Made by a program: the position numbers and the translations under genes
Virus record (IMG/VR): IMGVR_UViG_3300034104_004745
Span: 1-64,000 of that record
Length of the DNA stretch: 64,000 bases
Source: a virus
Lineage: Duplodnaviria > Heunggongvirae > Uroviricota > Caudoviricetes
Reading direction: 5' to 3' (one strand)
Part shown: one piece after another, positions 1-64,000 of the stretch
Layout of the letters: every line of letters begins with the position of its first letter
How positions within the stretch are numbered: position 1 is the first letter of the stretch
Notes under the pieces: model-generated
The model's database searches: none
Seen by the model: the letters and a program-made list of their open reading frames with translations, nothing else
What the model was told of the DNA's origin: nothing

Positions 1-64
1 TATCCTGGGCATATGATACTGTTGCGACCAGAGCTAGAATTGCGATTGTTAAGACCTTTTTCAT
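1..64 (-). CDS. N-terminal fragment (21 aa) of a secreted protein; the gene continues beyond the window start. Sequence is MKKVLTIAILALVATVSYAQD.
   Basis: ATG at 62-64 on the minus strand. A classic Bacteroidetes-style signal peptide ending in AQD, open to the window edge. Confidence 0.4.
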   Translation of the reverse strand, partial: MKKVLTIAILALVATVSYAQD

Positions 65-97
65 GTTTTATTTGTTTTGTGTGTGAATAATAGAATG

Positions 98-105
98 CAA
101 ATATA
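98..105 (-). promoter_or_regulatory. Candidate host-type (Bacteroidetes sigma-A) -7 box, TAtaTTTG in the sense orientation, about 35 nt upstream of the ATG at 64.
   Basis: The plus strand reads CAAATATA, whose reverse complement TATATTTG fits TAnnTTTG. No clear -33 TTTG partner was found. Confidence 0.2.
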
Positions 106-202
106 CTATGATGTTTCTTAATATTCCAACTATTTTATTGATTATTTTAAAAATATTTTTCAGGTATTGATTATCAGTTAGTTATGTTTTCCCCCCGGAA
201 AT

Positions 203-226
203 GAAAAAACCGGCTGGTGTGCCGGC
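203..226 (-). terminator. Rho-independent terminator downstream of CDS 277..1224. Stem CCGGC/GCCGG, then a T-run on the minus strand.
   Basis: AAAAAACCGGCtggtgtGCCGG: a GC stem flanked by an A6 run on the plus strand, which is a T6 run on the minus strand. Confidence 0.5.
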
Positions 227-276
227 TTATCTGACCAGTTAATCTGGTAAGTTCCTAGTCTTATCTGGGGAGTATA

Positions 277-1224
277 TTACACATTATTCTTACATTTAAA
301 ACTACATGCAGTTTTCAAACCTCTATTAAGATCAGTTAGAAAATATACCCTTTCATCTCCGCAATCACATCTAGCAATCATTCTTCTATATGGTTTTCCT
401 GATTTTAGATAGTAAGGTTCCGCATGATCAATAACGGTTAGTTTACCAAATCTATCCCCAGGATTTATATTTACTCTGATGGTATCTTTGGTTGTTGTTT
501 TGTTTTGAGATTGAATTTCAATAGTTGCCCATCTACAATTTTCGGGGCTGTAATCAGCATCGTTATCAATCCTATCTATGGAATGTTGTCTGGATGGTCT
601 TGGTCCCATATCCTCAAAAAAGGTAATAAAAGAATTAACCCATCTATCACATACCTTTATTCCTCTACCACCATATCGATGATACCTATCATTTTTTGGA
701 TTATAACATCTGGACTTCATTGCTGTCCATGTTTGATACTCTACGCTTTTTGTTCTTCCATCGAAAATCCGATCCCTAGATGTGTGACCATGATAACTAA
801 TCTTATTAGTTGGTTTATTTTCCCTTTTTGGTTCTAGACATCCACACGACTTAATTGATCTATTTTTCCTAGTAAATGAAATCAATCTGGTGGCGAATGG
901 ATTATTACAATGAGCACAGATGGCTTCAACATATCTAACAATCGCGCCATTTGGTTGTGTGCGTGTAGGTAGCTCCTTCACAAACTTATGACCATTTGCA
1001 ATAATATCCCCAGGAGAATAACTTAGTTTTTGTTTACAGCCACAATTAACATCTGGCTTATTAAATAATTTTGGTCTAGCTCTTTTAACTATATTCCCAC
1101 AATCACACTTACAAGTATAATAATCATACCTACGATTTCTACCCCCATCATATTTTATGATAGTTTCTGGTCCATCAATAATGGTAAGCATACCAAACTT
1201 ATTTCCAATATATGATTCATTCAT
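277..1224 (-). CDS. Cys-rich modular protein with two zinc-ribbon-like modules (G.KFG.LT.ID ... CKCDCG ... CGC) and a central YxxWxxMxxRC...GGRGIxVCxxW...DMG...SIDRIDN..Y.P.NCRWAT module. Probably a DNA-binding, nuclease-associated (homing-endonuclease-like) protein.
   Basis: 315-aa ORF with an internal duplication of a Cys module. The same module is present in CDS 14369..14923. The family resembles freestanding phage HNH/AP2-like ORFs, but the exact family was not identified. Confidence 0.55.
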
Positions 1225-1315
1225 AGTACTAATATAAGAAATAATCTTTAAATAAAAAAACCGGGATGAAATTATTGATCTTCGTCATATATATAAAAAA
1301 AGACACAATATTACT

Positions 1316-1531
1316 ATGGAGAAATTAATAGGCCACTACAAAGTAATCCTGGAAACCATCTTAGATCCAGAAGGGGAAATAATATACCACAAGGTAAACT
1401 CGCCGATATTCAACGGTAAATCATTAAGGGTAATGAGTGAGGATGAGCTGACGGAAGATATGATTAAGAATCATATACAGGTAACAGATCAATACCATTT
1501 AGATGAATGGTATCCAGATTCCCATATATAG
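1316..1531 (+). CDS. Hypothetical protein (71 aa), the only plus-strand ORF between two minus-strand genes.
   Basis: ATG at 1316. Non-repetitive sequence. The stop runs into a terminator hairpin. Confidence 0.4.
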   Translation: MEKLIGHYKVILETILDPEGEIIYHKVNSPIFNGKSLRVMSEDELTEDMIKNHIQVTDQYHLDEWYPDSHI

Positions 1532-1554
1532 AAAAAAACCGGCTGGCGCCGGCT
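1531..1554 (-). terminator. Rho-independent terminator (AACCGGCtggcGCCGG, then a T-run on the minus strand) downstream of CDS 1566..2357.
   Basis: GC-rich hairpin with A7 on the plus strand (T7 on minus). Same hairpin family as the terminators at 203, 5032, 7918 and 18093. Confidence 0.5.
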
Positions 1555-1565
1555 CTTAAAATAAA

Positions 1566-2357
1566 TTAATTAAATGCGGGTAAATCATCTCCTTCCCAGG
1601 TGGATTCTCCAGATCTTGCCACGAATCCTGCCAACCATTTTGATCCTTCTTCATATCGCTTTACATCTTGATCACTTATATTCAGATAGCCAAGATTATT
1701 CAAGTTCTTCTGTACGCTATATCTAAGTAATTCTGGATTATCACTCATATAGAAATCACAATTAACCTCATAATATTTTCCTTTCTCAGTTAGATATTCA
1801 TATATCTTTGAAACTCTATATCCTTTGGTTTTATATAGATTATACCCTATTACAGAAATTCTGCTACCATCTTCATTATCTACCTTTGATATTAAAAATA
1901 CCACGTTTCTTTTCTTTTCCTTTGTTTCTTTGGATAGTTCAAATTGAGATGAATCTGCTTTTAATGTTACATTGAATCCCAGATTCATTGCATTGATCCT
2001 ATCCATCTCTTCAATGAATCTATAATCATGTCCGGCATTTATATGTTTTTGTAACCAATAGATATGAATCATTTCATGTGCTAATACATTTTTGAAATGT
2101 TTATATGTGATTGCCAAGAATTTGGATATGCTTAGTGATTTAATAACAACTTCACCCGTGCGTCTGAATTTTTGTGCTTTAACTTGTCCGTGGGCTGATC
2201 TTGTCCTATTCCACATCATTTCAATTGGATATAGTTCATTATTAAACAATAGGGCGTTTAATTTATCAAATTCATGCTGAAGATTTATTTCATTAAAATC
2301 CACGATCTCATCATCAGCATATTCCTTAGCCTCATTTATAATATATAATAACTTCAT
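1566..2357 (-). CDS. SprT-like zinc metallopeptidase domain protein (HEMIH motif).
   Basis: LAHEMIHIYW contains HExxH in a SprT-like context. 263 aa. Confidence 0.45.
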   Translation of the reverse strand: MKLLYIINEAKEYADDEIVDFNEINLQHEFDKLNALLFNNELYPIEMMWNRTRSAHGQVKAQKFRRTGEVVIKSLSISKFLAITYKHFKNVLAHEMIHIYWLQKHINAGHDYRFIEEMDRINAMNLGFNVTLKADSSQFELSKETKEKKRNVVFLISKVDNEDGSRISVIGYNLYKTKGYRVSKIYEYLTEKGKYYEVNCDFYMSDNPELLRYSVQKNLNNLGYLNISDQDVKRYEEGSKWLAGFVARSGESTWEGDDLPAFN

Positions 2358-2372
2358 GTATATAAATATTAT
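2358..2372 (-). promoter_or_regulatory. Start-proximal conserved motif, sense ATAATATTTATATAC immediately 5' of the ATG (plus strand gTATATAAATATtat).
   Basis: One instance of the recurring TATAAATAT core found directly upstream of many start codons (see findings). Confidence 0.35.
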
Positions 2373-2830
2373 ACAAACCAGCTTGGGATATCTCTTAACT
2401 TCCAGGATGAGAATGTTCTTTTCTCTCCCATATAGTACTGTCTATAGGATTGGATGGGATTAATAGACTTATACTCGTCCGGCATGGCTAGAGGTGGGGC
2501 AGTGAATCTTATATCCTTTATCTTCGGGTGATTATCACAGCACCATAGAATAACATCATAGGACTTATGGGTCTTTCCATATCTATGCTTATATTCATAA
2601 CATAAATGTATTCCCAGTTCACATAACCAGATATAGTTATGTAGATCTTCCCTGGTCCATTTGGCACTAGGATGGTTTGCATGGGATAGTTTATAAGGGG
2701 CGGTTGATCCTGTCATCCAATGGGCACCACATAGTAACTGGGCGGTCTCCAGAATCATCTTAACCACATGCTTATCATTATGATACTGAGCACATTTGGC
2801 TGGGGATTTGTCCAAATAGAATATGTTCAT
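2369..2830 (-). CDS. Hypothetical protein (153 aa); conserved-looking DKHVVKMILETAQLL block.
   Basis: ATG-initiated ORF that packs tightly against its neighbours. Confidence 0.55.
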   Translation of the reverse strand: MNIFYLDKSPAKCAQYHNDKHVVKMILETAQLLCGAHWMTGSTAPYKLSHANHPSAKWTREDLHNYIWLCELGIHLCYEYKHRYGKTHKSYDVILWCCDNHPKIKDIRFTAPPLAMPDEYKSINPIQSYRQYYMGEKRTFSSWKLRDIPSWFV

Positions 2831-2832
2831 AT

Positions 2833-3234
2833 CTATTTTGTTAAAAGGTGAAAGGTTAAAAACAATTGAGCATAGTGAAGCACCTGGTCAAATCCAATAA
2901 TGGTAAATGCTCCGAAGTTCGGGATTGGTGATCCATAATGGTTATTTGCAAATCTTTTGCTTACAATCCTGCTGGTAATATAATCCGTTGCGAAATGAGC
3001 CACGAATGTGATCAATGTGAATGCTAGTGAATGGATAACATACCACTCAGTTGTTTCTGTTGGTCTTGCATATCCAAGTAATAAACAAGAAGCAAATAAC
3101 CAGAAGGTAGAATATACCCTCACATGGTGGAATAGTGCCATGTTGTTCTTGCTTTTATTGATGGCCCATTCTTCGGCCTGAAAGATGAAATCCGCAATGA
3201 AGTGGATTACAATCATTAAAAATGGTATTAACAT
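2833..3234 (-). CDS. Integral membrane protein (133 aa, 4 predicted TM segments).
   Basis: Several hydrophobic stretches. ATG start. Confidence 0.55.
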   Translation of the reverse strand: MLIPFLMIVIHFIADFIFQAEEWAINKSKNNMALFHHVRVYSTFWLFASCLLLGYARPTETTEWYVIHSLAFTLITFVAHFATDYITSRIVSKRFANNHYGSPIPNFGAFTIIGFDQVLHYAQLFLTFHLLTK

Positions 3235-3244
3235 ATTGTTTTAT

Positions 3245-3556
3245 TTAAATTGCTTCGCTGTATTGTTTATGATCTTCTACCACCTCTTCAATGAACGGCT
3301 GGTTCTCCAATTGCTCAATAACAATATTGATTGCTTCAGGATATTTGGTATGCCCGGATTGGAAATATACGGATGTTAAACCCAATACCTCATTGTTGAT
3401 ATAATGACGGTTCTTACCCTTGGCATTTAATATCTCATGATCCATGGACACGTCATCCCAATCATCAAGCACACATTGGTGCCCACCTTTGATTTTGTGG
3501 TGTAATCTCACAATATTATTGTGAGAAAAATTCTTGATAAATTCTCCTAATTTCAT
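3245..3556 (-). CDS. Hypothetical protein (103 aa).
   Basis: ORF with an ATG start at 3556. Confidence 0.5.
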   Translation of the reverse strand: MKLGEFIKNFSHNNIVRLHHKIKGGHQCVLDDWDDVSMDHEILNAKGKNRHYINNEVLGLTSVYFQSGHTKYPEAINIVIEQLENQPFIEEVVEDHKQYSEAI

Positions 3557-3721
3557 GGTTTTGTTGTTATGAGTTTCATATTATTTTATTTTAATTAAAA
3601 GATTTCCATACGGTATCAGAGATCTCCATACTTAATCCTAGATTATTTGTTATTAAAACCCCAAAATTTGTTTTTATTACTTTGGGATTACCGTTTATGA
3701 TTAACCCATTAGCGAATTTTA

Positions 3722-4141
3722 TCATAACACCTCAGTTAAGATCCTCCATTCCCTTAACAACGTACCATCAAAAGTACATTCAACTGGAACACCTTTAAGT
3801 TTATCAACACTACTTACTTTCGCTTCTTTTAATAACTTCGATAAGAACCTCATGGTTTCATCATAACCTTTTGTTCTATCCTTTTCAGTCCATTTACAAT
3901 TCTCCGTGTGTTTAATAGTTTCGGCATCCCAACTTCCTTTAAAGTCATTTACACCCCAACCATTAGCGGATAACGTGACAGTTAATCCCAACATAGCGTC
4001 TTGATAACCCCCATGTCCGAATCTAACTGATTCGATTTTTCCTAATTTCTTTTCCATATTAATAATTTTTAAGTAACCCAAATAAGAAACTGATTTGAAT
4101 GAATCCTCTTTGTCCCCACTCAATATAAAGTAGACATTCAT
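3722..4141 (-). CDS. Hypothetical protein (139 aa).
   Basis: ORF with an ATG start at 4141. Confidence 0.5.
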   Translation of the reverse strand: MNVYFILSGDKEDSFKSVSYLGYLKIINMEKKLGKIESVRFGHGGYQDAMLGLTVTLSANGWGVNDFKGSWDAETIKHTENCKWTEKDRTKGYDETMRFLSKLLKEAKVSSVDKLKGVPVECTFDGTLLREWRILTEVL

Positions 4142-4219
4142 TGTTATTGATTTCCAATAATGAAAACCATGACCTACCTTTTCTTTCGATGTATATGTCG
4201 AATAGTTCTAAGTTTAATC

Positions 4220-4393
4220 TCATATTAAATTATAATATTTTAAGATGTAAATGATTGAAAGGACAACCCCACCAATACCTGAAAGTCTTGCGAAAATCTT
4301 GTGGACAATGTTGCCGTTATTTACCGAAGCCACGGTGAAGAAAAGTGACGTTGGTAGAGTCACAAATGATAAAATTAATCCGATAATTGCCAT
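4220..4393 (-). CDS. Small membrane protein (57 aa), below the ORF-track size cut-off.
   Basis: ATG at 4391-4393. Two hydrophobic segments. Fills the gap between 4141 and 4398. Confidence 0.3.
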   Translation of the reverse strand: MAIIGLILSFVTLPTSLFFTVASVNNGNIVHKIFARLSGIGGVVLSIIYILKYYNLI

Positions 4394-4397
4394 AATT

Positions 4398-5000
4398 TTA
4401 ATTTATATTTAATGAGTCTGGATAATATAATAATGTTGGATTCTTCTTTTGAATATCAATATCTGGGTATTGTTTTTTGAATTCCATGACATCAAATCGT
4501 TTTGTGATTAGGTGATATCCGTTCTTTGTTGGAATGCACACTTCATTCTTGCTACCTTCAGGTCTTAGTCCATCAATAAACAAAGATACCCTCTGAACTT
4601 CTTCAATACTCTTATCATCAATATCAACAATCCATCTCTTCTCCAGGGTTTTAAGCTGACCAACCACACTATCAAATACATTCTTTTGATTCAACTGTCC
4701 GGATTGGATTCTGGTAACGATCTCCGTGATCATATTCATCCCCACATCCCTATGATTCTGTTTGCTAACATGAATATAAGCGCGAGCTTTGAATACCTCA
4801 CATAACATCTTAACCTCATCATACCTTTTATCAAGATATTCCAATGAGGTTACACAATATGATTTAATGGTTCTAACCGACTGATGATTCGCCTTGTCTG
4901 TTGTCTGGTCCTTCTTTCTTAGTAGAACAAACAACTGATAGAAATCCCCATCGTCAGAGAAATTAAGCAATGGCTTTATGAGATTAATGTTATCAATCAT
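4398..5000 (-). CDS. Hypothetical protein (200 aa).
   Basis: ATG at 5000. No recognisable motifs. Confidence 0.55.
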   Translation of the reverse strand: MIDNINLIKPLLNFSDDGDFYQLFVLLRKKDQTTDKANHQSVRTIKSYCVTSLEYLDKRYDEVKMLCEVFKARAYIHVSKQNHRDVGMNMITEIVTRIQSGQLNQKNVFDSVVGQLKTLEKRWIVDIDDKSIEEVQRVSLFIDGLRPEGSKNEVCIPTKNGYHLITKRFDVMEFKKQYPDIDIQKKNPTLLYYPDSLNIN

Positions 5001-5031
5001 AAAGCAAATGTAGACAATATTTTTAATATTC

Positions 5032-5060
5032 CAAAAAAAAACCGGAAAATCATTCCGGTT
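5032..5060 (-). terminator. Rho-independent terminator (AACCGGAAaatcaTTCCGGTT) with T9 on the minus strand, downstream of CDS 5067..6578.
   Basis: Perfect 8-bp stem plus A9 on the plus strand (T9 on minus). Confidence 0.55.
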
Positions 5061-5066
5061 ATATGT

Positions 5067-6578
5067 TTAGTTTTGATAATTTGCGAATCGATTAAACTCT
5101 TCTGTAATCTTATCTTTAGATTTCTTCGGGGCTTTTGGTGTGGATAATCTACCTATGACTGTAGACTTGAGACCATTATACTCTTCATGCTTCTTAACAT
5201 CAGAGATAAAGGTAAACATATCACCCTTATTATAATCACCATATAATTGTTCTGTACCCTCAGATGTTCTTAGTGCTGTGGATAGTTCACCGAACTTCTT
5301 AATACTATTACCATCTGTATCTTCAAATGACCATATGTTTCCATCACCAAATTGGCTAACGAAACTTCTATGGCTTTTAAGTGTTAGATCCGTGAACAAC
5401 ATCTTCTCACCAACCGTTCCAACAAATTCACTTGGTTTCTTCTCACCCATCGCCAGAACCTCCATATATTTGTGGACAGCATAGATTAATTTGCTACATT
5501 CTAATACTCTAAACTCTCCGGTTTCAAGCATTCTCTTGATTTCTGTTTGGAACATACCAAATCCTGATTCTGGATCTTTAACTTCAACTGAAGCCCAATA
5601 TGCTTTTAGTTTATTTGTAAGATCGTTATCTGGTTGAAAGCTATGAACCCTCTCATCATTAAACATAATCTCTTCACATAAATCGGCAGTTGCTTTACCT
5701 TGATTAGTTCTTATATACTCATAATCCGATCTCCATGCACTTATCTGTGTTTCTTGCTTATATCCCAATTTTTTAACATAACCTCTATCATCCAAAGCAT
5801 ATTTAACAACCGCTACCGCTACTGGTAATGGAATCGCAATCATAAAAGGAGAAACACGTTTCTTTCCACCACCATAAGAATCCTCCTCATCAAAATCACC
5901 AAGAGTGCGGTTCAATAACTCAAAAAAATCTATGGCTTTAATAAACTTTGCTGGATCAATTCCGAATACCTTCTTAACACAATCACCACCAAATCTTTTA
6001 TATTCACCAGTGGATTGCTGTTTAACAACCCAGCTCTTACCTCTATATCTATTAAGATGACAAAGATCACATTCTTGAGAAGGTTGAGTTAATTCTCCTG
6101 GCATTGGTGAATCACCAATTTTTACAGAACCACCACTTACGTTATCCACCACGCCTAATACTTCATAGTCAGGTAGTTGGAACATGTGTTTAACATTAAC
6201 TGTAACCGGAATCAAATCAACATAGTATTTGTACTTACCCCAAATCTCATCATAATGAACCCCTTTCCTTATTTTATCAGAAACAATAATCTCGGGTTCT
6301 GGAATTCTAAATTTTTTACTCATCTTTTTGATGGTCTCGACAGCTTTTTTCAAAGAAAATTCACTAGATACATGAAACTTATATTCCCTGAATATTTGCT
6401 TGGGTAGATCCACACTATCATCATCTTGATTAATATTGTCAGCATCAACCATAGCATCAGCTGTGGCAATAGCTTTCATATCTTCTTCAGAATCAACAGG
6501 TTCGTTAAAATTTTCCTCGTTTTCGGCCAAACGATTCACCAAATCGGTGTCTTCTTTAATAATGTCTAGAAATTTCAT
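5067..6578 (-). CDS. Hypothetical protein (503 aa). The start is re-called to the ATG at 6578; the track start at 6674 overlaps the divergent gene.
   Basis: Long ORF. CDLCH...GGDC Cys motifs. No family recognised. Confidence 0.55.
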   Translation of the reverse strand: MKFLDIIKEDTDLVNRLAENEENFNEPVDSEEDMKAIATADAMVDADNINQDDDSVDLPKQIFREYKFHVSSEFSLKKAVETIKKMSKKFRIPEPEIIVSDKIRKGVHYDEIWGKYKYYVDLIPVTVNVKHMFQLPDYEVLGVVDNVSGGSVKIGDSPMPGELTQPSQECDLCHLNRYRGKSWVVKQQSTGEYKRFGGDCVKKVFGIDPAKFIKAIDFFELLNRTLGDFDEEDSYGGGKKRVSPFMIAIPLPVAVAVVKYALDDRGYVKKLGYKQETQISAWRSDYEYIRTNQGKATADLCEEIMFNDERVHSFQPDNDLTNKLKAYWASVEVKDPESGFGMFQTEIKRMLETGEFRVLECSKLIYAVHKYMEVLAMGEKKPSEFVGTVGEKMLFTDLTLKSHRSFVSQFGDGNIWSFEDTDGNSIKKFGELSTALRTSEGTEQLYGDYNKGDMFTFISDVKKHEEYNGLKSTVIGRLSTPKAPKKSKDKITEEFNRFANYQN

Positions 6579-6696
6579 ACCAATAAATATTTGATGTATA
6601 ATGTTTGCACAAATGTAGAATATATTTTTGATACCACAAAAAAACCGGGTTAATATTTTATATACTTCCAACAATATTCTTCATATATTTATCAGT

Positions 6697-7911
6697 ATGA
6701 GGATATTATTGAACAAAGCACAAGTTAGTAGAATTATTGAAAATTATAATAATTCCAAAAATATAATTAAAGAAGAAACTGGTGGATTTTTTGCGAAACT
6801 ACCCCCAGGCTTCTCACAAGACGACTTTCTAAGTCCAGAACAAGCATGTGGTGCACAAGAAGAAGTTACTGAGGAAAACCAAACCCTAGACGATTTAAAA
6901 TTTGCTGCGCAATCCAGAGTAGACTCATTATTAAAAAGAAGAGCCGCTGGGGAAAAACATAGAAAAGGTGATCCTATTCTTCATTCATCGGTAGTTAGCA
7001 AAGTAGTGGATGAAAATGGTGTAGAAATAGATAAAGAAAAATTAAAAGCATTATTCTCCACAAGACCAGCAAGAATTATTAATGACACCAATAATAAATT
7101 ATTAAAATTAAACACCGTTGCAATAACAATGCCCACTTTCATGGGCTTAATGCATGATGAAACAGAAAATGTCCTAAGAATTGTAAATACCTGTCCCAAC
7201 GCAAAAGATTGCGTATTCAGTTGTTACACATTGAAGGGGCATTATACAATGTACGATGCCTCATCTAAAAAATCTTGTCAATCCCTTACATATCTTTTTA
7301 ACGATTATATGGGTTGGAAAAATCAAGTTCTCAGAGAATTAGAAGAGATACAATATAAAATAGAAAGACCTATATTAAGATGGCATGATGCTGGTGATTT
7401 TATGTCACGTAAGTATCTAGAAATCGCTATAGACATCGCCAAAGCCACTCCTGATGTTCAACACTATGCTTATACAAAAGAAGTGTCCCTTTTAAAATCA
7501 GCTAAATTGCCACCAAATTTCGAAATAACATTTTCGGAGGGAGGTAAAGAAGACATGTTAATAGATAAAACAAAAGAAAGATATTCAACAATTATATACA
7601 ACCAACCAGATAAAAATAAAAAAGCTAAAATCATAATTGATTTTAAAAAATATTATGATCAAAAGAAAATAGGTAGAGATAAAGACACATCCATTATATG
7701 GGTACCAAAGAGTGATGAACATATAATAGAGTTTAAAAAAGAACTATCAAAAGAAGCAGGTTTAGAATTGAGCTCTATTCTAACACTTAGAGAACTATTA
7801 AGAGTACCTGATAAACAAGAACGGATATACAATGTTATTGTTACCCCTAGCGATTCGGATTCTGCTGCAATTAGAAAAGACGTGTTGGGTATATTCTTAC
7901 TATACCATTAA
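6697..7911 (+). CDS. Hypothetical protein (404 aa). The start is re-called to the ATG at 6697 (MRILLNK).
   Basis: Plus-strand ORF divergent from 5067..6578. The upstream sequence carries AATATTTTATATAC and ATATATTTAT motif copies. Confidence 0.55.
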   Translation: MRILLNKAQVSRIIENYNNSKNIIKEETGGFFAKLPPGFSQDDFLSPEQACGAQEEVTEENQTLDDLKFAAQSRVDSLLKRRAAGEKHRKGDPILHSSVVSKVVDENGVEIDKEKLKALFSTRPARIINDTNNKLLKLNTVAITMPTFMGLMHDETENVLRIVNTCPNAKDCVFSCYTLKGHYTMYDASSKKSCQSLTYLFNDYMGWKNQVLRELEEIQYKIERPILRWHDAGDFMSRKYLEIAIDIAKATPDVQHYAYTKEVSLLKSAKLPPNFEITFSEGGKEDMLIDKTKERYSTIIYNQPDKNKKAKIIIDFKKYYDQKKIGRDKDTSIIWVPKSDEHIIEFKKELSKEAGLELSSILTLRELLRVPDKQERIYNVIVTPSDSDSAAIRKDVLGIFLLYH

Positions 7912-7917
7912 TGATAA

Positions 7918-7957
7918 ACAAAAAACCGGATGTTTATTCCGGTTCTAAGCTTTTTTT
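7918..7957. terminator. Bidirectional rho-independent terminator between convergent genes: AACCGGAtgtttatTCCGGTT, with T7 downstream on the plus strand and A5 upstream.
   Basis: 7-bp GC stem with T-runs available on both strands. Confidence 0.5.
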
Positions 7958-8328
7958 AAATTGGTTTTATCAAATATTAGGATATTCAATCCATTTTCAA
8001 ACCCATCATAATCCTTGGACATTAGGAACTTAATTAGTTCGGGGGTTGGTTCATAGATATACTCTTCAGGATCTGTCATAGGATCAAAGGTGTCAATGAG
8101 AGATTCCCATTCAGAATAATCATATACCACATCTACTATCTTAAGATTGGTGGGTATAAGGTATTTTGTAACTTGGCCATACTCAGCAGCAAACTCTTCA
8201 TCTTCACTTACCCATATAGAATCGCCAACATGTTCATGCGTTTCACCTCTATACACTTCGGTATATGACATATCTGGCACATCTTCCAGGTCTTCTAATA
8301 TTGCTTTAAGTATTGTTCTAAACTTCAT
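7945..8328 (-). CDS. Acidic hypothetical protein (127 aa). Its N-terminus MKFRTILKAILED is shared with CDS 9677..11926.
   Basis: ORF. Paralogous N-terminal module (see findings). Confidence 0.5.
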   Translation of the reverse strand: MKFRTILKAILEDLEDVPDMSYTEVYRGETHEHVGDSIWVSEDEEFAAEYGQVTKYLIPTNLKIVDVVYDYSEWESLIDTFDPMTDPEEYIYEPTPELIKFLMSKDYDGFENGLNILIFDKTNLKKA

Positions 8329-8330
8329 CT

Positions 8331-8831
8331 TTATTCATATTGCTTGGAATCAATAAACTTCTGACCTTGGTCAGTGGGTTCATCAAATATAATTTGGTCT
8401 TGTGATATATTAAAATCCTTTCTTAGTTCCTGAATCATGTATGTGTTAATACCTTGTCTTCTCATATTGGGATTAACGGTCATCATATTGATTTGTAATG
8501 TTTTATTCTCCTCATCCCAAAACCCTTCTATAATACCCATTAGATGTTCAATACCTTTTTTGGTTTTTTGAAATTGTTTTGTCCAAATCTTGTTTAATAA
8601 ATCTTGTCCACCTATTTGCATTCCGTCTGGCCTTGGGAAAGTAATAAAACTATATTCACCACTTTGTAATTTGGATAACGCATCAGGGTCATCATATAAC
8701 CACGCGTATACCGTACCTTCTTGTAATATTTCTCTCCTACCTGATAAATGTATTAGTACTTCATTAAATGGGGCTTTATCTTCCACACCCATTACTTCTT
8801 TAATCCTTTGTATGTTCTCTTGTAAGTTCAT
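8331..8831 (-). CDS. Hypothetical protein (166 aa); weak GNAT-like RRQGIN motif.
   Basis: ORF only. The family assignment is weak. Confidence 0.5.
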   Translation of the reverse strand: MNLQENIQRIKEVMGVEDKAPFNEVLIHLSGRREILQEGTVYAWLYDDPDALSKLQSGEYSFITFPRPDGMQIGGQDLLNKIWTKQFQKTKKGIEHLMGIIEGFWDEENKTLQINMMTVNPNMRRQGINTYMIQELRKDFNISQDQIIFDEPTDQGQKFIDSKQYE

Positions 8832-8840
8832 ATTATTATT

Positions 8841-9623
8841 TTAATATATTGAGAATTTATCCTTTAGGTAATCAATCATATCCCCAAATCTTTTAAAGTT
8901 TTGTTTATCTTCATCACCAGTATCATATAATTGAATTTCTAGGTTAAATCCGTAGTCAAAATATATCTCAATATAAACAGCACCATAATCAGCATTTAGA
9001 ATCGCATCGGTATATCCACCCACATGACCTCTTTTGTCAAAATCAAACGTACTCTCCCATCTCCAATAATCATCATCAGCATTTGGATCATTATTAATTT
9101 GTGCTAATAAATCCAACAATATTTCTTTTTCATCTTTATCATTTTCAAATACTTCAGGGTATATACTATTCATAAAAACAAATATTAAACCATCTCTTCC
9201 TTTATCATATTTAACATTTGGATATTTTTTGGTCAGGAATCTGAAGTAAATCTTCATTCTTATGGGGTCGATGAAAATATAATCGCTATCACCTTCACCT
9301 CTTGCACCAGAGAATACTATCTTCTTTATTCTATATTTGGCCACAGCTTCTTTAACAATAGCGTCCACCGTATAAAGAACAGTGTTTAAGTGAGTAACAT
9401 CCTTTCCGGTTCTATATGCCACATTATCTTGACCAACCACACCGAAACCTAATTCAAATAGTTGTCTATCTTCTGTACCAAGTAGTGTTACCACGTACTC
9501 AATGTCATCAATATTAAAACTATATTCAATCCGATTCTCAACTTCCTTTGTTTGTTGGAATGGCATTATCTCATACTCTAATAATAAATTCTTTAACTGA
9601 TTTTCCGTGATTAATATCTTCAT
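8841..9623 (-). CDS. Hypothetical protein (260 aa).
   Basis: ATG at 9623, preceded by the TATATAAATAT motif. Confidence 0.55.
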   Translation of the reverse strand: MKILITENQLKNLLLEYEIMPFQQTKEVENRIEYSFNIDDIEYVVTLLGTEDRQLFELGFGVVGQDNVAYRTGKDVTHLNTVLYTVDAIVKEAVAKYRIKKIVFSGARGEGDSDYIFIDPIRMKIYFRFLTKKYPNVKYDKGRDGLIFVFMNSIYPEVFENDKDEKEILLDLLAQINNDPNADDDYWRWESTFDFDKRGHVGGYTDAILNADYGAVYIEIYFDYGFNLEIQLYDTGDEDKQNFKRFGDMIDYLKDKFSIY

Positions 9624-9676
9624 GTATATAAATATTTTAATTCCAATAACCGTGAGACTTAAGGTAGAAGTCCGGA

Positions 9677-11926
9677 TTATTTCTGTTCAAGTTTCTGTTT
9701 CAATCTAGCTAGAATTGAATCATTCCTATCTCTGAGTAAACTCATTAGTTTATTCCTATCGTTACCAGCATGCTGCATTAACTTCATCCATTTAGGTTTA
9801 AATTCATTACATGAATCAGGTTTAATTGGGCATATCAATCTAATATCCTCATCAAAATATACTTCATTCCATTTAACAAACCCTTCACCTTTATAATAAT
9901 CAATTAATACATTTAAAACAGTACCATCAATATCTTTACTTAATAAGTCATTAAGATGTCTATCTATTTTGCTACCTTCAAATTCAAATATGAATGTATA
10001 TAAGTGGCTTACTTTTCGATTTATATCATCCAAGATTTCATTTATTACCGGATCAAGAATATCTTTCATCTCTTTTGATAACATATTCTTATAATACTTT
10101 GGACCAAATAACTTTAATATTGTCTTTAATATTTTTTCATTATTAAATCCAACTTCCATAAACCTTTTAATAACATCAAAACGATTGTTTTCTATGATAC
10201 CTATTACAACTGTTTCATTTTCCATATAACTTGATAAACTTTTTAGTTTCTCAGTATCATCGTTTTTATAGTCAATTTTCTTATCACCCAAAGCATCTGT
10301 TCTGAATTTTGGTAACCAGGTTCTAACAAAGTTTTTGAATTTATCTGTTGGTGATCCCCAAAAAGCCTCAGTGTTTTCACAATACACTCCCGATGCAAAT
10401 CTTGATATTGGGTCCTTTATATTCCAATCACCGTGCTTAATCAAATAGAATATAATATCCCCGTTTTTAATCATTTGTTTTGGTCTAACACCTTCACCAT
10501 CATAAAACATATTATCCTCATTGCCAGCAAAAATTGTTTGAGATATATCTTTATAATCACTCAAATCCTCACAACTACTAAATCGATAGTACGATCCCAT
10601 AGATGCGATATCGTGAGAGTGTCTTGAAACAACACAATAAAATTTATCATTATCATCCAATCTTTTACTCTTTGCGTCAAGGAATAGATTATATCTATTA
10701 TAGATGTTTTGGTTATAATCTGATATGATCTTTGTTATCTTTACAACCTGATTTGTTTTATTATTGATAGCTCTGTTATTATCAAAGTCCTGGATGGTGT
10801 AGTCTATTTTAGCTAAGAATGATTTTATATCATCATATAATTGATTCTTTATATCCACATCCATTTCTAGCTTTGGCTTCTTAGCGGTCGGCTGTACTTG
10901 TTTACCTGTATTCAAATCATAATATAATCTAAACACATTTACACCGAATATATCCTCCAACCTTTTATCAGCACTGGTCTTCTTTTGAAATTGTCTGATT
11001 TGTTTGGATAAATTAAGATTAATGTTTTCGTTAACACTATCTTCCGGTTCTGAATTACTTAGTTCTTTATATTGTTTTATTTGTTTTGGCCATAATAGTT
11101 GGCTTCTAATATAATCATCTCTCTTAAGGTAATCTAAAACGTCTTTCCAATCATAACCTTTAGCATCTGTTATAGCTTTTAGTTTTTCCATAGAGAAATC
11201 ATCATTAGGTTTAAAGAACTTGTTAGATACTCTGTGGATTTTTTCATTTCCCTTGCTGTCTTTTTCAAGAATATCCCCGTATTTTCTTAAGAATGACTTT
11301 CTATCATATCTCGTCCATGGTTCATTGGTTTTGTTTCTAAAATATCTACCTTCATTAAACCATACCGATTTAATTTCATTTGGGTTTAGGTTACCAATGA
11401 ATAAAGCTTGCTTCTCATAGTTACCATATAAACTATCCCCAAGCTCTGGTCTATCACTCTTAGATATTCTATTGTTATGATAATCTCCCTCTGGATCTTC
11501 TTGTCTATACTTCTCCCTCTTTCTTATTGTCTCTTGATTTCTTTCTTCATCATCCTTAAAGCTTTTGGTATATTGTCCTTGAACAAAGTAAGTATCTTGC
11601 CCAGCCCACACCGGAGCTTCCAGATTTGTTGCACGTGTATCAAATTCTATTATGATCCCAGATCCGGCAAAGTTTTTCTTAACCACATTAAAGTCGGTGG
11701 AAACAAATAAACCCTTTGGGTTATTTCCAGATTCATATGAATATATTCTTGCAGCTCGCATTTCACCAGATAAACCATATGATAAAGTAACAAGAGCATC
11801 TGCTGGACTGTAGAAACCATGATAGACCCTGATCTTATCAGTATCTTTGATTGGTTCTTTGTCCTTGTAGTAATTTAAAACCTTTGTGTCTTCTAGAATT
11901 TGGTGGATTATACTTCTAAACTTCAT
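9677..11926 (-). CDS. Large hypothetical protein (749 aa). Its N-terminal module is shared with CDS 7945..8328 (MKFRSIIHQILED).
   Basis: Long ORF. ATG at 11926, preceded by the TATATAAATAT motif. Confidence 0.6.
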   Translation of the reverse strand: MKFRSIIHQILEDTKVLNYYKDKEPIKDTDKIRVYHGFYSPADALVTLSYGLSGEMRAARIYSYESGNNPKGLFVSTDFNVVKKNFAGSGIIIEFDTRATNLEAPVWAGQDTYFVQGQYTKSFKDDEERNQETIRKREKYRQEDPEGDYHNNRISKSDRPELGDSLYGNYEKQALFIGNLNPNEIKSVWFNEGRYFRNKTNEPWTRYDRKSFLRKYGDILEKDSKGNEKIHRVSNKFFKPNDDFSMEKLKAITDAKGYDWKDVLDYLKRDDYIRSQLLWPKQIKQYKELSNSEPEDSVNENINLNLSKQIRQFQKKTSADKRLEDIFGVNVFRLYYDLNTGKQVQPTAKKPKLEMDVDIKNQLYDDIKSFLAKIDYTIQDFDNNRAINNKTNQVVKITKIISDYNQNIYNRYNLFLDAKSKRLDDNDKFYCVVSRHSHDIASMGSYYRFSSCEDLSDYKDISQTIFAGNEDNMFYDGEGVRPKQMIKNGDIIFYLIKHGDWNIKDPISRFASGVYCENTEAFWGSPTDKFKNFVRTWLPKFRTDALGDKKIDYKNDDTEKLKSLSSYMENETVVIGIIENNRFDVIKRFMEVGFNNEKILKTILKLFGPKYYKNMLSKEMKDILDPVINEILDDINRKVSHLYTFIFEFEGSKIDRHLNDLLSKDIDGTVLNVLIDYYKGEGFVKWNEVYFDEDIRLICPIKPDSCNEFKPKWMKLMQHAGNDRNKLMSLLRDRNDSILARLKQKLEQK

Positions 11927-11937
11927 CTATATAAATA

Positions 11938-12162
11938 TTAGATAATCCTATTATCTGGGTACGATTCAAATATGAATTTCCTATTATATAGGTTGGACCA
12001 ACATCTCCCATCCATTTCAAATATCGCCGCATTATGTGCTGAAGCCAGTGCAGATCTCACATGTCCCTTAGCGAATTCAATCATAATTTCACTCATTGTG
12101 ATGTTCTTATTCTCCGCCATCATTTTCTCCATAAACTCTTGTGCACTTTGTTCCATTGTCAT
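11938..12162 (-). CDS. Hypothetical protein (74 aa). The start is re-called to the MTM ATG at 12162.
   Basis: The track start at 12228 lies inside a terminator hairpin. The ATG at 12162 is preceded by TAAATATAAATATTTTA. Confidence 0.4.
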   Translation of the reverse strand: MTMEQSAQEFMEKMMAENKNITMSEIMIEFAKGHVRSALASAHNAAIFEMDGRCWSNLYNRKFIFESYPDNRII

Positions 12163-12202
12163 TTTTATGTTCGTAAATATAAATATTTTAGCGATATAAA
12201 TA

Positions 12203-12242
12203 AATAAAAAACTAAAATCCCCATCCAATATGGACGGGGATT
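12203..12242 (-). terminator. Rho-independent terminator (11-bp stem AATCCCCATCC/GGACGGGGATT with one mismatch, then a T-run on the minus strand) downstream of CDS 12269..12664.
   Basis: Hairpin followed by a T-rich tract on the minus strand. Confidence 0.5.
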
Positions 12243-12268
12243 ATTACACTAACTAAGTACACAAAACA

Positions 12269-12664
12269 CTATCTTTTAACCAACGCATCAATCTTTTCAT
12301 ACTCTTCCCTAACCAGCAAATTCTCAATTGCTTTCTCTTTAGAGAATTGATATAACGATTTGTTATGGTCAAGATTACCACACATTAAATCTTCATATAA
12401 CTTGTCCGTAGATTCGTCGTCCAATACTTGATTTGGATCGTGACCTTTAGATTTGTTTAACATTTCCATTAAAGACATTACCTTACCAAATGCTATGTTT
12501 TCGTCATTAGTTAAGTTCAACTGTTCGTCAGTATCAAACATTCTTTGCATAACTTTTTTTGCAATTTCCTGTTCCTCTTTACTAACCACACTAAAGATGG
12601 GGTGTTCCATTATTTTAAAGAAGTCTTCGTACATATTAATTTTGTTTTGGTTTTTAAAATACAA
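12269..12664 (-). CDS. Hypothetical protein (131 aa).
   Basis: ORF. Confidence 0.5.
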   Translation of the reverse strand: MYFKNQNKINMYEDFFKIMEHPIFSVVSKEEQEIAKKVMQRMFDTDEQLNLTNDENIAFGKVMSLMEMLNKSKGHDPNQVLDDESTDKLYEDLMCGNLDHNKSLYQFSKEKAIENLLVREEYEKIDALVKR

Positions 12665-12685
12665 ATATAGAATTTTATTTTGATA

Positions 12686-13225
12686 TCACAACTTGATTTT
12701 TGTTTTTGTTCCATCGGGTTGTGAAAACATAATATGACTTGGTGTTGTCATAAATTCATTTGCGCCTTTGTTCTTAAACATTTCCATATACTCTTTTCCT
12801 TTGCCTGGTTTTAAATAAGCAATGGTCATATGTGGATGATAGTCCGGATATGTTTGAGTGTTGGGTAATATCTTTAATTTCTGATTACATTGATGTAATG
12901 AGGAATCCTTATTTGTTTGATAACCAATATCATATTTTAAAACATCAAACTCAGGATTCTCAAACAAAGATGGGTTAAATGCTCTTAAATTAGAAAATTT
13001 AAATTGATTAACAATATTTGTAACTTGATCAAGAGTGACCCCATCATGTAAACCATATAGTAATGTACAATGTGGCTCGTACTCAATACCAGGATCTTGC
13101 AAATCAGCAGGATTAATAGTATCTTGTAGTTTAATAATTTCACCAGGGAAATCACTGTAGAGCATAACGCAACCGTAGTCATAATTCTTCTTTCCTTCTG
13201 TAAGTAAATTACTTAATTTTAACAT
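12686..13225 (-). CDS. 2H phosphoesterase superfamily protein (LigT / 2'-5' RNA ligase-like, cyclic phosphodiesterase).
   Basis: Two H-x-T-x motifs (HCTLLY and HMTIAY) at the spacing expected for the 2H fold. Confidence 0.6.
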   Translation of the reverse strand: MLKLSNLLTEGKKNYDYGCVMLYSDFPGEIIKLQDTINPADLQDPGIEYEPHCTLLYGLHDGVTLDQVTNIVNQFKFSNLRAFNPSLFENPEFDVLKYDIGYQTNKDSSLHQCNQKLKILPNTQTYPDYHPHMTIAYLKPGKGKEYMEMFKNKGANEFMTTPSHIMFSQPDGTKTKIKL

Positions 13226-13231
13226 ATATTT

Positions 13232-13423
13232 TTAATTTTTTATTAAACCATTGGTAATTCCGGATGTTGCTGCGAACGCAAGAATTAAATATAAAGTCTT
13301 GGTCACCCAATGCCAAAGAAATAGATTAGGTTCGGTGGTTATAAACCAAAATATTAGATACCAAAATCCAAATCCAAAAATGATGCCGACTATGGCTAAT
13401 AACATTATTTTTAACGCTTCCAT
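13232..13423 (-). CDS. Small membrane protein (63 aa, 2 TM segments).
   Basis: Hydrophobic ORF. Confidence 0.45.
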   Translation of the reverse strand: MEALKIMLLAIVGIIFGFGFWYLIFWFITTEPNLFLWHWVTKTLYLILAFAATSGITNGLIKN

Positions 13424-13738
13424 TTATATGAAAAAATATTTGGTTTTTAATAAATCTAAATCATTCAATTTAACCCATTCCTCTTTTAGCCCGTGGCCAA
13501 AAGTGTCCACTCCTTCAAATGTCCATACAGGATTATACCATTCTAATGGGCCACCTTGTCTGAATACTTTTCTAAAGTTACCATCATCATATACTGGAAC
13601 ACATTGATCTTCGTAGTATTTGATTAATCTTTCTCTATTATCTGACATAACAGTTATTCTACCTGTTTCGGCTCTATCTGTCACTGGATTCATTACAAGG
13701 TAAAAAATTCTACCTTCCATTACTGTTCTAGTTTCCAT
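13424..13738 (-). CDS. Hypothetical protein (104 aa).
   Basis: ORF. Confidence 0.5.
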   Translation of the reverse strand: METRTVMEGRIFYLVMNPVTDRAETGRITVMSDNRERLIKYYEDQCVPVYDDGNFRKVFRQGGPLEWYNPVWTFEGVDTFGHGLKEEWVKLNDLDLLKTKYFFI

Positions 13739-13741
13739 AAT

Positions 13742-13894
13742 TTAACTTAAGTTGACGTAAAAAAATATTGCATCAAATCTTGAATGAGCAAGAAAGTATG
13801 TCCCATCCTTGCGTCGATACAGATTAACGTCTCTACCATTCACCATATCGGTAAATCGGTATTCAACAAAGGTAGCAAATAATCTACTAATCAT
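13742..13894 (-). CDS. Small hypothetical ORF (50 aa).
   Basis: ATG at 13894. Fills a 158-nt gap. Low information. Confidence 0.2.
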   Translation of the reverse strand: MISRLFATFVEYRFTDMVNGRDVNLYRRKDGTYFLAHSRFDAIFFYVNLS

Positions 13895-13896
13895 AA

Positions 13897-14136
13897 TCAA
13901 TATTTTATATATAAATGCTTTTTATTTTTACGATTCCGATCAGAATCAATTCTTTCTTCCGCCATTGTTAAATTATAAATAATATTTGGCGGCATTTGTT
14001 CCCAAGAAAAAAATCTTCTTTTTTCTGGTTCGTAATATTTCATTGAACCATGTTCAATTACTTTAATCCGATACTTAACACACGACTGTAATGTAAACAC
14101 TCCCATTAACATTACAAAAAATAATTGTTTTTTCAT
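13897..14136 (-). CDS. Small lipoprotein (79 aa): signal peptide with a lipobox-like LQSC.
   Basis: MKKQLFFVMLMGVFTLQSC is a Bacteroidetes-type lipoprotein signal. Confidence 0.5.
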   Translation of the reverse strand: MKKQLFFVMLMGVFTLQSCVKYRIKVIEHGSMKYYEPEKRRFFSWEQMPPNIIYNLTMAEERIDSDRNRKNKKHLYIKY

Positions 14137-14367
14137 TTATGTTGATCGATTCTTTTTATTAAACCTAGCAAAATAAGATGGTGTAGTCATATAATGTTTA
14201 AATGACATAAAATATCTAATATGTTCTCTACTTTGATTAACATATTCAAATGAGTTATTATACATCCTTTTAACAGTACAGTAATCCCCCTTATAAATAA
14301 AAGAGTCACCCGGTCTTAAATAAGGCCAGGTGACTAATGGTGGATTATCCATTGAATATTCTAACAT
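14137..14367 (-). CDS. Hypothetical protein (76 aa). The start is re-called to the ATG at 14367.
   Basis: The track start overlaps the upstream gene by 35 nt. The ATG at 14367 abuts the upstream stop. Confidence 0.4.
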   Translation of the reverse strand: MLEYSMDNPPLVTWPYLRPGDSFIYKGDYCTVKRMYNNSFEYVNQSREHIRYFMSFKHYMTTPSYFARFNKKNRST

Positions 14368-14368
14368 A

Positions 14369-14923
14369 CTACTTCTTGCTCTTTGTTTTCTTATCACAAC
14401 CACAAGATATTTTCAAGCCGTTGTATAAATTTCTGTAAAGATATGCTTTGATGGTTCCACACTTACAAGTTGCTTCAACCCATCTTCCTGGTTTATCAAG
14501 ATCTAATTCTCTAACCAATTTAAGCTTACCATATCTGCCACCTTTAACAAACTTAACAGTTCTACTAGTGTTTCTTGCTTGTTCTTTTGGTGTCGCCCAT
14601 CCACAGTTAGCTGGTGAATAGCCTTTGTTATTGTTGTAGCGTTCTAAACTGTAACCTGGTCCTGGTTTTCTACCTAAATCGTTTAAGAAGTTTATAAACC
14701 CAACACCCTTTGGCTTTCTCCAACGAGCACAGATCGTAATGTTTCTGTTGATATAGGTTTCATTATGGAAGATGTCGAACCTCTGGTAGTTACATCTTTT
14801 ATACATGTTTCTCCATGCATTGTATTCTGGGGTTCTTTTGTTCACATCCCCTAATTTCTTCGCGCTATTTTCGCCGTGGTAATAGCCTAAAGGTTTCTTT
14901 GTTGTTTTTTTTGTATTTTTCAT
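14369..14923 (-). CDS. Cys-rich modular protein, paralog of CDS 277..1224 (Y.AWRNMYKRC module plus a C-terminal G.RYGKL...CKCG...SCGC zinc-ribbon-like module).
   Basis: Shared motifs with 277..1224. 184 aa. Confidence 0.55.
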   Translation of the reverse strand: MKNTKKTTKKPLGYYHGENSAKKLGDVNKRTPEYNAWRNMYKRCNYQRFDIFHNETYINRNITICARWRKPKGVGFINFLNDLGRKPGPGYSLERYNNNKGYSPANCGWATPKEQARNTSRTVKFVKGGRYGKLKLVRELDLDKPGRWVEATCKCGTIKAYLYRNLYNGLKISCGCDKKTKSKK

Positions 14924-15044
14924 TTTATCTTTATTTTAATATAATATAGATAAAAAAAATCAAAAAACAAAATCTGGAGTGCATAAAATAAAAAAAACCT
15001 TAGATAATTCTAAGGTTTTCAATAGGTTATGAGATATTATTTTG

Positions 15045-15344
15045 TTATTTGTTTGGTTTTCTACCCTTTCTTGTAGCCCCGTTAGCAGCTTTTGCTACTT
15101 GTTTTGCCTGTTCGGTTACCTTTTTTGCTGCTTTAACAACATCTTTAGCCTCATCTTTAACTCTTTTAGCCCTTTTAGCCACTTCAACCTTCACTTCTTC
15201 TACTTTCACTTTAACTTCAGCTACTTTCTCTTCAACAGCATCAGGAACACCGTTTTTATCTTCGTCTTTTACGAATCCAAATTTTGTTGCTACTGCCACT
15301 CCGGCTACCACAACTGCAAGAATAATTAAAACTGTAATAAGCAT
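15045..15344 (-). CDS. Membrane-anchored Lys/Ala/Glu/Val-rich protein (99 aa), with an N-terminal TM segment and a charged coiled-coil-like tail.
   Basis: Preferred over the two antisense plus-strand ORFs: it matches the operon strand, has an ATG at 15344 and is preceded by the TATATATAAATATA motif. Confidence 0.5.
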   Translation of the reverse strand: MLITVLIILAVVVAGVAVATKFGFVKDEDKNGVPDAVEEKVAEVKVKVEEVKVEVAKRAKRVKDEAKDVVKAAKKVTEQAKQVAKAANGATRKGRKPNK

Positions 15345-15397
15345 AAATGTTATGTTTTATATATAAATATAATGAAAATTAAGAAAATTTTAAAGTA

Positions 15398-15607
15398 TTA
15401 ATCTGAATATTCTTTAAATGATTTCATGTGTTCAATGTACTCATCACATTGTTTTAGTTTAGTGATAAGTAGCCCTCTCACATACATTCCAAGTAATCTA
15501 TCATCTGTTGTTGATTCTATCAATTCTCTCGAAACCGTGACACTCTTCTTAGACTCTTCACTTAGTTCGATAGCTTGTTTAATATAAGGATTGTATCTTT
15601 TGCTCAT
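15398..15607 (-). CDS. Hypothetical protein (69 aa).
   Basis: ORF with a 1-nt overlap with the upstream gene. Confidence 0.45.
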   Translation of the reverse strand: MSKRYNPYIKQAIELSEESKKSVTVSRELIESTTDDRLLGMYVRGLLITKLKQCDEYIEHMKSFKEYSD

Positions 15608-16545
15608 TATATTTCAAATTTAACTCTAGGTTCAAAATTATCCGGTACTTGATCCCAAAAATCTTTTCCTACCTTCTCAACAAAAGTAACATCTTCATTA
15701 TCTTTCGTAATATTGATTTTTAATATTGGGTTACCCTCTTTAATTAACTTTTTTATTCTTTTCTCTACGTAAGGGATTATATCGTTATAGTAATCAGTAA
15801 ACCATTCTCCCCCAGTATTTCTGTCTTCATAATAATCATGTAGCTCGCTCTCTAAGTTTCTACATAATTTAGTGGGCATATACCAGGCTTTTAATGCTCT
15901 AACATACAATGGTGATAATGTTCCTCCGTGTCTTTTATCTTTGGATAATTCATCCATTCTTCTACCAACAATTTTAGCTATACCTATCTTCTTATCAAAG
16001 TATTTGAACTTAAATTGTTCTGGTCTCTCGTCTTCTTTCTTATCACCAAATTCTGCGATGTATAAAAAATATTTACTAACCGAATCTAATTCACTTTTTT
16101 CCTCTTCATCTTCAACAGATTTAATTGCAAATGTTTTAACACCATTGATGTCAATACTGTAATCTCTGAAATAATCTATTCTAAATTTAGAATGTTGACT
16201 GTAAGAGTTAATTGAATCGTATGTTTTCAAATGTCTTGATAATTCTTTGGCCGATGTGGCTATGATTTTTTCATTAACATTATCAATATCCATCACATCC
16301 ATAATATCAACAGCAAGAGCCTGTATTGATTCTGGAATGTCATATACCTTTGGTTTAATACCGCTAGCATCAACAATTGTTTCATTATTTAATAATTCCT
16401 TCCAGGTGATTTTAGAAAGGAATGTGTAGTCGCATTGAATCTCCTCAATACATTTTAATGTGAAATACCATTCGAAGTAACCCTGCGCTTTTAGATCTGC
16501 ATATATGAATTGTACATCAGCGTCAGTTAGATAAATTAACTTCAT
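15607..16545 (-). CDS. Hypothetical protein (312 aa).
   Basis: ORF with an ATG at 16545. Confidence 0.55.
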   Translation of the reverse strand: MKLIYLTDADVQFIYADLKAQGYFEWYFTLKCIEEIQCDYTFLSKITWKELLNNETIVDASGIKPKVYDIPESIQALAVDIMDVMDIDNVNEKIIATSAKELSRHLKTYDSINSYSQHSKFRIDYFRDYSIDINGVKTFAIKSVEDEEEKSELDSVSKYFLYIAEFGDKKEDERPEQFKFKYFDKKIGIAKIVGRRMDELSKDKRHGGTLSPLYVRALKAWYMPTKLCRNLESELHDYYEDRNTGGEWFTDYYNDIIPYVEKRIKKLIKEGNPILKINITKDNEDVTFVEKVGKDFWDQVPDNFEPRVKFEI

Positions 16546-16602
16546 TAAAAATTAATGTTTAATATAGTTTATTGCTAAGAAAAAATATAAGAAAAAAAAT
16601 CG

Positions 16603-16638
16603 ATAAAAAAAAATCCCCGTAATAAATTACGAGGATTA
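16603..16638 (-). terminator. Rho-independent terminator (12-bp stem AATCCCCGTAAT/ATTACGAGGATT with one mismatch, then T9 on the minus strand).
   Basis: Hairpin plus a T-run on the minus strand. Confidence 0.5.
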
Positions 16639-16660
16639 ATATTGTTACATGTAAGTTTGG

Positions 16661-16798
16661 TTAAAAAACCGCTTCGATTATGGCTTTAGCAAATACAAAT
16701 GCTGTTGTGAATATTAAAATACCAACAGCTGTTGCAATAACGAAGACCGCCACATCAACTAACTTTTCCCAATTAAATTTTTTCATATACTTAAACAT
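16661..16798 (-). CDS. Small membrane protein (45 aa).
   Basis: ATG at 16798. A single TM segment. Lies immediately upstream of the terminator. Confidence 0.3.
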   Translation of the reverse strand: MFKYMKKFNWEKLVDVAVFVIATAVGILIFTTAFVFAKAIIEAVF

Positions 16799-16839
16799 TA
16801 GTATTCCTTAATATAAGGAAACCATTTCTTAAAACAAAA

Positions 16840-18081
16840 TTATTCAGCATCTTTTTCTACTTTATCATCAGACATTGATTCAACACCATCGATAATAAAT
16901 TTAGAACACTTAACAATCACATTTAAATTTACCATAATCTTTTCTTTATTTGCTTTCCATAAAGCTAAGTATGTTGGGTGTTGTGTAACTGGTAATTCAA
17001 AATACTTCATAATAGCATATGATACAGACTCAGCTTGAAGCTCTCTCATCTCTGATGTTTGAGCTGCTGGATCGTCAATGTAGAATGGAGATTTTGTCTT
17101 CCAGTGTAATAATTCGTGAGCAAGCTCGTGAGCAAGTACACTCGCTTCTGCAACACCTTCAACATCAGATGATAAATTAATATGTTCACCAGCACTAAAT
17201 CCTTTTTCCCCACCTTTTGCTGTATCTTTTGTTATTCGTATGTTTAAAGATTCCGCAAACGCTTTTAATCTAGTGGTCAATGCATCAGCAACTTCGCTCT
17301 TTTCATTCTCAGCAAACCATTTAGGTTGTTCTGGTATTTTACCTTCATCATTTAATGGATATGTGTCAGAAATATCATATACCTTACCCATAGAAAATCT
17401 GGTAACAGTTTGACCCTTCTTAACAGCATCGTCAACCTGGCTAAAATCAACACCTGTAGTGTCAACTTCTGCATTTGATTTAACTTGCATTGGGAACCAA
17501 ATCCAAATTGGTGTAGCGCCCTTTACAACCCCTCTATTGGTTTTCTTCCATGTGTTATAACCAGCAACTTTCTTAGCATCTTTCTTTTGTAGATAGATCA
17601 AGAATGAATTGGTTAAACTATAGTTATGGAATCTACTATAGAATGTTAAATAGTTTCTGATAGCAGCATCCATTGCAGCCTGATCTGTAGCATTAGCTAA
17701 GTCGTTAATGTACATATCAAGCTTATCCATGATTAAGTTCTTCTTTGATTGTTCAACATCAGTGTCTTCAATGAAATCCTCAAGCGTTTCTAGATCGTTA
17801 ATGATCTTTCTAAGTTTATTATGACCTTTAATTAAAACATTAATGGCTTCTAACTTATCATAATCACCAACCCAGTGTCCCAGATCTGGTTTCCAATCAA
17901 AGCCTAATTTTCTAAACTCTTTAGATAAACCCATGGTTTCTTTAACCCTGTCTCGCTTATCTTCTTTGTCTGAAAATATAATAATTTTCTTATTGGTATC
18001 GTCTTTTTTAAGGAAAATATCTTCCTTTAAGTTACTTTGTAGCGTTGGCCACTCGGATTCTTTAATTCTAATCTTTTTCAT
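16840..18081 (-). CDS. ArdC-like protein: N-terminal ssDNA-binding ArdC-N (DUF1738) domain plus a C-terminal zincin HExxH metallopeptidase domain.
   Basis: RFHNYSLTNSFLIYLQKKDAKKVAGYNTWKKTNRGVVKG matches the ArdC-N signature. AHELAHELLHW carries HExxH. Confidence 0.55.
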   Translation of the reverse strand: MKKIRIKESEWPTLQSNLKEDIFLKKDDTNKKIIIFSDKEDKRDRVKETMGLSKEFRKLGFDWKPDLGHWVGDYDKLEAINVLIKGHNKLRKIINDLETLEDFIEDTDVEQSKKNLIMDKLDMYINDLANATDQAAMDAAIRNYLTFYSRFHNYSLTNSFLIYLQKKDAKKVAGYNTWKKTNRGVVKGATPIWIWFPMQVKSNAEVDTTGVDFSQVDDAVKKGQTVTRFSMGKVYDISDTYPLNDEGKIPEQPKWFAENEKSEVADALTTRLKAFAESLNIRITKDTAKGGEKGFSAGEHINLSSDVEGVAEASVLAHELAHELLHWKTKSPFYIDDPAAQTSEMRELQAESVSYAIMKYFELPVTQHPTYLALWKANKEKIMVNLNVIVKCSKFIIDGVESMSDDKVEKDAE

Positions 18082-18092
18082 AATATATAAAT

Positions 18093-18117
18093 ATAAAAAA
18101 ACCGGGAAATATCCCGG
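18093..18117 (-). terminator. Rho-independent terminator (CCGGGAaataTCCCGG, then T7 on the minus strand) downstream of CDS 18123..18533.
   Basis: Same AAAAAACCGG hairpin family as the other terminators. Confidence 0.5.
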
Positions 18118-18122
18118 CTATT

Positions 18123-18533
18123 TTACCTATTATCGATAATTTTAATATAATTGTCTTGGAAATCGCTACCAATTTTATTAAGAACTGACTTAGCTTTTAG
18201 TCTAAAATCATCATCATTTTCACAATGATCCTTAAATTTCAGTAACAAATTTCTTATGGTTGTATGGTCCCTATCCTCTAATAATTTACCAATATCGGTT
18301 AGGGTAGCTCTATGTTTTATTTTCAAAGCTGCACACAATATTTTGCGAGCATCAACAATAGTTCTTTTTCTACAATGAGAAATAATTTGTTCTTTGGTAA
18401 CAAAACATTCTTTACATACCACTTCGAAAATTTCTTCTTGATTGACTTGTATGTTTTCGAAATTAACGAAAGGAAACTTTTCTTTTTCCAATAAGGATAT
18501 TTTCAATCCTGGAAAAACATATGGATTCACCAT
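18123..18533 (-). CDS. DnaA domain IV-like DNA-binding protein (136 aa), i.e. the DnaA C-terminal helix-turn-helix domain alone.
   Basis: CRKRTIVDARKILCAALKIKHRATLTDIGKLLEDRDHTTIRNLL aligns with the DnaA C-terminus (..RR.R.V.ARQ.AMYL.KELT..SL.EIG..FGGRDHTTVLHA). Confidence 0.6.
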   Translation of the reverse strand: MVNPYVFPGLKISLLEKEKFPFVNFENIQVNQEEIFEVVCKECFVTKEQIISHCRKRTIVDARKILCAALKIKHRATLTDIGKLLEDRDHTTIRNLLLKFKDHCENDDDFRLKAKSVLNKIGSDFQDNYIKIIDNR

Positions 18534-18587
18534 GTTGAATAATTTTGTAACAAAAATAGTCTAAATTTGTTACAGTGACAAATATTT

Positions 18588-19238
18588 CTAGAACGGCATT
18601 TCATCTAGAACCCCATAGATTTCTGGTTTACTACCAAATCTATTGGTTACAATCTTATATATTGTACGTGTTAATTCAATATCATATTGAGCGTCATGAA
18701 GCTTAGACTCATCAATCTCAATACCTACAGCTGTAGCCACGCTCATCAATTTAAAGTTTGGCATAGCAACTCTTTTCTCTAAAAGATATTCAGATGCTAA
18801 TACCATAACATCCAATGAATTACCCCAGAAGTATGAATTAAAGAAATCATCTTTCTGGTGAATCTCATACCATCTTCTTAAAAATGGATTATCAAAAGAT
18901 GCGTTGTTATAACCAACTAAAAACATCTTATCTGTTTTTTTATACCTGTTGATATATCTATTGATCATCGCCATAAACTTAGCAAACATAGCCTCTGACG
19001 GTTCATAAGTAGCCAGCATTTCCATTGTTACATTAGATACCTCCAATGCTTTAGGTTCAATAACTGCGCCTTCGTATGGTTGCATCTTGAAGTTAAATTC
19101 TTCAACGACAGTTCCATCTATCTCGATACAACCTGAAAATTGATGGATAGCATTTGTGCGATAGTCTAACCCAGTTGTCTCCAGGTCAAAGAAAAGTTTT
19201 TTGATCATGATATTGTTTGTTAATGGTTGATGACCCAA
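18588..19238 (-). CDS. DnaQ-like 3'-5' exonuclease (DEDDh family).
   Basis: Exo I FFDLETTG, Exo II NASFDNPFL, Exo III HDAQYD. An alternative ATG at 19208 (MIKKLFFD) would remove the 19-nt overlap with the upstream gene. Confidence 0.65.
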   Translation of the reverse strand: MGHQPLTNNIMIKKLFFDLETTGLDYRTNAIHQFSGCIEIDGTVVEEFNFKMQPYEGAVIEPKALEVSNVTMEMLATYEPSEAMFAKFMAMINRYINRYKKTDKMFLVGYNNASFDNPFLRRWYEIHQKDDFFNSYFWGNSLDVMVLASEYLLEKRVAMPNFKLMSVATAVGIEIDESKLHDAQYDIELTRTIYKIVTNRFGSKPEIYGVLDEMPF

Positions 19239-19687
19239 ATTCTCAGGTCTGAAAGTTTAGATAAAGTTTTTCTTTTGTTTTTTGGTGAAGATAAGATTAC
19301 AAGATCATCATCTGTTATCTCTGTTAAGATCCATTTAGCCATCGGATTAGCCCAGGATGTTGTATATTCACCACCAATCTCAATCTTATCAGGTATTTTT
19401 TTGGTGTATTGAGTTTCTGAATTTTGTCTCTTCATATCCCAATGAATAAAATCTAGTTTAAAATGCTTACAAAACCTTCTTAGAAGTGTATCCTTCGACT
19501 CTACGGTTGTTTTGTTGGTATTTGTATTCAGGACTTTAAAAACGAAAGGATTGTTCTTAAATGGTAAAAGATCAACAACGTATGTTACTTTTTCGGTATC
19601 AACAGCAATCTGATCTTTAGAGTGTTCTCTAAAGGGTATATTGTATTTTGTGAATAAATCTCGATTTTTTGTTGATTGACCTGCCAT
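19220..19687 (-). CDS. Hypothetical protein (155 aa).
   Basis: ORF. Confidence 0.5.
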   Translation of the reverse strand: MAGQSTKNRDLFTKYNIPFREHSKDQIAVDTEKVTYVVDLLPFKNNPFVFKVLNTNTNKTTVESKDTLLRRFCKHFKLDFIHWDMKRQNSETQYTKKIPDKIEIGGEYTTSWANPMAKWILTEITDDDLVILSSPKNKRKTLSKLSDLRIWVINH

Positions 19688-19731
19688 TGAAACTAATATA
19701 GTGAATTTTGTTTAAAAAAAGAAAATTTGAT

Positions 19732-20208
19732 TTAATTTTCTTTTGATTTGTCCCATTTAGCTTTTCTTGCTTCTGGCGACAATTGAACATGCTCCTCTAT
19801 TGTATGAGGAATGTTAACCCTAACACATGTTTGTTGTAAACGGCAATTCATTAAATAGTTGTTTATATACCCCATCATGTTGGCGCTACCTATAGGATTT
19901 GCTGAATGTACATAAACTTGAGGAATGGGGATTCCTGTCTCAATACTTTTGTTTACTAACCATTTGCAGCAATCATAACCAGTTTTTTCTTGGATATTAG
20001 AATAATCTAATTGATAGTTGTTTCTAACATTTGTATAATATTCAGTCATCGCCTCATCACCTAAATCATGATCTAAAGATATTGTTTCAATATTCTCTAG
20101 ACCATGATACATAATAGTGCTTACAAACGCTTCGTAATCCCTAACTACAGTCCAACCCTCAACAGTAGGGGTTCTTACGTCATCTAAATAAATGCTTATT
20201 CTTTCCAT
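19732..20208 (-). CDS. Hypothetical protein (158 aa) with SLDHDLG and HSANP motifs.
   Basis: ORF. The motifs suggest an enzyme, but no family was identified. Confidence 0.5.
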   Translation of the reverse strand: MERISIYLDDVRTPTVEGWTVVRDYEAFVSTIMYHGLENIETISLDHDLGDEAMTEYYTNVRNNYQLDYSNIQEKTGYDCCKWLVNKSIETGIPIPQVYVHSANPIGSANMMGYINNYLMNCRLQQTCVRVNIPHTIEEHVQLSPEARKAKWDKSKEN

Positions 20209-20350
20209 TATGATTTTTTTCTGTGAAGACCCTTCTGCTGATTAAGCTTTCTGGATTTCTTCGCCATTTGTGCCCTGTTTTTTTGTTTTTTCTCTTTTTT
20301 TGTTAACATTTTAATTGATTTTATATCAATTAAATATGTGTTAACCGCTA

Positions 20351-21280
20351 TTAGTTTACTGGTTTATAGAGCATTGGCGCTGCACCATAAACTGGAAGCT
20401 TACCATCCCACTTGTTAATCCATTCTAATTGTAATAACATTGGGGTGATTGTCTTCTGCTTTAAGCTATTCGCTTCAGCTTCAGCCTTTGCTGATGTTAA
20501 CATAGCTTGAGCATTACCTTGTGCTGTAGCAACTTTGATCTTAGCTTCAGCCTCCGCTTGTTTAACTTTGTTCTCAGCCATCAATGCACCTTGAACAGCA
20601 TTATTCTTAGCTTCAATAGCTTTCTTAAATGTTTCTGGATATAATAGATTAGAAGTGAATTGTGTGATAACAAATCCTTCCTTACCTAATTCACCATCTA
20701 AGATTCTACGGACTTCAATTTCAAACTTCTGACGATTACTAATCAATTCATCGGCAGTATAAACGTTGGTTGCTAATCTGAATGCATCAAACACCGCAGT
20801 CTTTAAAAACCCTTCTTCTATTTGATCTAAACTTCTTCTATACTTCGCAAAGATTTGTGGAACCTTATCTCTCTGTACTGAGTAGTTAATAATCGGAGAC
20901 ACGTGAAACTCACTACCATCTTTACTGTTTACTACGAATGAATTCTCGCCAGTGTATTCTTTATGTTGGATAAATGTAGGGAACTCATAGATACTGTGTG
21001 TAATTGGATTGAAGAATACCATACCGGTTACTTCTACCACATCACTAACACCTTTGTTGTCACCATACTGGTTTACTTTAACACCTACGTGTCCTGCGTC
21101 AATTCTCTCGCAAGAGAAGAATAAAAAAGTTAATGTAAAAAATGCGGCTACGCCGATTAAAATGGTTCTCATAATTTGTTTTTGTTTTATTTGTTTGTTT
21201 AGTTTTTCTTCTTGTTCTTGTTTAGCACGCTCAATTAATCTTTGAGCTCGCTTTTCTTGTTCTTCTTCCCAATATCCCAT
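20351..21280 (-). CDS. SPFH/band-7 (stomatin/prohibitin-like) domain protein with an N-terminal TM anchor.
   Basis: N-terminal TM anchor. The IDAGHVGVKVNQYG...FFNP block is typical of SPFH. Coiled-coil AEAKIKVATAQG C-terminal region. Confidence 0.6.
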   Translation of the reverse strand: MGYWEEEQEKRAQRLIERAKQEQEEKLNKQIKQKQIMRTILIGVAAFFTLTFLFFSCERIDAGHVGVKVNQYGDNKGVSDVVEVTGMVFFNPITHSIYEFPTFIQHKEYTGENSFVVNSKDGSEFHVSPIINYSVQRDKVPQIFAKYRRSLDQIEEGFLKTAVFDAFRLATNVYTADELISNRQKFEIEVRRILDGELGKEGFVITQFTSNLLYPETFKKAIEAKNNAVQGALMAENKVKQAEAEAKIKVATAQGNAQAMLTSAKAEAEANSLKQKTITPMLLQLEWINKWDGKLPVYGAAPMLYKPVN

Positions 21281-21281
21281 A

Positions 21282-21683
21282 TTATTTATTGTTTATTTTT
21301 TTAACTGGATGATGTGGCGGTAAAGGATATTCCGATTTCTTTTTCTTTCTACTTTTTAGAAATGGCTCGTCACTTTTAACACCATCAAATTGTTTTGGAT
21401 TTTTTTTCTTTTTTGGTTTTAATTCTTCCGGGCTAATATAATCCAGTTCAGTTTCACCCGGCTCAACATGCGTGAATGTTTCATATAATTTATCAGCCTT
21501 CAGATAATAAAAAATAAATGTTAGTGTGAACACACCAACCAACGCGGAGATAATGTTTAATATTGTGTTAGCAGCTGTTAGTCCTGGAAACACAATGAAT
21601 GTAAAAATTGCGAATGCTCCGAAGCCAACAAAAACAGGTGATGATGTTTTCTCGGAGAAAACTTTTTTAAATAGTTCTTTCAT
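21282..21683 (-). CDS. Membrane protein (133 aa, 2 TM segments) with a Lys-rich C-terminal tail, overlapping the SPFH gene by 1 nt.
   Basis: ORF translationally coupled to the SPFH gene. Confidence 0.5.
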   Translation of the reverse strand: MKELFKKVFSEKTSSPVFVGFGAFAIFTFIVFPGLTAANTILNIISALVGVFTLTFIFYYLKADKLYETFTHVEPGETELDYISPEELKPKKKKNPKQFDGVKSDEPFLKSRKKKKSEYPLPPHHPVKKINNK

Positions 21684-21775
21684 TTTTTGGGTTTAATTAT
21701 TGTTATTATGGATGGTTGGGTTCAAAGTTTCAATTAAATAAATCTTAAAGGAAGTTTTAAGTTTGAGGAATAAAT

Positions 21776-21805
21776 GTTGATTCGTTGATTGTTAATTGTT
21801 GAATT
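21776..21805. repeat. Four tandem GTTGAWT(T) direct repeats inside a 226-nt intergenic region (GTTGATTcGTTGATTGTTAATTGTTGAATT).
   Basis: Read directly from the sequence. Iteron-like or operator-like. Confidence 0.3.
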
Positions 21806-21909
21806 CATTAACGATATCTATTCATCAGGCTTTGTAGATTAATATGTCAAATGACTTGTGGCCATTCGTCTTAATTTAATTAACATCCACCTATCCCCCA
21901 ACCAATATT

Positions 21910-22362
21910 TTATTCACCAGAACCTAAATCAATTATTGTTACGTGGTTCCAGTGATCTAATTCATCTTGAAGTTGTTCGATTCTTGATTCTAAATTTTTA
22001 ACAATCTTATCTCTCTCAACAACATTGATCTCAGCATGCTTCACTACCGGTTCACCTTCACCCCATCTTCCACCAGCTACCTTACCAGAAGAACAGTTTA
22101 AAGATTTAAGGTGTTTTATTTGATTTTTAAGCTCAGATATTTCAAATATCTTATCATAAACCGGTACATTAGCTTTGTGAATCGCAGTTTTTAAAACGAT
22201 CAAATCGTTTGTTAATTGCATCCATTTACCAATTGCTTCTGTTGCAGAGTATGGACGTGGATTACCTTCATCAACAACATTATATTGTGATGCTTTATGA
22301 AACTCTTCACTAATCATCCCGACTAGTTTGTTTTTCTTTTTAAGTGCTTGTTTGATATTCAT
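21910..22362 (-). CDS. Hypothetical coiled-coil protein (150 aa).
   Basis: ORF. Confidence 0.5.
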   Translation of the reverse strand: MNIKQALKKKNKLVGMISEEFHKASQYNVVDEGNPRPYSATEAIGKWMQLTNDLIVLKTAIHKANVPVYDKIFEISELKNQIKHLKSLNCSSGKVAGGRWGEGEPVVKHAEINVVERDKIVKNLESRIEQLQDELDHWNHVTIIDLGSGE

Positions 22363-22513
22363 ATTGTTTTATTTTAAAATTTACCCCATTGAGATTTATC
22401 TCTGTTTTGTTCTGCGATTTTGAATCCCAACCACACCTCTTTAAAAAATTGTTTGATTGTGTTAATTATCGATTTCATAATCTAATATAGATAAAATTGT
22501 TTAAATAAAAAAA

Positions 22514-23167
22514 TTACCCCTCAATATTTTGAATATCATCTGTGTGATGATCTATCGGCCCCATCTCACTACCAATTTCTTTTTTCTTCAACAACTTAAT
22601 TACTTCGTGTAGATTGTACGGTTCAAAGTCTGGATTACCATCCATACCCACATCCATTCTTCTACCGTTACTAATCTTTTGATTGTGTGGTAAATGACAG
22701 TGCCCATGCAAATGAATGCGACCTTTTCTTAACCCATTCCAACTTGATATCGGATAGTGACAACATTCAATCGTTTCACCCATGTACTCAAACTGATCAA
22801 ACCAATTCACACTTTTAAATAACTTTCTAATATCACCACGATTTCTATCTATGTGATGATCATGATTACCTAATATCAAGTGTATGTTTTTACAAATCAA
22901 TCTGTTATGAAACTCTTCAATATTTTCAAATCCACTAAATGACCAATCACCTAAATGAATCAACACATCGTCTTGACCAACACAAGTGTTTATGTTATTA
23001 ACAATGGTTGCGTTCATTTTTTCTATTGTATCAAATGGTCTGGTCTGCGCTTCTGGTACATCACCATTGGGTAAACGCCACTTAGTCACACCACGACATA
23101 TGTTTTTATGCGAGTAGTGCGTATCGGATGTTATCCAAACTTTTATATTATCATCTAACTTTATCAT
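22514..23167 (-). CDS. Calcineurin-like metallophosphoesterase. The start is re-called to the ATG at 23167; the track begins at a TTG.
   Basis: Motifs SDTHY, GDWSFSG and GNHDHH plus a C-terminal HLHGHCH. The ATG overlaps the upstream stop (TAATG). Confidence 0.65.
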   Translation of the reverse strand: MIKLDDNIKVWITSDTHYSHKNICRGVTKWRLPNGDVPEAQTRPFDTIEKMNATIVNNINTCVGQDDVLIHLGDWSFSGFENIEEFHNRLICKNIHLILGNHDHHIDRNRGDIRKLFKSVNWFDQFEYMGETIECCHYPISSWNGLRKGRIHLHGHCHLPHNQKISNGRRMDVGMDGNPDFEPYNLHEVIKLLKKKEIGSEMGPIDHHTDDIQNIEG

Positions 23168-23670
23168 TAGCAAAAATCTGTTGATGAACTTACACGAAGC
23201 CCATCTATTATTAAATCATCATACTTTTCATCATCGGTCCAGAATGATCCATGTCCTTTGGCTCTTTCTTTTATTCGATATATTTCATTAACAATCAAAC
23301 CATCCGGTTGTCCCCATTCAAGTGCCATTGTTATAAACTCTTCAACATCCTGTTCCTCACCATACTCATCAACAACTCTACCAGAACGAATATATTCTAG
23401 TAAACTTTCTTTATCTGAATAGTATTTTTCTTTATGGAAGTTCCAGCAGAATTTCCACCCCATGCTTCTCTTACCAAGATGGACATTTGTATCTTCTAGG
23501 AACATATCCCATGGTGAAAACCATTCCCAATCTTTTCTTGGGCTAATGATTTTAAATCCACCCTCAATGTTTTCTGGGGATAAGTCAAGGTTAGTCACAA
23601 ACCCAATAAGAGTTTGTTTACGAGCTTCCATCTCCTCTTGTGTTGGTATTCTATAATAATTTGTGCTCAT
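23167..23670 (-). CDS. Hypothetical protein (167 aa).
   Basis: ORF. Confidence 0.5.
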   Translation of the reverse strand: MSTNYYRIPTQEEMEARKQTLIGFVTNLDLSPENIEGGFKIISPRKDWEWFSPWDMFLEDTNVHLGKRSMGWKFCWNFHKEKYYSDKESLLEYIRSGRVVDEYGEEQDVEEFITMALEWGQPDGLIVNEIYRIKERAKGHGSFWTDDEKYDDLIIDGLRVSSSTDFC

Positions 23671-23751
23671 GTAAGTAAATGTTCTTACGCAAATATAGAT
23701 ATTATTTTCATGAAATCAAAAAATATGGATACAGAATCATATATTTTTTCT

Positions 23752-23766
23752 TGATATTTATATTAT
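23752..23766 (+). promoter_or_regulatory. Start-proximal motif GATATTTATATTATT immediately 5' of the ATG at 23768 (sense copy of ATATTTATAT).
   Basis: Same motif family as found upstream of the minus-strand gene starts. Confidence 0.3.
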
Positions 23767-23767
23767 T

Positions 23768-24319
23768 ATGGGGATAAGCATTATTTTAACAGAGGCTCAA
23801 GTAGCTAACCTAGAGAAAAAAGTCGGTAAAATTGACCTAAACGAGTTCAACGTTTCGTTGTCTTGTACGAATATGACCTACGAGGCTTTAACATCTTTCT
23901 TAAACGGAAAAGAACAAAAGAAATTGGGTAACAACACAATAGTTCATATGATTAGAAACTGGGACACTAATGAAGAAGAGGTGGCAGTTAAATACTATGC
24001 CACAGATATTCTTAGTATTAATTCAGAAAATATTGTAACATTAAAAACCAATAACCATAATACAGCAACTACTAAAGCTAGATTAAACCAATTTTTAAGT
24101 TGCAGAGGCACTTACATATATCAAAAAAACCATGAGTGGTATATCAAAAATGAGATAGAAACTGTTGAATTTAGAGATGGTATACAAATTTTACCTGATG
24201 GTCAATTTCATATGCAAGGTCATATAGACCATAACAAAATACAAACGTATTTGGATAGGGCAAAATCATTGGATATTGATCCAAAATACAGAGAACTTTA
24301 TGGTTTATCTGACGATTAA
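23768..24319 (+). CDS. Hypothetical protein (183 aa).
   Basis: Plus-strand ORF in a divergent arrangement. Its 3' end overlaps the 3' end of 24316..27414. Confidence 0.5.
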   Translation: MGISIILTEAQVANLEKKVGKIDLNEFNVSLSCTNMTYEALTSFLNGKEQKKLGNNTIVHMIRNWDTNEEEVAVKYYATDILSINSENIVTLKTNNHNTATTKARLNQFLSCRGTYIYQKNHEWYIKNEIETVEFRDGIQILPDGQFHMQGHIDHNKIQTYLDRAKSLDIDPKYRELYGLSDD

Positions 24320-27300
24320 GATTTCATAGTAAACTTACTGTAATCACCGGTTTGGTGATTGTACTTATAAAATATATCTTGTAAGTTCTTAATGATATAG
24401 GTTTTACCTGAAAGATCTATTTTATTTAAAGTTACACCCTTAAATTGTGGATGTAAAACTACTTCACCATTTTGTTTAATCAACCCCCAAAGATTTTCTT
24501 CAGTTTTAACCGCAATATTACCGTTTTTGTCTATAGGACTATTTTCTACATATCTAGCCAAGAATGGAACAACATCGGTACACGAGAATATGGTTCTTTT
24601 AATACCTTTAGCTGATAATATATCAATGTGTTCTTGTTCACTAAACTTCCTAAACCCATGATCGATATACTCACAGAACATTGTGTAATATTCAAATAGA
24701 TCTTGTGAAATTTCTTTTAGACTATCAGTAAACATTTCTTTCATTTCTTCTTCAGATACATTATCAATTTTTCTGATCAACGCATCATTCATTTTAGAAC
24801 CGAAGAATGACATGAAATTTCTTTTAACATCACCACTAATCCTTCTAAAGTCATTTACAACTTTGAATATGGTTTTGTCATTAAACTTATCAGCGAACTC
24901 TTGACCCTTATCCATATCTGATGCTGTTTTTAATAGTTCAGCCTTGATTTCATTTGAATAGTTATCAAAATTTAATTCCCCACTAAGAATTGCATTAATA
25001 ATTTCTGGCCAACTACCTTTATCATTAATATTAAATCTTAATGCTGGGTTAGCATCATAAACTCTTTGTAAATTCTGTGGAGATAAATCTGATAATTGAA
25101 AATTATCACCATACCTATGAACACCTTGCGATGTTAATTGAGTAACCGGAAATCTAGTATTAATTAAGAAGTCAACAATTTGTGGGTGCAATCTCGATGT
25201 TGGTTTTTTATTACCGTGTCTATGGAAATCACCAAGAACACCACCTGGTCTGTAATCTACCGTTATCAAGGATTCACCTTCACCAAAATCATTTATACCT
25301 CTTAGTGATATTAACTTACTACCTGGTGTATTTGCTCTTGCACAGTGACCCATTCTTTCAGCTTCTTGAGAACAATAGTTTTTATGTAAGTTAACCCAAT
25401 AGTAACCAATACCTTTATCATTTCTATAATCAATAAACACATCACCCTTTTCAGTATAGTTAGATTCCTTTCTTGCTTCTAATGTATCATGCCATTCTTC
25501 TGCTTGAGTGTAAGCATCTTGAAATGACATTTGGCGAATGTTTAATTGCTCTCTTCTAGGCGCTCTAAACCAATGTAAAATATATTCATAGGCGCTCTTA
25601 TATCTTCGGTCCCAAACATTACTTCCCTCAGGCCCATCACTATTTAATAAACCAACAACGTATCTTTCTGGTTCTTCATCACTTGGTATTTGAGTTTCTT
25701 TAATGATTTCTTTTAAGAAACTACCAGCTATCCAAATCGATATCTTCTTACTTAACATATGGAACTCGTTTGCCCATTCATCGTTAAACCCTAAAACGTT
25801 TTTGATTGCTTGTCTCTTATCTGATTCAATTAATAACTCTTCAGCTAATGTGGTTGTTTGATTTCTGGTTTTTAATTGAGCATAGATCGGAGCATTCTTA
25901 TCTCTGATATTTCCAATTAACTTTTTTAAACCAGCTTCATATGTTCCCGCTTCAGCGTACGCATAACCATTTTCGTTTTTAAAATCATTAACCAAATCTG
26001 ATGCTGTTTTACCTTTTACAAGATATTTTCTAGCAATTAAATCATAGTAAAGATTTACACCATCTTTAAAACTTGCTTGTGGATTATCCTTTTTTGCTGT
26101 GTTACCAACATTAAAAGGATTTTTAGTTTTGATTGGTCTATCGTTAGGATTAGTACTAAGACCGCCCTCTAAAGTTAATTGAGCTAATGCCAATTCTGGT
26201 GGTACATATTTTCCATATCTCTTAAATACCCTTTCAGCAGCAACTGCCATCATCTCCCCACTCACTTGAGCACTAGGGTTTCTTAATCGAATAAAGTTGT
26301 CACATATTTTTTTATATGATTCAACACCTTCTCCAGTATTTAAATCTAAATCAGTAAAATCAATCGAACCTCCAGTTGTAACTGCAGGGTCAATATGTTT
26401 TTTAATATCGTCAGATGTAATATTTTTTGATTTTAAATCACTAATCAATTGTTTAACCATTTCTGTAGATATGGTTGCGCCGCCTAAAACAGTTTCAGAA
26501 TTTCCACTATCATAGTAGGTGCCGATAGATGAACCAAAATATTGCATTGGATCAACTCTTTGACCATTTTTCTTAAGTGTTAAGTGTAAGTGAGGTCCTT
26601 TTGAATTTCCTGAACCTCGAGCACCGACAGCACCTCCGGTTAATCCTATCACGTGACCTTGATTAATAACATCTCCAGTCTTTACATTTATACCAGATAA
26701 ATGACAATAACTACTTCTTAAGCCTTCAGCATGTTCGATTGATATACCATCACCACATCTTGAATCTAAAGAACCAGCAGCTATTACTTTACCATCTGCG
26801 ATTGCTTTAATTGGTGTACCAACTTTAGCTCCGATATCTATACCACCATGAATTCTATTTCCTCTTTTTTCATTAAAACCATGTCTAATATCACTTGTAA
26901 TTGGTACTGGTGTTATCAATACCATTTCATTTAGATCGGTAGCATTCGATTGGGCAGCAGCGTTTACTTCTGCTGTATCGTCATCAACAATATCTTTATC
27001 TTGTTTGTATTTGTTTACAGCCGCTGCTGTTTCTGGGCCAAATAATCCGTCAGTACCAAATTTAGGAAAACTGTAACCCAATAATTGTAAACCAATTTGT
27101 ACAGCTTCAACCCCTTGTTGTCTGGTCATTGAACCAAACTTTTGCTGTGTAATTGGAGATTTTATACTATCAAGTACCTTGTAGAAGTCATCAACATTAG
27201 CACTAATAAAATCTGCTTTATCTGCTATATCAGTACTTTTTTTCTCAACTGGAACATCTAATCCTGAAATAAAATCCTTAACTGCGTCAATTCCTTTATT

Positions 27301-27414
27301 TGCGTAATCCGCTCCTTTGGATATTAAATCATCCAAAACGTCTTCATTGATGTTCTCGTTTGAGAGTCTGCGTTTTAACCTTACAATCTGGTCTTCGTTA
27401 AATATAAATCTCAT
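24316..27414 (-). CDS. Multidomain peptidoglycan hydrolase (1032 aa): PG_binding_1-like domain, M23 zinc endopeptidase, a glucosaminidase-like domain and a roughly 500-aa C-terminal region of unknown function. Likely a virion-associated lysin.
   Basis: M23 motifs HGGIDIG...D and GPHLHL. PG-binding block GLFGPETAAAVNKYKQ. Glucosaminidase-like block AQLTLEGGLSTNPND...NPFNVGN. Confidence 0.75.
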   Translation of the reverse strand: MRFIFNEDQIVRLKRRLSNENINEDVLDDLISKGADYANKGIDAVKDFISGLDVPVEKKSTDIADKADFISANVDDFYKVLDSIKSPITQQKFGSMTRQQGVEAVQIGLQLLGYSFPKFGTDGLFGPETAAAVNKYKQDKDIVDDDTAEVNAAAQSNATDLNEMVLITPVPITSDIRHGFNEKRGNRIHGGIDIGAKVGTPIKAIADGKVIAAGSLDSRCGDGISIEHAEGLRSSYCHLSGINVKTGDVINQGHVIGLTGGAVGARGSGNSKGPHLHLTLKKNGQRVDPMQYFGSSIGTYYDSGNSETVLGGATISTEMVKQLISDLKSKNITSDDIKKHIDPAVTTGGSIDFTDLDLNTGEGVESYKKICDNFIRLRNPSAQVSGEMMAVAAERVFKRYGKYVPPELALAQLTLEGGLSTNPNDRPIKTKNPFNVGNTAKKDNPQASFKDGVNLYYDLIARKYLVKGKTASDLVNDFKNENGYAYAEAGTYEAGLKKLIGNIRDKNAPIYAQLKTRNQTTTLAEELLIESDKRQAIKNVLGFNDEWANEFHMLSKKISIWIAGSFLKEIIKETQIPSDEEPERYVVGLLNSDGPEGSNVWDRRYKSAYEYILHWFRAPRREQLNIRQMSFQDAYTQAEEWHDTLEARKESNYTEKGDVFIDYRNDKGIGYYWVNLHKNYCSQEAERMGHCARANTPGSKLISLRGINDFGEGESLITVDYRPGGVLGDFHRHGNKKPTSRLHPQIVDFLINTRFPVTQLTSQGVHRYGDNFQLSDLSPQNLQRVYDANPALRFNINDKGSWPEIINAILSGELNFDNYSNEIKAELLKTASDMDKGQEFADKFNDKTIFKVVNDFRRISGDVKRNFMSFFGSKMNDALIRKIDNVSEEEMKEMFTDSLKEISQDLFEYYTMFCEYIDHGFRKFSEQEHIDILSAKGIKRTIFSCTDVVPFLARYVENSPIDKNGNIAVKTEENLWGLIKQNGEVVLHPQFKGVTLNKIDLSGKTYIIKNLQDIFYKYNHQTGDYSKFTMKS

Positions 27415-27443
27415 AACTTATAAATATCATGTTTAGTTAAGTT

Positions 27444-27611
27444 TTATCCGTTTCCTATTTGATTTTTATCATCTTCATCAAATACACCAAATAAATCATC
27501 CCCTTTGTAATCTGGGTGGTTTTTCATCATATAATCAATTCCAACCACCCATCTCCAGGAGATTAGGCCGACAACGATGAACATTAATCCAAAAACTGGT
27601 AAGTATTCCAT
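27444..27611 (-). CDS. Small membrane protein (55 aa).
   Basis: ATG at 27611. A single TM segment. Fills the gap between neighbouring genes. Confidence 0.3.
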   Translation of the reverse strand: MEYLPVFGLMFIVVGLISWRWVVGIDYMMKNHPDYKGDDLFGVFDEDDKNQIGNG

Positions 27612-27615
27612 ATGC

Positions 27616-27978
27616 TTATTTTTTAGTTTTATTGTGTGGTGTTGGGTTTCCGTGTTCGTCTACCGCAACAAATACTATTTTATCAATAACAGTTATTACT
27701 CGATGCGTATCCTTATTTCTAACAATACATTTTATTGTAATCGATGTTGTTCCTAGAGTAATCATTTCACAACCGATCTCAATTATATCCCCTAGCTTGG
27801 CAGATGCAATGAAATCAATTTCACTCATTACTTTTGTTACCACATTAGGTGTCCCCAATTGGCAAATACAATAGATTGCAGCCTCTTCATCGATCCACTT
27901 TAACAGTTGACCGCCAAATAGTGTACCTCTTGGATTTAGGTCTTCTGGTTTAATTAGTTTCCTTGTCCTGAATATCAT
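27616..27978 (-). CDS. Acyl-CoA thioesterase (hotdog fold, YciA/4HBT-like).
   Basis: The pattern NPRGTLFGGQLLKWIDE...VVTKV...GD.IEI...GTTS aligns with YciA-type thioesterases. Confidence 0.65.
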   Translation of the reverse strand: MIFRTRKLIKPEDLNPRGTLFGGQLLKWIDEEAAIYCICQLGTPNVVTKVMSEIDFIASAKLGDIIEIGCEMITLGTTSITIKCIVRNKDTHRVITVIDKIVFVAVDEHGNPTPHNKTKK

Positions 27979-28573
27979 CAGTTAAAAATTTTAAAATCTT
28001 TTCTTTAATTCCACTTTGTTTTATACCCTCAGATCCACGAGGCGTCTCAACAAAATTATCTAATCCCCAATTATGTACAAATTCCACACTATAATCCATA
28101 CCGGTTTTACCCATCCTTAAATCATCAATTGAAACCCAGTGAGTTATTTCCGGATGATCGTGTAGGTATTGTTTAATCTCAATACATCTGGTTTGTTCTA
28201 AGTCCCATTCGCGAGACCATGGAAATCCAGCTTTATAATCTTCAATATACCAGGTGCAATGACCGAGATTTGGTGTAAATGCTATAGGCTTCTTAATGAT
28301 ACCTTGTTGTTCATAATATTCACCCATCTGTTCAACACTAGCCCATCTCTTCCAATCTGAACTAACAACAATCTCAGCACCAGTTTCTTCTAAAATAGAA
28401 TTCAGTACTTTAATAGATTTGTCATCAAAGTCATCAAAACGATATTCCAAAGGAATTTCGTCATTAGTCATGGACAATTTACGTCCACCCCACTTTGCTT
28501 GTTTTTTAAAACGTCCACCCCAATTATTGGATAAACAAATCACACCATCGTGATCAAGAAATATTACTTTCAT
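27950..28573 (-). CDS. HAD-superfamily hydrolase (putative phosphatase or nucleotidase).
   Basis: Motif I FLDHDGV (DxDxV), motif II VVSSD, motif IV SIDD. Confidence 0.5.
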   Translation of the reverse strand: MKVIFLDHDGVICLSNNWGGRFKKQAKWGGRKLSMTNDEIPLEYRFDDFDDKSIKVLNSILEETGAEIVVSSDWKRWASVEQMGEYYEQQGIIKKPIAFTPNLGHCTWYIEDYKAGFPWSREWDLEQTRCIEIKQYLHDHPEITHWVSIDDLRMGKTGMDYSVEFVHNWGLDNFVETPRGSEGIKQSGIKEKILKFLTDDIQDKETN

Positions 28574-28892
28574 TTTTTCTATTTTTAAGTATTAATCTAA
28601 ATGTACTTAAAATACCTAAAAACATGAATAGTTGAACTGGCCAATATGGAAGATTTTGTAGTTCATGAAGCATCCAAAAGATGTTCATGTTAAGCCATGA
28701 TAAGAGAACTAAATTACTGTCTCTTAATTCTTTCTCCCTTATAAAAATGTATATTGCTAGAAGTAGAGTGGGTAAAACCATCACTGTAGCCATCCATGTC
28801 CATTTCAACGTCCAAAAAACGTCTTTAAGTAGCCACAAAATTACATGGATTTCATGAATATTCAAAATTTTTTTATGAGTTTCTTTCGACAT
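28554..28892 (-). CDS. Membrane protein (112 aa, 3 TM segments).
   Basis: Hydrophobic ORF. Confidence 0.45.
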   Translation of the reverse strand: MSKETHKKILNIHEIHVILWLLKDVFWTLKWTWMATVMVLPTLLLAIYIFIREKELRDSNLVLLSWLNMNIFWMLHELQNLPYWPVQLFMFLGILSTFRLILKNRKNESNIS

Positions 28893-29304
28893 ATTCTAAC
28901 TGAGGTGTCCAAACCCCTTCAGATATAACTTTAGGTGCCCCGTTTCTATCGATCATAACCCATTCATAATTTACAATTCCCCAAGGTTCGAATTGTTCAA
29001 TAACATCCTGAAGGGTAAAACACTTACAAGAATAGATATCAAATTGAGCCATAGCAGGTTCATGATGATCCCAAATATGTATTGAAGAATGTGATGTAGC
29101 TAAGGTAACCGTTCCAGTTAAACCCTCATTACCAGGGTAGTCAACATAAACACTGGTTGGTCCTCCAACCACTTCCATCTTTACTTTGTGAACTAAATCA
29201 ACAAACCATTTATTAAGAACATCCACCTCTTTTGGTGGATTTTTAACCCAGATCTTCATTAGAAGATGTTGATGATACGGAACGAATTCTTCCTGCATTT
29301 GCAT
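28873..29304 (-). CDS. Pyruvoyl-dependent decarboxylase of the S-adenosylmethionine decarboxylase (SpeH/AdoMetDC class 1) family.
   Basis: GTVTLATSHSSIHIWDHHEPAMAQFDIYSCK aligns with bacterial AdoMetDC [27 protein letters not shown], including the self-cleavage Ser. Confidence 0.6.
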   Translation of the reverse strand: MQMQEEFVPYHQHLLMKIWVKNPPKEVDVLNKWFVDLVHKVKMEVVGGPTSVYVDYPGNEGLTGTVTLATSHSSIHIWDHHEPAMAQFDIYSCKCFTLQDVIEQFEPWGIVNYEWVMIDRNGAPKVISEGVWTPQLEYVERNS

Positions 29305-29353
29305 AATTTTTACTATACATATATATCATCAAAATTGTATTTTTCTGGGGTGG

Positions 29354-30046
29354 TTAATTATTATTTTTTTTGTACTTTTTGAAGTTCTTAACGAACTCTT
29401 TTTCATACTTTTTTAGCTCTTTAGTCTCCAATCCATTATATAAACCAGTAGACATAAAAGCTTGGATTTCATCGTCAATTATCTTCTTATCATCAACATA
29501 CCCCATTTTAACAAGCTTCTTTCTTAATTTCTCATAATGAGTTGGTTTAATATTATTGATTAAGTTTTTAACTTCGACTTGATAATCTTTATTAGTATAA
29601 TATAACCCATGTGCTATCTCATGATCCATGGTCTTTAGATCTTTACTGCTAGCACCGATCAAATACCATTTTTTTCTTGTCCCATCATTTTTATTTTGGG
29701 AATCAATCGCACAATAGAAATAAATGTTGTTCATTATTTCATCATACTCAGTTTCTTTGTAGAATACGTTATTTGCTTTCTCAACAATATTAGATGGGAT
29801 GTTATACCCCGCCCAATCTTCTGGGTATGTAAACACGTCTTTCTTCCAGAATTGTTTATAGTGGCGCATATATTCTTCCCAAGAAAAATACTTACCTCTA
29901 AACTTTTTAAATGGAGACTCGTAGAATTCTTGATAACGACAGAACAACATTGCTCTATCATAGTTGTCATCAACAATCACACAATAAATGGATGGATGTA
30001 CCTCTTTTACAACCCCTTTAACTAGAGGGTGTTTAATTTTAATCAT
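29354..30046 (-). CDS. Hypothetical protein (230 aa) with an HEIAH (HExxH) motif.
   Basis: ORF. Possibly a zincin, but weakly supported. Confidence 0.5.
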   Translation of the reverse strand: MIKIKHPLVKGVVKEVHPSIYCVIVDDNYDRAMLFCRYQEFYESPFKKFRGKYFSWEEYMRHYKQFWKKDVFTYPEDWAGYNIPSNIVEKANNVFYKETEYDEIMNNIYFYCAIDSQNKNDGTRKKWYLIGASSKDLKTMDHEIAHGLYYTNKDYQVEVKNLINNIKPTHYEKLRKKLVKMGYVDDKKIIDDEIQAFMSTGLYNGLETKELKKYEKEFVKNFKKYKKNNN

Positions 30047-30324
30047 CTTAAATGTTTAAACCTATCGGCTAAATTATTAATATAGTTTTCTTCATCAACT
30101 GAAAGTAAATCCCTACACTTCGCTAAATGATCAATACTATCCCAAAATCTTTGATCATGAATAGTCGGTCTACTGACACCAGTTCCTTTGTTTTTTTCCG
30201 CTTGAGTTGGTTCAATATCACCATCTTCAATTAACCATTTAATTAATTCTTCTCTTTCTGACTTGCTACATGAATCAAGATATTCACTTGGGTCGATGTC
30301 TACTTCTGCTGTAAATTCTGGCAT
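30043..30324 (-). CDS. Hypothetical protein (93 aa).
   Basis: ORF with a 4-nt overlap with the upstream gene. Confidence 0.45.
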   Translation of the reverse strand: MPEFTAEVDIDPSEYLDSCSKSEREELIKWLIEDGDIEPTQAEKNKGTGVSRPTIHDQRFWDSIDHLAKCRDLLSVDEENYINNLADRFKHLR

Positions 30325-30328
30325 AACT

Positions 30329-30661
30329 TTAAGTTAAATGTTTAATAATAATTGTTAGTGAAATCATTATCCAAATAGTGTTAAATACTATTAATGTTGG
30401 AAGTTCTTTTCTCATACTGGCCCATATTAGTAATGAAGATGTTATCAACGTTAAAAAATGTAAATACCAAATTTCAATACCATATAGTAAACCTGGAACA
30501 ATAATAATCGCTTTAGTCATCCAAGCGGCAAATTCGATTATATTATAATCGGTCCAATAAGATTTATCTTTAAACATTAATAAACGCTTAAAAATCTTTT
30601 CCCACCCAATAAAACTATAAAGGATTGTTATGTAAACAATATAGATTGTTAAATTGAGCAT
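30329..30661 (-). CDS. Membrane protein (110 aa, 3-4 TM segments).
   Basis: Hydrophobic ORF. Confidence 0.5.
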   Translation of the reverse strand: MLNLTIYIVYITILYSFIGWEKIFKRLLMFKDKSYWTDYNIIEFAAWMTKAIIIVPGLLYGIEIWYLHFLTLITSSLLIWASMRKELPTLIVFNTIWIMISLTIIIKHLT

Positions 30662-30696
30662 GTATTAATATAAGAAAAAAAGATGAAATAAAAAAA

Positions 30697-31026
30697 TTAG
30701 AGTGAGAAACTTTCACCACACCCACAAGTTCTGGATGCATTGGGGTTTACCCATTGAAAGCCCTTACCATTCAAACCGCTAGAGTATTGCAGTTCAGTAC
30801 CAAACAAATAAAGAACAGATTTTTTATCAATTACCACTTTAAGTTCTGGTAGATTAATAATCTCATCCATTTCAGTAATGTCTGTATCAAAATCCATAAC
30901 ATATGAAAGACCACTACACCCACCACCTTTAACCCCTACACGCAAAAAATGGGTACCGTTGTCGATACCCTCTTCTTTCATAACGTCTTTGAGATGTGTT
31001 AATGCTGTCTCAGTAATAGTAATCAT
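30697..31026 (-). CDS. A-type iron-sulfur cluster carrier (IscA/HesB/ErpA family).
   Basis: Near full-length alignment to IscA, including GGCSG and the C-terminal CGCGESF Cys ligands. Confidence 0.85.
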   Translation of the reverse strand: MITITETALTHLKDVMKEEGIDNGTHFLRVGVKGGGCSGLSYVMDFDTDITEMDEIINLPELKVVIDKKSVLYLFGTELQYSSGLNGKGFQWVNPNASRTCGCGESFSL

Positions 31027-31028
31027 TG

Positions 31029-31262
31029 TTATTCGTTAGAAATTAACTTACCATCAGGAAAATACTTATGAAGTACTTCCAGTTTATCCTCAGCATCAAC
31101 TAATCTTTGTAATGCTATTTCCGCGTCATTTAGGAAATCATTAGCGGTGTGATCGCCAATACCAACAGCTTTTTCTGTTAATAATTCTAATGACATTAAT
31201 GCGTGTTCTTTTTCTGAAATTGCTTTAGCTACCAGTGCCTTAATAAGTCTTGGATTTGACAT
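31029..31262 (-). CDS. Hypothetical protein (77 aa).
   Basis: ORF. Confidence 0.45.
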   Translation of the reverse strand: MSNPRLIKALVAKAISEKEHALMSLELLTEKAVGIGDHTANDFLNDAEIALQRLVDAEDKLEVLHKYFPDGKLISNE

Positions 31263-31266
31263 TGTT

Positions 31267-31452
31267 TTATTTATTGTTTAGTTTATTTAAAAGCGAGTCT
31301 GTTGTTTTTTTATCAACAGTTATTTCTTTTACCACATGGGTTTCTTTTCTTAATTTAGACAACTCTTTTTGTTGAAAGTAACAAACAAGTAGTAGCACAA
31401 CTGCAGCGCCTTTTGTTATGTTGTCATGGTTTTTTTTAAAGAATTCTATCAT
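31267..31452 (-). CDS. Small membrane-associated protein (61 aa).
   Basis: ORF with a TATAAATAT motif upstream. Confidence 0.4.
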   Translation of the reverse strand: MIEFFKKNHDNITKGAAVVLLLVCYFQQKELSKLRKETHVVKEITVDKKTTDSLLNKLNNK

Positions 31453-31463
31453 AGTTATAAATA

Positions 31464-31709
31464 TTAAGTAATTAATTCATCTGTGTTGATGTTGTTGTCA
31501 TTTAGAATTTCGTATATTTTTTCATATACTAATTCAAGTACATCATATTTGTCCAAGTCTTTACCTTCTAAAGACCACTCTAATCCTTTTTTTGTATTAT
31601 GGGTAATCTCCCATAAAGCCATAGCCATATCTAGAGATTTAACAGCACGCTTGTGTGCAATCACATCATCAGGATCACTTAAATCAAATTTTAATATCGC
31701 CTCCGCCAT
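31464..31709 (-). CDS. Hypothetical protein (81 aa).
   Basis: ORF. Confidence 0.45.
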   Translation of the reverse strand: MAEAILKFDLSDPDDVIAHKRAVKSLDMAMALWEITHNTKKGLEWSLEGKDLDKYDVLELVYEKIYEILNDNNINTDELIT

Positions 31710-31843
31710 AAGTCACTTAGTTTTTTTGCTGGTCTTTTTGTTATTAATTTACCATCTTGGGTCTCCTCCATAAGAGGTGCTCTCCAAATTTCATATGCTG
31801 TCCACAATAATATAATTGCTGGAAGAAAAATTAAGTATTTCAT
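31691..31843 (-). CDS. Small membrane protein (50 aa).
   Basis: ATG at 31843. Fills an otherwise uncovered 145-nt stretch. One TM segment. Confidence 0.25.
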   Translation of the reverse strand: MKYLIFLPAIILLWTAYEIWRAPLMEETQDGKLITKRPAKKLSDLWRRRY

Positions 31844-31854
31844 GTTACTAAATT

Positions 31855-32160
31855 TTATCTAGTGAAGTATTTTGATTTCCAAAACTGCCACCACTTTCGT
31901 TCAACAACTGGCTTACATTCTGAGAAAGGGTTATCACCAAATGACGCTCTGTTTAAATATTTTGAAGATAAAACATTAAAGAAGATCTCATGGTATTTTC
32001 GATCTATCGTTGCAAAATCGGCAGTTACCTCGGTTCTTAATGTTACTGGGCCATCTGGTGTGTATATGACAAACTGTTCATCTAATCTAACCATTGAACT
32101 TGTTTTCATATTAATATAGGAACCATTACCTATATGAAAATCTGTACTTGTTTCACTCAT
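31855..32160 (-). CDS. Hypothetical protein (101 aa).
   Basis: ORF. Confidence 0.45.
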   Translation of the reverse strand: MSETSTDFHIGNGSYINMKTSSMVRLDEQFVIYTPDGPVTLRTEVTADFATIDRKYHEIFFNVLSSKYLNRASFGDNPFSECKPVVERKWWQFWKSKYFTR

Positions 32161-32161
32161 G

Positions 32162-32464
32162 TTACTCGGTTTGATGATTGTAAAAATCCTCGTATTCTTT
32201 TTTTAATTTGGGATATTTGTTTAATATTTCGTCTCTTGTTAGTTCATGTCTACCGGCATCAACTTTTTCAATAAACAGTGCATCATATAAACTATCCGCT
32301 CGATTAGTTAATTGATTTTTTTCAATGTCGCCACCTTGAAAGAATTCATAATCTTCTTTACATTTTTGCAATTCATCTTGCTGTTGAAAATAAAAGAATG
32401 TCATGATTGTTAATCCCAATAAAGACATTGCTATACCTGCTCTAAACTTTGTTTCTCTTGTCAT
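32162..32464 (-). CDS. Membrane-anchored protein (100 aa).
   Basis: N-terminal TM segment. Confidence 0.45.
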   Translation of the reverse strand: MTRETKFRAGIAMSLLGLTIMTFFYFQQQDELQKCKEDYEFFQGGDIEKNQLTNRADSLYDALFIEKVDAGRHELTRDEILNKYPKLKKEYEDFYNHQTE

Positions 32465-32465
32465 C

Positions 32466-32765
32466 TTAATCTAGATTTTTAATATCCATTAATGTTTTTT
32501 CGACTTCTTGTTCTGACAAGTGGCCAAGTACATCGTTTGTAATTGGTGTATCGTATGTTATATGTCCATTCTTACCGAATACCGCAATCTCATATAAACC
32601 ATTTGCGCCACCATAAGTGTTAGGACCTTGTACGATACTAGCCCCGTAGCCATTTGAAAATTGTACGATGCATTGTTTTCCCATTCCGATCGGGTGTGTT
32701 TGGAAATTCAACTCGTTGAATGTCGTCGTGTCCAGGTTGTTTGTGGGTCTTACTGTTTCGTTCAT
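32466..32765 (-). CDS. Hypothetical protein (99 aa).
   Basis: ORF. Confidence 0.45.
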   Translation of the reverse strand: MNETVRPTNNLDTTTFNELNFQTHPIGMGKQCIVQFSNGYGASIVQGPNTYGGANGLYEIAVFGKNGHITYDTPITNDVLGHLSEQEVEKTLMDIKNLD

Positions 32766-32816
32766 GGTGTAATTTTTTTGTGAATGCTCTTAATAAAAAG
32801 AAGTTCATGTTAAAAG

Positions 32817-32981
32817 ATTTCTTCGGCGATGCCTAGCGCCTCAGCTATAATTAATAATGCACCGGCAGACATATAATCACCATACCATAGTGTTATTCCG
32901 GCGCCAATTCTAAAACCAGATTTAACTAAACTGATCCAGAAATGTGTGTTTGATTTCGACTCTTTAGGTTGCATAAATCTA
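32817..32981 (-). CDS. Small hydrophobic peptide (54 aa, GxxxG/AxxxA-rich) encoded in a locally GC-rich patch of the 440-nt intergenic region.
   Basis: ATG at 32981. Sequence MQPKESKSNTHFWISLVKSGFRIGAGITLWYGDYMSAGALLIIAEALGIAEEIF. Confidence 0.25.
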
Positions 32982-33205
32982 ATATAATATATTTTTTTGA
33001 AAATACAAAATCACTTAACAAACATAGAAATTAAAACTAATTTTATGTGTTTAACCCAACCCGAAAAAGTATTTTCTCTTTGGTAGTTTTTGTACTTTTC
33101 TTGATAATACTCTTTGTTATATCGTTTCATGTTAGTGTTGTTTGATTTCAACCGCTAATTTATAAAAAAATAGTTAGAATCAAAAAGTTTTTTTTAATAT
33201 TTTTT

Positions 33206-34603
33206 TTAACTAATTGATTTTGAAGATGTTATAACATCATATTTTTCTTTGATTGGGTTGACATCTTTATATTTTTCCATCTTTTTATTAAAGATATCAA
33301 TAGCTTCAGTGAATTCTTTAGGGGGGTTAGAGTTTGCTTTTCCTCTAAACTGATTTAGATGCCCCTTTCTATATTGAATGTTAACTCTTTTACTACCAAC
33401 AGACATGGAAGCATGAATGTATAAACTACCCACTGGGAACTGCTTTGCCATACAGTTTTTCATTACCATACCCTCAATTTTAAATTGATCTTCCGTTAAA
33501 ATTAATGATGGTTTAAATAGTTTATCACCTATCTCAATAGGCTCTTCAAGATCATTGATCATTTCTTCTGGTAATGAATATTTTAATTTGTAACCAAGTT
33601 TAAAATGTTTCTTGTGAAGTTCCCAGGTGTCCTTTAATGATATCAGATGATGACAGTTGTTTGCTTTTATTTTAACAATTAGGTTTTCCTTTTTTAAGAA
33701 CTCTTTTAATAAAAAAAGATCTTGAATTGTATTAAGAATACCATCGCTAGTTATAACCTCAACCTCAGAATATTTTTTCAAAGACTTTGCTAATGCTCGT
33801 TTTTCGGATTCATCATCACAAACAAAGGTCTTGTTACTCTTAATGTATTCTAAGCAAATGGTTTCCCAATCAAACTCTCTAAGGTAATCAATATAGTTGT
33901 TACCAAACAAAGTACAAAGGAACTTGACTGATTTAAAGTTTATTTTGGGGATGGTTGATTTTCTACTTGATAATGCACCAATTAGATATTTGGTTTTAAT
34001 ACCATATTGATCCAAAATAGCAGGGATGAATTTCCAATCATTTTGTTTTAGGTATTTCTTTTTAGGGTATGCTTCACATATATCCCAATAGATACAGTCA
34101 TGACCTTTAATACCTTTTTTATTTAAATGATATTCTAGAATAAGATCGTACAACGGATTAACATTATGGTCTTTATCTTGTTGTGTTTTTTCTATTTTAA
34201 GATCATCAAGTATTAAGTTATAAACATCAAGACATGCTCTTTTATATTTCACTCCCCAGAAGTTAAAACGTTTTTCACCAGTATAAAATCCTCTGGTAGT
34301 GAATTCCATCAACATATCAAAGTTGTTCTTTTTTGCTCTCATAATATTCCTATGAAGAACGTGGCTATTTTCTTTTTTATTTAATAACCTGTAAATTACA
34401 TTAATATCTCCGGTTGATTTGTTAATAGTTAAACCGTGCTCATATGTTAAATAATTTTTCTTACCCAGTCTTGAATATTCAATATAAAATTCGGAGATTA
34501 ACATAAGAAAATCATTATCTGATGCTAACTTTAACTTACATACATTTCTGTGTGGTTTATTTCTTTCGTATTTTTCTTGTTCGTGATAAAATAAAACTTC
34601 CAT
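33206..34603 (-). CDS. PcfJ-like protein (tentative), paralog of CDS 34655..36568.
   Basis: Shares the YPKKKYLKQNDWKFIPAILDQYGIKTKYLIG block and a C-terminal EGMVMKNCMAKQF motif (PcfJ-like EGxxMxHCV) with 34655..36568. Confidence 0.5.
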   Translation of the reverse strand: MEVLFYHEQEKYERNKPHRNVCKLKLASDNDFLMLISEFYIEYSRLGKKNYLTYEHGLTINKSTGDINVIYRLLNKKENSHVLHRNIMRAKKNNFDMLMEFTTRGFYTGEKRFNFWGVKYKRACLDVYNLILDDLKIEKTQQDKDHNVNPLYDLILEYHLNKKGIKGHDCIYWDICEAYPKKKYLKQNDWKFIPAILDQYGIKTKYLIGALSSRKSTIPKINFKSVKFLCTLFGNNYIDYLREFDWETICLEYIKSNKTFVCDDESEKRALAKSLKKYSEVEVITSDGILNTIQDLFLLKEFLKKENLIVKIKANNCHHLISLKDTWELHKKHFKLGYKLKYSLPEEMINDLEEPIEIGDKLFKPSLILTEDQFKIEGMVMKNCMAKQFPVGSLYIHASMSVGSKRVNIQYRKGHLNQFRGKANSNPPKEFTEAIDIFNKKMEKYKDVNPIKEKYDVITSSKSIS

Positions 34604-34654
34604 CTACATCTTAGTTTACCTAAAATATAGATGGAAATTATATAATAATAAAGT

Positions 34655-36568
34655 CTAAAGAAGTCTTAATAGATCATCATAAAGGTTATCTTCTTTCCCT
34701 TCAATTTGTACACCGTTAATGATTAATGGGATCTTTTCTTTTGCTGTTGATTTGATAGAACCTTTAAAAGATAAAATTCTATCTTGTAGGATGACTAATG
34801 CTGAATCAAATCTTTCCGGTGGTTTAGCATTACAGAAATATTTTTCTTGTACACAACCTCTATCACGAGTGTCATATTCACAGGTTACTCTTTCATTACC
34901 GATAGGGCTATCTTCTCTAAGAGATACAATAATTGATTTTTCTTTATCTGCATACGATGCAACACAATGATGCATATGTTCACCCTCTTCAGTGTATTCA
35001 GCGTCAATCTTCAACAACACAGGATAATATATACCAATAATATCATTATTTTCGGTTTTGATTTTTATTGGGTTTTCAATAAGTTTTATTAATCTATCCT
35101 CGAATATGTATTTGATACTATATCCCTTTTTGATCGCTCTATCTAGTTTCGCTAATTCTAAATGTTCTCTATGGAAATCAGCAAGATTAGTTGCTCGCAT
35201 TTCAATATCAGGTAGATGTTTTCTTATTTTAATTAACATGTCTAAATGATCATTGAACGCACTAAATTGTGAACGAACAAGACTGTTACCAATTGTTACA
35301 GTATTCCTCTCACTATAAAGAGAACCATTATTAATTGTTTCGTTGATAAATTCATTTATTAATTTAAGTAAACAACTTTTTTCTGAATCTTTTATATCAT
35401 AAATGTGTTTATTATCTATTGCGTAATAGATGGGGGTATCATCACCAGGTATGTTTTTTTCTTTTTCTATTAACCAATATTCTTCATTTATGTTATGTAT
35501 GTATTTGTGTAAATCTACATAACCAAAATATCTAGCCAATAATATTAATCTACTAATATCTGTTTTAGGGAATTTATGTAACAATCTAATTGTACTCTTT
35601 GATTTAATACCAATTCTATCTAAGATTGCAGCCACTAATTTATTATCATTCTTTTTTAAGAATTTTTTAGTTGGGTAGGCTTCCATTAATAGGCGTCTAT
35701 ATTCATTTGGTACTTTAATTTTGTTAACCGCTATAAATGTTTCCATAACAATCGATAGTATTTTTTTTCTAGCACTTCCTTCGGTATTGGAAATGATATT
35801 AGCGTTATGTGGAAGTTTAGATAAGATGGTATGAAACAATGTTTTCATGAACTCATCATCATTAAAAATATCACTAGCTTCTTTGTTTACTGGGTGATGA
35901 CTTTCGGAATTATCACCAGAAAAGTGAAGAGTAACAGGCCCTACAGTTCTACCAAAAAATGATTGGAGAACTTGTGAAAAATGCTTGAAATTGTTCTGTC
36001 TTATTTTAGGTTTATCAGCACCTTCATAACTGATAATATTCCCAGTTTTAAAGTTTATTTTAAAACCTAATGCGGTTTTGATCTTCCTGAAAAATTTACT
36101 GTTTACTGTTCTTGTTTTTCTATGAGTATAAAACCTTACTGAAATGGTGTCCTCATCAACAGCAATATTTCTTTCATGTATTTCTACAGAAACTGCACTA
36201 AGTGGTCTACCATAGTGTTTTAATAAATGACGTTCTTTAGTGGTATAAAACGTTGGGTTTCTGTGATTCCAATTATCAAAGTTTAGTATTTCACCATCCG
36301 GTTCCTCACTATAAAAATATTTTGTGTTCTTCTTATTAAGTTTCTTTTTATTCGGAACCATCAATTGAAACATACTCTTTAACCTTGCTGAAGGCTTTCT
36401 ACCATCCTCCCTGTTAAAGAAATCAGCATCTAAAAAATCGACGTTTTCTAACCCAAGCTGAAACTTTTTATGGATTTCTTTTTCCTCCTTACTTTTGATA
36501 GAGGTATAATCTTTGTACGGCTCTATTCCATAGAACTGAAACCGCTGAGCTAATACGATTTTTTTCAT
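34655..36568 (-). CDS. PcfJ-like protein (637 aa; EGEHMHHCVASY motif).
   Basis: The C-terminal motif resembles the PcfJ signature. Paralogous to 33206..34603. Confidence 0.55.
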   Translation of the reverse strand: MKKIVLAQRFQFYGIEPYKDYTSIKSKEEKEIHKKFQLGLENVDFLDADFFNREDGRKPSARLKSMFQLMVPNKKKLNKKNTKYFYSEEPDGEILNFDNWNHRNPTFYTTKERHLLKHYGRPLSAVSVEIHERNIAVDEDTISVRFYTHRKTRTVNSKFFRKIKTALGFKINFKTGNIISYEGADKPKIRQNNFKHFSQVLQSFFGRTVGPVTLHFSGDNSESHHPVNKEASDIFNDDEFMKTLFHTILSKLPHNANIISNTEGSARKKILSIVMETFIAVNKIKVPNEYRRLLMEAYPTKKFLKKNDNKLVAAILDRIGIKSKSTIRLLHKFPKTDISRLILLARYFGYVDLHKYIHNINEEYWLIEKEKNIPGDDTPIYYAIDNKHIYDIKDSEKSCLLKLINEFINETINNGSLYSERNTVTIGNSLVRSQFSAFNDHLDMLIKIRKHLPDIEMRATNLADFHREHLELAKLDRAIKKGYSIKYIFEDRLIKLIENPIKIKTENNDIIGIYYPVLLKIDAEYTEEGEHMHHCVASYADKEKSIIVSLREDSPIGNERVTCEYDTRDRGCVQEKYFCNAKPPERFDSALVILQDRILSFKGSIKSTAKEKIPLIINGVQIEGKEDNLYDDLLRLL

Positions 36569-36640
36569 TTATGATTTTTTTTGTTCCAAGACAAATATAT
36601 AATATTTTTTTGAATAATTATAAAAAATAAAGAAAATATT

Positions 36641-36772
36641 ATGGCAAAAACAAAATCAGCGGGTAGCTCACAAAAGGTGTCTTTCGGGAAAAAAGGTAAA
36701 GGTAAAGCTAAGAAAAAATTCGGACCTAAAGAGCAAAAACCAAAAAGATATAGAGGCCAGGGTAGGGCCTAG
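36641..36772 (+). CDS. Small, very basic peptide (43 aa, MAKTKSAGSSQKVSFGKKGKGKAKKKFGPKEQKPKRYRGQGRA) on the opposite strand from its neighbours.
   Basis: ATG at 36641. The stop overlaps the stop of 36769..37251. Lys/Gly-rich, like nucleic-acid-binding internal proteins. Confidence 0.3.
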   Translation: MAKTKSAGSSQKVSFGKKGKGKAKKKFGPKEQKPKRYRGQGRA

Positions 36773-37251
36773 TCTTTAAGTCTACCAGCGCCTCGATAAG
36801 ATTTCATGTACCTAGGCTCCTTAAGGGAACTCACCTTAACACCCTCAAATTTATTTGCAGCGTGAACAAAATAGGTATTTCCTATGTAAGCCCCACAATG
36901 CCAACCAGATGGTGATTGTCGACTACGGAAGAAGACAATATCCCCAACTTGTAAACTATCACGCTTAATCCTCTGGGTTTGATTCCATTGCTTATATGCC
37001 ACGTTTTCCAACCCTTTACTATAAACATCTTTATACAAACGTTTTGTGAACTGGGAACAATCGATCCCCTTTTCAGTTTTACCACCTAACTTGTAGGGTT
37101 TACCTAACCATTTTAAAATAAAACTATTTAAAACGGAATCTTCAACAAAAACCCCGGAATCAAATTTCTCTAAAGGTACTTGAGCAATTGATGTTGCTGA
37201 TAATAATAGTGATCCAATCACTAAAATTAATTTTAATTTGTTTTTTCTCAT
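36769..37251 (-). CDS. Secreted NlpC/P60 (C40) cell-wall peptidase, a candidate endolysin.
   Basis: Signal peptide MRKNKLKLILVIGSLLLSATSIAQ. Catalytic Cys in GIDCSQF and His in HCGAYIG. Confidence 0.7.
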   Translation of the reverse strand: MRKNKLKLILVIGSLLLSATSIAQVPLEKFDSGVFVEDSVLNSFILKWLGKPYKLGGKTEKGIDCSQFTKRLYKDVYSKGLENVAYKQWNQTQRIKRDSLQVGDIVFFRSRQSPSGWHCGAYIGNTYFVHAANKFEGVKVSSLKEPRYMKSYRGAGRLKD

Positions 37252-37556
37252 ATTAAACTTAATAGATAGTAAGAAAGTTTGTAACCAGTAAATGCACCTA
37301 AAGCAGATGGGATTGGAAATACAATCATCTTACCTAAATCAGTGACATACTTGGGTCTGTTAACAATCTTACCCATAAAAAAATAATAGGTTAAATAACC
37401 TATTATTACTGCGATATCAGTTCTTGTTGCTATGAACACAACTAGGGTTGCACCGATAAATCCAAATGTAAAGTTATCTCGGACCCCTTCCCAAATTTCA
37501 AACCAGGTGGCGTCTTTCCATTCTTTATATATTTTTTTTGATTTATTTTTCACCAT
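37248..37556 (-). CDS. Holin-like membrane protein (about 100 aa, 2-3 TM segments), overlapping the endolysin gene by 4 nt. The ATG start is at 37556; the track starts at a TTG.
   Basis: Position immediately upstream of the endolysin gene, TM segments, and a charged N-terminus. Confidence 0.5.
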   Translation of the reverse strand: MVKNKSKKIYKEWKDATWFEIWEGVRDNFTFGFIGATLVVFIATRTDIAVIIGYLTYYFFMGKIVNRPKYVTDLGKMIVFPIPSALGAFTGYKLSYYLLSLI

Positions 37557-37668
37557 CAAACCTCCCTAACTCTTGTTGTAAAAGTTGTATTCTTAACTTA
37601 TCTTTTTGTGTGATAAGTTTCTTCGATTTTAATTCTAAAATCTCTTTAATGATTTCTTCTTTACTCAT
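37543..37668 (-). CDS. Small hydrophilic ORF (41 aa) upstream of the holin-like gene.
   Basis: ATG at 37668. Overlaps the holin start by 14 nt. Possible antiholin or lysis regulator, but very tentative. Confidence 0.2.
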   Translation of the reverse strand: MSKEEIIKEILELKSKKLITQKDKLRIQLLQQELGRFDGEK

Positions 37669-37671
37669 GGT

Positions 37672-37920
37672 TTAATTACTTAACGGTATTTTTATTTTTA
37701 TAGTGATACCCGCACTACCTGCTGAAACATCATATGTGTTCTGTCTGTTATCGTTTATCCAACCATACTTATTAAATCTGAATATGATTACCAATTTACC
37801 TTCAAAAACAGCATAAATTGCGTTGTCTGCGTAATCTATTGATGGATGAATAATGTGTCCTAATTTCCAGGACTCTCTAAACTCTTCTTCTAATTCGTCG
37901 GGTGTTATGTGGATAAACAT
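37672..37920 (-). CDS. Hypothetical protein (82 aa).
   Basis: ORF. Confidence 0.45.
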   Translation of the reverse strand: MFIHITPDELEEEFRESWKLGHIIHPSIDYADNAIYAVFEGKLVIIFRFNKYGWINDNRQNTYDVSAGSAGITIKIKIPLSN

Positions 37921-37921
37921 G

Positions 37922-39052
37922 TTAATTGCTTAATGGCGCTTTTATTGCTGGATGTGATTGATAGTTTTCTAATATTACATCCTTATCACCAAATGAAAAT
38001 ATACCATCCATAACATATACTGTTGGTAGATCAAATGGTTCTCTTTTTATTTGTTCTTTGGCTTGTTCAATATGATTTTTATATAGATGAACATCCCCTA
38101 AGTTACCAATTAATTCATCAGGAACCATGTTCATTTCATCTGCAATCATTTTTAATAGTAAACCATATGATGCAATATTAAAAGGTAGTCCCAAGAATGT
38201 GTCCACAGATCTTTGGTTCCACATCAATGAGATAGCTCTTGTTGGTATATTGTGTTTAATCATTTCATCTTCAGTATAATATTGCGGAAGATTTTCCGTT
38301 AGACCTAATTTTTTATCCATTAAAAGAACTCTTTCAGTTTCATCTAAAACTCTTGTATAAACTTGAAATCCATAATGACAAGGAGGTAAAACCATTTGGT
38401 CTAATTCACCTACATTCCAAGCAGATACCATTAACCTTCTGCTATCAGGATTTGTTTTAAGCTCGTCGATTAGATTTTGAATTTGGTCAATAGTTTTATC
38501 ACCTTCAACGTATGTATCGTTTCCAGTTAATGGGTCTTTCAGTGTGGTTTTAATTAAAGTTTTGGTGTGCCATCCTCTCCATTGTGAACCATATATTGGG
38601 CCTAGCTCTCCCCACTCTTCTGCAAACCCATCATCAGTTTTAATTAGGTTGATAAATTCTTCTTGTGTTAACGGTTCTAAATCGTCTGGATTACTAAATA
38701 ACTTTTCAGTGTCATTATCCATACCCAATATATCTCCACACATATATCCATCAATAATTTCATTTATATATTTGGTATAGTTTTTATACGCGTCACCATT
38801 CCAAATGTTACATCCATTCATCACCAGATACTTGATGTTGGTGCTACCGCTTAAGAACCATATCAACTCAGTTACCATTGTCTTCCAAGCCATCTTCTTA
38901 GTTGTAAGTAATGGAAACCCTTGTGACATTTTATGACGAATTTGTCTACCGAAAACTGAAATAGTTCCAGTACCGGTTCTATCTGTTTTAACAACACCGT
39001 TATCTAAAATGTCCTGTAATAAATCTTGGTATTTACTATCTAATGTGTTCAT
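37922..39052 (-). CDS. thyA: Thymidylate synthase (ThyA family) with two lineage-specific insertions. The start is re-called to the ATG at 39052 (MNTLDSKYQDLLQDILDNG), which aligns with the ThyA N-terminus.
   Basis: The following motifs are present: TDRTGTGT.SVFG, ELIWFLSG.TN, LPPCH (catalytic Cys), LPFNIASY (Asn implies dUMP specificity), GDVHLYKNH and a C-terminal HPAIKAP. There are insertions of about 65 aa and about 30 aa relative to E. coli ThyA. Confidence 0.85.
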   Translation of the reverse strand: MNTLDSKYQDLLQDILDNGVVKTDRTGTGTISVFGRQIRHKMSQGFPLLTTKKMAWKTMVTELIWFLSGSTNIKYLVMNGCNIWNGDAYKNYTKYINEIIDGYMCGDILGMDNDTEKLFSNPDDLEPLTQEEFINLIKTDDGFAEEWGELGPIYGSQWRGWHTKTLIKTTLKDPLTGNDTYVEGDKTIDQIQNLIDELKTNPDSRRLMVSAWNVGELDQMVLPPCHYGFQVYTRVLDETERVLLMDKKLGLTENLPQYYTEDEMIKHNIPTRAISLMWNQRSVDTFLGLPFNIASYGLLLKMIADEMNMVPDELIGNLGDVHLYKNHIEQAKEQIKREPFDLPTVYVMDGIFSFGDKDVILENYQSHPAIKAPLSN

Positions 39053-39407
39053 ATAATCTTTTTTTATTTTCCCTTTCAGTATCGTGTGAGAATATTTCTT
39101 TATATCCAATAATTCGGTGAAATTCTTTGTATGCTTCAGGATGATAATTTTTTAAATGATCTAAACCATATTCATATTCAAATAAGGTTTGCTCATATCT
39201 TTTTTCTTTACTATCCCAACCATCTTCCTCATGTTCTTTATCAATAATTAATTGATTGATAAGATTTTGTAATGAATCTTCTTTACATGTGTTAATTGGA
39301 AGTGGTGGTGCAACCATATTGTCCGGTTTTCTAATTGCAACAAATGTTAAGACTATTATGATGAACGAACCAATAATAAGTCTAATAGCTGTGTCCTTAT
39401 TTTCCAT
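39036..39407 (-). CDS. Membrane-anchored hypothetical protein. The start is re-called to the ATG at 39407 (MENKDTAIRL).
   Basis: ORF with a TM segment. The track start at 39446 is upstream. Confidence 0.4.
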   Translation of the reverse strand: MENKDTAIRLIIGSFIIIVLTFVAIRKPDNMVAPPLPINTCKEDSLQNLINQLIIDKEHEEDGWDSKEKRYEQTLFEYEYGLDHLKNYHPEAYKEFHRIIGYKEIFSHDTERENKKRLYEHIR

Positions 39408-39612
39408 TTTTATAATAAATGTTTTTTTGAATCTGTATACCCGCAAAGAATGTCAACCACCTAAAAGATAACCCAATAGCTGGTGATGAAATTCCCGTTT
39501 CAAAAAACACATCTTCTCTGTAAAAGAAAACTATCGTTGGTATAATAAACCAATGAAATTTCTTTTTATAGATAAAGAAGTCAGTCAAGTATTTTGGTTC
39601 TTTAGTCGTCAT
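39397..39612 (-). CDS. Small membrane protein (71 aa).
   Basis: ORF. Confidence 0.4.
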   Translation of the reverse strand: MTTKEPKYLTDFFIYKKKFHWFIIPTIVFFYREDVFFETGISSPAIGLSFRWLTFFAGIQIQKNIYYKNGK

Positions 39613-39892
39613 AATTCCCAGTTGTTCTTCTTAATAAACGATCTACATCGTCCTCTCTTTCTTTTAATTCGATAATCCGAATGTAATATCCATTAGGATT
39701 TGCATCAGAGTTTTCTGATTTTACATTCTTCTCAAACCATTTACTAAACCATTTACCTTTGTAAGCTAAAACCTGGCATCTTTCGGAAAACTCCTCTGAA
39801 TCAGATTGGTCTAATAGACCCTCACTTACCAATTTGTTTAGTACAATGTCTTTAACCTTGTTGTAATTCTCCATTTCCGCCGTTAAGTCCAT
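39602..39892 (-). CDS. Hypothetical acidic protein (96 aa).
   Basis: ORF. Confidence 0.45.
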   Translation of the reverse strand: MDLTAEMENYNKVKDIVLNKLVSEGLLDQSDSEEFSERCQVLAYKGKWFSKWFEKNVKSENSDANPNGYYIRIIELKEREDDVDRLLRRTTGNYDD

Positions 39893-40082
39893 CTTCTTTT
39901 TGTTTTAAATTTTTTAAACATTTGTATATAACATGACTTTCAATGATTGAAAATCTATCATTGCAACTATCTAATGCTATTTCTAATAGCTTGATAGCCA
40001 ATGTTTTATCCATTTTGTCTAATAGAGAATCTAGATCGTTTTCATCTCTAAATTCCAATAAATCGTTAAATATTGCTGGCAT
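39852..40082 (-). CDS. Hypothetical protein (76 aa).
   Basis: ORF. Confidence 0.45.
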   Translation of the reverse strand: MPAIFNDLLEFRDENDLDSLLDKMDKTLAIKLLEIALDSCNDRFSIIESHVIYKCLKNLKQKEDGLNGGNGELQQG

Positions 40083-40134
40083 AAGGCTAAGATAAGTAAA
40101 AAAAATTAAAAAACCAAAGATAGTATTTATTATT

Positions 40135-40491
40135 ATGCAATTAAGTGTTAATGGTCAAAAGTTTCCAGTTGAGTTAATGTCTTCTCCAGAAGATATCCAA
40201 AAGGGTATGCAAGGTAGAGATAATCTTGATGGTTGTATGGGGTTTAAATTAAAAAAGGGGCACCATACTTTCTGGATGAAAGACTGTTTAATACCGTTGG
40301 ATATTGTATTTGTTTTAAACGGGAGAATCAGTAAAATACATAGGGATTGTCAACCATGCTCTGGTGATGAATGTCAAAGATATCACGGAGCAGCTGATCA
40401 CGTTTTCGAATTCCCATCCGGTGATTGTGAAAGTTTTAAAGAAGGTGATCAAGCTAATCTTTATTTAGGTACAAAATTTAATCCAGCTTAA
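40135..40491 (+). CDS. DUF192 domain protein.
   Basis: GCMGFKLKKGHHTFWMKDCLIPLDIVFV matches the DUF192 core (GLM.R......GMLF....WM.n..ipLDi.F). Confidence 0.55.
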   Translation: MQLSVNGQKFPVELMSSPEDIQKGMQGRDNLDGCMGFKLKKGHHTFWMKDCLIPLDIVFVLNGRISKIHRDCQPCSGDECQRYHGAADHVFEFPSGDCESFKEGDQANLYLGTKFNPA

Positions 40492-40558
40492 GCTTCAACT
40501 TTTAATTTTTTTTCCTTATATTTCTATATAATAAACTATTTATTTAAAAAGAAATACT

Positions 40559-40732
40559 ATGGGATGCGGCTGCAAAAAAAAGAACAATGAACCCCAACAA
40601 ACTACAGAGGGGCAAGCTACAGCAACAGTTGTAACAGATAATCAAACACAACAACAACAACAACAAACACAAGAGCAAGTTGTACAGGTAGCTGTGGCTC
40701 TTCGTGAGATGATTGAAAATAAAGAACTTTAA
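40559..40732 (+). CDS. Small ORF (57 aa) beginning MGCGCKKKN and carrying a poly-Gln tract.
   Basis: ATG at 40559. N-terminal Gly-Cys-Gly-Cys, reminiscent of lipidation or metal-binding motifs. Followed by a weak hairpin and a T-rich tract. Confidence 0.3.
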   Translation: MGCGCKKKNNEPQQTTEGQATATVVTDNQTQQQQQQTQEQVVQVAVALREMIENKEL

Positions 40733-40808
40733 TATATAACGGGCGCCTTTTGGGTTGTCCGTTTATTTTCTTTATTTAAACATATATATAAATAAATAAA
40801 TATTTAAA

Positions 40809-41006
40809 ATGAAAAATAATACTAAACTAACGAGTGTCACCGTAGTGGATGACGTTTACAAAAAATTCAAATTAAAAACTATAGATGGATCTATTAACTT
40901 TCAAAAATTAGTTAACAGAGCAATGGATCTCTATAATAAGGATGACAATTTTCAAGAGAAAATAAATAATCACACTGGGTTATCAAACACCGGATCAAAG
41001 TTTTAA
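40809..41006 (+). CDS. Hypothetical protein (65 aa).
   Basis: ORF at the head of the glycosyltransferase operon. Confidence 0.4.
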   Translation: MKNNTKLTSVTVVDDVYKKFKLKTIDGSINFQKLVNRAMDLYNKDDNFQEKINNHTGLSNTGSKF

Positions 41007-41010
41007 TTTA

Positions 41011-42369
41011 ATGAAGAAAAAAATATTATTGTTATCTGATGATTTAAGAATGTCATCGGGTATCGCTACTATGTCGAAAGAGATTGTGATGGGTACCATT
41101 CACAAATATGATTGGGTGCAGCTTGGCGCCGCAATTAAACATCCTGAGTTCGGTAAAATTGTTGACATAAACGATGATATCCGTAAGAGAACAGGTGTTA
41201 AAAACGCTAATTTAAAAATAATCCCTTACAATGGTTATGGTGATATTGGGGTTTTAAGAAAACTAATTAAGGAAGAAAAACCAGACGCTATTCTCCATTT
41301 CACCGACCCACATTATTGGCAGTGGTTATATGACAATGAGCATGAGATTAGACAACAAGTTCCATTATTGTTTTATCACATATGGGATGATTTGCCAGAT
41401 CCATTATATAATAGAAACTATTATGAAAGTTGTGATTGGTTAGGTTGTATATCTAAACAAACATATGGTATTGTTCATAGAGTTGGTAAATTAGAAAATG
41501 GTTCCACATGGAAACCTTTAGAAAATTGGCAGATCAAATATGTACCTCATGGTATTAACCCAGAAACATTTAAACCATTAGATAAAGTTTCAGATGAGAT
41601 AACACAACTTGTACACGGAGATAAGAAGTATGATTTTGTTCTTTTCTATAATAATAGAAATATCAGAAGGAAACAACCATCAGATGTTATCTATTCCTTT
41701 AAATTGTTTTGTGATAAACTACCAAAAGAAAAAGCTGATAAGTGTTTGTTATTAATGCACACAGCAGCTGTAGATGAAAATGGTACAGACTTACCTGCTG
41801 TTATTGAGGCGCTATGCCCATATGATGTTAAATTCACTGGATTAAAGTTAGAGCAAGATAAGTTAAACGAAATCTATAATCTTGTTGATTGTACAATTAA
41901 CATTGCTAATAACGAGGGATTTGGTTTAACTACTGCAGAATCGTTAATGTCTGGCACACCAATCATCGCTAATGTTACAGGTGGCTTACAAGATCAAATG
42001 GGTTTTGATTTCAGTGAAGATGATTATATTACAATTGGTTCATTACACCACAAGGGGAAATCTAGAAGTTTAGTTCAAGAGGGTGAATGGGTTGAAGCAG
42101 TTTGGCCTGCAGCAATTAATCTAAACGGATCTGTACCAACACCATACATTTTTGATGATCGAGTTAATGATGATGATGTTGCTGACGCTATTATGAAATT
42201 ATATAAAAGCGGAAGAAAGAAAAGAAAAGCAAAAGGATTAAAAGGTAGAGAGTTCATGATGAATAACCTATCAAATAAAATAATGTGTGATAAAATGATT
42301 GAGGGTATTGAAGATACACTTAAGAATTGGGAACCTAAAAAAAGATTTGATTTATATAAAATAGTATGA
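41011..42369 (+). CDS. Glycosyltransferase, family 4-like (GT-B fold).
   Basis: C-terminal NNEGFGLTTAESLMSGTPIIA matches the GT4 E-x7-E region. Confidence 0.7.
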   Translation: MKKKILLLSDDLRMSSGIATMSKEIVMGTIHKYDWVQLGAAIKHPEFGKIVDINDDIRKRTGVKNANLKIIPYNGYGDIGVLRKLIKEEKPDAILHFTDPHYWQWLYDNEHEIRQQVPLLFYHIWDDLPDPLYNRNYYESCDWLGCISKQTYGIVHRVGKLENGSTWKPLENWQIKYVPHGINPETFKPLDKVSDEITQLVHGDKKYDFVLFYNNRNIRRKQPSDVIYSFKLFCDKLPKEKADKCLLLMHTAAVDENGTDLPAVIEALCPYDVKFTGLKLEQDKLNEIYNLVDCTINIANNEGFGLTTAESLMSGTPIIANVTGGLQDQMGFDFSEDDYITIGSLHHKGKSRSLVQEGEWVEAVWPAAINLNGSVPTPYIFDDRVNDDDVADAIMKLYKSGRKKRKAKGLKGREFMMNNLSNKIMCDKMIEGIEDTLKNWEPKKRFDLYKIV

Positions 42370-43625
42370 GTAAACCGTTTTTATTATTTAGAGGGCCGGT
42401 ACAAACTAGAAGTGGGTATGGCGCGCATTCAAGAGACCTTTTACAGGCATTGTATGAAATGAATTCATACGATATTAAAATTGATAGTTGTTCTTGGGGG
42501 TCAACACCACTGACAGCATTAGAGAAAGATAATGTTTTTCATAAGTGGATTGAATCAAATATCATTTCATCATTAGCAATACAACCAGATGTGTATGTTC
42601 AAGTAACCGTACCAAACGAATTTCAAAGAGTTGGTAAGATTAACATCGGAATAACTGCTGGAATTGAAACAACTGTCGCACCTAAATCTTGGGTTGATGG
42701 TTGTAATAAAATGGATATGATTATTACTACATCACAATTTTCAAGTGAGGTATTAATGAGTACTGTTTACAATGAGACAGATAATGTTACAGGTAAATTG
42801 ATCAAACAACATAAGATTGAAAAACCTATAAAGGTTCTTTTTGAAGGTGTTCATAATGACATATTCAATAATGAATATAATGATATTGATTTGAATATCA
42901 ATGAAGATTTCGCATACCTTTTTGTTGGCCATTGGTTGAAAGGTAATTTAGGCCAGGACAGAAAAGATGTGGGTATGTTAATTAAATGTTTTGTTGAAGC
43001 ATTTAAAAATGAAGAAGATAAACCAGCATTGATTCTTAAGACTTCATCAGCAACTTTCTCAATAAAACAAAGAGAAGACTTTGCTAAAAAGATAAAAGAG
43101 CTTGTTGGAAACATTGAGAACCCTCCATCGATTTATCTATTGTTTGGTGAATTAACAGATAAAGAAATGAACAATCTTTACAATCACCCTAAAATTAAAG
43201 CAATGATTAGTCTCACCAAAGGTGAGGGATTCGGTAGACCTTTATTAGAATTTACTATGACTGGTAAGCCTGTGATCGCATCTAACTGGTCGGGGCACAA
43301 AGACTTCTTACCAATGGATAAAGGGATTATGATTGGTGGTAAACTAAATGAGGTAGATGAAAGCGCTATTGACGACTTTATTTTAAAGGGTTCAAAATGG
43401 TTTACAGCAAATTATAATGAAGCCGCTGAAGTTATGAAGATTGTGAAGAGCGACTATCAAAAGTTTTTAGATCGTGCTGAAAATCTGAGAATAGAGAATT
43501 CAACTAAGTTTAGTTTTCAGAGAATGATTGAAGAATTTGAAAAGTTATTACCTAAAACAGTTTCACAAGAAGAATCACCAAAACAAAAACCAATTAATTT
43601 ACCTAAATTAAATAAAATAAAATAG
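42366..43625 (+). CDS. Glycosyltransferase, family 4-like (GT-B fold).
   Basis: KGEGFGRPLLEFTMTGKPVIASNWSG GT4 motif. 4-nt overlap with the upstream GT. Confidence 0.7.
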   Translation: MSKPFLLFRGPVQTRSGYGAHSRDLLQALYEMNSYDIKIDSCSWGSTPLTALEKDNVFHKWIESNIISSLAIQPDVYVQVTVPNEFQRVGKINIGITAGIETTVAPKSWVDGCNKMDMIITTSQFSSEVLMSTVYNETDNVTGKLIKQHKIEKPIKVLFEGVHNDIFNNEYNDIDLNINEDFAYLFVGHWLKGNLGQDRKDVGMLIKCFVEAFKNEEDKPALILKTSSATFSIKQREDFAKKIKELVGNIENPPSIYLLFGELTDKEMNNLYNHPKIKAMISLTKGEGFGRPLLEFTMTGKPVIASNWSGHKDFLPMDKGIMIGGKLNEVDESAIDDFILKGSKWFTANYNEAAEVMKIVKSDYQKFLDRAENLRIENSTKFSFQRMIEEFEKLLPKTVSQEESPKQKPINLPKLNKIK

Positions 43626-43626
43626 A

Positions 43627-43923
43627 ATGGCTAAGAGTAAAACAAAAAAACCGTGGGTGGTTGACTCTATGTTTAGATTAGAAGCACCACAAAGTGCTAG
43701 TTTCATAAGCATACCAAATAATGGAACCTTTAAAGATTGTGAATGGTGTTTTCAATTTGATGATAGTGACCCATTTGTATTCGCATCAACAAAACCTTTT
43801 TATGATGGGAAAGACGCTAAAATAAGTTTCACACTTACAAACCAAACAAACACAAATTTGGTCTTTAAAGACTCTAATACCGGCAAAGAATTTAAAATAT
43901 TCGCAAGAGAAAAACAGTTATGA
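43627..43923 (+). CDS. Hypothetical protein (98 aa) within the glycan operon.
   Basis: ORF with tight coupling (1-nt gap upstream, 4-nt overlap downstream). Confidence 0.45.
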   Translation: MAKSKTKKPWVVDSMFRLEAPQSASFISIPNNGTFKDCEWCFQFDDSDPFVFASTKPFYDGKDAKISFTLTNQTNTNLVFKDSNTGKEFKIFAREKQL

Positions 43924-44543
43924 AAATCAGTTTCGCAATCACAGTATGTAATGAATTAGAAGAAATTAAAAAGTTGGTTCCCTTCTTAATAGAAAACAAG
44001 AGAGCCAATGATGAAGTTGTTATTTTATTTGATAGTAAAAATGGTGATGACCAAGTCATAGATTATTTGTTGCAGTTTAATAAATTACCAAATGTACAAA
44101 CCTGGAAAGGATTTGATTTCAATAACGATTTTGCGGAATGGAAAAATAAGTTAAATGAATATTGTACTGGTGATTATATTTTTCAATTAGATGCTGACGA
44201 ATTAATAAATGAGTATATGGTTAAAAATCTACATGAAATTATCGAATCAAATGAAGAGATCGATTTATTCTTTTTACCTAGAATCAATACAGTAAAAGGA
44301 ATAACCGAAGAGCACATAAGAAGATGGAGATGGAATGTGGATGATAATGGCAGAGTTAACTTCCCTGATTACCAGGGTAGAATATATAAATCTAATTTAA
44401 AATGGGGCGGTAAAGTGCATGAAAGAATTGTAGGTGCTAAGTTTTATTCTTTGTTACCAACAGAAGAAATCTATTCGCTATCACACCATAAAACAATTAG
44501 TAGACAAGAAAAACAAAATGATTATTATGAAAACATTAAATGA
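43920..44543 (+). CDS. Glycosyltransferase-like protein (GT-A/GT2-like, DxD motif DADE).
   Basis: N-terminal FAITVCNE and QLDADE resemble GT2. Weakly supported. Confidence 0.4.
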   Translation: MKISFAITVCNELEEIKKLVPFLIENKRANDEVVILFDSKNGDDQVIDYLLQFNKLPNVQTWKGFDFNNDFAEWKNKLNEYCTGDYIFQLDADELINEYMVKNLHEIIESNEEIDLFFLPRINTVKGITEEHIRRWRWNVDDNGRVNFPDYQGRIYKSNLKWGGKVHERIVGAKFYSLLPTEEIYSLSHHKTISRQEKQNDYYENIK

Positions 44544-45069
44544 GATTTATGAAAAGTATCAATCACCGGAAGGTCATGGTGATAAAGGAACAGCACACAC
44601 ATACATAGATGAGTATGAAAGATTGTTAGCCCCATATAGAAAAAACTCAATCGTTCTTGAAATAGGTTTGTGTGAGGGTGAGTCGATGAGAATGTGGGAA
44701 GAATATTTTATCGATTCAAAAGTTATTGGTGTTGATATCGATAGTAGATACTTGATTAGTTTAATTAACGAGCCTGGACATAATATTATTATTGCTGACG
44801 CAACTAAAAATGATATTGTAGATAAGATTGATGAAAAAATGTTTGATGTTTTAATTGATGATGGTAGTCATAGATTAGCTGATCAGTTAAGCACATTTCA
44901 AATTTTTAAAAATCGAATTAAACCTGGTGGTATCTACATTATAGAAGATGTTGTCGAATTAGATCGAGTAAAAAATATCTTCTTAGGACTTCACAATAAC
45001 GTAGAAATTATCGATAATAGACATATAAAAGATAGACACGATGATGTGTTAATAGTATATAAATTTTAA
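44518..45069 (+). CDS. Class I SAM-dependent methyltransferase (Methyltransf_24/CmcI-like sugar O-methyltransferase family).
   Basis: DKGTAHTY...SIVLEIGLCEGESMRMW (motif I), then VIGVDID. The start is re-called to an ATG at 44518 or 44527. Confidence 0.6.
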   Translation: MIIMKTLNEIYEKYQSPEGHGDKGTAHTYIDEYERLLAPYRKNSIVLEIGLCEGESMRMWEEYFIDSKVIGVDIDSRYLISLINEPGHNIIIADATKNDIVDKIDEKMFDVLIDDGSHRLADQLSTFQIFKNRIKPGGIYIIEDVVELDRVKNIFLGLHNNVEIIDNRHIKDRHDDVLIVYKF

Positions 45070-45072
45070 ATT

Positions 45073-46068
45073 ATGAAAGTATTAATTACAGGTATTGCTG
45101 GACTACTAGGTTCCAGATTAGCAGATTACATCGTTGAAAATCATCCGGACGTTCATATAGTTGGTATTGATGATTTGAGTGGTGGGTATTATGAAAACAT
45201 TAACCCTAAGGTTCCGGAATTTAGAAAATTAAATTTAGTTACAGGTGATTTAGAAAGTTGCTTTGAGGAACATAAATTTGATTACGTCTATCATTTTGCA
45301 GCATATGCTGCTGAAGGGTTGTCACCATTTATTAGACAATACAATTATGAGAATAATTTGGTTGCTACAGCTAGAATAATTAACCAGTGTATTAAACACG
45401 AAGTAAAAAGATTAGTTTTTACTTCAACAATGGCGGTATATGGTCATGGTAATGGTAATATATTTGATGAATCTCAAATACCTCAACCGATAGATCCATA
45501 TGGTATTGCGAAATATGCGTGTGAAATGGATATTCAAGTTGCTGGTGAACAGCATGGGTTAGATTGGTGTATCATTCGTCCACATAATGTTTATGGTATT
45601 AAACAAAACATCTGGGATAAATACAGAAATGTGTTAGGTATTTGGATGTATCAACATATGAATGGCGAGCCAATGACAATCTTTGGTGATGGTGAACAAA
45701 AAAGAGCATTCAGTTATATTGATGATTGTTTAGATGGTTTGTGGAAAGCTTCTCAATTGCCACAATGCTCAAAGGAAGTTATTAATCTTGGTGGAACAAA
45801 ACATTACACGATCAATGAAGCTAACGCAGTATTAAAGCAAGTAATCAAAGATGGTGAAACTGTTTATAAAGAACAAAGACACGAAGTTAAAGCTGCCATA
45901 CCAACTTGGGCGAAATCTGTTGAGCTACTTGGTTATGAAGACAAGACATCTTTATATGATGGTTTAAAAACCATGTGGGAGTGGGCACAGAAACAACCTA
46001 ACAGAGAAAGATTTGTATGGGAATCATATGAATTAGATAAAGGAATTTATAGCTTTTGGAAAAAATAA
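45073..46068 (+). CDS. NAD-dependent nucleotide-sugar epimerase/dehydratase (extended SDR).
   Basis: Rossmann GIAGLLGSRL (GxxGxxG) and catalytic YGIAK (YxxxK). Confidence 0.8.
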   Translation: MKVLITGIAGLLGSRLADYIVENHPDVHIVGIDDLSGGYYENINPKVPEFRKLNLVTGDLESCFEEHKFDYVYHFAAYAAEGLSPFIRQYNYENNLVATARIINQCIKHEVKRLVFTSTMAVYGHGNGNIFDESQIPQPIDPYGIAKYACEMDIQVAGEQHGLDWCIIRPHNVYGIKQNIWDKYRNVLGIWMYQHMNGEPMTIFGDGEQKRAFSYIDDCLDGLWKASQLPQCSKEVINLGGTKHYTINEANAVLKQVIKDGETVYKEQRHEVKAAIPTWAKSVELLGYEDKTSLYDGLKTMWEWAQKQPNRERFVWESYELDKGIYSFWKK

Positions 46069-46072
46069 GAAT

Positions 46073-46654
46073 ATGAAAAAAATAGAATTTATTATCCCAA
46101 CGTATAATAGACCAGATAAATTAATGGTTATGTTATCATCAATAAAAGCACAATCTGTTGATTTATGGAAAGTGCATGTTGTTGCTGATGCTGTATATGA
46201 TGGGTATCAAGAAATAAAAGATTACTTTAAAAATGATGAGAGATTTATATTCTCTGAATTAAATGGCCCACACAAAGATTGGGGGCACACAGCTAGAAAC
46301 TATGGCTTAGAAAGAGCAGAAGAAGACTGGGTGGTGATGTCTGGTGACGATAACTATTATGTACCAATTTTCGTTGAGGCTTTTTTAGAATCGATTAAAT
46401 ATAGAAAAGATGTTAACTTTGTTCATTGTAACTTAGTACACAATTGGATTAACAATGAATACATCGGGTTATTATCAAGACCTCAAGTAAATGGTATTGA
46501 TATTGGTAACTTTATGACTAAAACAAAATTTGCGAAACAGATGAGATTAGATGTTACTAAAGTAAACGCTGACGGTATCTTTGTAGAAGAATACCTAGAA
46601 AAATTTAAGGGTAACATTATTCACATTCAAAAAATATTATATGTCCATAACTAA
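46073..46654 (+). CDS. Glycosyltransferase family 2 (GT-A fold).
   Basis: N-terminal EFIIPTYNRPDKL is the canonical GT2 start. SGDDNYY region. Confidence 0.6.
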   Translation: MKKIEFIIPTYNRPDKLMVMLSSIKAQSVDLWKVHVVADAVYDGYQEIKDYFKNDERFIFSELNGPHKDWGHTARNYGLERAEEDWVVMSGDDNYYVPIFVEAFLESIKYRKDVNFVHCNLVHNWINNEYIGLLSRPQVNGIDIGNFMTKTKFAKQMRLDVTKVNADGIFVEEYLEKFKGNIIHIQKILYVHN

Positions 46655-47762
46655 CATAACATTCGTTCTTGCTGTACTTGATAAATTAGATTTAACTAAG
46701 AACTGTTATTCTAGAATACGAGATCTATATCCCACCACACCATTTGTTATAAGTAGTGGTGGTTCAAGTGATGGTACAAAAGAATGGTTGTTAGAAATGT
46801 CCGAGAAAGATGAGAACCTAACAATTTTTCATGATGATGATAGGTTAGCATTTTCAGAAACTTACAACTCAGGAATCAAAATGGTCGATACCGAAAAATT
46901 AGTTTTGATTCACAATGATATGGTTATTGGTGAGGGGTTTTTAGAAGCTATAGAAAGGTTATTAAAACCAAATATGATGTTATCCTATACAACAATAGAA
47001 CCACCAATTTTTAAAGGACATCAAAGACCCGGAAAGGTATTAATTGATTTAGGTTCATCGTTTGATGATTTTGATTATTTTAATTTCAATGCGTATGTTA
47101 GTACACATAACAATAACGATGTTCTATATGATGGCGCAGTTTTCTTTATGAGTGGTTACAAAAAGATGTTTGAAGATGTTGGTTTTTTTGATGGGTTTAG
47201 CTTTGTACCTTGTTTCTGTGAAGATGATGATTTCATAATCAGGGCTAAGTTAAAAGGATATGAATTAAAAACTTGTGAGTCCGCGATCGTATATCATTTT
47301 GTTTCCCAAACGTCTAGATTTAGCGAAGAGTTTAAGAAAAATAGAGTTACCCATGAGGTTTCATCTATTAGAAACTTCGTAAGAAAATGGGGGATAACTA
47401 TAACTGTCTTTAATGAGCTACGCTACTGGGAAGAAAAAGAATTTAAGTATAAAACATTTTCAATGGGATTAATTACAAGAAACAAAAAAAGATTAATGGA
47501 TCTTGAACCGTTTTTTGATAAGATTGATCTGGGTGAAATACCTGAAGAATATATTGAGAATGAGCAAAAAAGAACTAGATACGATATTAGATCTAAATTT
47601 ACATTAACAGATACTGTGGATGTTGTTATAACTGAGGTTGATGAATTTACTGATGAAGATCTACAGACATTACGTAGACTAAGATTATCTATACCATATT
47701 ATGAACCAGGTGAATACCAAATAGGTAATATGTTGATACAAATAAAAAAGGAGCTTAATTAG
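46641..47762 (+). CDS. Glycosyltransferase family 2-like protein (373 aa).
   Basis: FVLAVLDK...YNSGIK...LIHNDMV architecture like GT2. Weaker match than 46073..46654. Confidence 0.45.
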   Translation: MSITNITFVLAVLDKLDLTKNCYSRIRDLYPTTPFVISSGGSSDGTKEWLLEMSEKDENLTIFHDDDRLAFSETYNSGIKMVDTEKLVLIHNDMVIGEGFLEAIERLLKPNMMLSYTTIEPPIFKGHQRPGKVLIDLGSSFDDFDYFNFNAYVSTHNNNDVLYDGAVFFMSGYKKMFEDVGFFDGFSFVPCFCEDDDFIIRAKLKGYELKTCESAIVYHFVSQTSRFSEEFKKNRVTHEVSSIRNFVRKWGITITVFNELRYWEEKEFKYKTFSMGLITRNKKRLMDLEPFFDKIDLGEIPEEYIENEQKRTRYDIRSKFTLTDTVDVVITEVDEFTDEDLQTLRRLRLSIPYYEPGEYQIGNMLIQIKKELN

Positions 47763-47776
47763 CTCCTTCTTTTTTT
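47748..47776. terminator. Bidirectional rho-independent terminator AAGGAGCTtaattAGCTCCTT plus T7. It is embedded in the overlapping 3' ends of the convergent genes 46641..47762 and 47755..48237.
   Basis: Perfect 8-bp stem. T-run on the plus strand and A-run (T on the minus strand) on the other side. Both stop codons lie inside the hairpin. Confidence 0.6.
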
Positions 47777-48237
47777 ACTTCTTTTTTAATCAGTTTAAAT
47801 AGTACCTGATATTTGTCTTTAGACTTACCAGCCTCTTTTAAATCTTCCTTAGTGATTTCAGGATACTCTAATTCAATTTCTTGATTTAAAAGTGTACCAT
47901 ATTCTTTATCAAATTCTATATATTTTGGATTGTACTCACCACCGATAACATTATCATTCTCGTCTTTAATTTCTTTAAGGTACATTTTAACCATGATGCC
48001 ACCCTTACCGTCATCTTCACCATGCTTCTTGATTAAATCGTCTCTTAGACCATCAACCTTAGTTCTTTCACCTTTAAGAACTGATGAGAAATCACTTAAT
48101 TCATATTTTAAAATGATTGATAGGTTTTGTTTGGTAAATCCTTCGAAAATCACTTCACCGTTTTTTGGGTCAACATATCCATTAATTTCGGTTTCTAATT
48201 GTAAAACTTCTCCTAATTTCAATTTAATTTTTTCCAT
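47755..48237 (-). CDS. Hypothetical Lys/Glu-rich protein (160 aa).
   Basis: ORF with TATATTATATAC upstream. Confidence 0.5.
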   Translation of the reverse strand: MEKIKLKLGEVLQLETEINGYVDPKNGEVIFEGFTKQNLSIILKYELSDFSSVLKGERTKVDGLRDDLIKKHGEDDGKGGIMVKMYLKEIKDENDNVIGGEYNPKYIEFDKEYGTLLNQEIELEYPEITKEDLKEAGKSKDKYQVLFKLIKKEVKKEGAN

Positions 48238-48290
48238 AATTTTGCAATTGTTTGTATATAATATATATCTTATTTTTTAAAAAGTCAAGT

Positions 48291-49298
48291 TTATAAAACC
48301 GTCAAAATAGCATAAGTTAACATAAAAGATATCCATATAACTAAAGCTTTTAGATAAGTTAAAAATCCAGTATGAAAGTACTTTTGACCTATCGGTAAAC
48401 ACTTATGTGATGGTGAAATTAGATATGCTGAATACTCTAATGTAAAGAATAAAACAAAGTACTGCATACCAAACACACTAGTTAATAAACTAACAATACC
48501 TGCATATTTTGCTGATGATCCAAGTAAGAATGATGCTACGAATCCTAACACAGAAACAATAAGAATATTTGACGGTGTACTATACTGTTTGATTATTAAT
48601 TCAATTTGTGAATAATATGATCCAACTAGGTTACCAAGAATGATTACTAAAGCAACTATCCAAATCAATTCCCAGTTAACATAGCCCATCAACTTACCCC
48701 AACTCTTAGAGTGATATACCAACCATAGTGTGAACCCAGTAAAGAATCCAAAATAATAATCAGTAAAGAAAACACACATCATGATGGTAACCAAGAATGG
48801 TATAACCACAAGATATATGTTCTTCCAATTAATTGGATCATCTTTAACTTCAATATCGATCTCATCATCATCTAATGATAGTATATAATAACTGATATAT
48901 AATCCTGAGATTAATAACAACGGCCAGATATATGACATAAACTGCACGTAAGTTAAACTTAGTACAGCCATTGGTATAATAACTGTTTTCTCTAACGGTG
49001 ACCATAGATAATAATGATGTGTTGCAAGGTAATCAATGATACCAAACTTCTTACGTTTCTTATTATCGACTGGTGCAATACTATTCAGCATAGATGCTGA
49101 CAATGCTACACGACCAGGTATAGGTAGAATACCACCGAATAGTGATACTAAGAATACCACCATCTTTTTAGATTTAACTTTTTGTTTAAGTAATCTAAAG
49201 ATGTCCATAAGGTACCCTCTTTCTTTGAGGATACCGGTTACGAACATAATGAATATTAAGTAGACAAGAAACTCTTGTCCTTTGATTAAAATCTCCAT
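48291..49298 (-). CDS. Polytopic inner-membrane protein (335 aa, about 9-10 TM segments); Wzy/EpsG-like polymerase or transporter candidate.
   Basis: Multiple hydrophobic segments. Overlaps the start of the OMP gene by 13 nt. Confidence 0.55.
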   Translation of the reverse strand: MEILIKGQEFLVYLIFIMFVTGILKERGYLMDIFRLLKQKVKSKKMVVFLVSLFGGILPIPGRVALSASMLNSIAPVDNKKRKKFGIIDYLATHHYYLWSPLEKTVIIPMAVLSLTYVQFMSYIWPLLLISGLYISYYILSLDDDEIDIEVKDDPINWKNIYLVVIPFLVTIMMCVFFTDYYFGFFTGFTLWLVYHSKSWGKLMGYVNWELIWIVALVIILGNLVGSYYSQIELIIKQYSTPSNILIVSVLGFVASFLLGSSAKYAGIVSLLTSVFGMQYFVLFFTLEYSAYLISPSHKCLPIGQKYFHTGFLTYLKALVIWISFMLTYAILTVL

Positions 49299-50170
49299 GC
49301 AAATATAATTGTGGTTCTAGATAATTTTGCGTCTTGATTAAGTCCTGGCATGTGTTCAATATTTAAATAACCTTTGTTACTAAAACGATATTGAACTAGA
49401 GGACCAAGATACCATTCTTGTGAACCACCATCAAAGTCGTTGTATCTAAACATATGTGAAACACCTAATGTTAAATCATTATTAATGATGTTAGCATATG
49501 ATGCGGTGTATGCATATTCATCTTCACGAAGTTCTTTGTTTCTAGATAAATTACCTTCATAGATTGCGTTGAAGCCCCATATACCACTTTTACCAATTCT
49601 ATCACCTAATAATAATTTAGGTTCAATACCCCAGTGACCGTCTAACATTTTGGTTTCCCAATACAATGTAGGATTACCCCATAGTTTGCCCCAATCAGCT
49701 AAAGCGTATCGAAACTCCCAGGAGAATCCTCTCCATTTAAATTGTTTATCACCATTGTAACCATCATACACAGTGTGTGAATATAAATCTAATTGCAATC
49801 GTTTACCTAAACCAAATGTAAACTCATCTCTCATTCTTATTTGAGCTGGACCATTTCTTCTTTGTCTAATATCAAACCACTTCTCATACATTGCTGTACC
49901 TGGAGGATTCATTACGTAAACTCTTGTAGATGCAAACATTCTCATTGTAGTCCAAAGTGGTTGACCATAAGGACCGACTTTGGTCATCAATGGTACTTTC
50001 TTTGCTGTAACAACGATCTCTTGTAATTGATTAGGGACACTGTCCGTTTGAACTTTTAAGGATTGTTCTGAACCTTTCTGAATTGCGCTACTACTATACT
50101 GTCCAAATGACATAGTGGTAGTCAACAATGACACTAACATTAGCGATAGTGTTTGAATTGTTTTTCTCAT
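49286..50170 (-). CDS. Outer-membrane beta-barrel protein with a signal peptide (294 aa).
   Basis: MRKTIQTLSLMLVSLLTTTMSFGQ signal. EIVVTAKK plug-like motif. Alternating amphipathic beta strands. C-terminal ...IFAWRF ending in an aromatic residue. Confidence 0.55.
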   Translation of the reverse strand: MRKTIQTLSLMLVSLLTTTMSFGQYSSSAIQKGSEQSLKVQTDSVPNQLQEIVVTAKKVPLMTKVGPYGQPLWTTMRMFASTRVYVMNPPGTAMYEKWFDIRQRRNGPAQIRMRDEFTFGLGKRLQLDLYSHTVYDGYNGDKQFKWRGFSWEFRYALADWGKLWGNPTLYWETKMLDGHWGIEPKLLLGDRIGKSGIWGFNAIYEGNLSRNKELREDEYAYTASYANIINNDLTLGVSHMFRYNDFDGGSQEWYLGPLVQYRFSNKGYLNIEHMPGLNQDAKLSRTTIIFAWRF

Positions 50171-50237
50171 TTTGTTTTTTGTTTAAGAAAAGTTTATTAT
50201 TGAATCTAATATAAACAAAAACACCCAAAAAGACAAC

Positions 50238-50903
50238 TTATTTACCAATTAAAAATATACCTAAACCATTCCAAAAATCATCTGGATCTTCACCAGATGT
50301 GAACAGTTGTCTTGAGTGTAAAATGAATAAATTATTTTCCTCAACAAACTTTTCAAACGCACCACTATCCCAGTTCCAATCATCCATTATTATGATTGTT
50401 TCTTTTGATATGATTGGTAGAATGTTTTTTAAAGCAATGTATTGATCATGAAATTTAGTTTCACCATCATAAAAAATAATGTCGGGATTTGGTAGTGTTT
50501 TAAAATCAAACAATTGATAGTCGGTTTTATAAACAGATATCTTATCAACGTCTCCAAATTTTTTTACGTTAGATAAAAATTCTTCTTGTGGTAACACATC
50601 GATATTGTGTTTATAGTAGTTCCCCATTTTTTGACTAACCCCGCGTGGTGTTAGATTGGGTGACATAAAATTATCAATTGCTATTGAGTAGATATCATTA
50701 CCATATATTGCAGAACAAAATGTTGCGCCACGAAAAACACCTATCTCTAGATAGGTTGCACCATCAATGTCACAAATATTATTTAGAAACGATCTAACTT
50801 TATTACTGGTGATTCCATGAATATCCAAAATGTCTTGAGTTAATTTTGATACTTCAAGTTTACCCCATTCAATTGAATCGTCTATATGTTTAACTAAGTC
50901 CAT
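50238..50903 (-). CDS. Class I SAM-dependent methyltransferase (Methyltransf_24/CmcI-like), paralogous in fold to 44518..45069. The start is re-called to the ATG at 50903; the track starts at a GTG.
   Basis: GATYLEIGVFRGATFCSAIYGNDIYSIAIDNF motif I region. Confidence 0.55.
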   Translation of the reverse strand: MDLVKHIDDSIEWGKLEVSKLTQDILDIHGITSNKVRSFLNNICDIDGATYLEIGVFRGATFCSAIYGNDIYSIAIDNFMSPNLTPRGVSQKMGNYYKHNIDVLPQEEFLSNVKKFGDVDKISVYKTDYQLFDFKTLPNPDIIFYDGETKFHDQYIALKNILPIISKETIIIMDDWNWDSGAFEKFVEENNLFILHSRQLFTSGEDPDDFWNGLGIFLIGK

Positions 50904-51927
50904 ATGATTTTTTCTTATGATCTGCAACAATATCACAGTAATTACAATCCCAACATTGGAATTTACATTTCTTTATTTTATTTCTCCAACCCTTAAGTTC
51001 TTCGTGTGGTATACCATCCAAATATATCTCAGATGTTTTAGATAAAACACTTTTACCCGCAGCGTACGAATCAACAATCTCCATAGTTTCATCTAATCGA
51101 TTGAAGCTATCTCTACCATGCATTTTGAATACATCAATATATTCTAAGAATTCGTCAAACTCTTCTTTGAATGGTGGTATAGTTCCTGTCTTAAAAAAGA
51201 AAGCATTAATATCTTTCTCCCATTTGTGTTCACAAGTTACTTTAGAGATCTCGTGATGAAAGTATGGTAACTCATTATTAGTTCTAAGATTGTTATATGA
51301 ATAATGTTCATCCATGACTGGGCACCTTCCTAAACAACCTTCATTAACTAGTAATGATATTTTTACATATCTACCTTTCTCTTCGTAATATTTTAACTGA
51401 GCTCTTTTGATATTTTTTAATTCTTCAACATCTCTCATTAAAATCCTATCAAGATTAATGTAATCAAATCCTTGATCGGCGTTATACCAAAAGTCTTGTC
51501 CAGTTGCCACTTTTCTTAATATGGTATTTTTAATTTCCATCTCTGGAAAATGTTTCTTCAATCCCATTGCAACCCAATGACCATGTGGAATAGTTATACA
51601 TCTTAAACCCTTTTCGTATAAAGGTTTTAGATTATCAATAAACAATTTATAGTTATCGAATCTAGGAGAAACGTTTATGTTGTTGAATGTTGCACTGATG
51701 GAGATACCTAATGCTTTTTGAATGATCATTGCATTATCAAACACAATGTCTCTGTCTTCATCTCTGAACACCGCACCCATCGCATCTTGTGTAAATGGTG
51801 GGACTCTACAGGTAAAATAAATGTCATATATCCATTCCTTATTTCTTTCTAAGAACGGATAAAATTTATTCATGAACATATCTTCCGACATCATCGGATT
51901 AAGTGGTATAGAGAATATCTTTTTCAT
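50890..51927 (-). CDS. Cys-rich protein (345 aa) with a C-terminal CKFQCWDCNYC cluster; possible Fe-S or zinc partner of the adjacent radical SAM enzyme.
   Basis: EGCLGRCP and CKFQCWDCNYCD motifs. 1-nt overlap with the radical SAM gene. No canonical CxxxCxxC. Confidence 0.5.
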   Translation of the reverse strand: MKKIFSIPLNPMMSEDMFMNKFYPFLERNKEWIYDIYFTCRVPPFTQDAMGAVFRDEDRDIVFDNAMIIQKALGISISATFNNINVSPRFDNYKLFIDNLKPLYEKGLRCITIPHGHWVAMGLKKHFPEMEIKNTILRKVATGQDFWYNADQGFDYINLDRILMRDVEELKNIKRAQLKYYEEKGRYVKISLLVNEGCLGRCPVMDEHYSYNNLRTNNELPYFHHEISKVTCEHKWEKDINAFFFKTGTIPPFKEEFDEFLEYIDVFKMHGRDSFNRLDETMEIVDSYAAGKSVLSKTSEIYLDGIPHEELKGWRNKIKKCKFQCWDCNYCDIVADHKKKSYGLS

Positions 51928-52928
51928 TATTTGTTACCTTCTAGACATCCACCACATATACCATTACAATCGCTCTTATAAAAGACACAATCTAAACAGT
52001 CTTGCGGTATAGTATAATTTTTATGATTATCGGTGTAAAGTTTATCAAACTCATCCCTTAAATCTAATATACCACTTTTAGCTGATATTTCCAAAACATT
52101 ATCAATCTTTACCTTATCTTGTAGTGGATAACAATGAATTGAACTTCCATCCGGGAAGACATCCAGTGGCATAAATCCACATATAGTATCATATTCAGGG
52201 ATTTTAAATGTTGCAAAGTTCAAAGAATTTTCTAAAACAGCTTTCTTTGTTTTACCCTCCCATAAACATGGCGGAACTTGACAATCTGAAGTGATCTTAA
52301 TACCGTTATATAAGCCGAATTTAAGGATCTTAGTAATCTCTGCACCCATTTCCCTATTATTGATAAGATAGGTCCCTGTGAGGTCTAATCCGACCCTTAT
52401 TGCGTTTATTTTACCATCAAGCTCGTGGTATAACCATTTGATGTATTCATAGAAGTTTCTATCCTTCCAATCTTTGGACATCGTTACAGCTAAATAAAGT
52501 CTAGGATTAGTATCAAACCCCCAGGTATTGGCATATGCTTTGTAAATTTCTAGGTAGTTCTTTTTAAATAAAACTATTCTATTTTTTTCATTAAGCTCTG
52601 CAGCATTAGGAAACACCCAGCGGATATTTTTGATATTTTCTATTAGATAATCTCTTGTTGTTTTACTAAACAAAAAATTACTAACAAGATTCACCTTAAT
52701 ATTTTTAGAAAAGAGGTGATCCAAAATACCAATAAAATTTGAATGCTGTGTTGGTTCCCCACCTAGAATTGTTATTTCTTCTTGGGGTGATTGTAAATTA
52801 TAATGGTTGATAAGTTTATCAACCATTTCTATTGACATTTCGCCTAAGGTATGTTTTAGTCTTGCGTCTTCTTTGGTGAAGCAGAATGAACATCCTTTAG
52901 CACATGTACCATTAATTGCTAAATTCAT
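51927..52928 (-). CDS. Radical SAM enzyme with a C-terminal SPASM-like Cys-rich domain.
   Basis: CAKGCSFC (C-x3-C-x2-C), the GGEPT SAM-binding motif, and C-terminal CLDCVFYKSDCNGICGGC. Confidence 0.75.
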   Translation of the reverse strand: MNLAINGTCAKGCSFCFTKEDARLKHTLGEMSIEMVDKLINHYNLQSPQEEITILGGEPTQHSNFIGILDHLFSKNIKVNLVSNFLFSKTTRDYLIENIKNIRWVFPNAAELNEKNRIVLFKKNYLEIYKAYANTWGFDTNPRLYLAVTMSKDWKDRNFYEYIKWLYHELDGKINAIRVGLDLTGTYLINNREMGAEITKILKFGLYNGIKITSDCQVPPCLWEGKTKKAVLENSLNFATFKIPEYDTICGFMPLDVFPDGSSIHCYPLQDKVKIDNVLEISAKSGILDLRDEFDKLYTDNHKNYTIPQDCLDCVFYKSDCNGICGGCLEGNK

Positions 52929-52938
52929 TAAAAAGCTT

Positions 52939-53679
52939 TTAGAAATCCATTCTCAATGTAAGAGGCGTTGTTGAAACGTTCTCGTCCTCTTTTTGTTGTT
53001 TACTCATTGCTACACCAAACTTCTCGTGTTTCAGTCTATGACAATCAGCGATAGTTTGACAAGCTTTAATTCTTTCTTCTAATAATTGTTGTTCCAATAG
53101 TAAGTTAGCTAACTTGGTATTGTAGTCTGTCACATTATTAATAATTTTTTGAACGAACGTGGCTTTATCTATCCCTCTACCTGTTGATAATATATCGATG
53201 ATTGGTGTTTGATAATCACTATCAGCAACCCAACCAAACGCTTCTCTCTTTTGTTCTTCCCATGTATCTTTTTCTAACATAGAAGCATCTACCATTAATT
53301 CTCTATATCTTTCAGAAAATCTATCAGCAACAAGTTTCTTCATAACCGCTTTATTAAAAGCAACACCGGCCGCTCTGTCTTCATCAGTCAAATAATGTTT
53401 AACTTTTTCTTCATCTGTTTCGCCAGATTCAGCTAACTGAGGAATCTCATCCATGATGTGTGAATTGGTTCTAACACTAATATAATCTTTGTAGATATCA
53501 GCGAATACAAAACCTTTAGCCACTTCTTCTGGAATAACAGCAGCGCCAAGTCGATTAAGTTCAACTCTCATATCATTATATTCATCAGCGATTTTACCAT
53601 AGTTGTAATTTAAATACATTCCTACAATTTGAATGTAGCCTGGTACGTTACCCTGTAGTTTAAAAATTATATGTGTCAT
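52939..53679 (-). CDS. Hypothetical protein (246 aa) in the tail-fibre module.
   Basis: ORF. Confidence 0.5.
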   Translation of the reverse strand: MTHIIFKLQGNVPGYIQIVGMYLNYNYGKIADEYNDMRVELNRLGAAVIPEEVAKGFVFADIYKDYISVRTNSHIMDEIPQLAESGETDEEKVKHYLTDEDRAAGVAFNKAVMKKLVADRFSERYRELMVDASMLEKDTWEEQKREAFGWVADSDYQTPIIDILSTGRGIDKATFVQKIINNVTDYNTKLANLLLEQQLLEERIKACQTIADCHRLKHEKFGVAMSKQQKEDENVSTTPLTLRMDF

Positions 53680-54440
53680 TATAATAGTTTTTCAGTTTCA
53701 ATATTATTTGAATTATCTAATCTTAATTGATTTTTTAATGATTCTTCAATTGAGAAATTATTTGTTGTTGCTTGTGTCATCAAGTGATTGATGTTTCTAT
53801 CAATTGATATTGTATATGCAGATGCTAAACTTAAAACTTGTTTCTGTTGTTCTGGATCCATCATAAGAATCGAATCTAAGTTACCTGTTCCAATTCTACC
53901 ATATGAAATCATATCAAGCATAGCTTGTTTAGCCATACGAACTGTCCAATACTCATGCTCAAATTTTTCTTCTAGTTCTGGATTACCAAACACATCAATT
54001 AATTTTGTCCCATCCGGAAGAATTGCTGCTTCTGTTTCTAAAAATTCTTTAATTAAATCAATAAACCCTTGTCTTTCTCTGTATGCGTCTTTTAGATTTC
54101 TCTTAAACTTTCTTAAGTCAATAAGTTTATCAGCAACAGTTAAATCAACCATTTCTTTTCTTTTTGGGTCAGTAATAAATTCTTTACTTTCCTCATCCAT
54201 TTGAATTTCAAGTTCAGCTTTTCTTACTGTATATTCAAGGTGTTCAACAGCGTCCTCTCTACCTCTTAATTCCAATAACCACTGTTTTAATTTAGCATAT
54301 GACGTTATTTGTGCTCCACCAACGAAATTATATGCTTTGTACTTTGGTAGTGCAAAAGACATACTTTCTGAAATCTTCATTAATTTTTCATCAAACGGGT
54401 TGTTTAAATTTTGTTCTCTGTCATATTTGTAACCTTCCAT
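53679..54440 (-). CDS. Hypothetical protein (253 aa). The start is re-called to the ATG at 54440; the track start at 54488 is a TTG.
   Basis: The ATG at 54440 is preceded by TATATTATACAAAAAC, a copy of the start-proximal motif. Confidence 0.5.
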   Translation of the reverse strand: MEGYKYDREQNLNNPFDEKLMKISESMSFALPKYKAYNFVGGAQITSYAKLKQWLLELRGREDAVEHLEYTVRKAELEIQMDEESKEFITDPKRKEMVDLTVADKLIDLRKFKRNLKDAYRERQGFIDLIKEFLETEAAILPDGTKLIDVFGNPELEEKFEHEYWTVRMAKQAMLDMISYGRIGTGNLDSILMMDPEQQKQVLSLASAYTISIDRNINHLMTQATTNNFSIEESLKNQLRLDNSNNIETEKLL

Positions 54441-54488
54441 AAATAAATTGTTTTTGTATAATATAAGTAAAATATTTCGTATTGTCAA

Positions 54489-55604
54489 CTATTGCCTCCA
54501 ACCACAGTGCCCTGAAGATGTTCCAGCGTTAACTGCTGGATTTAACCCAGTCACACTAGAAGTACCGGTATCCGCAGCATAGTAGAACTTCCAACTAACA
54601 TTGTTTTGACCACCCCCATCATAACAACCCAACATATACTGCCAATCTTGTCCCAACGTAAAGTTTTCTTCACCACAGTTAGGATGAGGTTTAGATACAT
54701 TCCCAATATTAGTATCGTTAGCATTGCTCCATCTTCTTAAATTATATCCTCCATTATAACTTCCCTCATTACCACAATATCCCTTTCCATGTTTGGAACT
54801 AATACCTTTTTGTTGTGCATGCGCACCCCATTGAGTAGATGATGTTGGGGTTTCATTTGAAAAATTAAATTTTATTCCAGCAGATGTTGTCCACGCATAC
54901 CCAAAATTTTCATCGAAAAATGCACCACCACCATCAGAACCATTAATTGATGTTACACCAAACCCACTTACATAACTTTCATTTGTAAGATTAAATTTTT
55001 CTATTGTGGTCGATCCTCCCGAAATTAGATAAGCCATTTCAGTTTCTTTTTGCATGGTTGCAACGTCACTTCTAGCAATACCCGTATTGAATTTTGTTTG
55101 ATGTGCATAATTTGTATCTGTCATCATATTAATTGCTGATGTCCTTGTACCATGAACACTATCGGGGCCCTTCCACGCACCATCATCATTAACCGACCAT
55201 TGAAAGAAAATATTTTTACTACAAGCACCAGATGTATATGATATAGGGTAATCTAATATTTCACCAATATGGGTTGTTTGATCAATAAGATTCACTGTTT
55301 TGTGTACGTTTTTCCATGGTGAAGCGTCTTTATAACCGCCAGCTAAATAAGAATAATTAATCACTTGTCTATATCTGAAAGCTGTTGGTTGTGTTTCTTG
55401 GGCAGCGATTCTTTCCCAACCGTTATCAATATTTGATACACCAGTATAAAGCATTAAATAACTACTTCCACTAGTTGATGTTTCAAGGTATAATGAACCT
55501 GAACGAGGGTTTGATGGTCTGTTAGCTCTAGTACCTCTAGGAGGTCTATTAACAACTCTATCTGACCTTAAACTACCGCTTACTTCTAAATTCTCGTATA
55601 ACAT
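54489..55604 (-). CDS. Adhesin-like tail-fibre tip protein, paralog 1 of 3 (371 aa; conserved N-terminus SGSL...PRG.R.NRPS.P..GSLYLE and C-terminus GHCGWRQ).
   Basis: About 60-70% identity to the two downstream paralogs. Sits directly 3' of the long tail-fibre gene. Gly-rich, with many N-x-S/T sites. Confidence 0.65.
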   Translation of the reverse strand: MLYENLEVSGSLRSDRVVNRPPRGTRANRPSNPRSGSLYLETSTSGSSYLMLYTGVSNIDNGWERIAAQETQPTAFRYRQVINYSYLAGGYKDASPWKNVHKTVNLIDQTTHIGEILDYPISYTSGACSKNIFFQWSVNDDGAWKGPDSVHGTRTSAINMMTDTNYAHQTKFNTGIARSDVATMQKETEMAYLISGGSTTIEKFNLTNESYVSGFGVTSINGSDGGGAFFDENFGYAWTTSAGIKFNFSNETPTSSTQWGAHAQQKGISSKHGKGYCGNEGSYNGGYNLRRWSNANDTNIGNVSKPHPNCGEENFTLGQDWQYMLGCYDGGGQNNVSWKFYYAADTGTSSVTGLNPAVNAGTSSGHCGWRQ

Positions 55605-55618
55605 ATTATATTTTTATT

Positions 55619-56725
55619 TTATGATCTCCAACCACAATGGCCTGATGATGTTCCTCCATTTACTCCCGGCGCTAATCCGCTTACACTAGTAGTTCCAGTA
55701 TCAGTTGTGTAAGAAAACTTCCAACTTGTATTATTTTGTGCGCCATCATAATTTCCTAACATATATTGATGATCTTGCCCCATGGTAAAATTTTCTTCTC
55801 CACAGTTTGGATGTGGTTTTGAAACATTACCAATGTTAGTATCATTCGCGTTGCTCCATCTTCTTAGATTGTAACCCCCAGCATAACTACCCTCATTACC
55901 TGCATATCCTTTACCAACCTTAGAACTAATACCCTTTTGTTGAGAATGTGCTCCCCACATTCCAGTTGATGTAAATGTTTCGGAAGCAAAACTAAATTTT
56001 ATACCTGCCGCAGACGTCCACCCATAACCAAAATTTTCGTCAGAAAATGCCGAACCACCATCAGAACCATCAATTGTTGTTAAGTTGAACCCAGTCATTA
56101 TCGTTTCATTACTTAAATCAAACTTCTCAACAGTTGAGCTACCTCCAGTAAACATATATGCAAATTCTGTTTCTTTATGCATTGTACCTAAATCACTTCT
56201 ATTAGACGTGGTATTGAATCTAGCACTGTGAGCATAATTTGTGTCATTAGCCATATTAACCGCCGATGTTCTACTACTATGTACATCTCCGGGACCTTTG
56301 AATGTGTTGTCAGTGTTAACTGACCACACAAAGAAAATATATCTACTACAAGCTCCCGATGTATAAGATGCTGGATAATCCAATAACTCACCAATGTGTG
56401 ATGTTTGGTCTGTGGAATTTATTGTTTTATGTACGTTTTTCCATGGAGAAGAATTCTTATATCCACCAGCAAGATATGAAACAGCAATAATTTGTCTAAA
56501 CTTAAAACCAACATTAGAATTAACTTGTGAGGAAACTCTAACCCAACCATCGTCACCATTACTTAGTCCAGTATAGACCATAAGAAAACTACCACTAGCC
56601 GCTTCTTCAAGATACAAAGATCCTGTGACGGGGCTTGATGGCCTATTCCCTCTTGATCCTCTTGGTGGTTTCGATACACCTTGAACTCTTAAGGAACCAC
56701 TAATTTCTATATTATCGTGACGCAT
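55619..56725 (-). CDS. Adhesin-like tail-fibre tip protein, paralog 2 of 3 (368 aa; ...GHCGWRS).
   Basis: Tandem paralog. Confidence 0.65.
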   Translation of the reverse strand: MRHDNIEISGSLRVQGVSKPPRGSRGNRPSSPVTGSLYLEEAASGSFLMVYTGLSNGDDGWVRVSSQVNSNVGFKFRQIIAVSYLAGGYKNSSPWKNVHKTINSTDQTSHIGELLDYPASYTSGACSRYIFFVWSVNTDNTFKGPGDVHSSRTSAVNMANDTNYAHSARFNTTSNRSDLGTMHKETEFAYMFTGGSSTVEKFDLSNETIMTGFNLTTIDGSDGGSAFSDENFGYGWTSAAGIKFSFASETFTSTGMWGAHSQQKGISSKVGKGYAGNEGSYAGGYNLRRWSNANDTNIGNVSKPHPNCGEENFTMGQDHQYMLGNYDGAQNNTSWKFSYTTDTGTTSVSGLAPGVNGGTSSGHCGWRS

Positions 56726-56743
56726 ATTTTATAAATACTATTT

Positions 56744-57877
56744 TTAATTTCTCCAACCACAATGGCCTGATGATGTTCCCCCATTTACCCCAGGAGCTAA
56801 TCCAGAAGGATTAACAACACCTGTATCTGTTGCGTAAACAAATTTCCAGCTTGTGTTATTTTGTAAACCATCATAATTTCCTAACATATATTGGTGGTCT
56901 TGTCCCATAGTAAAGTTTTCTTCCCCACAGTTTCCATGTGGCTTTGCTACGTTACCAATATTGGTTTCATTAAACACATTCCATCTTCTCAAATTATAAC
57001 CACCATTATAATTCCCCTCATTTCCAGCATATCCTTTACCCCATTTGGAACTAATACCTTTTTGTTGACCGCTAGCACCCCACTGTTGGTTATTTGTAAA
57101 TGTGTCTGTTGCAAAATATAATTTGTTACCACTTTCCGACCCGTAACCATATCCATAATTTTCGTCTGAAAATCCAGAAGCACCTAATGAACTGGTAATA
57201 GATGTTTTTAATGTTAAGTATGGTTGCATATTAGGATAATATACACTATACATAACTTCATTAGTTAAATTGAATTTTTCAACTGTGGCCACACCACCAC
57301 CAAATACCCACGCAAATTCTGTCTCTTGAAATAATGTTCCAAGGTCATCCCTAGCGTTTGCTAAATCCCATTTTGATTGGTGCGCATATGCGGTTTCATT
57401 AACCATATGAACCCCAGTTGTCCAAGTTGAATGTATTTGTGTTGCCGATTTCCATGCGCCATCCGTATTAGTTGACCAAACAAATAATATAGATTTACTA
57501 CAAGCTCCGGATGTATACGATGCTGGATAATCCATTAATTCACCTAAGTGAACTGTTTGATCTGTCGCGTTAGTTGTTCTATGAACATTTTTCCAAGGAG
57601 AAGAATCTTTATAACCGCCAGCCAAGTATGAAAAGTTAATAATTTGTCTATATAAAAAACCAATTCTATCTGTATTTTGTGAGCCAACAGGTTCCCATCC
57701 ATCATCTCTATTTGATGCGGCTGTGTATGTAACAACAAAACTTCCACTGCTAGATTCTTCAAGATAAAGAGACCCTATTTCTGGGCTAGATGGTCTATTA
57801 GCTCTTGGCCCTCTAGGTATTATATATTGTCCACTAACATCTAAAGAGCCACTAACAATTACATTTTCTCTTAACAT
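56744..57877 (-). CDS. Adhesin-like tail-fibre tip protein, paralog 3 of 3 (377 aa; ...GHCGWRN).
   Basis: Tandem paralog with a divergent middle segment (VMYSVYYPNMQPYLTLKTSITSS). Confidence 0.65.
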   Translation of the reverse strand: MLRENVIVSGSLDVSGQYIIPRGPRANRPSSPEIGSLYLEESSSGSFVVTYTAASNRDDGWEPVGSQNTDRIGFLYRQIINFSYLAGGYKDSSPWKNVHRTTNATDQTVHLGELMDYPASYTSGACSKSILFVWSTNTDGAWKSATQIHSTWTTGVHMVNETAYAHQSKWDLANARDDLGTLFQETEFAWVFGGGVATVEKFNLTNEVMYSVYYPNMQPYLTLKTSITSSLGASGFSDENYGYGYGSESGNKLYFATDTFTNNQQWGASGQQKGISSKWGKGYAGNEGNYNGGYNLRRWNVFNETNIGNVAKPHGNCGEENFTMGQDHQYMLGNYDGLQNNTSWKFVYATDTGVVNPSGLAPGVNGGTSSGHCGWRN

Positions 57878-57894
57878 ACTTTAATATACGTATT

Positions 57895-60800
57895 TTATCC
57901 GGTAACAACAAGTCTTCCTGTTCTATTTGCAGCAAAAGTTACTGTAACAGTTGTTGATGTTATGTTTATTTCAGAAGGGAAGAACATATTATCACTACTA
58001 TCAAATACTTGGGCAGTTAAATTCGCTGTTCCTAAATTATGTGTAAAGCTAACGCTCGATACGTTTGAGAAAGTTGTTGAATTACTCATTGCCACTCTCT
58101 TCCATGATGCCCAGGTTCCATTGTTTTTCCCTCTAACATACATTATACCAGTTCTATAATCGCCATAAATTTGATGTTGCCAACTTGAACTATATATTTG
58201 TGAATATAATGCACCGTCTGTTGAGTTACCTGTTAAATTAGTTGAACTACCGTCAACGTTAGTTACATACGTTGTACCATTAGAATCTAACGTATTGGCA
58301 TTTACACCGGAAGTATTAGTATTTCTAAACCCAATACTATCAATTTGATCTGCGGTTGTTGCGCTTGTTGCGTTACCTGAAAATGTTGTTGCTGTTATAG
58401 TTCCGCCAGCAACTGTTAAATTACCCGCAATCCATACATTTCCTGTATTTCCATGTACCGCCATGTTTGTGGATCCATTACCTACAAAGACGTATTCATT
58501 TGGGTTAGTACTATTTGACCAAATATTACCTGGGCCACCAGTACCGTTGGTTCCATATTGAGCACCACTATTTCCAGCCCAAAATAATCCCCAACCATTA
58601 TTACTACCAGGTGTACCGGCCACATTCACCATCCATCCAGAATAATCTTGACTAAATCTAAATGGTGCAAAATTATCGCCACTACCGGTACTACCTACAT
58701 ATCCACTTATATACCCCGCGGACATTAATAAGTTACCACTAAATGTTTTATTTCCTCCGATTGTTTGGTCACCAGTTGTATAAACACCATTTGTTACTGT
58801 GGACGCATTACCAGAAAGTGCTCCCGAAAACGTTGGGGCAGTTACAGTACCAGGGAAAGATGTGTTACCACTAGCATCTAATAATGTTGCGGTTCTTGTT
58901 AAAGTAGAGAACGTTCCAGAATATTGTCTAACATGTATTGGTTCAGTAGCATCATCGGCTGTTGCGATTTCAACAAATCCAGAGTTTGATGCACCACCAA
59001 CTCTAATTCTAAAGAAGTCGTTGTCTGCTATTGTAGAATATAATAAATTAGCTTCACTACCTGCAGATACTGTTCTAATAACTTCGGTTGCGGTTGCAGC
59101 ATTACCAGTTGTATTCTGATTACCCGCGGTGTTTACCCCTGGTAAATCAATATTTGCTGAACCATTAAATGAAACACCACCTATGTTTCTTGCTGTGGCT
59201 AATATTGTTGCGGTTGCGGCGTTACCTGTTGTGCTTTGGTTCCATGTTGGAATATTACCCGCGTGATAAACCACGTTACCACCATATGTTAATGCGCCTG
59301 TACTTGCTCTACCTAAAGCTGTTGTATCACCATTACCAAAAACAATATAACCATTAGCAGCATTTTGCACACCCTGTATTCTAAATGTGTTGGCTGCATT
59401 TATATCTCCAATCCAAACATCATCACCAATTCTAAAGTTGGTACCATTACCATTATTACTTGTAATAACTTGATCAAATGTTGGGGCAGCAGTTGTAGCT
59501 ACTGATTGACCTATTGAAACTGTAACTGAACCGGTTGTTGTATCAACACCAACACCAGTTCCTGCGTTAACTGCAGTTACTTTCGCTGCGGTATATGCTG
59601 TACCAATAGATGAACCATTCCAAGTTCCAGAACTAATTGTTCCAGAAGAAACTGTTAATCCATTTATTGTACCTGTAACAACTAAGTTACCTGTGGCACT
59701 TTGTAGTGTCATTAATTCAACAGAACCGTTGGAATACCAGCCAAATTTAGGTGTGTTTCCAGTATTTGAATAAGCAGCCAAATTTGGTATATGCATCGAT
59801 AACGTTCTATTCGCAATATCGGAAGCTAATCCCATACCGTATGCTCCTGAACTTGCACCTCTCGCACCGAAACCGTACATGTACCAATCGGCAGTTGCAC
59901 TATTAATTATATTAGCACTAAATGTTTTTGTTCCACCAATTGTTTGATCACCGGTTGTATAAACACCATTTGTTACTGTACCCGCATTACCATCAACAGA
60001 AACACCTGTTAAAGTTTGAGATGCTGATGCTCTACCTAATGATATTGACGTTGTACCAATATTAAAAGATGAGTTTGCTAATTTAGTATTACTAACTGAC
60101 CCATCTACTAATTGAGATGCGTTAATTGTTTTGTTTGTTAACGTTTGGCTTGCGGTTCTTAATACAATATCATCTTCAGAGCCTAATGGGCCTGCGATCC
60201 ATTTATCATTAGAAGTGTCCCACAATAAAGATCCTGAAGTTAATGTTGACGCTGTTGCATCTCTAACAACAAGACCTGCATTTGTTGCGCCAGTACCATT
60301 TAATTGAATAATATTATCTGCAATATTAACAGTTGTCGAGTTTACGGTTGTTGTTGTTCCAGAAACTGTAAAGTTTCCTCTAACTGTAACATCTGCACCA
60401 CTTAAACTAAACGCACTATTAAATGAACTAGTAAATGTATTTAAACTACTTGTTGCTGTATTAATAGCATTGATAGCTGTTGTGTTAGAACTAGTGTAAC
60501 TATTTAAACTACTTGTTGCAGTATGAATTGCATTTATATTTGTAGTGTTACTACTTGTGTAACTGTTTAAACTTGCAGTTGCTGTATGAATTGCATTGAT
60601 ATTAGTTGTATTAGAACTAGTATATGAATTCAATGATGCTGTAGTGGATTCAATTGCACTTAATCTTCCACTTGCACTACTTGTAAATGTATTTAATGAA
60701 CCAGTACTTGTTTCAATTAAACCTAATCTAGTATTTTGAGTTGAATTGGTTGTGTTATTAGAACTTGTATATGAATTAAAATCTGTTCTAATTGATCCAC

Positions 60801-63800
60801 TAGCACTTTCAAGAGAATTTAATCTACTATTTGCACTTGATGTAAATGTATTTAAACTTCCAGTGCTTGTTTCGATTGAACCTAATCTGTTATTTGTACT
60901 TGATGTATAAGTGTTTAAAGAAGACGTTGTTGATTCAATAACACCAAGTCTTGTGTTTGTGCTTGAAGTATAACTGTTTAAAGAACCTGTTGATGTTTCA
61001 ACATTTCCTATTCTTGTAACAGCGTTATTGAATTCAGTTTCTCTAACAATTCTTTGCTCAGATCCTAGCTGACCCGCAATCCAATAATCATTACTTGCAT
61101 CCCATAATAATGAACCAGATACTTGATTTGGGCCTGTAGTATCTTTAACTCTTAAACCAGCATTGGTTGCACCAGTACCGTTAAGATTAATTAAATTGTT
61201 GTCAACATCTAATGTTGTTACATTAACGTTTGTTGTTGTTCCTTTAACTAATAAGTTACCTTTAACTGTTAAATTAGAACCAGTTAATTCTATTGCTGTT
61301 AATACCGAAGAAGAGAAGTTATTTAAGCTTCCTGTTGCAATTTGAATTGCCGTTATATTTGGACTTGATATGTTTTGAGTAACAGCAAGTGTTCCTGTAA
61401 TTTCAGTATTTGAATTAATTGAAACTTTAGTTCCTGTATCAGTTATATTACTATCACCAACGTGTTCATCGATAGTTGATTTAACTAATCTATTATTTGT
61501 TAAATGAATTTCATTACCAATATCATTGTAGGTTTCGGGACCCATTATTAATAATGCCGATGTTACAGATGATTGATTTTGATGAACAAATATCCATTCG
61601 TTCTCGGTAGCATCAAATAATAATGAACCGGACACTTGTGGACTAGAACCACTATCGATAACAGCAAGCCCACCGAATCTTACTGCCGGATTTTGTGCGT
61701 TTACTGTAATGATGTTATCTGCAATATTAACTACTGACGAACTAATGTGCTGTATCGATGATGAACCAGCAACTATTAAATCCTGTGAAATATATAATGA
61801 TCCTGTTATTGTTTGATTACCAATAAAAATATTTGATCCAGTTGTTGCGTAGCTTCCGGTTTTTCCTTCAATAGAACTAAGTCTATTGTCTTGTCCAGCA
61901 TCTGTTGTTGCTAAAGAAGAACTAAATGTTGAATAACCTGTTGTATTTGATAATGTAACTTGTGCAGAACCAGAAATAATATTCTCAGCATTCAATCTAT
62001 CCTTAATTGTTGTGTTAATTGAATTTGTGAAAGAATTTAATGATGCTGTTGTAGACTCAATTGTATTGAATCTTGTATTTGCACTACTAGTATATGTGTT
62101 TAATGAACCTGTTGTCGATTCTATAGTACCTAATCTAGTATTGTTACTACTTGTATAAGAATTAAGACTACTAGTAGATGTATGAATAGCATTTATAGTA
62201 CTATTTGTACTAGATGTATATGAATTAAAGTCGGTTCTAATACTACCACTAGCCGATTCTAAAGAATTTAATTTACTATTCGCACTAGATGTGAATGTAT
62301 TTAAACTACCAGTTGTTGATTCTATAGTACCTAATCTAGTACTATTGCTGGATGTATATGAATTAAAGTCGGTTCTAATACTTGAGCTAGCAGATTCTAA
62401 AGAATTTAATCTACTATTCGCACTGCTTGTAAACGAATTTAAAGAACCTGTTGTAGATTCTATTATACCTAATCTACTATTATTTGAAGATGTATAACTG
62501 TTTAATGAACTTGTAGTAGATTCTATTACACCTAACCTACTATTATTAGATGATGTGTAACCGTTAAAATCACTTATAATACTTGAACTAGCAGATTCTA
62601 AAGAATTTAATTTACTATTTGTACTAGACGTAAAACTGTTTAAACTACCAGTTGTAGTTTCAATAACACCTAATCTTGTATTATTACTAGCTGTATATGA
62701 ATTTAAACTAGCGGTTGCTGTTTGAATACTAGATGCTCTGGAATCTATTGAAGTTGAAAACGTATTGTATTCATTAACTAATATAATTCTTTCTTCGCTA
62801 CCTAATTTACCAGCTTTCCAATTATCTGTTGCACTATCCCAAAGTAATGATCCGGAAATAATACTAGCACCACTAGCATCTTGAACAACAAGGCCGGCAT
62901 TACTTGCTGCTGTTCCATTTAATTGAATAATATTATCACCAATATTAAGTGTTGTTGAATCAATTTGTGTTGTTGTTCCTTTAACTAATAAGTTACCTTT
63001 AACTGTTAGATTAGATCCAGTAATTTCTACCGCGCCTAATACTGAAGAACTAAATGTATTTAAACTACTTGTTGCAATATGAATTGCATTTATATTAGCT
63101 ATATTTGAACTGGTGTAAGAATTAATACTACCAGATGTGGTTTCTAACGCACTTAACTTATCATTTTGTGTTGTATTTGTTGTAGCATTACTAGATGTAT
63201 ATGAATTAAAGTCAGTTCTAATACTACCACTAGCACCTTCAAGAGAACTCAATCTACTATTTTGGGTAGTATTTGTTGAATCGTTTGAAGAAGTATAACT
63301 ATTGAAATCTGTTCTTATACTACCACTGGCACTTTCTAGAGAGCTTAATATACTATTCGCACTACTAGTAAAACTATATAGTGACGATGTTGAAGATTCT
63401 AATGAATTTAATTTTCCATTAACACTACCGGTAAATTGCTCGATTGAACTTGTAAAAACATTTAAAGATCCACTACTTGTTTCTAAAGCGGAAACTTTAT
63501 TGTCGTTTGAAGATGTATATGTATTGAATACTGTTTCATCTAATTTACCTGTCCCAATTGGTTGTCCATTTAAAGACATTGATCCTGTTATATCAACAGA
63601 ACCTGTAACAGATAATGAACCACTTATTGTTTGTAAACCAGTAAGTGAATTAGATCCAGTTGTCGCTATTCTAGCTGGATCAATGTAAACCACACCTCTG
63701 TCAGCTTCAAGATTTAATATGTCAGAAACTACAGAGATACTACTACCCATACCAGGATGAGCAGTACAATAATAATATAGGGTTGATGGTGTACTATCAG

Positions 63801-64000
63801 TAACCTCAATTTGAATATAATTCGGTGTTGCACCAGTAGTTACTCCCGTAGAATATATTGTACCTCCATTATGTGACCCATCATTTGTTGTTGAAAACCT
63901 AAAAGGGTGAGACCCTATATTTGCATATAAAAATCTATATGTAAACCCTTTAACTAATGTTAATTGAGGGTTTCTTACATTATCAATAAAATATTTACCT
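57895..64000 (-). CDS. Long tail fibre protein. It is 5'-partial: the reading frame stays open past the ATG at 63750 up to the window edge. At least 2034 codons are visible. The protein is Ser/Thr/Asn-rich with a modular repeat architecture and the lambda-Stf/T4-type side-tail-fibre repeat.
   Basis: NAATATILATARNIGGVSFNGSANI motif near 59050-59200. Four copies of a roughly 95-aa module (VKGNLLVKGTTT...NAGL.V.D...SGSLLWD...W.AG.LGSE). Long runs of roughly 22-aa SLNSYTSSNxTRLGxIESTTG repeats. No stop codon in frame between 63751 and 64000. Confidence 0.8.
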   Translation of the reverse strand, partial: GKYFIDNVRNPQLTLVKGFTYRFLYANIGSHPFRFSTTNDGSHNGGTIYSTGVTTGATPNYIQIEVTDSTPSTLYYYCTAHPGMGSSISVVSDILNLEADRGVVYIDPARIATTGSNSLTGLQTISGSLSVTGSVDITGSMSLNGQPIGTGKLDETVFNTYTSSNDNKVSALETSSGSLNVFTSSIEQFTGSVNGKLNSLESSTSSLYSFTSSANSILSSLESASGSIRTDFNSYTSSNDSTNTTQNSRLSSLEGASGSIRTDFNSYTSSNATTNTTQNDKLSALETTSGSINSYTSSNIANINAIHIATSSLNTFSSSVLGAVEITGSNLTVKGNLLVKGTTTQIDSTTLNIGDNIIQLNGTAASNAGLVVQDASGASIISGSLLWDSATDNWKAGKLGSEERIILVNEYNTFSTSIDSRASSIQTATASLNSYTASNNTRLGVIETTTGSLNSFTSSTNSKLNSLESASSSIISDFNGYTSSNNSRLGVIESTTSSLNSYTSSNNSRLGIIESTTGSLNSFTSSANSRLNSLESASSSIRTDFNSYTSSNSTRLGTIESTTGSLNTFTSSANSKLNSLESASGSIRTDFNSYTSSTNSTINAIHTSTSSLNSYTSSNNTRLGTIESTTGSLNTYTSSANTRFNTIESTTASLNSFTNSINTTIKDRLNAENIISGSAQVTLSNTTGYSTFSSSLATTDAGQDNRLSSIEGKTGSYATTGSNIFIGNQTITGSLYISQDLIVAGSSSIQHISSSVVNIADNIITVNAQNPAVRFGGLAVIDSGSSPQVSGSLLFDATENEWIFVHQNQSSVTSALLIMGPETYNDIGNEIHLTNNRLVKSTIDEHVGDSNITDTGTKVSINSNTEITGTLAVTQNISSPNITAIQIATGSLNNFSSSVLTAIELTGSNLTVKGNLLVKGTTTNVNVTTLDVDNNLINLNGTGATNAGLRVKDTTGPNQVSGSLLWDASNDYWIAGQLGSEQRIVRETEFNNAVTRIGNVETSTGSLNSYTSSTNTRLGVIESTTSSLNTYTSSTNNRLGSIETSTGSLNTFTSSANSRLNSLESASGSIRTDFNSYTSSNNTTNSTQNTRLGLIETSTGSLNTFTSSASGRLSAIESTTASLNSYTSSNTTNINAIHTATASLNSYTSSNTTNINAIHTATSSLNSYTSSNTTAINAINTATSSLNTFTSSFNSAFSLSGADVTVRGNFTVSGTTTTVNSTTVNIADNIIQLNGTGATNAGLVVRDATASTLTSGSLLWDTSNDKWIAGPLGSEDDIVLRTASQTLTNKTINASQLVDGSVSNTKLANSSFNIGTTSISLGRASASQTLTGVSVDGNAGTVTNGVYTTGDQTIGGTKTFSANIINSATADWYMYGFGARGASSGAYGMGLASDIANRTLSMHIPNLAAYSNTGNTPKFGWYSNGSVELMTLQSATGNLVVTGTINGLTVSSGTISSGTWNGSSIGTAYTAAKVTAVNAGTGVGVDTTTGSVTVSIGQSVATTAAPTFDQVITSNNGNGTNFRIGDDVWIGDINAANTFRIQGVQNAANGYIVFGNGDTTALGRASTGALTYGGNVVYHAGNIPTWNQSTTGNAATATILATARNIGGVSFNGSANIDLPGVNTAGNQNTTGNAATATEVIRTVSAGSEANLLYSTIADNDFFRIRVGGASNSGFVEIATADDATEPIHVRQYSGTFSTLTRTATLLDASGNTSFPGTVTAPTFSGALSGNASTVTNGVYTTGDQTIGGNKTFSGNLLMSAGYISGYVGSTGSGDNFAPFRFSQDYSGWMVNVAGTPGSNNGWGLFWAGNSGAQYGTNGTGGPGNIWSNSTNPNEYVFVGNGSTNMAVHGNTGNVWIAGNLTVAGGTITATTFSGNATSATTADQIDSIGFRNTNTSGVNANTLDSNGTTYVTNVDGSSTNLTGNSTDGALYSQIYSSSWQHQIYGDYRTGIMYVRGKNNGTWASWKRVAMSNSTTFSNVSSVSFTHNLGTANLTAQVFDSSDNMFFPSEINITSTTVTVTFAANRTGRLVVTG

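What the first reader, a model, noticed from the sequence alone, without database searches (positions are those of the whole stretch)
2358..31466. Conserved start-proximal motif (sense ATATTTATATA, plus-strand core TATAAATAT) directly upstream of many ATG codons
A near-palindromic A/T motif recurs within 1-15 nt of the ATG. Minus-strand genes (plus-strand coordinates of the motif, with the gene start in parentheses):
- 2358-2372 (2357)
- 9624-9638 (9623)
- 11927-11940 (11926)
- 12174-12190 (12162)
- 15358-15373 (15344)
- 18082-18100 (18081)
- 27417-27431 (27414)
- 31455-31466 (31452)

Related copies lie at 48257-48270 (48237), 54441-54470 (54440) and 56726-56743 (56725).

Plus-strand genes, with the motif in sense orientation:
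- 6644-6658 and 6680-6693 (6697)
- 23752-23766 (23768)
- 40119-40134 (40135)

The motif is too close to the ATG for a classical leader. It may be a phage-specific (middle or late) promoter producing leaderless or very short-leader mRNAs, or an SD-independent translation-initiation enhancer. It resembles the T4 late TATAAATA box but is positioned differently. It also flags true ATG starts where the ORF track begins at TTG or GTG (22514, 37248, 50238, 53679).
Basis: seen in the sequence. Interest (0 to 1): 0.65.

Follow-up and report, generated by a model that had tools for sequence, protein, structure and literature searches.

The report
Start-adjacent phage promoter box TATTTATA
An uncultured large phage, probably of Bacteroidota, carries a conserved 8-base box (TATTTATA) 3-5 bases before the start codon of about one gene in eight; it is most likely a phage-specific promoter that makes messenger RNAs with little or no leader.

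Summary
All nine exact copies of ATATTTATA lie in sense orientation upstream of gene starts. Seven are 3-5 nt from the ATG and two are 15-17 nt away. AT-matched models expect about 0.9 copies.

The core is TATTTATA. Upstream of one conserved gene it is invariant across 80 related metagenomic contigs while its flanks vary. It also sits before non-orthologous genes in relatives.

It directly follows intrinsic terminators, has no -33/-35 partner, and can lie 15-26 nt from the ATG. The window has no Shine-Dalgarno sites and carries Bacteroidota-type TTTG-N19-TAnnTTTG promoters.

Best reading: a single-element, phage-specific promoter at the host -7 box position, giving leaderless or nearly leaderless mRNAs, possibly late ones. 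No transcription start was mapped.

It is the exact reverse complement of the T4 late box, so it is not a member of that family.

Unexpectedly, motif-bearing genes share an N-terminal peptide ending in (I/L/F)-x-E, like T4 capsid-targeting propeptides.

The TTG/GTG claim fails for the ORFs named.

The parts
2361..2369 (-). Motif 1, exact ATATTTATA. 3 nt before the ATG (2357) of a 263-aa SprT-like protein. Its first A is the last base of the upstream gene's TAA stop.
6582..6590 (-). Motif 1 variant ATATTTATT. 3 nt before the ATG (6578) of a 503-aa protein. A host-type promoter lies 20 nt further upstream (its -7 box ends at 6610).
6685..6693 (+). Motif 1 variant ATATTTATC. 3 nt before the ATG (6697) of a 404-aa GP88-family protein, in a divergent intergenic region.
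9627..9635 (-). Motif 1, exact. 3 nt before the ATG (9623) of a 260-aa protein.
11930..11938 (-). Motif 1, exact. 3 nt before the ATG (11926) of a 749-aa protein. Overlaps the upstream TAA stop.
12178..12186 (-). Motif 1, exact. 15 nt before the ATG (12162) of a 74-aa protein and 29 nt downstream of the terminator at 12216-12242.
12216..12242 (-). Intrinsic-terminator-like hairpin (12 pairs) plus T-run, immediately upstream of the motif copy at 12178-12186.
15362..15370 (-). Motif 1, exact. 17 nt before the ATG (15344) of a 99-aa membrane-like protein. Conserved at the same distance in relative L003.
18086..18094 (-). Motif 1, exact. 4 nt before the ATG (18081) of a 413-aa ArdC-like anti-restriction protein. 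Abuts the T-run of the terminator at 18100-18119.
   Evidence: conserved in L003 and L012
18100..18119 (-). Intrinsic-terminator-like hairpin (8 pairs, 5 G-C) plus T-run that runs into the motif.
23754..23762 (+). Motif 1, exact. 5 nt before the ATG (23768) of a 183-aa Kyanoviridae-gp96-like protein, in a divergent intergenic region.
27419..27427 (-). Motif 1, exact. 4 nt before the ATG (27414) of a 1032-aa protein with an M23 peptidase domain.
31456..31464 (-). Motif 1, exact. 3 nt before the ATG (31452) of a 61-aa protein. Overlaps the upstream TAA stop.
40123..40131 (+). Motif 1 variant GTATTTATT. 3 nt before the ATG (40135) of a 118-aa protein. It is the only promoter-like element on this strand in a 52-nt divergent region.
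56730..56738 (-). Motif 1 variant GTATTTATA. 4 nt before the ATG (56725) of a conserved 368-aa protein. The box is invariant in 80 related contigs.

Best explanation
TATTTATA, usually preceded by A or G and followed by TA, is a self-sufficient single-element promoter of this phage lineage. It occupies -12 to -5 relative to the A of the start codon. That is the position the host-type Bacteroidota -7 box (TAnnTTTG) occupies relative to a transcription start. Transcription would therefore begin at or within 1-2 nt of the AUG, giving leaderless or nearly leaderless mRNAs that need no upstream ribosome-binding sequence.

The last three positions differ from the host box (ATA instead of TTG) and there is no -33 partner. 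Recognition is therefore probably by RNA polymerase carrying a phage-encoded or phage-modified specificity factor, in the way T4 gp55 reads TATAAATA without a -35 element. Timing is probably late.

Shown: the motif, its orientation, its spacing, its conservation, the absence of a partner element, and its placement after terminators.

Inferred: that it is a promoter, where transcription starts, which factor reads it, and when.
For: 1. Placement and orientation are far beyond chance: 9 of 9 copies are sense-oriented, against 0.9 expected in an AT-matched model.

2. Phylogenetic footprint. Upstream of the 368-aa gene, in 80 contigs and 22 distinct sequences, positions -12 to -6 are invariant and -5 is A in 21 of 22. 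Positions -16 to -13 and -4/-3 vary, and the spacing stays at 4 nt.

3. In about 1 Mb of relatives, 37 of 62 distinct TATTTATA contexts lie 3-5 nt before an ORF-opening ATG. The opposite strand shows no such association.

4. The box precedes non-orthologous genes in relatives: a 664-aa gene, a metallophosphoesterase, and 592-aa and 601-aa genes.

5. Terminator hairpin plus T-run runs directly into the motif and then the ATG. This occurs at 18081 and 12162 and in L003, L012, L010 and L013. That leaves no room for any other promoter.

6. Three plus-strand genes in divergent intergenic regions, which must have their own promoters, carry the box. At 40135 it is the only candidate.

7. There is no conservation upstream of the box in 25 independent sites.

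8. The box is not tied to the ATG. Conserved copies lie at 15, 17, 20-26 and 24 nt, with diverged A-rich leaders in between. This argues against an initiation-site element.

9. Geometry. The flavobacterial -7 element spans -12 to -5 and lies 4-5 nt from the start site (PMC6847099; PMC9723704). A -10-like box 6-7 bp from the ORF is the experimentally shown signature of leaderless genes in Deinococcus (PMC12340547) and in GeneMarkS-2 group C genomes (PMC6028130).

10. Other genes in the window have A-rich upstream regions (A at -3 in 63%). Motif genes do not.

11. Late timing. Homologues of the 368-aa protein in three cyanomyovirus genera each carry the T4-type late box NATAAATA 22 nt upstream, and it is the only such box in about 6 kb (PMC2984593). 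Motif genes also share a capsid-targeting-like N-terminal peptide.
Against: - No transcription start site has been mapped for this phage or any relative, and there is no cultured relative.
- With the 8-mer placed at -12 to -5 and the flavobacterial 4-5 nt rule, the 12 sites with a 3-nt spacer would start at the U of the AUG. The box register or the start site must shift by 1 nt for them.
- Leaderless mRNAs are rare in Bacteroidota: 3.7-5.5% of mRNAs, and 87% of leaders exceed 10 nt.
- No sigma-like factor, gp55 or RNA polymerase gene lies in the 64-kb window.
- Part of the similarity among copies may come from spread of a shared 5' cassette rather than independent selection.
Confidence: 0.6

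Rival explanations
1. RNA-level translational element. AUAUUUAUA in a longer polycistronic mRNA would be either an operator for a RegA-like translational repressor or an AU-rich enhancer (for example an S1-binding site) next to the AUG.
For: T4 RegA sites are A+U-rich, unstructured, and overlap or lie just 5' of the AUG (PMC3014915). The host lacks Shine-Dalgarno initiation (PMC6847099). Most copies lie 3-5 nt from the AUG. Three copies sit in 11-nt spacers between co-directional genes that are probably co-transcribed.
Against: RegA operators lack a strict consensus, whereas here an 8-mer is invariant. Conserved copies lie 15-26 nt from the AUG. Copies sit right after terminators and in divergent regions. 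The sequence lacks the A at -3 and the A-rich context that favours initiation in Flavobacterium. No RegA-like protein was found in the window.
Confidence: 0.15
2. RNA processing site. A host or phage endoribonuclease would cut at the AU-rich box and release short-leader monocistronic mRNAs from polycistronic precursors.
For: The sequence is AU-rich and single-stranded, and lies at gene boundaries, including 11-nt intercistronic spacers. T4 provides a precedent for sequence-specific cleavage at initiation regions in RegB.
Against: Copies downstream of terminators and in divergent regions would have little precursor RNA to process. No nuclease with this specificity is known.
Confidence: 0.07
3. 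Genuine T4-type late promoters TATAAATA on the opposite strand, firing away from the adjacent gene. They would make antisense RNA, or drive the divergent neighbour.
For: The reverse complement is the exact T4/KVP40 late consensus. The phage shares genes with T4-like cyanophages. In the three divergent regions the opposite-strand box would face a real gene 40-110 nt away.
Against: In the nine tandem co-directional cases it would transcribe antisense into the 3' end of the upstream gene. A fixed 3-5 nt distance to the ATG on the other strand, and invariant spacing across 80 contigs, have no explanation under this reading. At 18081 it would fire straight into a hairpin.
Confidence: 0.05
4. No regulatory role. 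The similarity would reflect a shared 5' gene cassette (upstream sequence, ATG and N-terminal peptide) spread by recombination or duplication.
For: Motif genes share N-terminal peptides and some identical bases after the ATG. The box marks boundaries where gene content differs between the window and L003.
Against: The 368-aa gene and several others carry the box without the shared peptide. There the box is invariant while the adjacent bases and codons 2-3 vary, which indicates selection on the box itself.
Confidence: 0.05

Closest known systems
Bacteriophage T4 late promoter (TATAAATA, read by gp55 with gp33 and gp45) and its cyanomyovirus form NATAAATA
   Same: An 8-bp A/T-only box with no -35-type partner, scattered in front of individual genes. 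Six of eight positions are identical in the same orientation (TAT--ATA). A homologous gene carries NATAAATA in cyanophages and TATTTATA here.
   Different: The central AA is TT, which makes the box the exact reverse complement of the T4 box. T4 gp55 inserts adenines at -12, -9 and -8 into pockets, and -9 would be T here. The T4 box spans -13 to -6 with a leader and Shine-Dalgarno site downstream. Here the box ends 3-5 nt before the ATG. No gp55, gp33 or gp45 has been found so far.
Bacteroidota primary-sigma promoter (-33 TTTG / -7 TAnnTTTG)
   Same: It starts with TA, is 8 bp long and has T at the fifth position. If transcription starts at the ATG it sits at -12 to -5, as the -7 box does. Genuine host-type promoters are present in the same window.
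   Different: The near-invariant T-7 and G-5 are replaced (TATA instead of TTTG). There is no -33 element. Host-type promoters in the window mostly have 17-32 nt leaders, whereas this box abuts the ATG.
Leaderless-gene architecture: a -10 box adjacent to the ORF (Deinococcus-Thermus; GeneMarkS-2 group C genomes)
   Same: A promoter box at a fixed short distance from the start codon, no ribosome-binding site, and sufficiency without a -35 element.
   Different: There it is a genome-wide host feature read by the primary sigma (TANNNT). Here it is a phage-specific box in a host phylum where leaderless mRNAs make up only about 4-5%.
Thermus phage phiYS40 middle/late transcription (Sevostyanova et al. 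2007, J Mol Biol 366:420; recalled from memory, paper not held)
   Same: As I recall, its middle and late promoters lack a -35 element and many of those transcripts are leaderless. That would be a phage-stage-specific switch to leaderless mRNAs.
   Different: Different host phylum, different box sequence, and TSS-mapped there versus only predicted here. This comparison rests on my own knowledge and could not be checked.

Membership tests
T4-type late promoter | TATAAATA (or NATAAATA) on the non-template (sense) strand upstream of the gene | tested here: not met
   The sense strand reads TATTTATA, and TATAAATA is on the template strand in all 13 window copies. Only one sense-oriented TATAAATA lies upstream of a gene, at 40787.
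T4-type late promoter | Adenines at -12, -9 and -8 read by gp55 pockets | tested here: not met
   If aligned at -13 to -6, the box has T at -10 and -9 (PMC7892883).
T4-type late promoter | No conserved -35-type element | tested here: met
   Information content is at most 0.3 bits at all 11 positions upstream of the box's flanking base, in 25 independent sites.
T4-type late promoter | Genome encodes gp55, gp33 and a gp45 clamp | not testable with these tools
   None was found among the 89 window proteins. The rest of the genome, in contigs of up to 176 kb for close relatives, could not be fetched.
T4-type late promoter | Precedes late (virion) genes | tested here: inconclusive
   The box precedes the homologue of a cyanophage gene that has a late box, an M23 peptidase, and genes with capsid-targeting-like N-termini. 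The 1951-aa fibre-like gene lacks it.
Bacteroidota sigma-A promoter | -7 element TAnnTTTG (T-8, T-7, T-6 and G-5 near-invariant) | tested here: not met
   The box is TATTTATA. It matches T, A and two of the three T's but never the G.
Bacteroidota sigma-A promoter | -33 TTTG about 19 nt upstream of the -7 element | tested here: not met
   No upstream conservation. At 18081 that position lies inside a terminator hairpin.
Leaderless-gene promoter architecture | Promoter box at a fixed short distance upstream of the start codon | tested here: met
   The spacer is 3-5 nt in 24 of 25 sites, and exactly 4 nt in 80 orthologous contigs.
Leaderless-gene promoter architecture | Transcription start at or within a few nt of the start codon | not testable with these tools
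   No RNA 5'-end data are available for this phage.
Leaderless-gene promoter architecture | AUG start codon and no ribosome-binding motif between box and start | tested here: met
   All motif-adjacent starts are ATG, and the 3-5 nt spacer is not conserved. The whole window lacks Shine-Dalgarno sites, so this test is weak.
RegA-type translational operator | A+U-rich site overlapping or just 5' of the AUG, bound by a RegA protein encoded by the phage | tested here: inconclusive
   Position and composition fit for 11 of 13 copies. However, the consensus is strict, unlike RegA sites; copies occur 15-26 nt away; and no RegA family hit was found in the window.

The most novel reading that the evidence does not exclude
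The box is the front end of a modular 5' cassette: a late promoter, a leaderless AUG, and a capsid-targeting propeptide of about 7-15 residues ending in (I/L/F)-x-E that a prohead protease would remove. Placed in front of unrelated genes (an ArdC-like anti-restriction protein, a SprT-like protease, an M23 peptidase, a GP88-family protein and others), the cassette would make them late-expressed, head-packaged and injected with the DNA as a swappable arsenal of anti-defence and host-takeover effectors. The lineage would also switch late translation to leaderless mRNAs in a host phylum where these are rare.
Probability: 0.25. Interest if true: 0.8.

Novelty: new variant of a known kind. Interest (0 to 1): 0.55.

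Why it matters
Promoters of phages that infect Bacteroidota are almost uncharacterised, and this lineage is widespread: it appears in at least 80 IMG/VR contigs, including contigs of 176 and 335 kb.

A defined 8-bp box with a predicted start at the AUG gives three things:
- a directly testable regulon;
- a way to correct start-codon calls in these genomes;
- a candidate portable expression signal for Bacteroidota genetics.

If the transcripts are leaderless, it would show a phage using a translation route that its host seldom uses. The link between the box and a shared T4-like capsid-targeting peptide, if confirmed, would identify a set of injected proteins, including an ArdC-like anti-restriction factor, from sequence alone.

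Tried and rejected
- DNA and protein searches of cultured phage genomes found no close relative. Megablast of 25 kb gave nothing. tblastn with the 749-aa protein gave nothing. The 368-aa and 503-aa proteins hit only cyanomyoviruses and vibriophages at under 31% identity.
- An IMG/VR scan with the 749-aa and 1032-aa proteins found nothing. The GP88-like protein gave only distant loci without the motif.
- Literature searches for the motif, for crAss-like or Flavobacterium phage promoters, and for leaderless phage mRNAs in Bacteroidota found nothing relevant. The phiYS40 paper is not held.
- Sigma-70-type promoter scans show no enrichment, consistent with a non-sigma-70 host.
- No tRNA genes and no Rfam family are present, so the box could not be tested in front of a non-coding gene.
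- A search for a sigma factor, gp55, RegA or RNA polymerase among all 89 window proteins found none.
- Walking outward reached only accessory and glycan-modification genes, not the head, tail or transcription modules. Look-up limits stopped further walking.
- Looking for contigs that start at the ATG, as a proxy for transcripts, gave nothing usable.
- A relative at 54% identity, binned in a Bacteroidota MAG, lacks the box. The motif is therefore confined to the closer clade.
- The first dinucleotide-shuffle script timed out. It was replaced by Markov and mononucleotide controls.
- A test on the most frequent 9-mer of any sequence is uninformative, because homopolymer runs dominate it.

Full report
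**What the window is**

The 64-kb window is 32% G+C and is densely packed with about 89 genes, mostly on the minus strand. Its proteins include:
- a SprT-like protease, an ArdC-like anti-restriction protein and a 1032-aa M23 peptidase protein;
- GP88-like and Kyanoviridae-gp96-like proteins, thymidylate synthase, and Acb1/2'-5' ligase-like proteins;
- HNH endonucleases, glycosyltransferases, radical-SAM enzymes and a 1951-aa fibre-like protein.

No cultured phage is close. The 368-aa and 503-aa proteins find only T4-like cyanophages and KVP40-like vibriophages at under 31% identity. Metagenomic relatives are common and include contigs of 93, 100, 176 and 335 kb.

**The host is probably a member of the Bacteroidota**

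- No gene has a Shine-Dalgarno sequence.
- Genes without the motif have A-rich upstream regions with A at -3 in 63%. This matches the Kozak-like pattern of Flavobacterium (PMC6847099).
- Four intergenic sites match the full TTTG-N19-TAnnTTTG promoter.
- Sigma-70-type promoters are not enriched.
- A distant relative is binned in a Bacteroidota MAG.

The sense 9-mer ATATTTATA occurs nine times in 128 kb of both strands. Every copy is on the coding strand upstream of a gene start: seven lie 3-5 nt from the ATG and two lie 15-17 nt away.

The raw genome-wide count is unremarkable, but the placement is not:
- 11 of 12 copies of ATATTTAT fall within the 40 nt upstream of starts, which is 2.8% of the sequence.
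- A second-order Markov model trained on those same AT-rich regions gives 0.9 copies (maximum 5 in 1000 runs) against 9 observed.
- TATTTATA-N3-ATG and -N4-ATG occur 5 and 3 times against 0.26 and 0.39 expected.

**Comparative evidence**

In L003, a syntenic relative with about 80% protein identity, the box is kept before four orthologues. It also precedes genes absent from the window: a 664-aa gene on the other strand, a metallophosphoesterase and a 123-aa gene.

In relatives at 68-78% identity it appears as GTATTTATA or CTATTTATA, 3-4 nt before the ATG of unrelated 592-aa and 601-aa genes.

Upstream of the 368-aa gene, 80 IMG/VR contigs give 22 distinct sequences:
- Positions -12 to -6 (TATTTAT) never change.
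- Position -5 is A in 21 of 22.
- Positions -16 to -13, -4, -3 and codons 2-3 do change.
- The spacer is always 4 nt.

Across about 1 Mb of relatives, 37 of 62 distinct TATTTATA contexts lie 3-5 nt before an ORF-opening ATG. The same sites read on the other strand (TATAAATA) show nothing comparable.

From 25 independent sites the element is [A>G>C]-TATTTAT-A. There is no information upstream, none in the spacer, and the spacers are 3 nt (12 sites), 4 nt (9), 5 nt (3) and 1 nt (1).

**Why a promoter**

1. Strong terminator-like hairpins with T-runs lead straight into the box and then the ATG. This occurs at 18081 and 12162 and at three different genes in relatives. The other strong coding-strand terminators in 1-20 kb are followed by a host-type promoter or by motif 2.
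2. Plus-strand genes in divergent regions (6697, 23768, 40135) must have their own promoters, and each carries the box. At 40135 nothing else is available.
3. The box is not bound to the ATG. Copies at 15 and 17 nt are conserved in L003. A copy 20-26 nt upstream of a roughly 490-aa gene is conserved between a 176-kb and a 335-kb contig, while the A-rich leader between box and ATG has diverged.
4. In flavobacteria the sigma-A -7 element spans -12 to -5 and lies 4-5 nt from the start site. The box here occupies -12 to -5 relative to the A of the ATG at the 4-nt-spacer sites.
5. A -10-type box 6-7 bp from the ORF is the experimentally supported signature of leaderless genes elsewhere.

One weakness concerns the spacing. 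The 12 sites with a 3-nt spacer need a 1-nt shift of register or start site. Leaderless mRNAs are only about 4-5% of host mRNAs.

**Which polymerase form, and when**

The box shares TA and T-8 with the host element but replaces T-7 and G-5, and it has no -33 partner. Host-type promoters in the window mostly have leaders of 17-32 nt. This suggests a distinct specificity factor.

T4 late promoters are the obvious functional analogue: an 8-bp -10-like element with no -35 element, read by gp55. The box here is the exact reverse complement of TATAAATA. In the sense orientation it keeps TAT--ATA but has TT where gp55 reads adenines. It therefore works like a T4 late promoter but is not a member of that family.

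Two indirect lines of evidence point to late timing.
- First, the cyanophage homologues of the 368-aa protein (P-SSM4, Syn19, S-RIM12) each carry NATAAATA 22 nt upstream, as the only such box in about 6 kb.
- Second, the motif genes share an N-terminal peptide, described next.

**An unexpected associated feature**

Proteins behind the box are unrelated overall, yet their first 7-15 residues resemble one another:
- MKILITENQL, MGISIILTEAQV, MRFIFNEDQI and MRILLNKAQVSRIIEN;
- MKFRSIIHQILED, MKFLDIIKED, MKLLYIINEA and MKKIRIKESE.

The mean pairwise N-terminal score of the 11 ATG-proximal motif genes exceeds all but 1 of 20,000 random gene sets. A post-hoc pattern, M[KRG]hh...(I/L/F)xE, matches 8 of 13 motif genes against 2 of 76 others.

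The peptide is exchanged among non-homologous proteins in relatives. The L003 462-aa protein starts MKIVITESQL, and the L012 ArdC-like protein starts MKKIIITESQL. Synonymous differences show the conservation is at the protein level.

This looks like the T4 capsid-targeting sequence, a roughly 10-residue propeptide removed by the gp21 protease after L/I-x-E. T4 uses it to load internal proteins such as the anti-restriction factor IPI into heads (PMC9026906). If the peptide plays that role here, the motif genes must be made late. This is inference, and no prohead protease of this lineage has been seen.

**Rivals**

- A RegA-like operator or AU-rich enhancer fits the position of most copies. It does not fit the strict consensus, the distal conserved copies, or the terminator and divergent-region contexts.
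- An RNA processing site is possible but has no precedent.
- Opposite-strand T4-type late promoters would explain the sequence. They would not explain the fixed distance to the ATG, nor nine cases of firing antisense into the upstream gene.
- Pure cassette inheritance fails for the 368-aa gene, where the box alone is invariant.

**Verdict**

The motif is real, conserved and functional. It is most probably a lineage-specific single-element promoter positioned to yield leaderless or nearly leaderless mRNAs (confidence about 0.6), and possibly the late promoter (about 0.35-0.4). It is a new variant of known kinds, combining a T4-late-like single-box promoter with a leaderless gene architecture, in a phage group and host phylum where neither has been described.

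Noticed in passing
window 1229-1237, 14941-14949, 16559-16567, 16808-16816, 19693-19701, 30665-30673, 32979-32987, 50206-50214, 54458-54466, 57881-57889, 63772-63780 (all minus strand): A second enriched upstream motif, (Y)TATATTA, occurs 17 times against 0.85 expected. It is often preceded by T-runs or terminators. In five or six genes it lies 3-5 nt from the ATG, the same geometry as motif 1; elsewhere it lies 9-35 nt away. It precedes the 1951-aa fibre-like gene and is probably another promoter class.
   Followed up: partly
window 5005-5035, 6610-6640, 18551-18582, 23690-23720 (minus strand); -7 boxes alone at 12662-12669, 36592-36599, 40115-40122: Canonical Bacteroidota promoters (TTTG-N19-TAnnTTTG) sit upstream of genes, mostly with 17-32 nt leaders. 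One, at 5005-5012, lies 4 nt from the ATG of gene 4398-5000. Gene 5067-6578 has a host-type promoter and a motif-1 variant in tandem.
   Followed up: partly
N-termini of genes starting at 2357, 6578, 6697, 9623, 11926, 18081, 23768 and 27414, plus 8328 (which has no motif): Unrelated proteins share an N-terminal peptide ending in (I/L/F)-x-E, reminiscent of the T4 capsid-targeting sequence and gp21 cleavage site (permutation p about 5e-5). The same peptide is swapped between different proteins in relatives L003 and L012.
   Followed up: partly
window 54489-57877 (minus strand): Three tandem paralogues (371, 368 and 377 aa; N-termini xxENxExSGSL) are homologous to the cyanomyovirus T4-GC351 'sericin-like' protein. 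Only the middle one carries motif 1. The gene is very conserved (84-99% identity) in 80 IMG/VR contigs.
   Followed up: partly
window 37557-37572 (minus strand), upstream of the ATG at 37556: This is the only Shine-Dalgarno-like sequence seen in the window: GGGAGG, 4 nt before the ATG of the 102-aa gene 37248-37556.
   Followed up: no
L007 6200-10000 and L003 17000-21000 (beyond the left end of the window): An array of small genes is each preceded by a near-identical intercistronic sequence, TAAATAAAACTATTTnAAnn-ATG, which includes the upstream stop codon. The spacing to the ATG (0-3 nt after TATTTnAA) is too short for the promoter geometry proposed for motif 1. It may be a coupling signal or a duplicated cassette.
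   Followed up: no
window 40781-40794 (minus strand): An orphan TATTTATA-tat-ATG is followed by only a 3-codon ORF, on the non-coding strand of a plus-strand gene block and next to a terminator. Its reverse complement is the only sense-oriented TATAAATA upstream of a gene (40809).
   Followed up: no
window 37922-39052 (minus strand): Thymidylate synthase is 376 aa against a 266-position Pfam model matched end to end. This implies an insertion of about 110 residues.
   Followed up: no
window 21684-21909, 32975-33205, 36569-36768, 3557-3721: Unusually long non-coding gaps (165-231 nt) in an otherwise tightly packed genome. None gave an Rfam hit or a tRNA.
   Followed up: partly
L102 (IMGVR_UViG_3300042391_000634, 335,630 nt): A jumbo-sized contig (29.5% G+C in the 20.7-kb locus held) shares the glycan-modification gene block next to the fibre gene and a conserved TATTTATA 20 nt upstream of a 496-aa gene. 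The motif therefore extends to a jumbo-phage relative.
   Followed up: partly

Follow-up and report, generated by a model that had tools for sequence, protein, structure and literature searches.

An ArdC-like protein with an intact zincin site in a large uncultured phage, and its possible role in counter-defence

Annotating a phage gene as ArdC-like is in itself unremarkable: a PHROGs entry exists, and two papers have recorded members from jumbo and huge phages. ArdC itself, however, belongs to a small set of anti-restriction proteins that still lack an explained mechanism. The window, a 64-kb stretch of DNA from an uncultured phage with a genome of roughly 200 kb, encodes an ArdC-like protein. 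To our reading, which we hold at a probability of about 0.5, it is a DNA-binding protease of the ArdC superfamily that acts as a counter-defence factor.

The gene, its domains and the active site

The gene occupies 16840..18081 on the minus strand, starts with ATG and encodes a complete protein of 413 aa (47.3 kDa). A copy with 100% identity at the protein level is found on a 198,825-bp contig. A word-indexed search with the protein returned 867 homologues, and an exhaustive profile search 13,138 representative clusters (both at E<=1e-3). Because of these numbers we regard the ORF as a real gene and not as a chance frame. Megablast of 8 kb gave no match among deposited phages, and hence there is no close cultured relative. 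NCBIfam searches with the protein matched no family. Its parts are as follows.

18022..18081, minus strand: N-terminal peptide, residues 1-20 (MKKIRIKESEWPTLQSNLKE), predicted to be disordered and ending in [L/I/V]-x-E20
17818..18021, minus strand: extra small alpha/beta domain, residues ~21-88, in the order beta-beta-alpha-alpha-beta-beta-alpha
17347..17817, minus strand: ArdC-N-type domain, with leading helices (residues 89-150) and a basic core (151-245)
16873..17295, minus strand: gluzincin metallopeptidase domain, residues ~263-403
17104..17130, minus strand: active-site helix H318-E319-L-A-H322-E323-L-L-H326
17029..17043, minus strand: glutamate helix E347-L-Q-A-E351, with E347 as predicted third metal ligand (E229 in R388 ArdC)
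16969..16971, minus strand: Y371, counterpart of R388 ArdC Y255 (TYLALW aligned with AYVQSW)

Pfam ArdcN matched residues 141-215 over profile positions 33-102 of 123 (E=1.5e-6) with 28.9 bits, above the gathering cutoff of 22.6 bits; relatives scored 33-52 bits. The first-pass annotation had quoted the block RFHNYSLTNSFLIYLQKKDAKKVAGYNTWKKTNRGVVKG as an N-terminal ArdC-N match. This block is present (residues 150-188) and its ArdC-N character stands, but its position is not N-terminal: it lies mid-protein, with ~105 conserved residues ahead of it. The core (residues 151-245) carries a net charge of +4 at a pI of 9.4, close to the family medians (+4, pI 9.5), and the protease domain is acidic. 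The ArdC-N-type domain (about residues 105-245), of the ArdC-N/Rad4-BHD kind, is predicted to bind ssDNA, as its basic core suggests. For the extra N-terminal domain, no Pfam family was matched. DUF5710 was dropped as a candidate because only 2/26 members hit it, with E about 0.17. A homology search with this domain alone yielded 12 proteins, most of them fragments, and revealed no architecture that was new. The N-terminal part (residues 1-110) weakly resembles XPB-DRD, UvsW-N and MotA-CTD.

The zincin motif HELAHELLHW, already recognised in the first-pass annotation, spans residues 318-327. H318, E319, H322, E347, A350 and Y371 are found in all of the 41 family members compared, at identities as low as 28%, while H326 is kept in 40/41 and E323 in 34/41. 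Since E319 is invariant and E323 varies, the catalytic register is H318-E319-x-x-H322, and the register H322-E323-x-x-H326 suggested by the BLASTP pairing was rejected. Protease activity is predicted. Among the Pfam peptidase models, the ArdC-type PF18818 (MPTase-PolyVal) did not match even at E<=10, and the best peptidase match was Peptidase_M78 (PF06114) with 19.4 bits, under its cutoff of 22. Among the relatives, only the short proteins P0224 (24.8 bits) and P0246 (28.0 bits) exceeded that cutoff.

Relationship to plasmid ArdC and to other DNA-dependent proteases

The ArdC of R388/pSa (PDB 6I89, 6SNA; PF08401 + PF18818) shares the order of the core domains, ArdC-N followed by a gluzincin. 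Alignment of the phage family with the ArdC profile by hhalign (probability 97.6%, E=2.6e-12, 217 columns) paired residues 152-403 with residues 48-291 of R388 ArdC and was co-linear across both domains. At this profile-profile level, the phage peptidase is homologous to the PF18818-type domain. The phage protein also resembles the solved ArdC structure in three dimensions. Counterparts of H201, E202, H205, E229 and Y255 are all kept, in line with the gluzincin set of an HExxH helix, a Glu in (E/H)xx(A/F/T/S/G) and a conserved Tyr, and the combination of a basic N-domain with an acidic protease is that given for R388 (PMC7213743). Both domains being homologous to ArdC, the first-pass assignment is supported, and judged from sequence the protein very probably belongs to the ArdC superfamily and retains a complete zincin site. 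Proteins of the ArdC family are expected to prefer single-stranded DNA and to relieve restriction (type I hsdRMS, with shielding of ssDNA from HhaI).

However, the two proteins differ in several respects. BLASTP between them finds only an 8-residue match at the active site. R388 ArdC scores 164.8 bits with PF18818, which all 120 ArdC homologues listed carry, versus no match for the phage protein, and 138.7 bits with ArdcN, versus 28.9 bits over profile positions 33-102 only. Sequence searches of the PDB, with the single sequence or a profile, did not reach ArdC and gave only chance matches at E>0.1; the relationship is therefore remote. R388 ArdC lacks the extra ~105 N-terminal residues (a short tag and a conserved alpha/beta domain, together with which the added N-terminal domain measures ~90 residues), and its active-site helix does not read HExxHxxxH as the phage helix does. 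The genetic setting differs as well: plasmid ArdC lies in the leading region, where it would be expressed early in the recipient, whereas the phage gene lies behind a late-type element in a large phage genome rather than among the leading or establishment genes of a conjugative element. In R388 ArdC, inactivation of the protease by E229A left anti-restriction fully intact; HhaI escaped degradation, and no protease substrate was found (PMC7213743).

The phage peptidase and the M78 family (IrrE, ImmA, CapP) have in common the minimal gluzincin fold, in which HExxH is followed downstream by a glutamate helix with ExxA. Unlike these proteins it is fused to ArdC-N rather than to GAF-like or HTH domains, and its gene shows no conserved linkage to a gene for a cognate HTH substrate. 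IrrE and CapP are regulated by DNA damage or ssDNA. Such regulation has been described for IrrE, which together with Spartan, likewise a DNA-dependent protease, is the nearest structural relative of the ArdC metalloprotease domain (PMC7213743). Foldseek against the viral structures of BFVD found nothing at E<=0.001; weak matches of the protease domain (E>0.001) were to viral IrrE-like proteins.

Polyvalent proteins most often pair ArdC-N with a zincin peptidase, and these proteins were proposed to enter a new host with the DNA (PMC5512222). Long relatives of the window protein (600-1180 aa) are similar in build. The window protein itself differs in having three domains (a DNA-binding hub, a peptidase and a small domain without assigned family) and one predicted enzymatic activity. 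Furthermore, ArdC-N is typically an N-terminal 'header' in polyvalent proteins but internal or C-terminal in the phage family.

Phage relatives, the upstream element and the N-terminal peptide

The phage setting proposed in the first-pass annotation was borne out: relatives were found on phage contigs of 44-540 kb, and T4-type portal, terminase, gp13 and sheath genes accompany the family on contigs of up to 540 kb. PHROG 7245 ('anti-restriction protein') matches residues 144-407 of the window protein and 9/9 long relatives tested. A short two-domain form sits within a phage block of small ORFs (locus L007), with a SprT-like gene nearby. In the long relatives, the module is C-terminal to an unannotated extension of 170-790 aa, and 26/40 of these extensions belong to one unannotated family. 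Searches of the extensions against Pfam and PHROG gave no family except one DUF5661 match, and comparisons revealed no extra N-domain copies and no meaningful similarity to window genes.

Jumbo and huge phages have already been reported to encode ArdC-like proteins (PMC7824862; bioRxiv 10.1101/2025.02.27.640493), and their occurrence in phages is not new. In jumbo phages the peptidase is either SprT-like or ArdC-like (PMC7824862). Huge phages of 203-677 kb carry 102 ArdC genes in 101 genomes, with the R388 key residues kept, and ArdC is said to be absent in other viral forms (bioRxiv 10.1101/2025.02.27.640493). The latter claim contrasts with the distant homologues that we found in an Enterococcus phage of 44 kb and in Gordonia phages of 135 kb. 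Neither PHROG 7245 nor the two reports give the extra N-terminal domain, the M78-like signature, the N-terminal peptide or the late-type element. Experimental work on phage ArdC-like proteins was not found in the searchable literature.

Upstream lies a gene whose product is a small HTH protein (Bac_DnaA_C, 52.5 bits). It accompanies the ArdC-like gene in the window and in L087 only and is absent beside it in L003, L004, L005, L085 and L086. Other neighbours are a DnaQ-like exonuclease in the window and PolB in L003, where the ArdC-like gene starts 3 nt after gp13. Since the neighbours differ in L003, L004, L005 and L086, synteny was dropped as a functional clue. The following elements flank the gene.

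18100..18119, minus strand: terminator-like hairpin AGCCGGGATATTTCCCGGTT with T-run, between the HTH gene and the ArdC-like start codon
18082..18094, minus strand: ATATTTATATATT element, first base 13 nt upstream of the ATG, a candidate promoter or initiation element of late type
16661..16798, minus strand: small hydrophobic ORF (45 aa) directly downstream, conserved in L001, L002 and L087, probably in the transcription unit of the ArdC-like gene
16612..16637, minus strand: terminator-like hairpin with T-run that closes the unit

A hairpin before the start codon recurs, with differing stem sequences, in L085, L087, L015 and L005. The core motif ATATTTAT has 12 sites in the window; 10 are upstream of gene starts on the same strand, 9 of them at 12-14 nt. 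It was found ahead of 22/50 ArdC-like genes compared with 174/1059 other ORFs (Fisher p=8e-6), and in both L003 and L005 it stands ahead of the genes for terminase, portal, gp13 and sheath. Among 111 motif-bearing ORFs classified with Pfam there were baseplate gp25, prohead protease, terminase, EndoVII and lysins, but no replication enzymes; SprT-like proteins belong to this class too, and homing endonuclease, NUDIX and NAPRTase genes are also preceded by the motif. The label 'late' is based on these genes downstream of the sites. Identification of the element with the T4 late promoter TATAAATA was dropped, because the element is its reverse complement and its orientation to genes is consistent at 10/12 sites. 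A scan for sigma-70 promoters stayed at chance level (27 found versus 24.4 expected). Because the hairpin and ATATTTAT precede the gene, and the element in related phages heads terminase, portal, sheath, baseplate, prohead-protease and lysis genes, we infer late expression and possible packaging; for late expression itself the chances appear even. As far as we found, no earlier report links the hairpin and ATATTTAT to an ArdC-like gene.

In the predicted structure, residues 1-19 have a pLDDT <50. E20 was present in 29/29 sequences, and position 18 was L in 19, I in 8 and V in 2 of them. A PSSM of the peptide matched only extreme N-termini, namely those of three other window proteins, all of the motif-bearing class. 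In L086, an unrelated neighbouring protein has the same first 14 residues with synonymous codon differences; as codon usage differs between the copies, a nucleotide-repeat artefact is unlikely. The tag is missing in some lineages, which for L005 cannot be due to a mis-called start given an in-frame stop just upstream. A general test for similarity of N-termini was only modestly above control. Late-class signals, together with an N-terminal peptide that several proteins share and that closes with [L/I]-x-E, resemble the gp21-cleaved capsid-targeting sequences of T4, and a gp21-family protease is present in this phage group.

Candidate function and its alternatives

As an anti-restriction factor, as ArdC is for conjugative plasmids, the protein would bind single-stranded or distorted parts of the phage's own DNA, shield it and bring the protease onto it. 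If made late, it might be packaged and injected with the DNA and hence be at hand for the next entry. Taken by itself, the counter-defence role falls just short of an even bet on present sequence evidence. Double-stranded DNA phages do not enter as ssDNA, and the plasmid mechanism may therefore not transfer. Also counted against this role were that the R388 protease is not needed for anti-restriction, that the peptidase fails the ArdC-type Pfam model and that the gene neighbourhood is not conserved.

T4 IPI* and P1 DarA/DarB are virion-delivered anti-restriction proteins. Delivery of the ArdC-like protein in the virion is a tentative idea, and we consider it rather doubtful. The same holds for the full scheme, in which ATATTTAT would be the late promoter of the phage group, with transcripts that are often leaderless or near-leaderless. 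The genome-specific N-terminal peptide, which several late-class proteins share and whose end is the invariant [L/I/V]-x-E20, would send the protein into the prohead; a gp21-type prohead protease would remove the peptide, and the mature DNA-binding protease would then accompany the injected genome and guard it on entry. If delivered in this way, the protein would be the phage counterpart of an ArdC that travels with plasmid DNA, and would match T4 IPI* in function.

An alternative is a DNA-tethered housekeeping protease of the Spartan/SprT/Wss1 type acting on the phage's own genome. Made late, such an enzyme would rid replicated DNA of covalently or tightly bound proteins (stalled replisome or topoisomerase adducts, host nucleoid proteins), either ahead of packaging or while it proceeds. 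It would act beside endonuclease VII, the enzyme that removes DNA branches. Spartan and IrrE as the nearest structural relatives of the ArdC metalloprotease domain (PMC7213743), an upstream element common to terminase, portal and EndoVII genes, the SprT-like proteins in the motif-bearing class and near the short form in L007, the alternation of SprT-like and ArdC-like peptidases in jumbo phages (PMC7824862) and the DnaQ-like exonuclease (window) and PolB (L003) as neighbours all fit this explanation. We nevertheless consider it unlikely: ArdC-N proteins occur overwhelmingly in contexts of conflict and invasion (PMC5512222), no ArdC-family protein is known with a crosslink-repair phenotype, and a patchy, mobile distribution with unconserved synteny better suits an accessory counter-defence gene than core DNA maintenance.

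Distinctly less probable is a regulatory protease of the IrrE/ImmA/CapP type, in which ssDNA would switch on cleavage of one HTH regulator, of host or phage, and thereby reprogramme transcription. The peptidase is nearest in sequence to Peptidase_M78/IrrE (19.4 bits; P0224 and P0246 above the cutoff), its BFVD matches are viral IrrE-like proteins, the HExxHxxxH signature is conserved and the small HTH gene (Bac_DnaA_C, 52.5 bits) lies directly upstream. But a terminator hairpin splits that gene from the ArdC-like gene, its HTH is not of the XRE repressor type, and it is absent beside the gene in L003, L004, L005 and L086; M78 regulators typically adjoin their substrate gene, and no conserved pairing was seen. 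Moreover, the M78 score of the window protein is under the Pfam cutoff and homology over the whole module points to ArdC. Slightly less probable again is a protease that is dispensable or only processes itself or polyprotein-like relatives, the activity of the protein being stoichiometric coating of DNA by ArdC-N and the extra N-terminal domain. R388 ArdC E229A is fully functional, MPTase domains were proposed to free neighbouring domains by autoproteolysis (Iyer et al., PMC5512222), and the many relatives of 600-1180 aa with the module C-terminal to a long unannotated extension might need processing. However, the catalytic residues, including the substrate-stabilising Tyr, are invariant in 41/41 members, even in short stand-alone forms with nothing to process, which argues for a selected catalytic function.

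The ArdC protease is perfectly conserved, yet dispensable in the only assay available. Here, the same active site is invariant in a very large phage-borne branch comprising thousands of sequence clusters; the protease is therefore under strong selection outside conjugation, and this branch offers new systems for finding its substrate. If late expression and injection are true, they would explain how a DNA-binding counter-defence protein acts at the entry of a double-stranded DNA phage, and the upstream element together with the N-terminal tag would provide a rule that predicts injected proteins in uncultured large phages.

Domain architecture and active site

The ArdC-like ORF is a real gene under selection. 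A word-indexed search retrieved 867 homologues of its product, including a 100% identical one on a 198,825-bp contig and others on contigs of 270-540 kb. In an exhaustive profile search with the protein, 13,138 representative clusters passed E<=1e-3, and 7,241 of them passed E<=1e-10. The features of the gene and its product are:

16840-18081, minus strand: ArdC-like ORF, ATG start, 413 codons
18087-18094, minus strand: ATATTTAT at the ArdC-like gene
18119-18100, minus strand: terminator-like hairpin and T-run, after the upstream HTH gene and before the ArdC-like gene
16637-16612, minus strand: second terminator-like hairpin, past a 45-codon hydrophobic ORF downstream of the ArdC-like gene
residues 1-19: disordered peptide
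residues about 21-88: small beta-beta-alpha-alpha-beta-beta-alpha domain (pLDDT 75-86)

The first-pass annotation had described an N-terminal ArdC-N-like block and a C-terminal HExxH metalloprotease. Both blocks are present, but RFHNY...VVKG occupies residues 150-188 (HELAHELLHW, 318-327) and the ArdC-N-like block is therefore central rather than N-terminal. Pfam matched ArdcN to residues 141-215 with 28.9 bits (cutoff 22.6), and PHROG 7245 ('anti-restriction protein') spanned residues 144-407 (E=1.5e-8). For the protease domain, Peptidase_M78 reached 19.4 bits, below its cutoff of 22, and the Pfam search gave no MPTase-PolyVal match, whereas the plasmid prototype R388 ArdC scored 138.7 bits on ArdcN and 164.8 bits on MPTase-PolyVal. 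Direct sequence searches from the phage protein to ArdC structures found no connection either. Because of the missing MPTase-PolyVal match, the sub-threshold M78 score and these failed searches, we place its kinship to ArdC at the superfamily level; judged by sequence, it falls in a phage clade (PHROG 7245) outside the plasmid ArdC family proper.

A broadened family alignment (n=41 sequences, identity down to 28%) was compared with a canonical ArdC alignment that used the R388 sequence from its plasmid record. Profile-profile comparison gave 97.6% probability (E=2.6e-12) over 217 co-linear columns, with residues 152-403 aligned to R388 48-291, that is, over both domains. Together with the ArdcN match, this bears out the domain identity originally claimed.

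Motifs paired between the ArdC-like protein and R388 ArdC
HELAH with LAHEATH
E347-L-Q-A-E with E229-L-I-A-E
T-Y371-L-A-L-W with A-Y255-V-Q-S-W

The proposed zincin site held throughout the family: H318, E319 and H322, as well as E347, A350 and Y371, were each found in 41/41 sequences, H326 in 40/41 and E323 in just 34/41. Since E319 is invariant while E323 varies, the alignment assigns the catalytic register to H318-E319-x-x-H322, which an additional conserved His extends to HExxHxxxH. The metal ligands, catalytic base and substrate-stabilising Tyr of the gluzincin in the ArdC structural paper are exactly the residues invariant here (PMC7213743). Family-wide, a basic ArdC-N core is paired with an acidic protease, as in R388 ArdC (PMC7213743). 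A phage-encoded fusion of a DNA-binding module homologous to ArdC-N with an intact gluzincin site is established.

ArdC-like proteins in phages are already known. Such peptidases were noted in jumbo phages in 2021 (PMC7824862), a 2025 preprint counted 102 ArdC genes across 101 huge phages and reported that the key residues of R388 are kept (bioRxiv 10.1101/2025.02.27.640493), PHROGs already lists PHROG 7245 as an anti-restriction protein, and anti-defence annotation pipelines routinely report ardC. The window protein is therefore another such member, and was recognised correctly at first reading. The preprint states that outside the huge phages viruses lack ArdC (bioRxiv 10.1101/2025.02.27.640493); tblastn, however, picked up distant homologues, 24-27% identical and with E as low as 8e-13, in a 44-kb Enterococcus phage, 135-kb Gordonia phages and short fecal phage contigs. 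Searches of the literature found no description of the extra N-terminal domain, the M78-like signature, the late-type element ATATTTAT or the shared N-terminal tag.

N-terminal region and shared tag

About 105 residues of the protein have no R388 ArdC counterpart. Short relatives of 260-300 aa consist of the two-domain core only; two of five exceed the M78 cutoff, and a 118-kb phage-like contig encodes one of the five. Many relatives are longer (600-1180 aa) and carry the entire 400-residue module C-terminal to an unannotated extension of 170-790 aa, and 26 of 40 such extensions (P0122-P0150 and others, from loci including L030, L031, L034 and L035) form one unannotated family. One relative, P0137, has two copies of a KIKIT(E/K)xQ peptide, near residues 3 and 113.

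We scanned a PSSM from 46 family N-terminal peptides over all 18,846 positions of the window proteins. At >=8 bits it gave four matches, all at residues 2-4 of a protein and none elsewhere:

18022-18081, minus strand: peptide of the ArdC-like protein
8841-9623, minus strand: g13
6697-7911, plus strand: GP88 homologue
23768-24319, plus strand: Gp96 homologue

The peptides at the start of these otherwise unrelated proteins resemble one another (MKILITENQLK, MRILLNKAQVS, MGISIILTEAQV and MKKIRIKESEW), and all four genes carry ATATTTAT. On L086, a 270-kb relative, a 208-aa protein encoded immediately before the ArdC-like one and unrelated to it begins with exactly the same 14 residues (MEKDIVKLIKLLVE), with synonymous codon differences between the two genes (9369-9995 and 10001-11233); this tag differs in sequence from that of the window phage.

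All family sequences read [L/I/V]-x-E at positions 18-20, where the disordered peptide meets the first folded domain, and E20 is invariant. Internal proteins of T4 carry capsid-targeting sequences that are cut off behind (L/I)-x-E by the gp21 prohead protease, and by analogy the family peptide resembles these. The shared peptide may serve in capsid targeting or in another kind of sorting. Three points limit the evidence: some lineages lack the tag, a general N-terminus similarity test was only modestly above control, and the [L/I]-x-E tripeptide is common in these proteins.

A 1032-aa protein (24316-27414, minus strand) has PG_binding_1 and Peptidase_M23 in its first 300 residues, followed by a long unannotated remainder. 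As it combines the late-type element with a tag-like N-terminus (MRFIFNEDQIV), it is a candidate virion-associated cell-wall hydrolase.

Upstream element and genome context

Directly past the hairpin at 18119-18100 lies ATATTTATATATT, then the ATG of the ArdC-like gene. This hairpin is kept at four loci encoding relatives (L085, L087, L015, L005), where stem sequences differ and pairing is preserved (stems CCGGG/CCCGG, CCGGAA/TTCCGG, CCCGGA/TCCGGG and CCCCGA/TCGGGG). On both strands of the 64-kb window, ATATTTAT occurs just 12 times. Ten copies lie upstream of a same-strand gene start, nine of them with the first base 12-14 nt before the ATG, a short spacing that suggests leaderless or near-leaderless mRNAs. 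Besides the ArdC-like gene, the starts are:

minus strand: 2357, 6578, 9623, 11926, 15344, 27414, 31452
plus strand: 6697, 23768

Among these genes are those for the M23 peptidase and for the GP88 and Kyano_Gp96 homologues, as well as several unknowns; no replication or nucleotide-metabolism gene of the window is preceded by ATATTTAT. Among relatives, the element precedes terminase and portal in L005 and gp13 and sheath in L003, where the ArdC-like gene follows gp13 by 3 nt. No copy precedes the genes for PolB, ThyA, DHFR, RNA ligases or exonucleases in related phages.

In 51 non-redundant low-GC viral loci, TATTTAT was found within 45 nt upstream of 22/50 ArdC-like genes versus 174/1059 other ORFs (Fisher p=8e-6; background expectation about 2% per upstream window). 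A Pfam census of 111 motif-bearing ORFs yielded baseplate gp25, gp21-family prohead protease, terminase, endonuclease VII and several cell-wall hydrolases, as well as homing endonucleases and SprT-like proteins, and no replication enzymes. From the genes it accompanies, we infer that the element labels genes of a late, virion-and-lysis expression class, the ArdC-like gene among them; ATATTTAT resembles a late promoter for this group of phages.

The window is AT-rich (~32% GC), contains no tRNA genes and has no close relative that we found among deposited phages. The genes nearby are of kinds common in large phages and encode a DnaQ-like exonuclease, a small DnaA-C-type HTH protein, an HNH endonuclease, a T5orf172/GIY-YIG-like protein, thymidylate synthase, glycosyltransferases, the M23 peptidase and the GP88 and Kyano_Gp96 family proteins. 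Contigs with relatives encode T4-type portal, terminase, gp13, sheath and family-B polymerase; among the loci compared, gene order around the ArdC-like gene is conserved only between close relatives.

Further observations in the window and on L086
12686-13225, minus strand: 179-aa 2H-phosphoesterase-superfamily protein (2_5_RNA_ligase2, 28.8 bits; anti-CBASS Acb1, 25.0 bits, below the cutoff of 27), by sequence possibly a second counter-defence gene
19732-20208, minus strand: 158-aa cREC_REC 'cyclic-phosphate processing receiver' domain protein (84.4 bits); L085, L086 and L087 also have this family close to the ArdC-like gene
34655-36568, minus strand: 637-aa protein with PcfJ-like domain (45.1 bits); PcfJ is known from conjugative plasmids and, like ArdC, is a conjugation-associated family present in this phage
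37922-39052, minus strand: thymidylate-synthase homologue, 376 aa, ~100 residues longer than the Pfam model spanned
41011-47762, plus strand: island of glycosyltransferases and a nucleotide-sugar epimerase near thymidylate synthase, coinciding with a GC skew flip
51927-52928, minus strand: radical SAM protein (CxxxCxxC at residues 9-16; Pfam 36.9 bits) amid unannotated genes
54489-57877, minus strand: three tandem genes (371, 368 and 377 aa) with similar N-termini (…SGSL…PRG.RANRP), adjoining a 1951-aa ORF (57895-63750); no Pfam family for the one protein tested
L086 12476-14205 and 16452-17189: IS605-type Y1 transposase and OrfB/TnpB gene (Cas12f1-like TNB domain); these and a weak reverse-transcriptase match lie <6 kb from the ArdC-like gene of this 270-kb phage contig

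Possible roles

A counter-defence role, which the first-pass annotation had put forward and which the analysis supports as a candidate function, appears most likely: the protein would bind the phage's own DNA and act on proteins attacking it. A protease-dead R388 ArdC is still functional and no substrate was found (PMC7213743); because the protease is dispensable there and the phage genome enters as double-stranded DNA, our confidence in this role is limited.

Two readings gain appeal from the late-class signals of the gene. One is delivery of the protein together with phage DNA, in line with the proposal that polyvalent proteins travel with DNA into a new host (Iyer et al., PMC5512222). The other is a late task, Spartan/SprT-like stripping of proteins off DNA ahead of packaging. 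M78-like sequence and fold matches point to a third possibility, an IrrE/CapP-like regulatory protease, but the conserved pairing with a repressor gene is missing. That the ArdC-like protein is late-expressed, capsid-targeted and injected is a tentative proposal, to which we give roughly one chance in four. If confirmed, the late-type element and the shared tag would raise the gene above an ordinary annotation and yield a testable model in which the virion delivers an ArdC-like protein.

Follow-up and report, generated by a model that had tools for sequence, protein, structure and literature searches.

A stand-alone DnaA domain IV protein with a conserved N-terminal motif in large phages

Our analysis identifies a phage gene for a protein of 136 amino acids that consists of the DNA-binding domain IV of DnaA behind a linker and a short conserved N-terminal peptide. 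That this product is a DnaA domain IV protein with a DNA-binding role is close to certain, and we infer that it most likely serves as an early DNA-site-occupying factor at DnaA-box-like sites. The gene lies in the window, i.e. the whole 64-kb stretch of DNA analysed here, which is part of a genome of ~199 kb. It is a real gene, as seen from 17 close homologues (40-96% identity), every one of which is stand-alone, and from the identical protein on 22 contigs from many samples, the longest measuring 198,825 bp. The novelty is confined to the subfamily with the N-terminal motif (N-motif); the bare finding of a phage protein with only a DnaA_C domain is already known, and the wide annotation of such genes (PMC8477408) reduces the novelty of the window gene. 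The features of the locus are the following:

18123-18533, minus strand: coding sequence of the stand-alone DnaA domain IV protein of the N-motif subfamily, 136 aa (open reading frame, PF08299, homologues)
18501-18530, minus strand: VNPYVFPGLK, codons 2-11, the family-defining N-motif (consensus ISPYVFPGLK; conservation, n = 101)
18171-18446, minus strand: DnaA domain IV fold, codons 30-121 (AlphaFold pLDDT 89-94; Foldseek match 1j1v_A)
18345-18377, minus strand: basic loop, codons 53-63 (alignment to 1j1v; R55 corresponds to E. coli R399 and R63 to R407)
18249-18272, minus strand: RDHTTIRN, codons 88-95, start of the recognition helix and DnaA signature (aligned to E. coli R432-H439)
18551-18582, minus strand: predicted Bacteroidota sigma-A-type promoter, with -33 TTTG (18579-18582), a 20-nt spacer and the -7 box TATTTTTG (18551-18558) (pattern scan)
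18546-18574, no strand: perfect 9-bp inverted repeat TGTAACAAA-N11-TTTGTTACA, putative operator at about -28 to +1 of the promoter (sequence)
18093-18119, minus strand: intrinsic terminator, AGCCGGGATATTTCCCGGTT followed by a T-run, directly 3' of the stop codon (terminator scan)

Domain identity and DNA-reading residues

The product, which begins with MVNPYVFPGLK, matches PF08299 (Bac_DnaA_C) over residues 33-94 (profile positions 2-63 of 69) with 52.5 bits (E = 5.1e-14), above the Pfam gathering cutoff of 31.5 bits. Helices are predicted at residues 32-43, 47-51, 57-74, 78-84, 90-106 and 108-120. [quoted passage not shown] The helical domain IV fold with helix-turn-helix (HTH) and basic loop that marks Bac_DnaA_C proteins is thus present, and both the profile score, from a Pfam check that the initial annotation had proposed, and the TM of 0.92 bear out its description of a stand-alone DnaA domain IV-like protein. 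It had put the homology to DnaA at about 60 residues; the homology is real, but the stretch is longer and comprises about 90-99 residues, because NCBIfam TIGR00362 (DnaA) aligns residues 23-121 to positions 339-437 of 437, the C-terminal end of the model only. The quoted DnaA signature (IGKLLEDRDHTTIRNL) does pair with IGDAFGGRDHTTVLHA of E. coli DnaA (PDB 1j1v). The initial annotation had overlooked the N-motif, the dyad in the promoter of the gene and the fact that phages with annotated DnaA_C-only genes are already numerous.

The protein is no full-length initiator. Its TIGR00362 score is 57 bits against a cutoff of 343.9, and since neither this cutoff nor the architecture of DnaA is reached, the “replication initiator DnaA” labels given by automatic pipelines are over-annotations. 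As had also been proposed, AAA+ and oligomerisation domains are lacking: with a length of only 136 aa and N-terminal 30 residues that match nothing, there is neither an AAA+ domain nor a domain I. The window protein shares with DnaA domain IV (E. coli residues 374-467, 1J1V; M. tuberculosis, 3PVP) the fold, PF08299, the R399-type arginine and RDHTT, and it differs from DnaA in being phage-encoded, in lacking domain I, the linker and the AAA+ domain III, and in having the N-terminal decapeptide.

The residues by which DnaA reads DNA are retained throughout the family. In E. coli DnaA, R399 reads the TTA part of the DnaA box in the minor groove, helix 434-451 recognises TnCACA, and box binding is abolished by R399A and by T435M (PMC5742627). 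Among 118 family sequences, which share only about 25-40% overall identity, the arginines of the basic loop are found in 115 (R55) and in all 118 (R63). D89 of the signature is kept in 106 and H90 in 115; position 91 is T in 94 and S in 13 (107 T/S), and position 92 is T in 93 and S in 23 (116 T/S). The basic-loop arginine and the D-H-T-T signature of Bac_DnaA_C are hence both present and 80-100% conserved in the 118 members. Such retention across a divergent family fits a target that is fixed outside the phage, e.g. host DnaA boxes. Isolated domain IV suffices for sequence-specific binding (Roth and Messer 1995, cited in PMC5835720). Judged by its residues, the 136-aa protein would be expected to bind the 9-bp DnaA box TTWTNCACA in a sequence-specific manner.

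Three positions deviate from E. coli DnaA (T79 for P423, R94 for L438, N95 for H439); across the family, position 95 is H in 71/118 and N in 32/118. DnaA_C domains whose roles clearly differ also retain DHTT, e.g. those of Y1 transposase fusions, tandem-repeat proteins and pelagiphage proteins (PMC6006769); the motif may be structural and is no proof of DnaA-box specificity.

The N-motif subfamily and its relatives

The subfamily defined here has the N-motif pattern (I/V)(S/N)PY(V/I)(F/Y)PG(L/I)(K/R), in which P4 is conserved in 100%, Y5 in 99% and G9 in 99% of 101 sequences. The motif is followed by a variable linker of ~20 residues and near-constant length and by the DnaA_C domain, giving 115-150 aa in total; the clade of the window protein has an additional 15-residue C-terminal tail. 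More than 100 representative clusters match the subfamily profile from position 1 or 2 to ~122, and the window protein shows every defining feature of the subfamily. In AlphaFold models the N-motif is non-helical and of low confidence (pLDDT 55-68), and a deeper alignment left the N-terminus unchanged (pLDDT 67-68, no secondary structure). Neither DnaA nor the other phage DnaA_C proteins compared have the motif, and no other open reading frames bearing it were found. Most simply, the N-terminal peptide is a docking motif for some partner.

The family occurs on 50 IMG/VR loci (contigs of 15-335 kb) and is abundant in large phages of freshwater Bacteroidota. A motif-based scan with a tighter alignment found 0 members in 185,579 bacterial and archaeal species genomes, and the family is phage-only. 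Near-identical DNA was found in none of the deposited phages.

Annotated phage DnaA_C-only proteins include the “DnaA-like” proteins of HTVC010P-type and Skadi pelagiphages (170-177 aa), gp013 of Cellulophaga phage phi19:3 (“DnaA protein”, 131 aa), gp026 of Flavobacterium phage tooticki (112 aa) and many UniProt entries from “uncultured Caudovirales”. Like the window protein they are short, with PF08299 as the sole recognisable domain, and a part in the initiation of replication, or in its control, is presumed for them (PMC8477408). A literature search for domain IV that acts in trans, whether phage-encoded or isolated, returned this pelagiphage annotation remark only (PMC8477408). The N-termini of these proteins, in contrast, are unrelated to that of the window protein and lack the PY-x-(F/Y)-PG motif. 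The Skadi protein is 36% identical over 61 residues, with BLASTP covering residues 33-93 only; all 86 of 86 deposited phage matches start at subfamily consensus position 43 or later and none covers positions 1-42, so that no N-terminal region is shared. The genomic settings differ as well. The annotated genes lie in recombination/replication modules of 35-76 kb phages, as in phi19:3, where the 131-aa protein is encoded between RecT and a DnaC-like “DNA replication protein”, and in tooticki, where the 112-aa protein is encoded upstream of a primase. The window gene lies in an auxiliary/anti-defence region of a ~199-kb phage.

Domain IV is also reused as a DNA-binding module in Y1 HUH (TnpA-REP-like) proteins with a C-terminal Bac_DnaA_C (PMC6006769); one example of this type (P0066, 8 repeats) was found in our profile search. 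These are bacterial multi-domain enzymes, whereas the window protein comes from a phage, has one domain only and differs at its N-terminus.

Transcription unit, gene neighbourhood and DnaA-box searches

The DnaA_C gene is a self-contained promoter-gene-terminator unit with a host-type promoter. The pattern was taken from the Bacteroidota sigma-A promoter consensus (PMC9723704), and its strict form has 8 matches in the 64-kb window versus 2.3 expected. It places the predicted transcription start near 18546, and the same promoter architecture is kept upstream of the gene in relatives. The terminator folds with -17.9 kcal/mol (z = -4.1) and its hairpin covaries among relatives.

The inverted repeat overlies the -7 box and the predicted transcription start. 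Its 9-mer occurs as a single exact copy in 64 kb, and within the clade of the window protein the dyad symmetry is maintained through a compensatory A.T to C.G double change, with pairing in 89% of cells versus 36-58% in slid controls. In some relatives the half-sites are one-mismatch DnaA boxes (ATATTCACA and GTTTTCACA in L001, TTTGTCACA in L080), a likeness that parallels the autoregulation of dnaA through a DnaA box (PMC5835720). The half-site of the window, TTTGTAACA, fits TTWTNCACA at only 7/9 positions, and DnaA-box-like 9-mers upstream of the gene are not enriched family-wide (9 observed vs 7.9 expected). As firm evidence for a pair of DnaA boxes the dyad was consequently rejected, given a fit of 8/9 in some relatives, of 7/9 in the window, and no enrichment. 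Nor was a correlation seen between N or H at position 95 and AACA or CACA in the dyad half-sites of relatives. This type of dyad is restricted to the window clade; the other clades carry a different palindrome, TTGGAATATTC. The palindrome TTGGAATATTCCAA upstream of the gene in other clades was likewise rejected as a specific operator, since several promoters per 20 kb carry it, which makes it a general promoter-class element.

In the window the DnaA_C gene has auxiliary or anti-defence neighbours, namely a DEDDh exonuclease, cREC_REC, Band_7, an ArdC-like anti-restriction protein, an Acb1-like protein and T5orf172. The window clade retains cREC_REC, a 155-aa gene and an exonuclease upstream of DnaA_C, and other clades retain a 360-aa gene, a 77-aa gene, DnaA_C and a 185-aa gene. 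A conserved partner gene was rejected, as no neighbour is common to all clades. PADLOC defence models gave 0 matches. No helicase, primase, loader or polymerase was recognised in the scanned open reading frames of the window, and the recurrent neighbour families that were annotated at 54 loci include none either; the window gene is thus not located in a replication/recombination module.

The search for clusters of DnaA boxes that the initial annotation had suggested covered the 64-kb window of the ~199-kb genome and 63 related loci, and it returned none. Matches to TTATCCACA with at most one mismatch are not enriched in the window (36 vs 28 expected), and TTWTNCACA has 9 matches versus 13 expected. 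At least three boxes within 300 bp were found neither in the window nor at the 63 related loci, and the densest windows were no better than shuffles, both in the 64 kb and in a complete pelagiphage genome. With counts, cluster scan and shuffle comparison all negative, DnaA-box clusters on the phage DNA examined were rejected; the remainder of the ~199-kb genome could hold one.

Candidate roles

The window protein is almost certainly a small sequence-specific dsDNA-binding protein, in which the HTH and basic loop of domain IV stand behind the linker and the N-terminal decapeptide. It would be expressed early by the unmodified host RNA polymerase, judging solely by the type of its promoter, and would bind 9-bp DnaA-box-like sites in the manner of DnaA domain IV, R55 entering the minor groove and the helix with D89-H90-T91-T92 the major one. 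Site occupation would be its mode of action, because ATP binding, oligomerisation, DNA melting and helicase recruitment would not be possible for such a protein. Most likely, it would be a dominant-negative mimic that competes with host DnaA for sites at oriC and at the promoters under DnaA control, and its own promoter would probably be shut off via the dyad over the -7 box and transcription start.

We put forward competition for host DnaA boxes tentatively, as a possible rather than a probable mechanism. It is favoured by the contact residues retained in a phage-only family, by the gene's own host-type promoter, by neighbours that are auxiliary or anti-defence and not replication genes, and by the lack of a DnaA-box cluster on the phage DNA examined. 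The substitutions T79, R94 and N95 speak against it, as does the location of the other DnaA_C-only genes of cultured Bacteroidota phages in replication/recombination modules, which points to replication as the role of at least those relatives. Overall, the computational evidence separates only weakly the two roles that the initial annotation had suggested, i.e. host-box occupation and a role at a phage origin.

Such an origin role, which we consider unlikely, would make the protein a minimal initiator that binds the phage's own origin while the N-terminal peptide recruits a helicase, loader or primase of the phage or the host. The suggestion has been made for HTVC010P-type pelagiphages, which lack polymerases of their own (PMC8477408), and the placement of the phi19:3 protein between RecT and the DnaC-like protein and of the tooticki version upstream of primase points in the same direction; a peptide on a linker of near-constant length would also suit the recruitment of a partner. 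The cultured-phage context transfers poorly to the window gene, however, because those proteins have no N-motif and share the DNA-binding domain only. Replication genes are missing from the scanned window and from the recurrent neighbours at 54 loci, three-box clusters are missing from the window and the 63 loci, the densest windows reach shuffle level only, and near the gene no repeated candidate site is seen apart from the single dyad of its own promoter.

The dyad itself raises the question of a phage-specific transcription regulator, i.e. a generic HTH protein on operators other than DnaA boxes (e.g. TGTAACAAA-N11-TTTGTTACA) that would repress itself and perhaps other early genes, with the N-terminal peptide serving dimerisation or contact to RNA polymerase. 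A dyad at -28 to +1 that is unique in 64 kb and covaries fits this picture and implies a dimeric binder, unlike the monomeric DnaA domain IV. Autoregulated regulators typically have such a monocistronic layout of promoter, gene and terminator, and Y1 transposase-like proteins employ DnaA_C as a generic HTH (PMC6006769). We nevertheless regard the regulator role as doubtful. Another phage repressor could equally well bind the dyad, the dyad type is limited to the window clade while the TTGGAATATTC palindrome of other clades sits at several promoters, and the strict family-wide retention of DnaA's DNA-reading residues is unexpected if operators co-evolve freely. With no further copies of the dyad in the window, the regulon would be one gene.

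A broader proposal than box competition alone holds that the N-motif subfamily is an unrecognised class of host-takeover proteins: an early mimic of the DNA-binding domain of DnaA that would block the boxes of oriC and the dnaA promoter, so as to stop initiation on the chromosome, and would tether or poison a conserved host partner through the N-terminal peptide, e.g. the sliding clamp, the replicative helicase, DnaA or RNA polymerase. As a whole this proposal is rather improbable. The small prophage-encoded inhibitors of host replication initiation YfdR of E. coli (PMC4776307) and YqaH of B. subtilis (bioRxiv 10.1101/2020.11.18.388090) offer a functional analogy to the favoured competition for host DnaA boxes. 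Both bind the DnaA protein and have no homology to DnaA domains; the window protein would instead compete for DNA sites. To our knowledge, no phage DNA-site mimic of DnaA has been demonstrated.

Finally, a functionless, decaying fragment of a captured host dnaA, for which the pipeline label “chromosomal replication initiator protein DnaA” might speak, is effectively refuted by the pattern of conservation, i.e. a reading frame of ~115-150 aa intact in >100 clusters at 50% identity, an invariant added N-motif, a conserved promoter and terminator, and the identical protein on 22 contigs.

Little is understood, above all beyond E. coli and Bacillus, of how large lytic phages shut off or exploit the replication of the host chromosome. 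Our results extend known territory rather than open a new one, as phage DnaA_C-only genes have already been annotated and noted in print. They also highlight that databases mislabel N-motif proteins as “chromosomal replication initiator”. The subfamily is set apart by its invariant N-terminal peptide, which hints at an interaction partner, and the cultured Cellulophaga and Flavobacterium phages, which carry related motif-less versions, provide an experimental starting system. A phage copy of the DNA-reading part of DnaA alone is a simple candidate for blocking an origin in a dominant-negative way or for binding one as a minimal module. If the host-takeover proposal were true, no earlier phage inhibitor of replication initiation would be known to compete for the DNA sites instead of binding the DnaA protein.

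A stand-alone DnaA domain IV

The window protein is encoded by the following gene:

18123-18533, minus strand: DnaA_C gene, 136 aa, MVNPYVFPGLK...IIDNR

Residues 33-94 match positions 2-63 of the 69-position Bac_DnaA_C profile (Pfam PF08299) with 52.5 bits (E = 5.1e-14), against a gathering threshold of 31.5 bits. Against the NCBIfam equivalog for DnaA, TIGR00362, residues 23-121 align with the final 99 positions (339-437 of 437) at 57 bits. This match is confined to the end of the model and lies below the cutoff of 343.9 bits, so the C-terminal domain alone is present. The reading as a full DnaA thus fails on both cutoff and architecture, and the automatic-pipeline label ‘chromosomal replication initiator protein’ is an over-annotation. 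A phmmer search of PDB sequences pairs the signature IGKLLEDRDHTTIRNL with IGDAFGGRDHTTVLHA of E. coli DnaA domain IV (1j1v). [quoted passage not shown] By score, fold and signature the protein is a PF08299 member with the DnaA domain IV fold. The initial annotation was therefore right about the stand-alone domain IV, its Pfam family and the absence of the AAA+ and oligomerisation domains; its similarity to the DnaA C-terminus also holds, but over about 90-99 residues instead of the claimed 60 or so.

ATP binding, oligomerisation, unwinding and helicase recruitment by DnaA depend on domains I-III. The window protein is without these domains, so it is incapable of these activities in the DnaA manner. 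The remaining domain aligns with the E. coli protein as follows.

Aligned residues of the window protein and E. coli DnaA (1j1v alignment)
R55: R399
R63: R407
T79: P423
D89: D433
H90: H434
T91: T435
T92: T436
R94: L438
N95: H439

Fujikawa and colleagues are said to have described, in 2003, individual base contacts by D433, H434, T436 and H439. The DnaA helix 434-451 reads the TnCACA part of the box in the major groove, R399 reads TTA from the minor groove, and both R399A and T435M abolish box binding (review PMC5742627). Sequence-specific binding of DnaA is attributed to domain IV alone (Roth and Messer 1995, as cited in PMC5835720).

A phage-restricted subfamily with an N-terminal motif

A word-indexed search returned 17 close relatives (40-96% identity, 132-161 aa), each with PF08299 only. 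Searching 1.84 billion cluster representatives exhaustively with a profile yielded 516 matches below 1e-10. Among the best 150 of these, nearly all are 110-150 aa long and most span profile position 1 or 2 to about 122; the homology therefore includes the N-terminal 30 residues, which are foreign to DnaA. Across two alignments, with 60 and 101 diverse members, overall identity to the window protein is 25-40%. The top-conserved columns fall into two groups, the DNA-contact set (R55, R63, I81-G82 and R88-T92) and an N-terminal decapeptide (consensus ISPYVFPGLK; hereafter N-motif) with P4 conserved at 100% and Y5 and G9 at 99% each. The DNA-reading residues of the domain IV fold are thus conserved over deep divergence, with the other DnaA domains absent. 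A linker of some 19 residues separates the two groups, poorly conserved in sequence and near-constant in length (motif-to-DHTT distance: mode 79 residues, range 65-86). Two AlphaFold runs gave the N-terminal 30 residues a pLDDT of 55-68 and no secondary structure, and no other ORF of the window or the fetched loci carries the N-motif. The peptide may serve for docking, as an arm that contacts DNA, as a strand for dimerisation or as a degron.

Outside the window, the profile search also returned tandem DnaA_C proteins (P0041, P0066, P0070, P0085, P0094, P0097, P0125 and P0128), many of them with two repeats in 210-290 aa. One has 673 aa and five matched stretches, and another, of 1680 aa, joins a Y1 HUH transposase-like N-terminus to eight.

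The N-motif pattern was found at 50 loci on IMG/VR viral contigs of 15-335 kb, several above 200 kb, and a similar scan of bacteria and archaea (one genome per species, 185,579 species) contained no member of the subfamily, which by this test is phage-restricted and not prophage-borne. A protein identical to that of the window is encoded on 22 contigs, which come from many metagenomes; the longest has 198,825 bp and implies a phage genome of about 200 kb. None of 50,697 deposited phage records is a near DNA match to the window.

Phage stand-alone DnaA domain IV proteins as such are already known at annotation level and common in databases. Foldseek matches in BFVD include dozens of ‘Chromosomal replication initiator, DnaA C-terminal’ entries from uncultured phages as well as Cellulophaga phi19:1, Nonlabens P12024L, Tenacibaculum Gundel_1 and a crAss-like virus. 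With tblastn, 86 deposited phage records match the family consensus (21 Flavobacterium, 18 Pelagibacter and 6 Cellulophaga phage records among them), and a PF08299-only gene occurs in most HTVC010P-type pelagiphages (Du et al. 2021, PMC8477408). The N-motif is absent from these deposited proteins: all 86 matches start at consensus position 43 or later, and four phage DnaA_C-only N-termini inspected are unrelated to that of the window protein. Our literature search found no experimental study on any phage DnaA_C-only protein. The prophage initiation inhibitors YfdR and YqaH differ in that their target is the DnaA protein, and their sequences are unrelated.

A freshwater bacterium of the phylum Bacteroidota is very probably the host, as indicated by the promoters and an epimerase. 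G+C of the window is 32%, and its promoters have the Bacteroidota form (TTTG, 19-21 nt, then TAnnTTTG), TAnnTTTG being the flavobacterial sigma-A -7 box located at -12 to -5 (PMC9723704). The host-like epimerase is 57-71% identical to homologues almost all from Bacteroidota (Roseivirga, Sediminibacterium, Chitinophagaceae, Cytophagales), many of them from lake MAGs. Two regions are relevant here, the first of them with this epimerase:

41011-47762, plus strand: glycosyltransferase and nucleotide-sugar epimerase island, on the opposite strand and with reversed GC skew
50890-51927, minus strand: 345 aa, full-length identity of 45-47% with hypothetical proteins from the T4-like cyanophages P-RSM1, Syn19 and S-RIM14 (phrog_1458), a link unexpected for a Bacteroidota phage

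Promoter, dyad and gene neighbourhood

The DnaA_C gene is flanked by these elements:

18579-18582, minus strand: TTTG (-33 element), upstream of the ATG
18551-18558, minus strand: -7 box TATTTTTG, 20-nt spacer from TTTG
18546-18574, about -28 to +1, within the promoter: perfect inverted repeat TGTAACAAA-N11-TTTGTTACA (the dyad)
18093-18119, minus strand: intrinsic terminator AGCCGGGATATTTCCCGGTT then T-run, directly 3' of the stop codon

Transcription is predicted to start near 18546, with a leader of about 13 nt. The terminator is strong (-17.9 kcal/mol, z = -4.1) and its hairpin covaries among relatives. With its own promoter and terminator the gene forms a promoter-gene-terminator unit whose promoter is of host type, from which we infer early expression by unmodified host RNA polymerase.

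The dyad is kept in ten distinct sequences of the clade (89% of cells paired versus 36-58% in slid controls), including a double change at one position, A.T in four sequences and C.G in four. It sits upstream of the transcription start, which argues for a putative DNA operator rather than an RNA hairpin; its exact 9-mer has no second copy in the 64 kb. In some relatives the half-sites are one-mismatch DnaA boxes (ATATTCACA and GTTTTCACA in L001, TTTGTCACA in L080). The bacterial dnaA gene is autoregulated via a DnaA box (PMC5835720), and the promoter dyad may parallel this. The likeness is suggestive, since the window half-site TTTGTAACA matches the box at 7/9 positions and DnaA-box-like 9-mers are not enriched in 29 non-redundant upstream regions (9 observed versus 7.9 expected from shuffles).

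In other clades the palindrome TTGGAATATTCCAA lies upstream of the DnaA_C gene; it recurs at several promoters per 20 kb and was rejected as a gene-specific operator in favour of a general promoter element. In loci L010-L051 (for example in L024 at 7495, 9939 and 12866) and at window 5005-5035, the -33 TTTG is overlapped by a palindrome, TTGGAATATTC(N)AA. It too appears at several promoters in each 20 kb of related phages, and resembles a shared operator or a promoter-class signature of the phages.

All neighbours of the DnaA_C gene lie on the same strand. Upstream are a Band_7 protein, cREC_REC, a 155-aa protein without known function and a DEDDh/RNase_T exonuclease; downstream are an ArdC-N/M78-like anti-restriction protein and a T5orf172/MUG113 protein. 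The remaining window holds Acb1-like, HAD_SAK_2, Metallophos, SprT-like, Pyr_excise, thymidylate synthase and PcfJ-like proteins, M23 and NlpC/P60 peptidases and the glycosyltransferase island. Individual features are:

1566-2357, minus strand: SprT-like metalloprotease, 263 aa
12686-13225, minus strand: 179 aa, weak 2'-5' RNA ligase superfamily and Acb1 (anti-CBASS) matches; may be a cyclic-nucleotide-degrading anti-defence protein
16840-18081, minus strand: ArdC N-terminal domain and M78/IrrE-like metallopeptidase region, 413 aa (phrog_7245, anti-restriction), adjoining the DnaA_C terminator downstream
19732-20208, minus strand: cREC_REC (cyclic-phosphate processing receiver), E = 9e-24
27950-28573, minus strand: HAD_SAK_2 (‘Swiss Army Knife’ RNA repair HAD domain), E = 4e-19
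34655-36568, minus strand: PcfJ-like, 637 aa
37922-39109, minus strand: thymidylate synthase, 395 aa, residues 26-394 matched to a 266-position profile

The RNA-repair-type domains (cREC_REC, HAD_SAK_2) are dispersed through the auxiliary region. The PcfJ-like, SprT-like and ArdC-like families are more familiar in conjugative elements than in phages, and an HNH endonuclease replaces the ArdC-like gene at the same position in some relatives. The thymidylate synthase is some 100-130 residues above the usual length and may contain an insertion.

Across 54 loci local gene order is conserved within clades and there is no universal partner gene. The window clade keeps the block of cREC_REC, 155-aa gene and exonuclease upstream of DnaA_C; divergent clades (L013-L051) share a core of a 360-aa protein (phrog_17056), a 77-aa protein, DnaA_C and a 185-aa protein without family match, the whole core being without assigned function. 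The window ORFs scanned include no recognisable helicase, primase, loader or polymerase, and the recurrent neighbour families annotated at the 54 loci no recognisable replication gene. The gene, phage-only in distribution and equipped with a host-type promoter and terminator, sits in an auxiliary and anti-defence setting.

Competitor, origin binder or regulator

The initial annotation proposed occupation of host DnaA boxes or recognition of the phage's own origin, candidate functions that are plausible. We infer an early, monomeric protein that would act by occupying DNA sites, recognising DnaA-box-like 9-mers. The single likeliest reading, held tentatively, is that it would act as a dominant-negative competitor of host DnaA, both at oriC and at promoters under DnaA control, and would probably repress itself via the promoter dyad. 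The strongest argument is the constancy of the DNA-reading surface in a protein that otherwise drifts, as would be expected of a host-set target; against this, DHTT is also kept in DnaA_C domains with other roles (PMC6006769).

A phage origin binder or minimal initiator, as suggested for pelagiphages (PMC8477408), is a less likely rival. It is supported by the setting of motif-less relatives, near a DnaC-like loader in Cellulophaga phi19:3 and with a primase downstream in Flavobacterium phage tooticki. The DnaA-box clusters that the initial annotation proposed to look for did not appear in the window or related loci. TTATCCACA, allowed up to one mismatch, matches the window 36 times (28 expected) and TTWTNCACA 9 times (13 expected), neither enriched nor clustered; no cluster of at least three boxes within 300 bp exists in the window or 63 loci, and even the densest stretches of 300 bp do not surpass shuffles, which also holds in a complete pelagiphage genome with a DnaA_C-only gene. 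These results speak against canonical DnaA boxes as the make-up of a phage origin, the window being about one third of the roughly 200-kb genome. A phage-specific transcription regulator using the domain as a generic HTH we regard as about as likely as the origin binder.

Beyond the known annotation, the novelty lies in the N-motif subfamily: it is large and restricted to phages, has an invariant peptide at the N-terminus as its defining feature, is found away from replication modules in large phages of Bacteroidota and, in the window clade, is accompanied by a covarying putative operator in the gene's own promoter.
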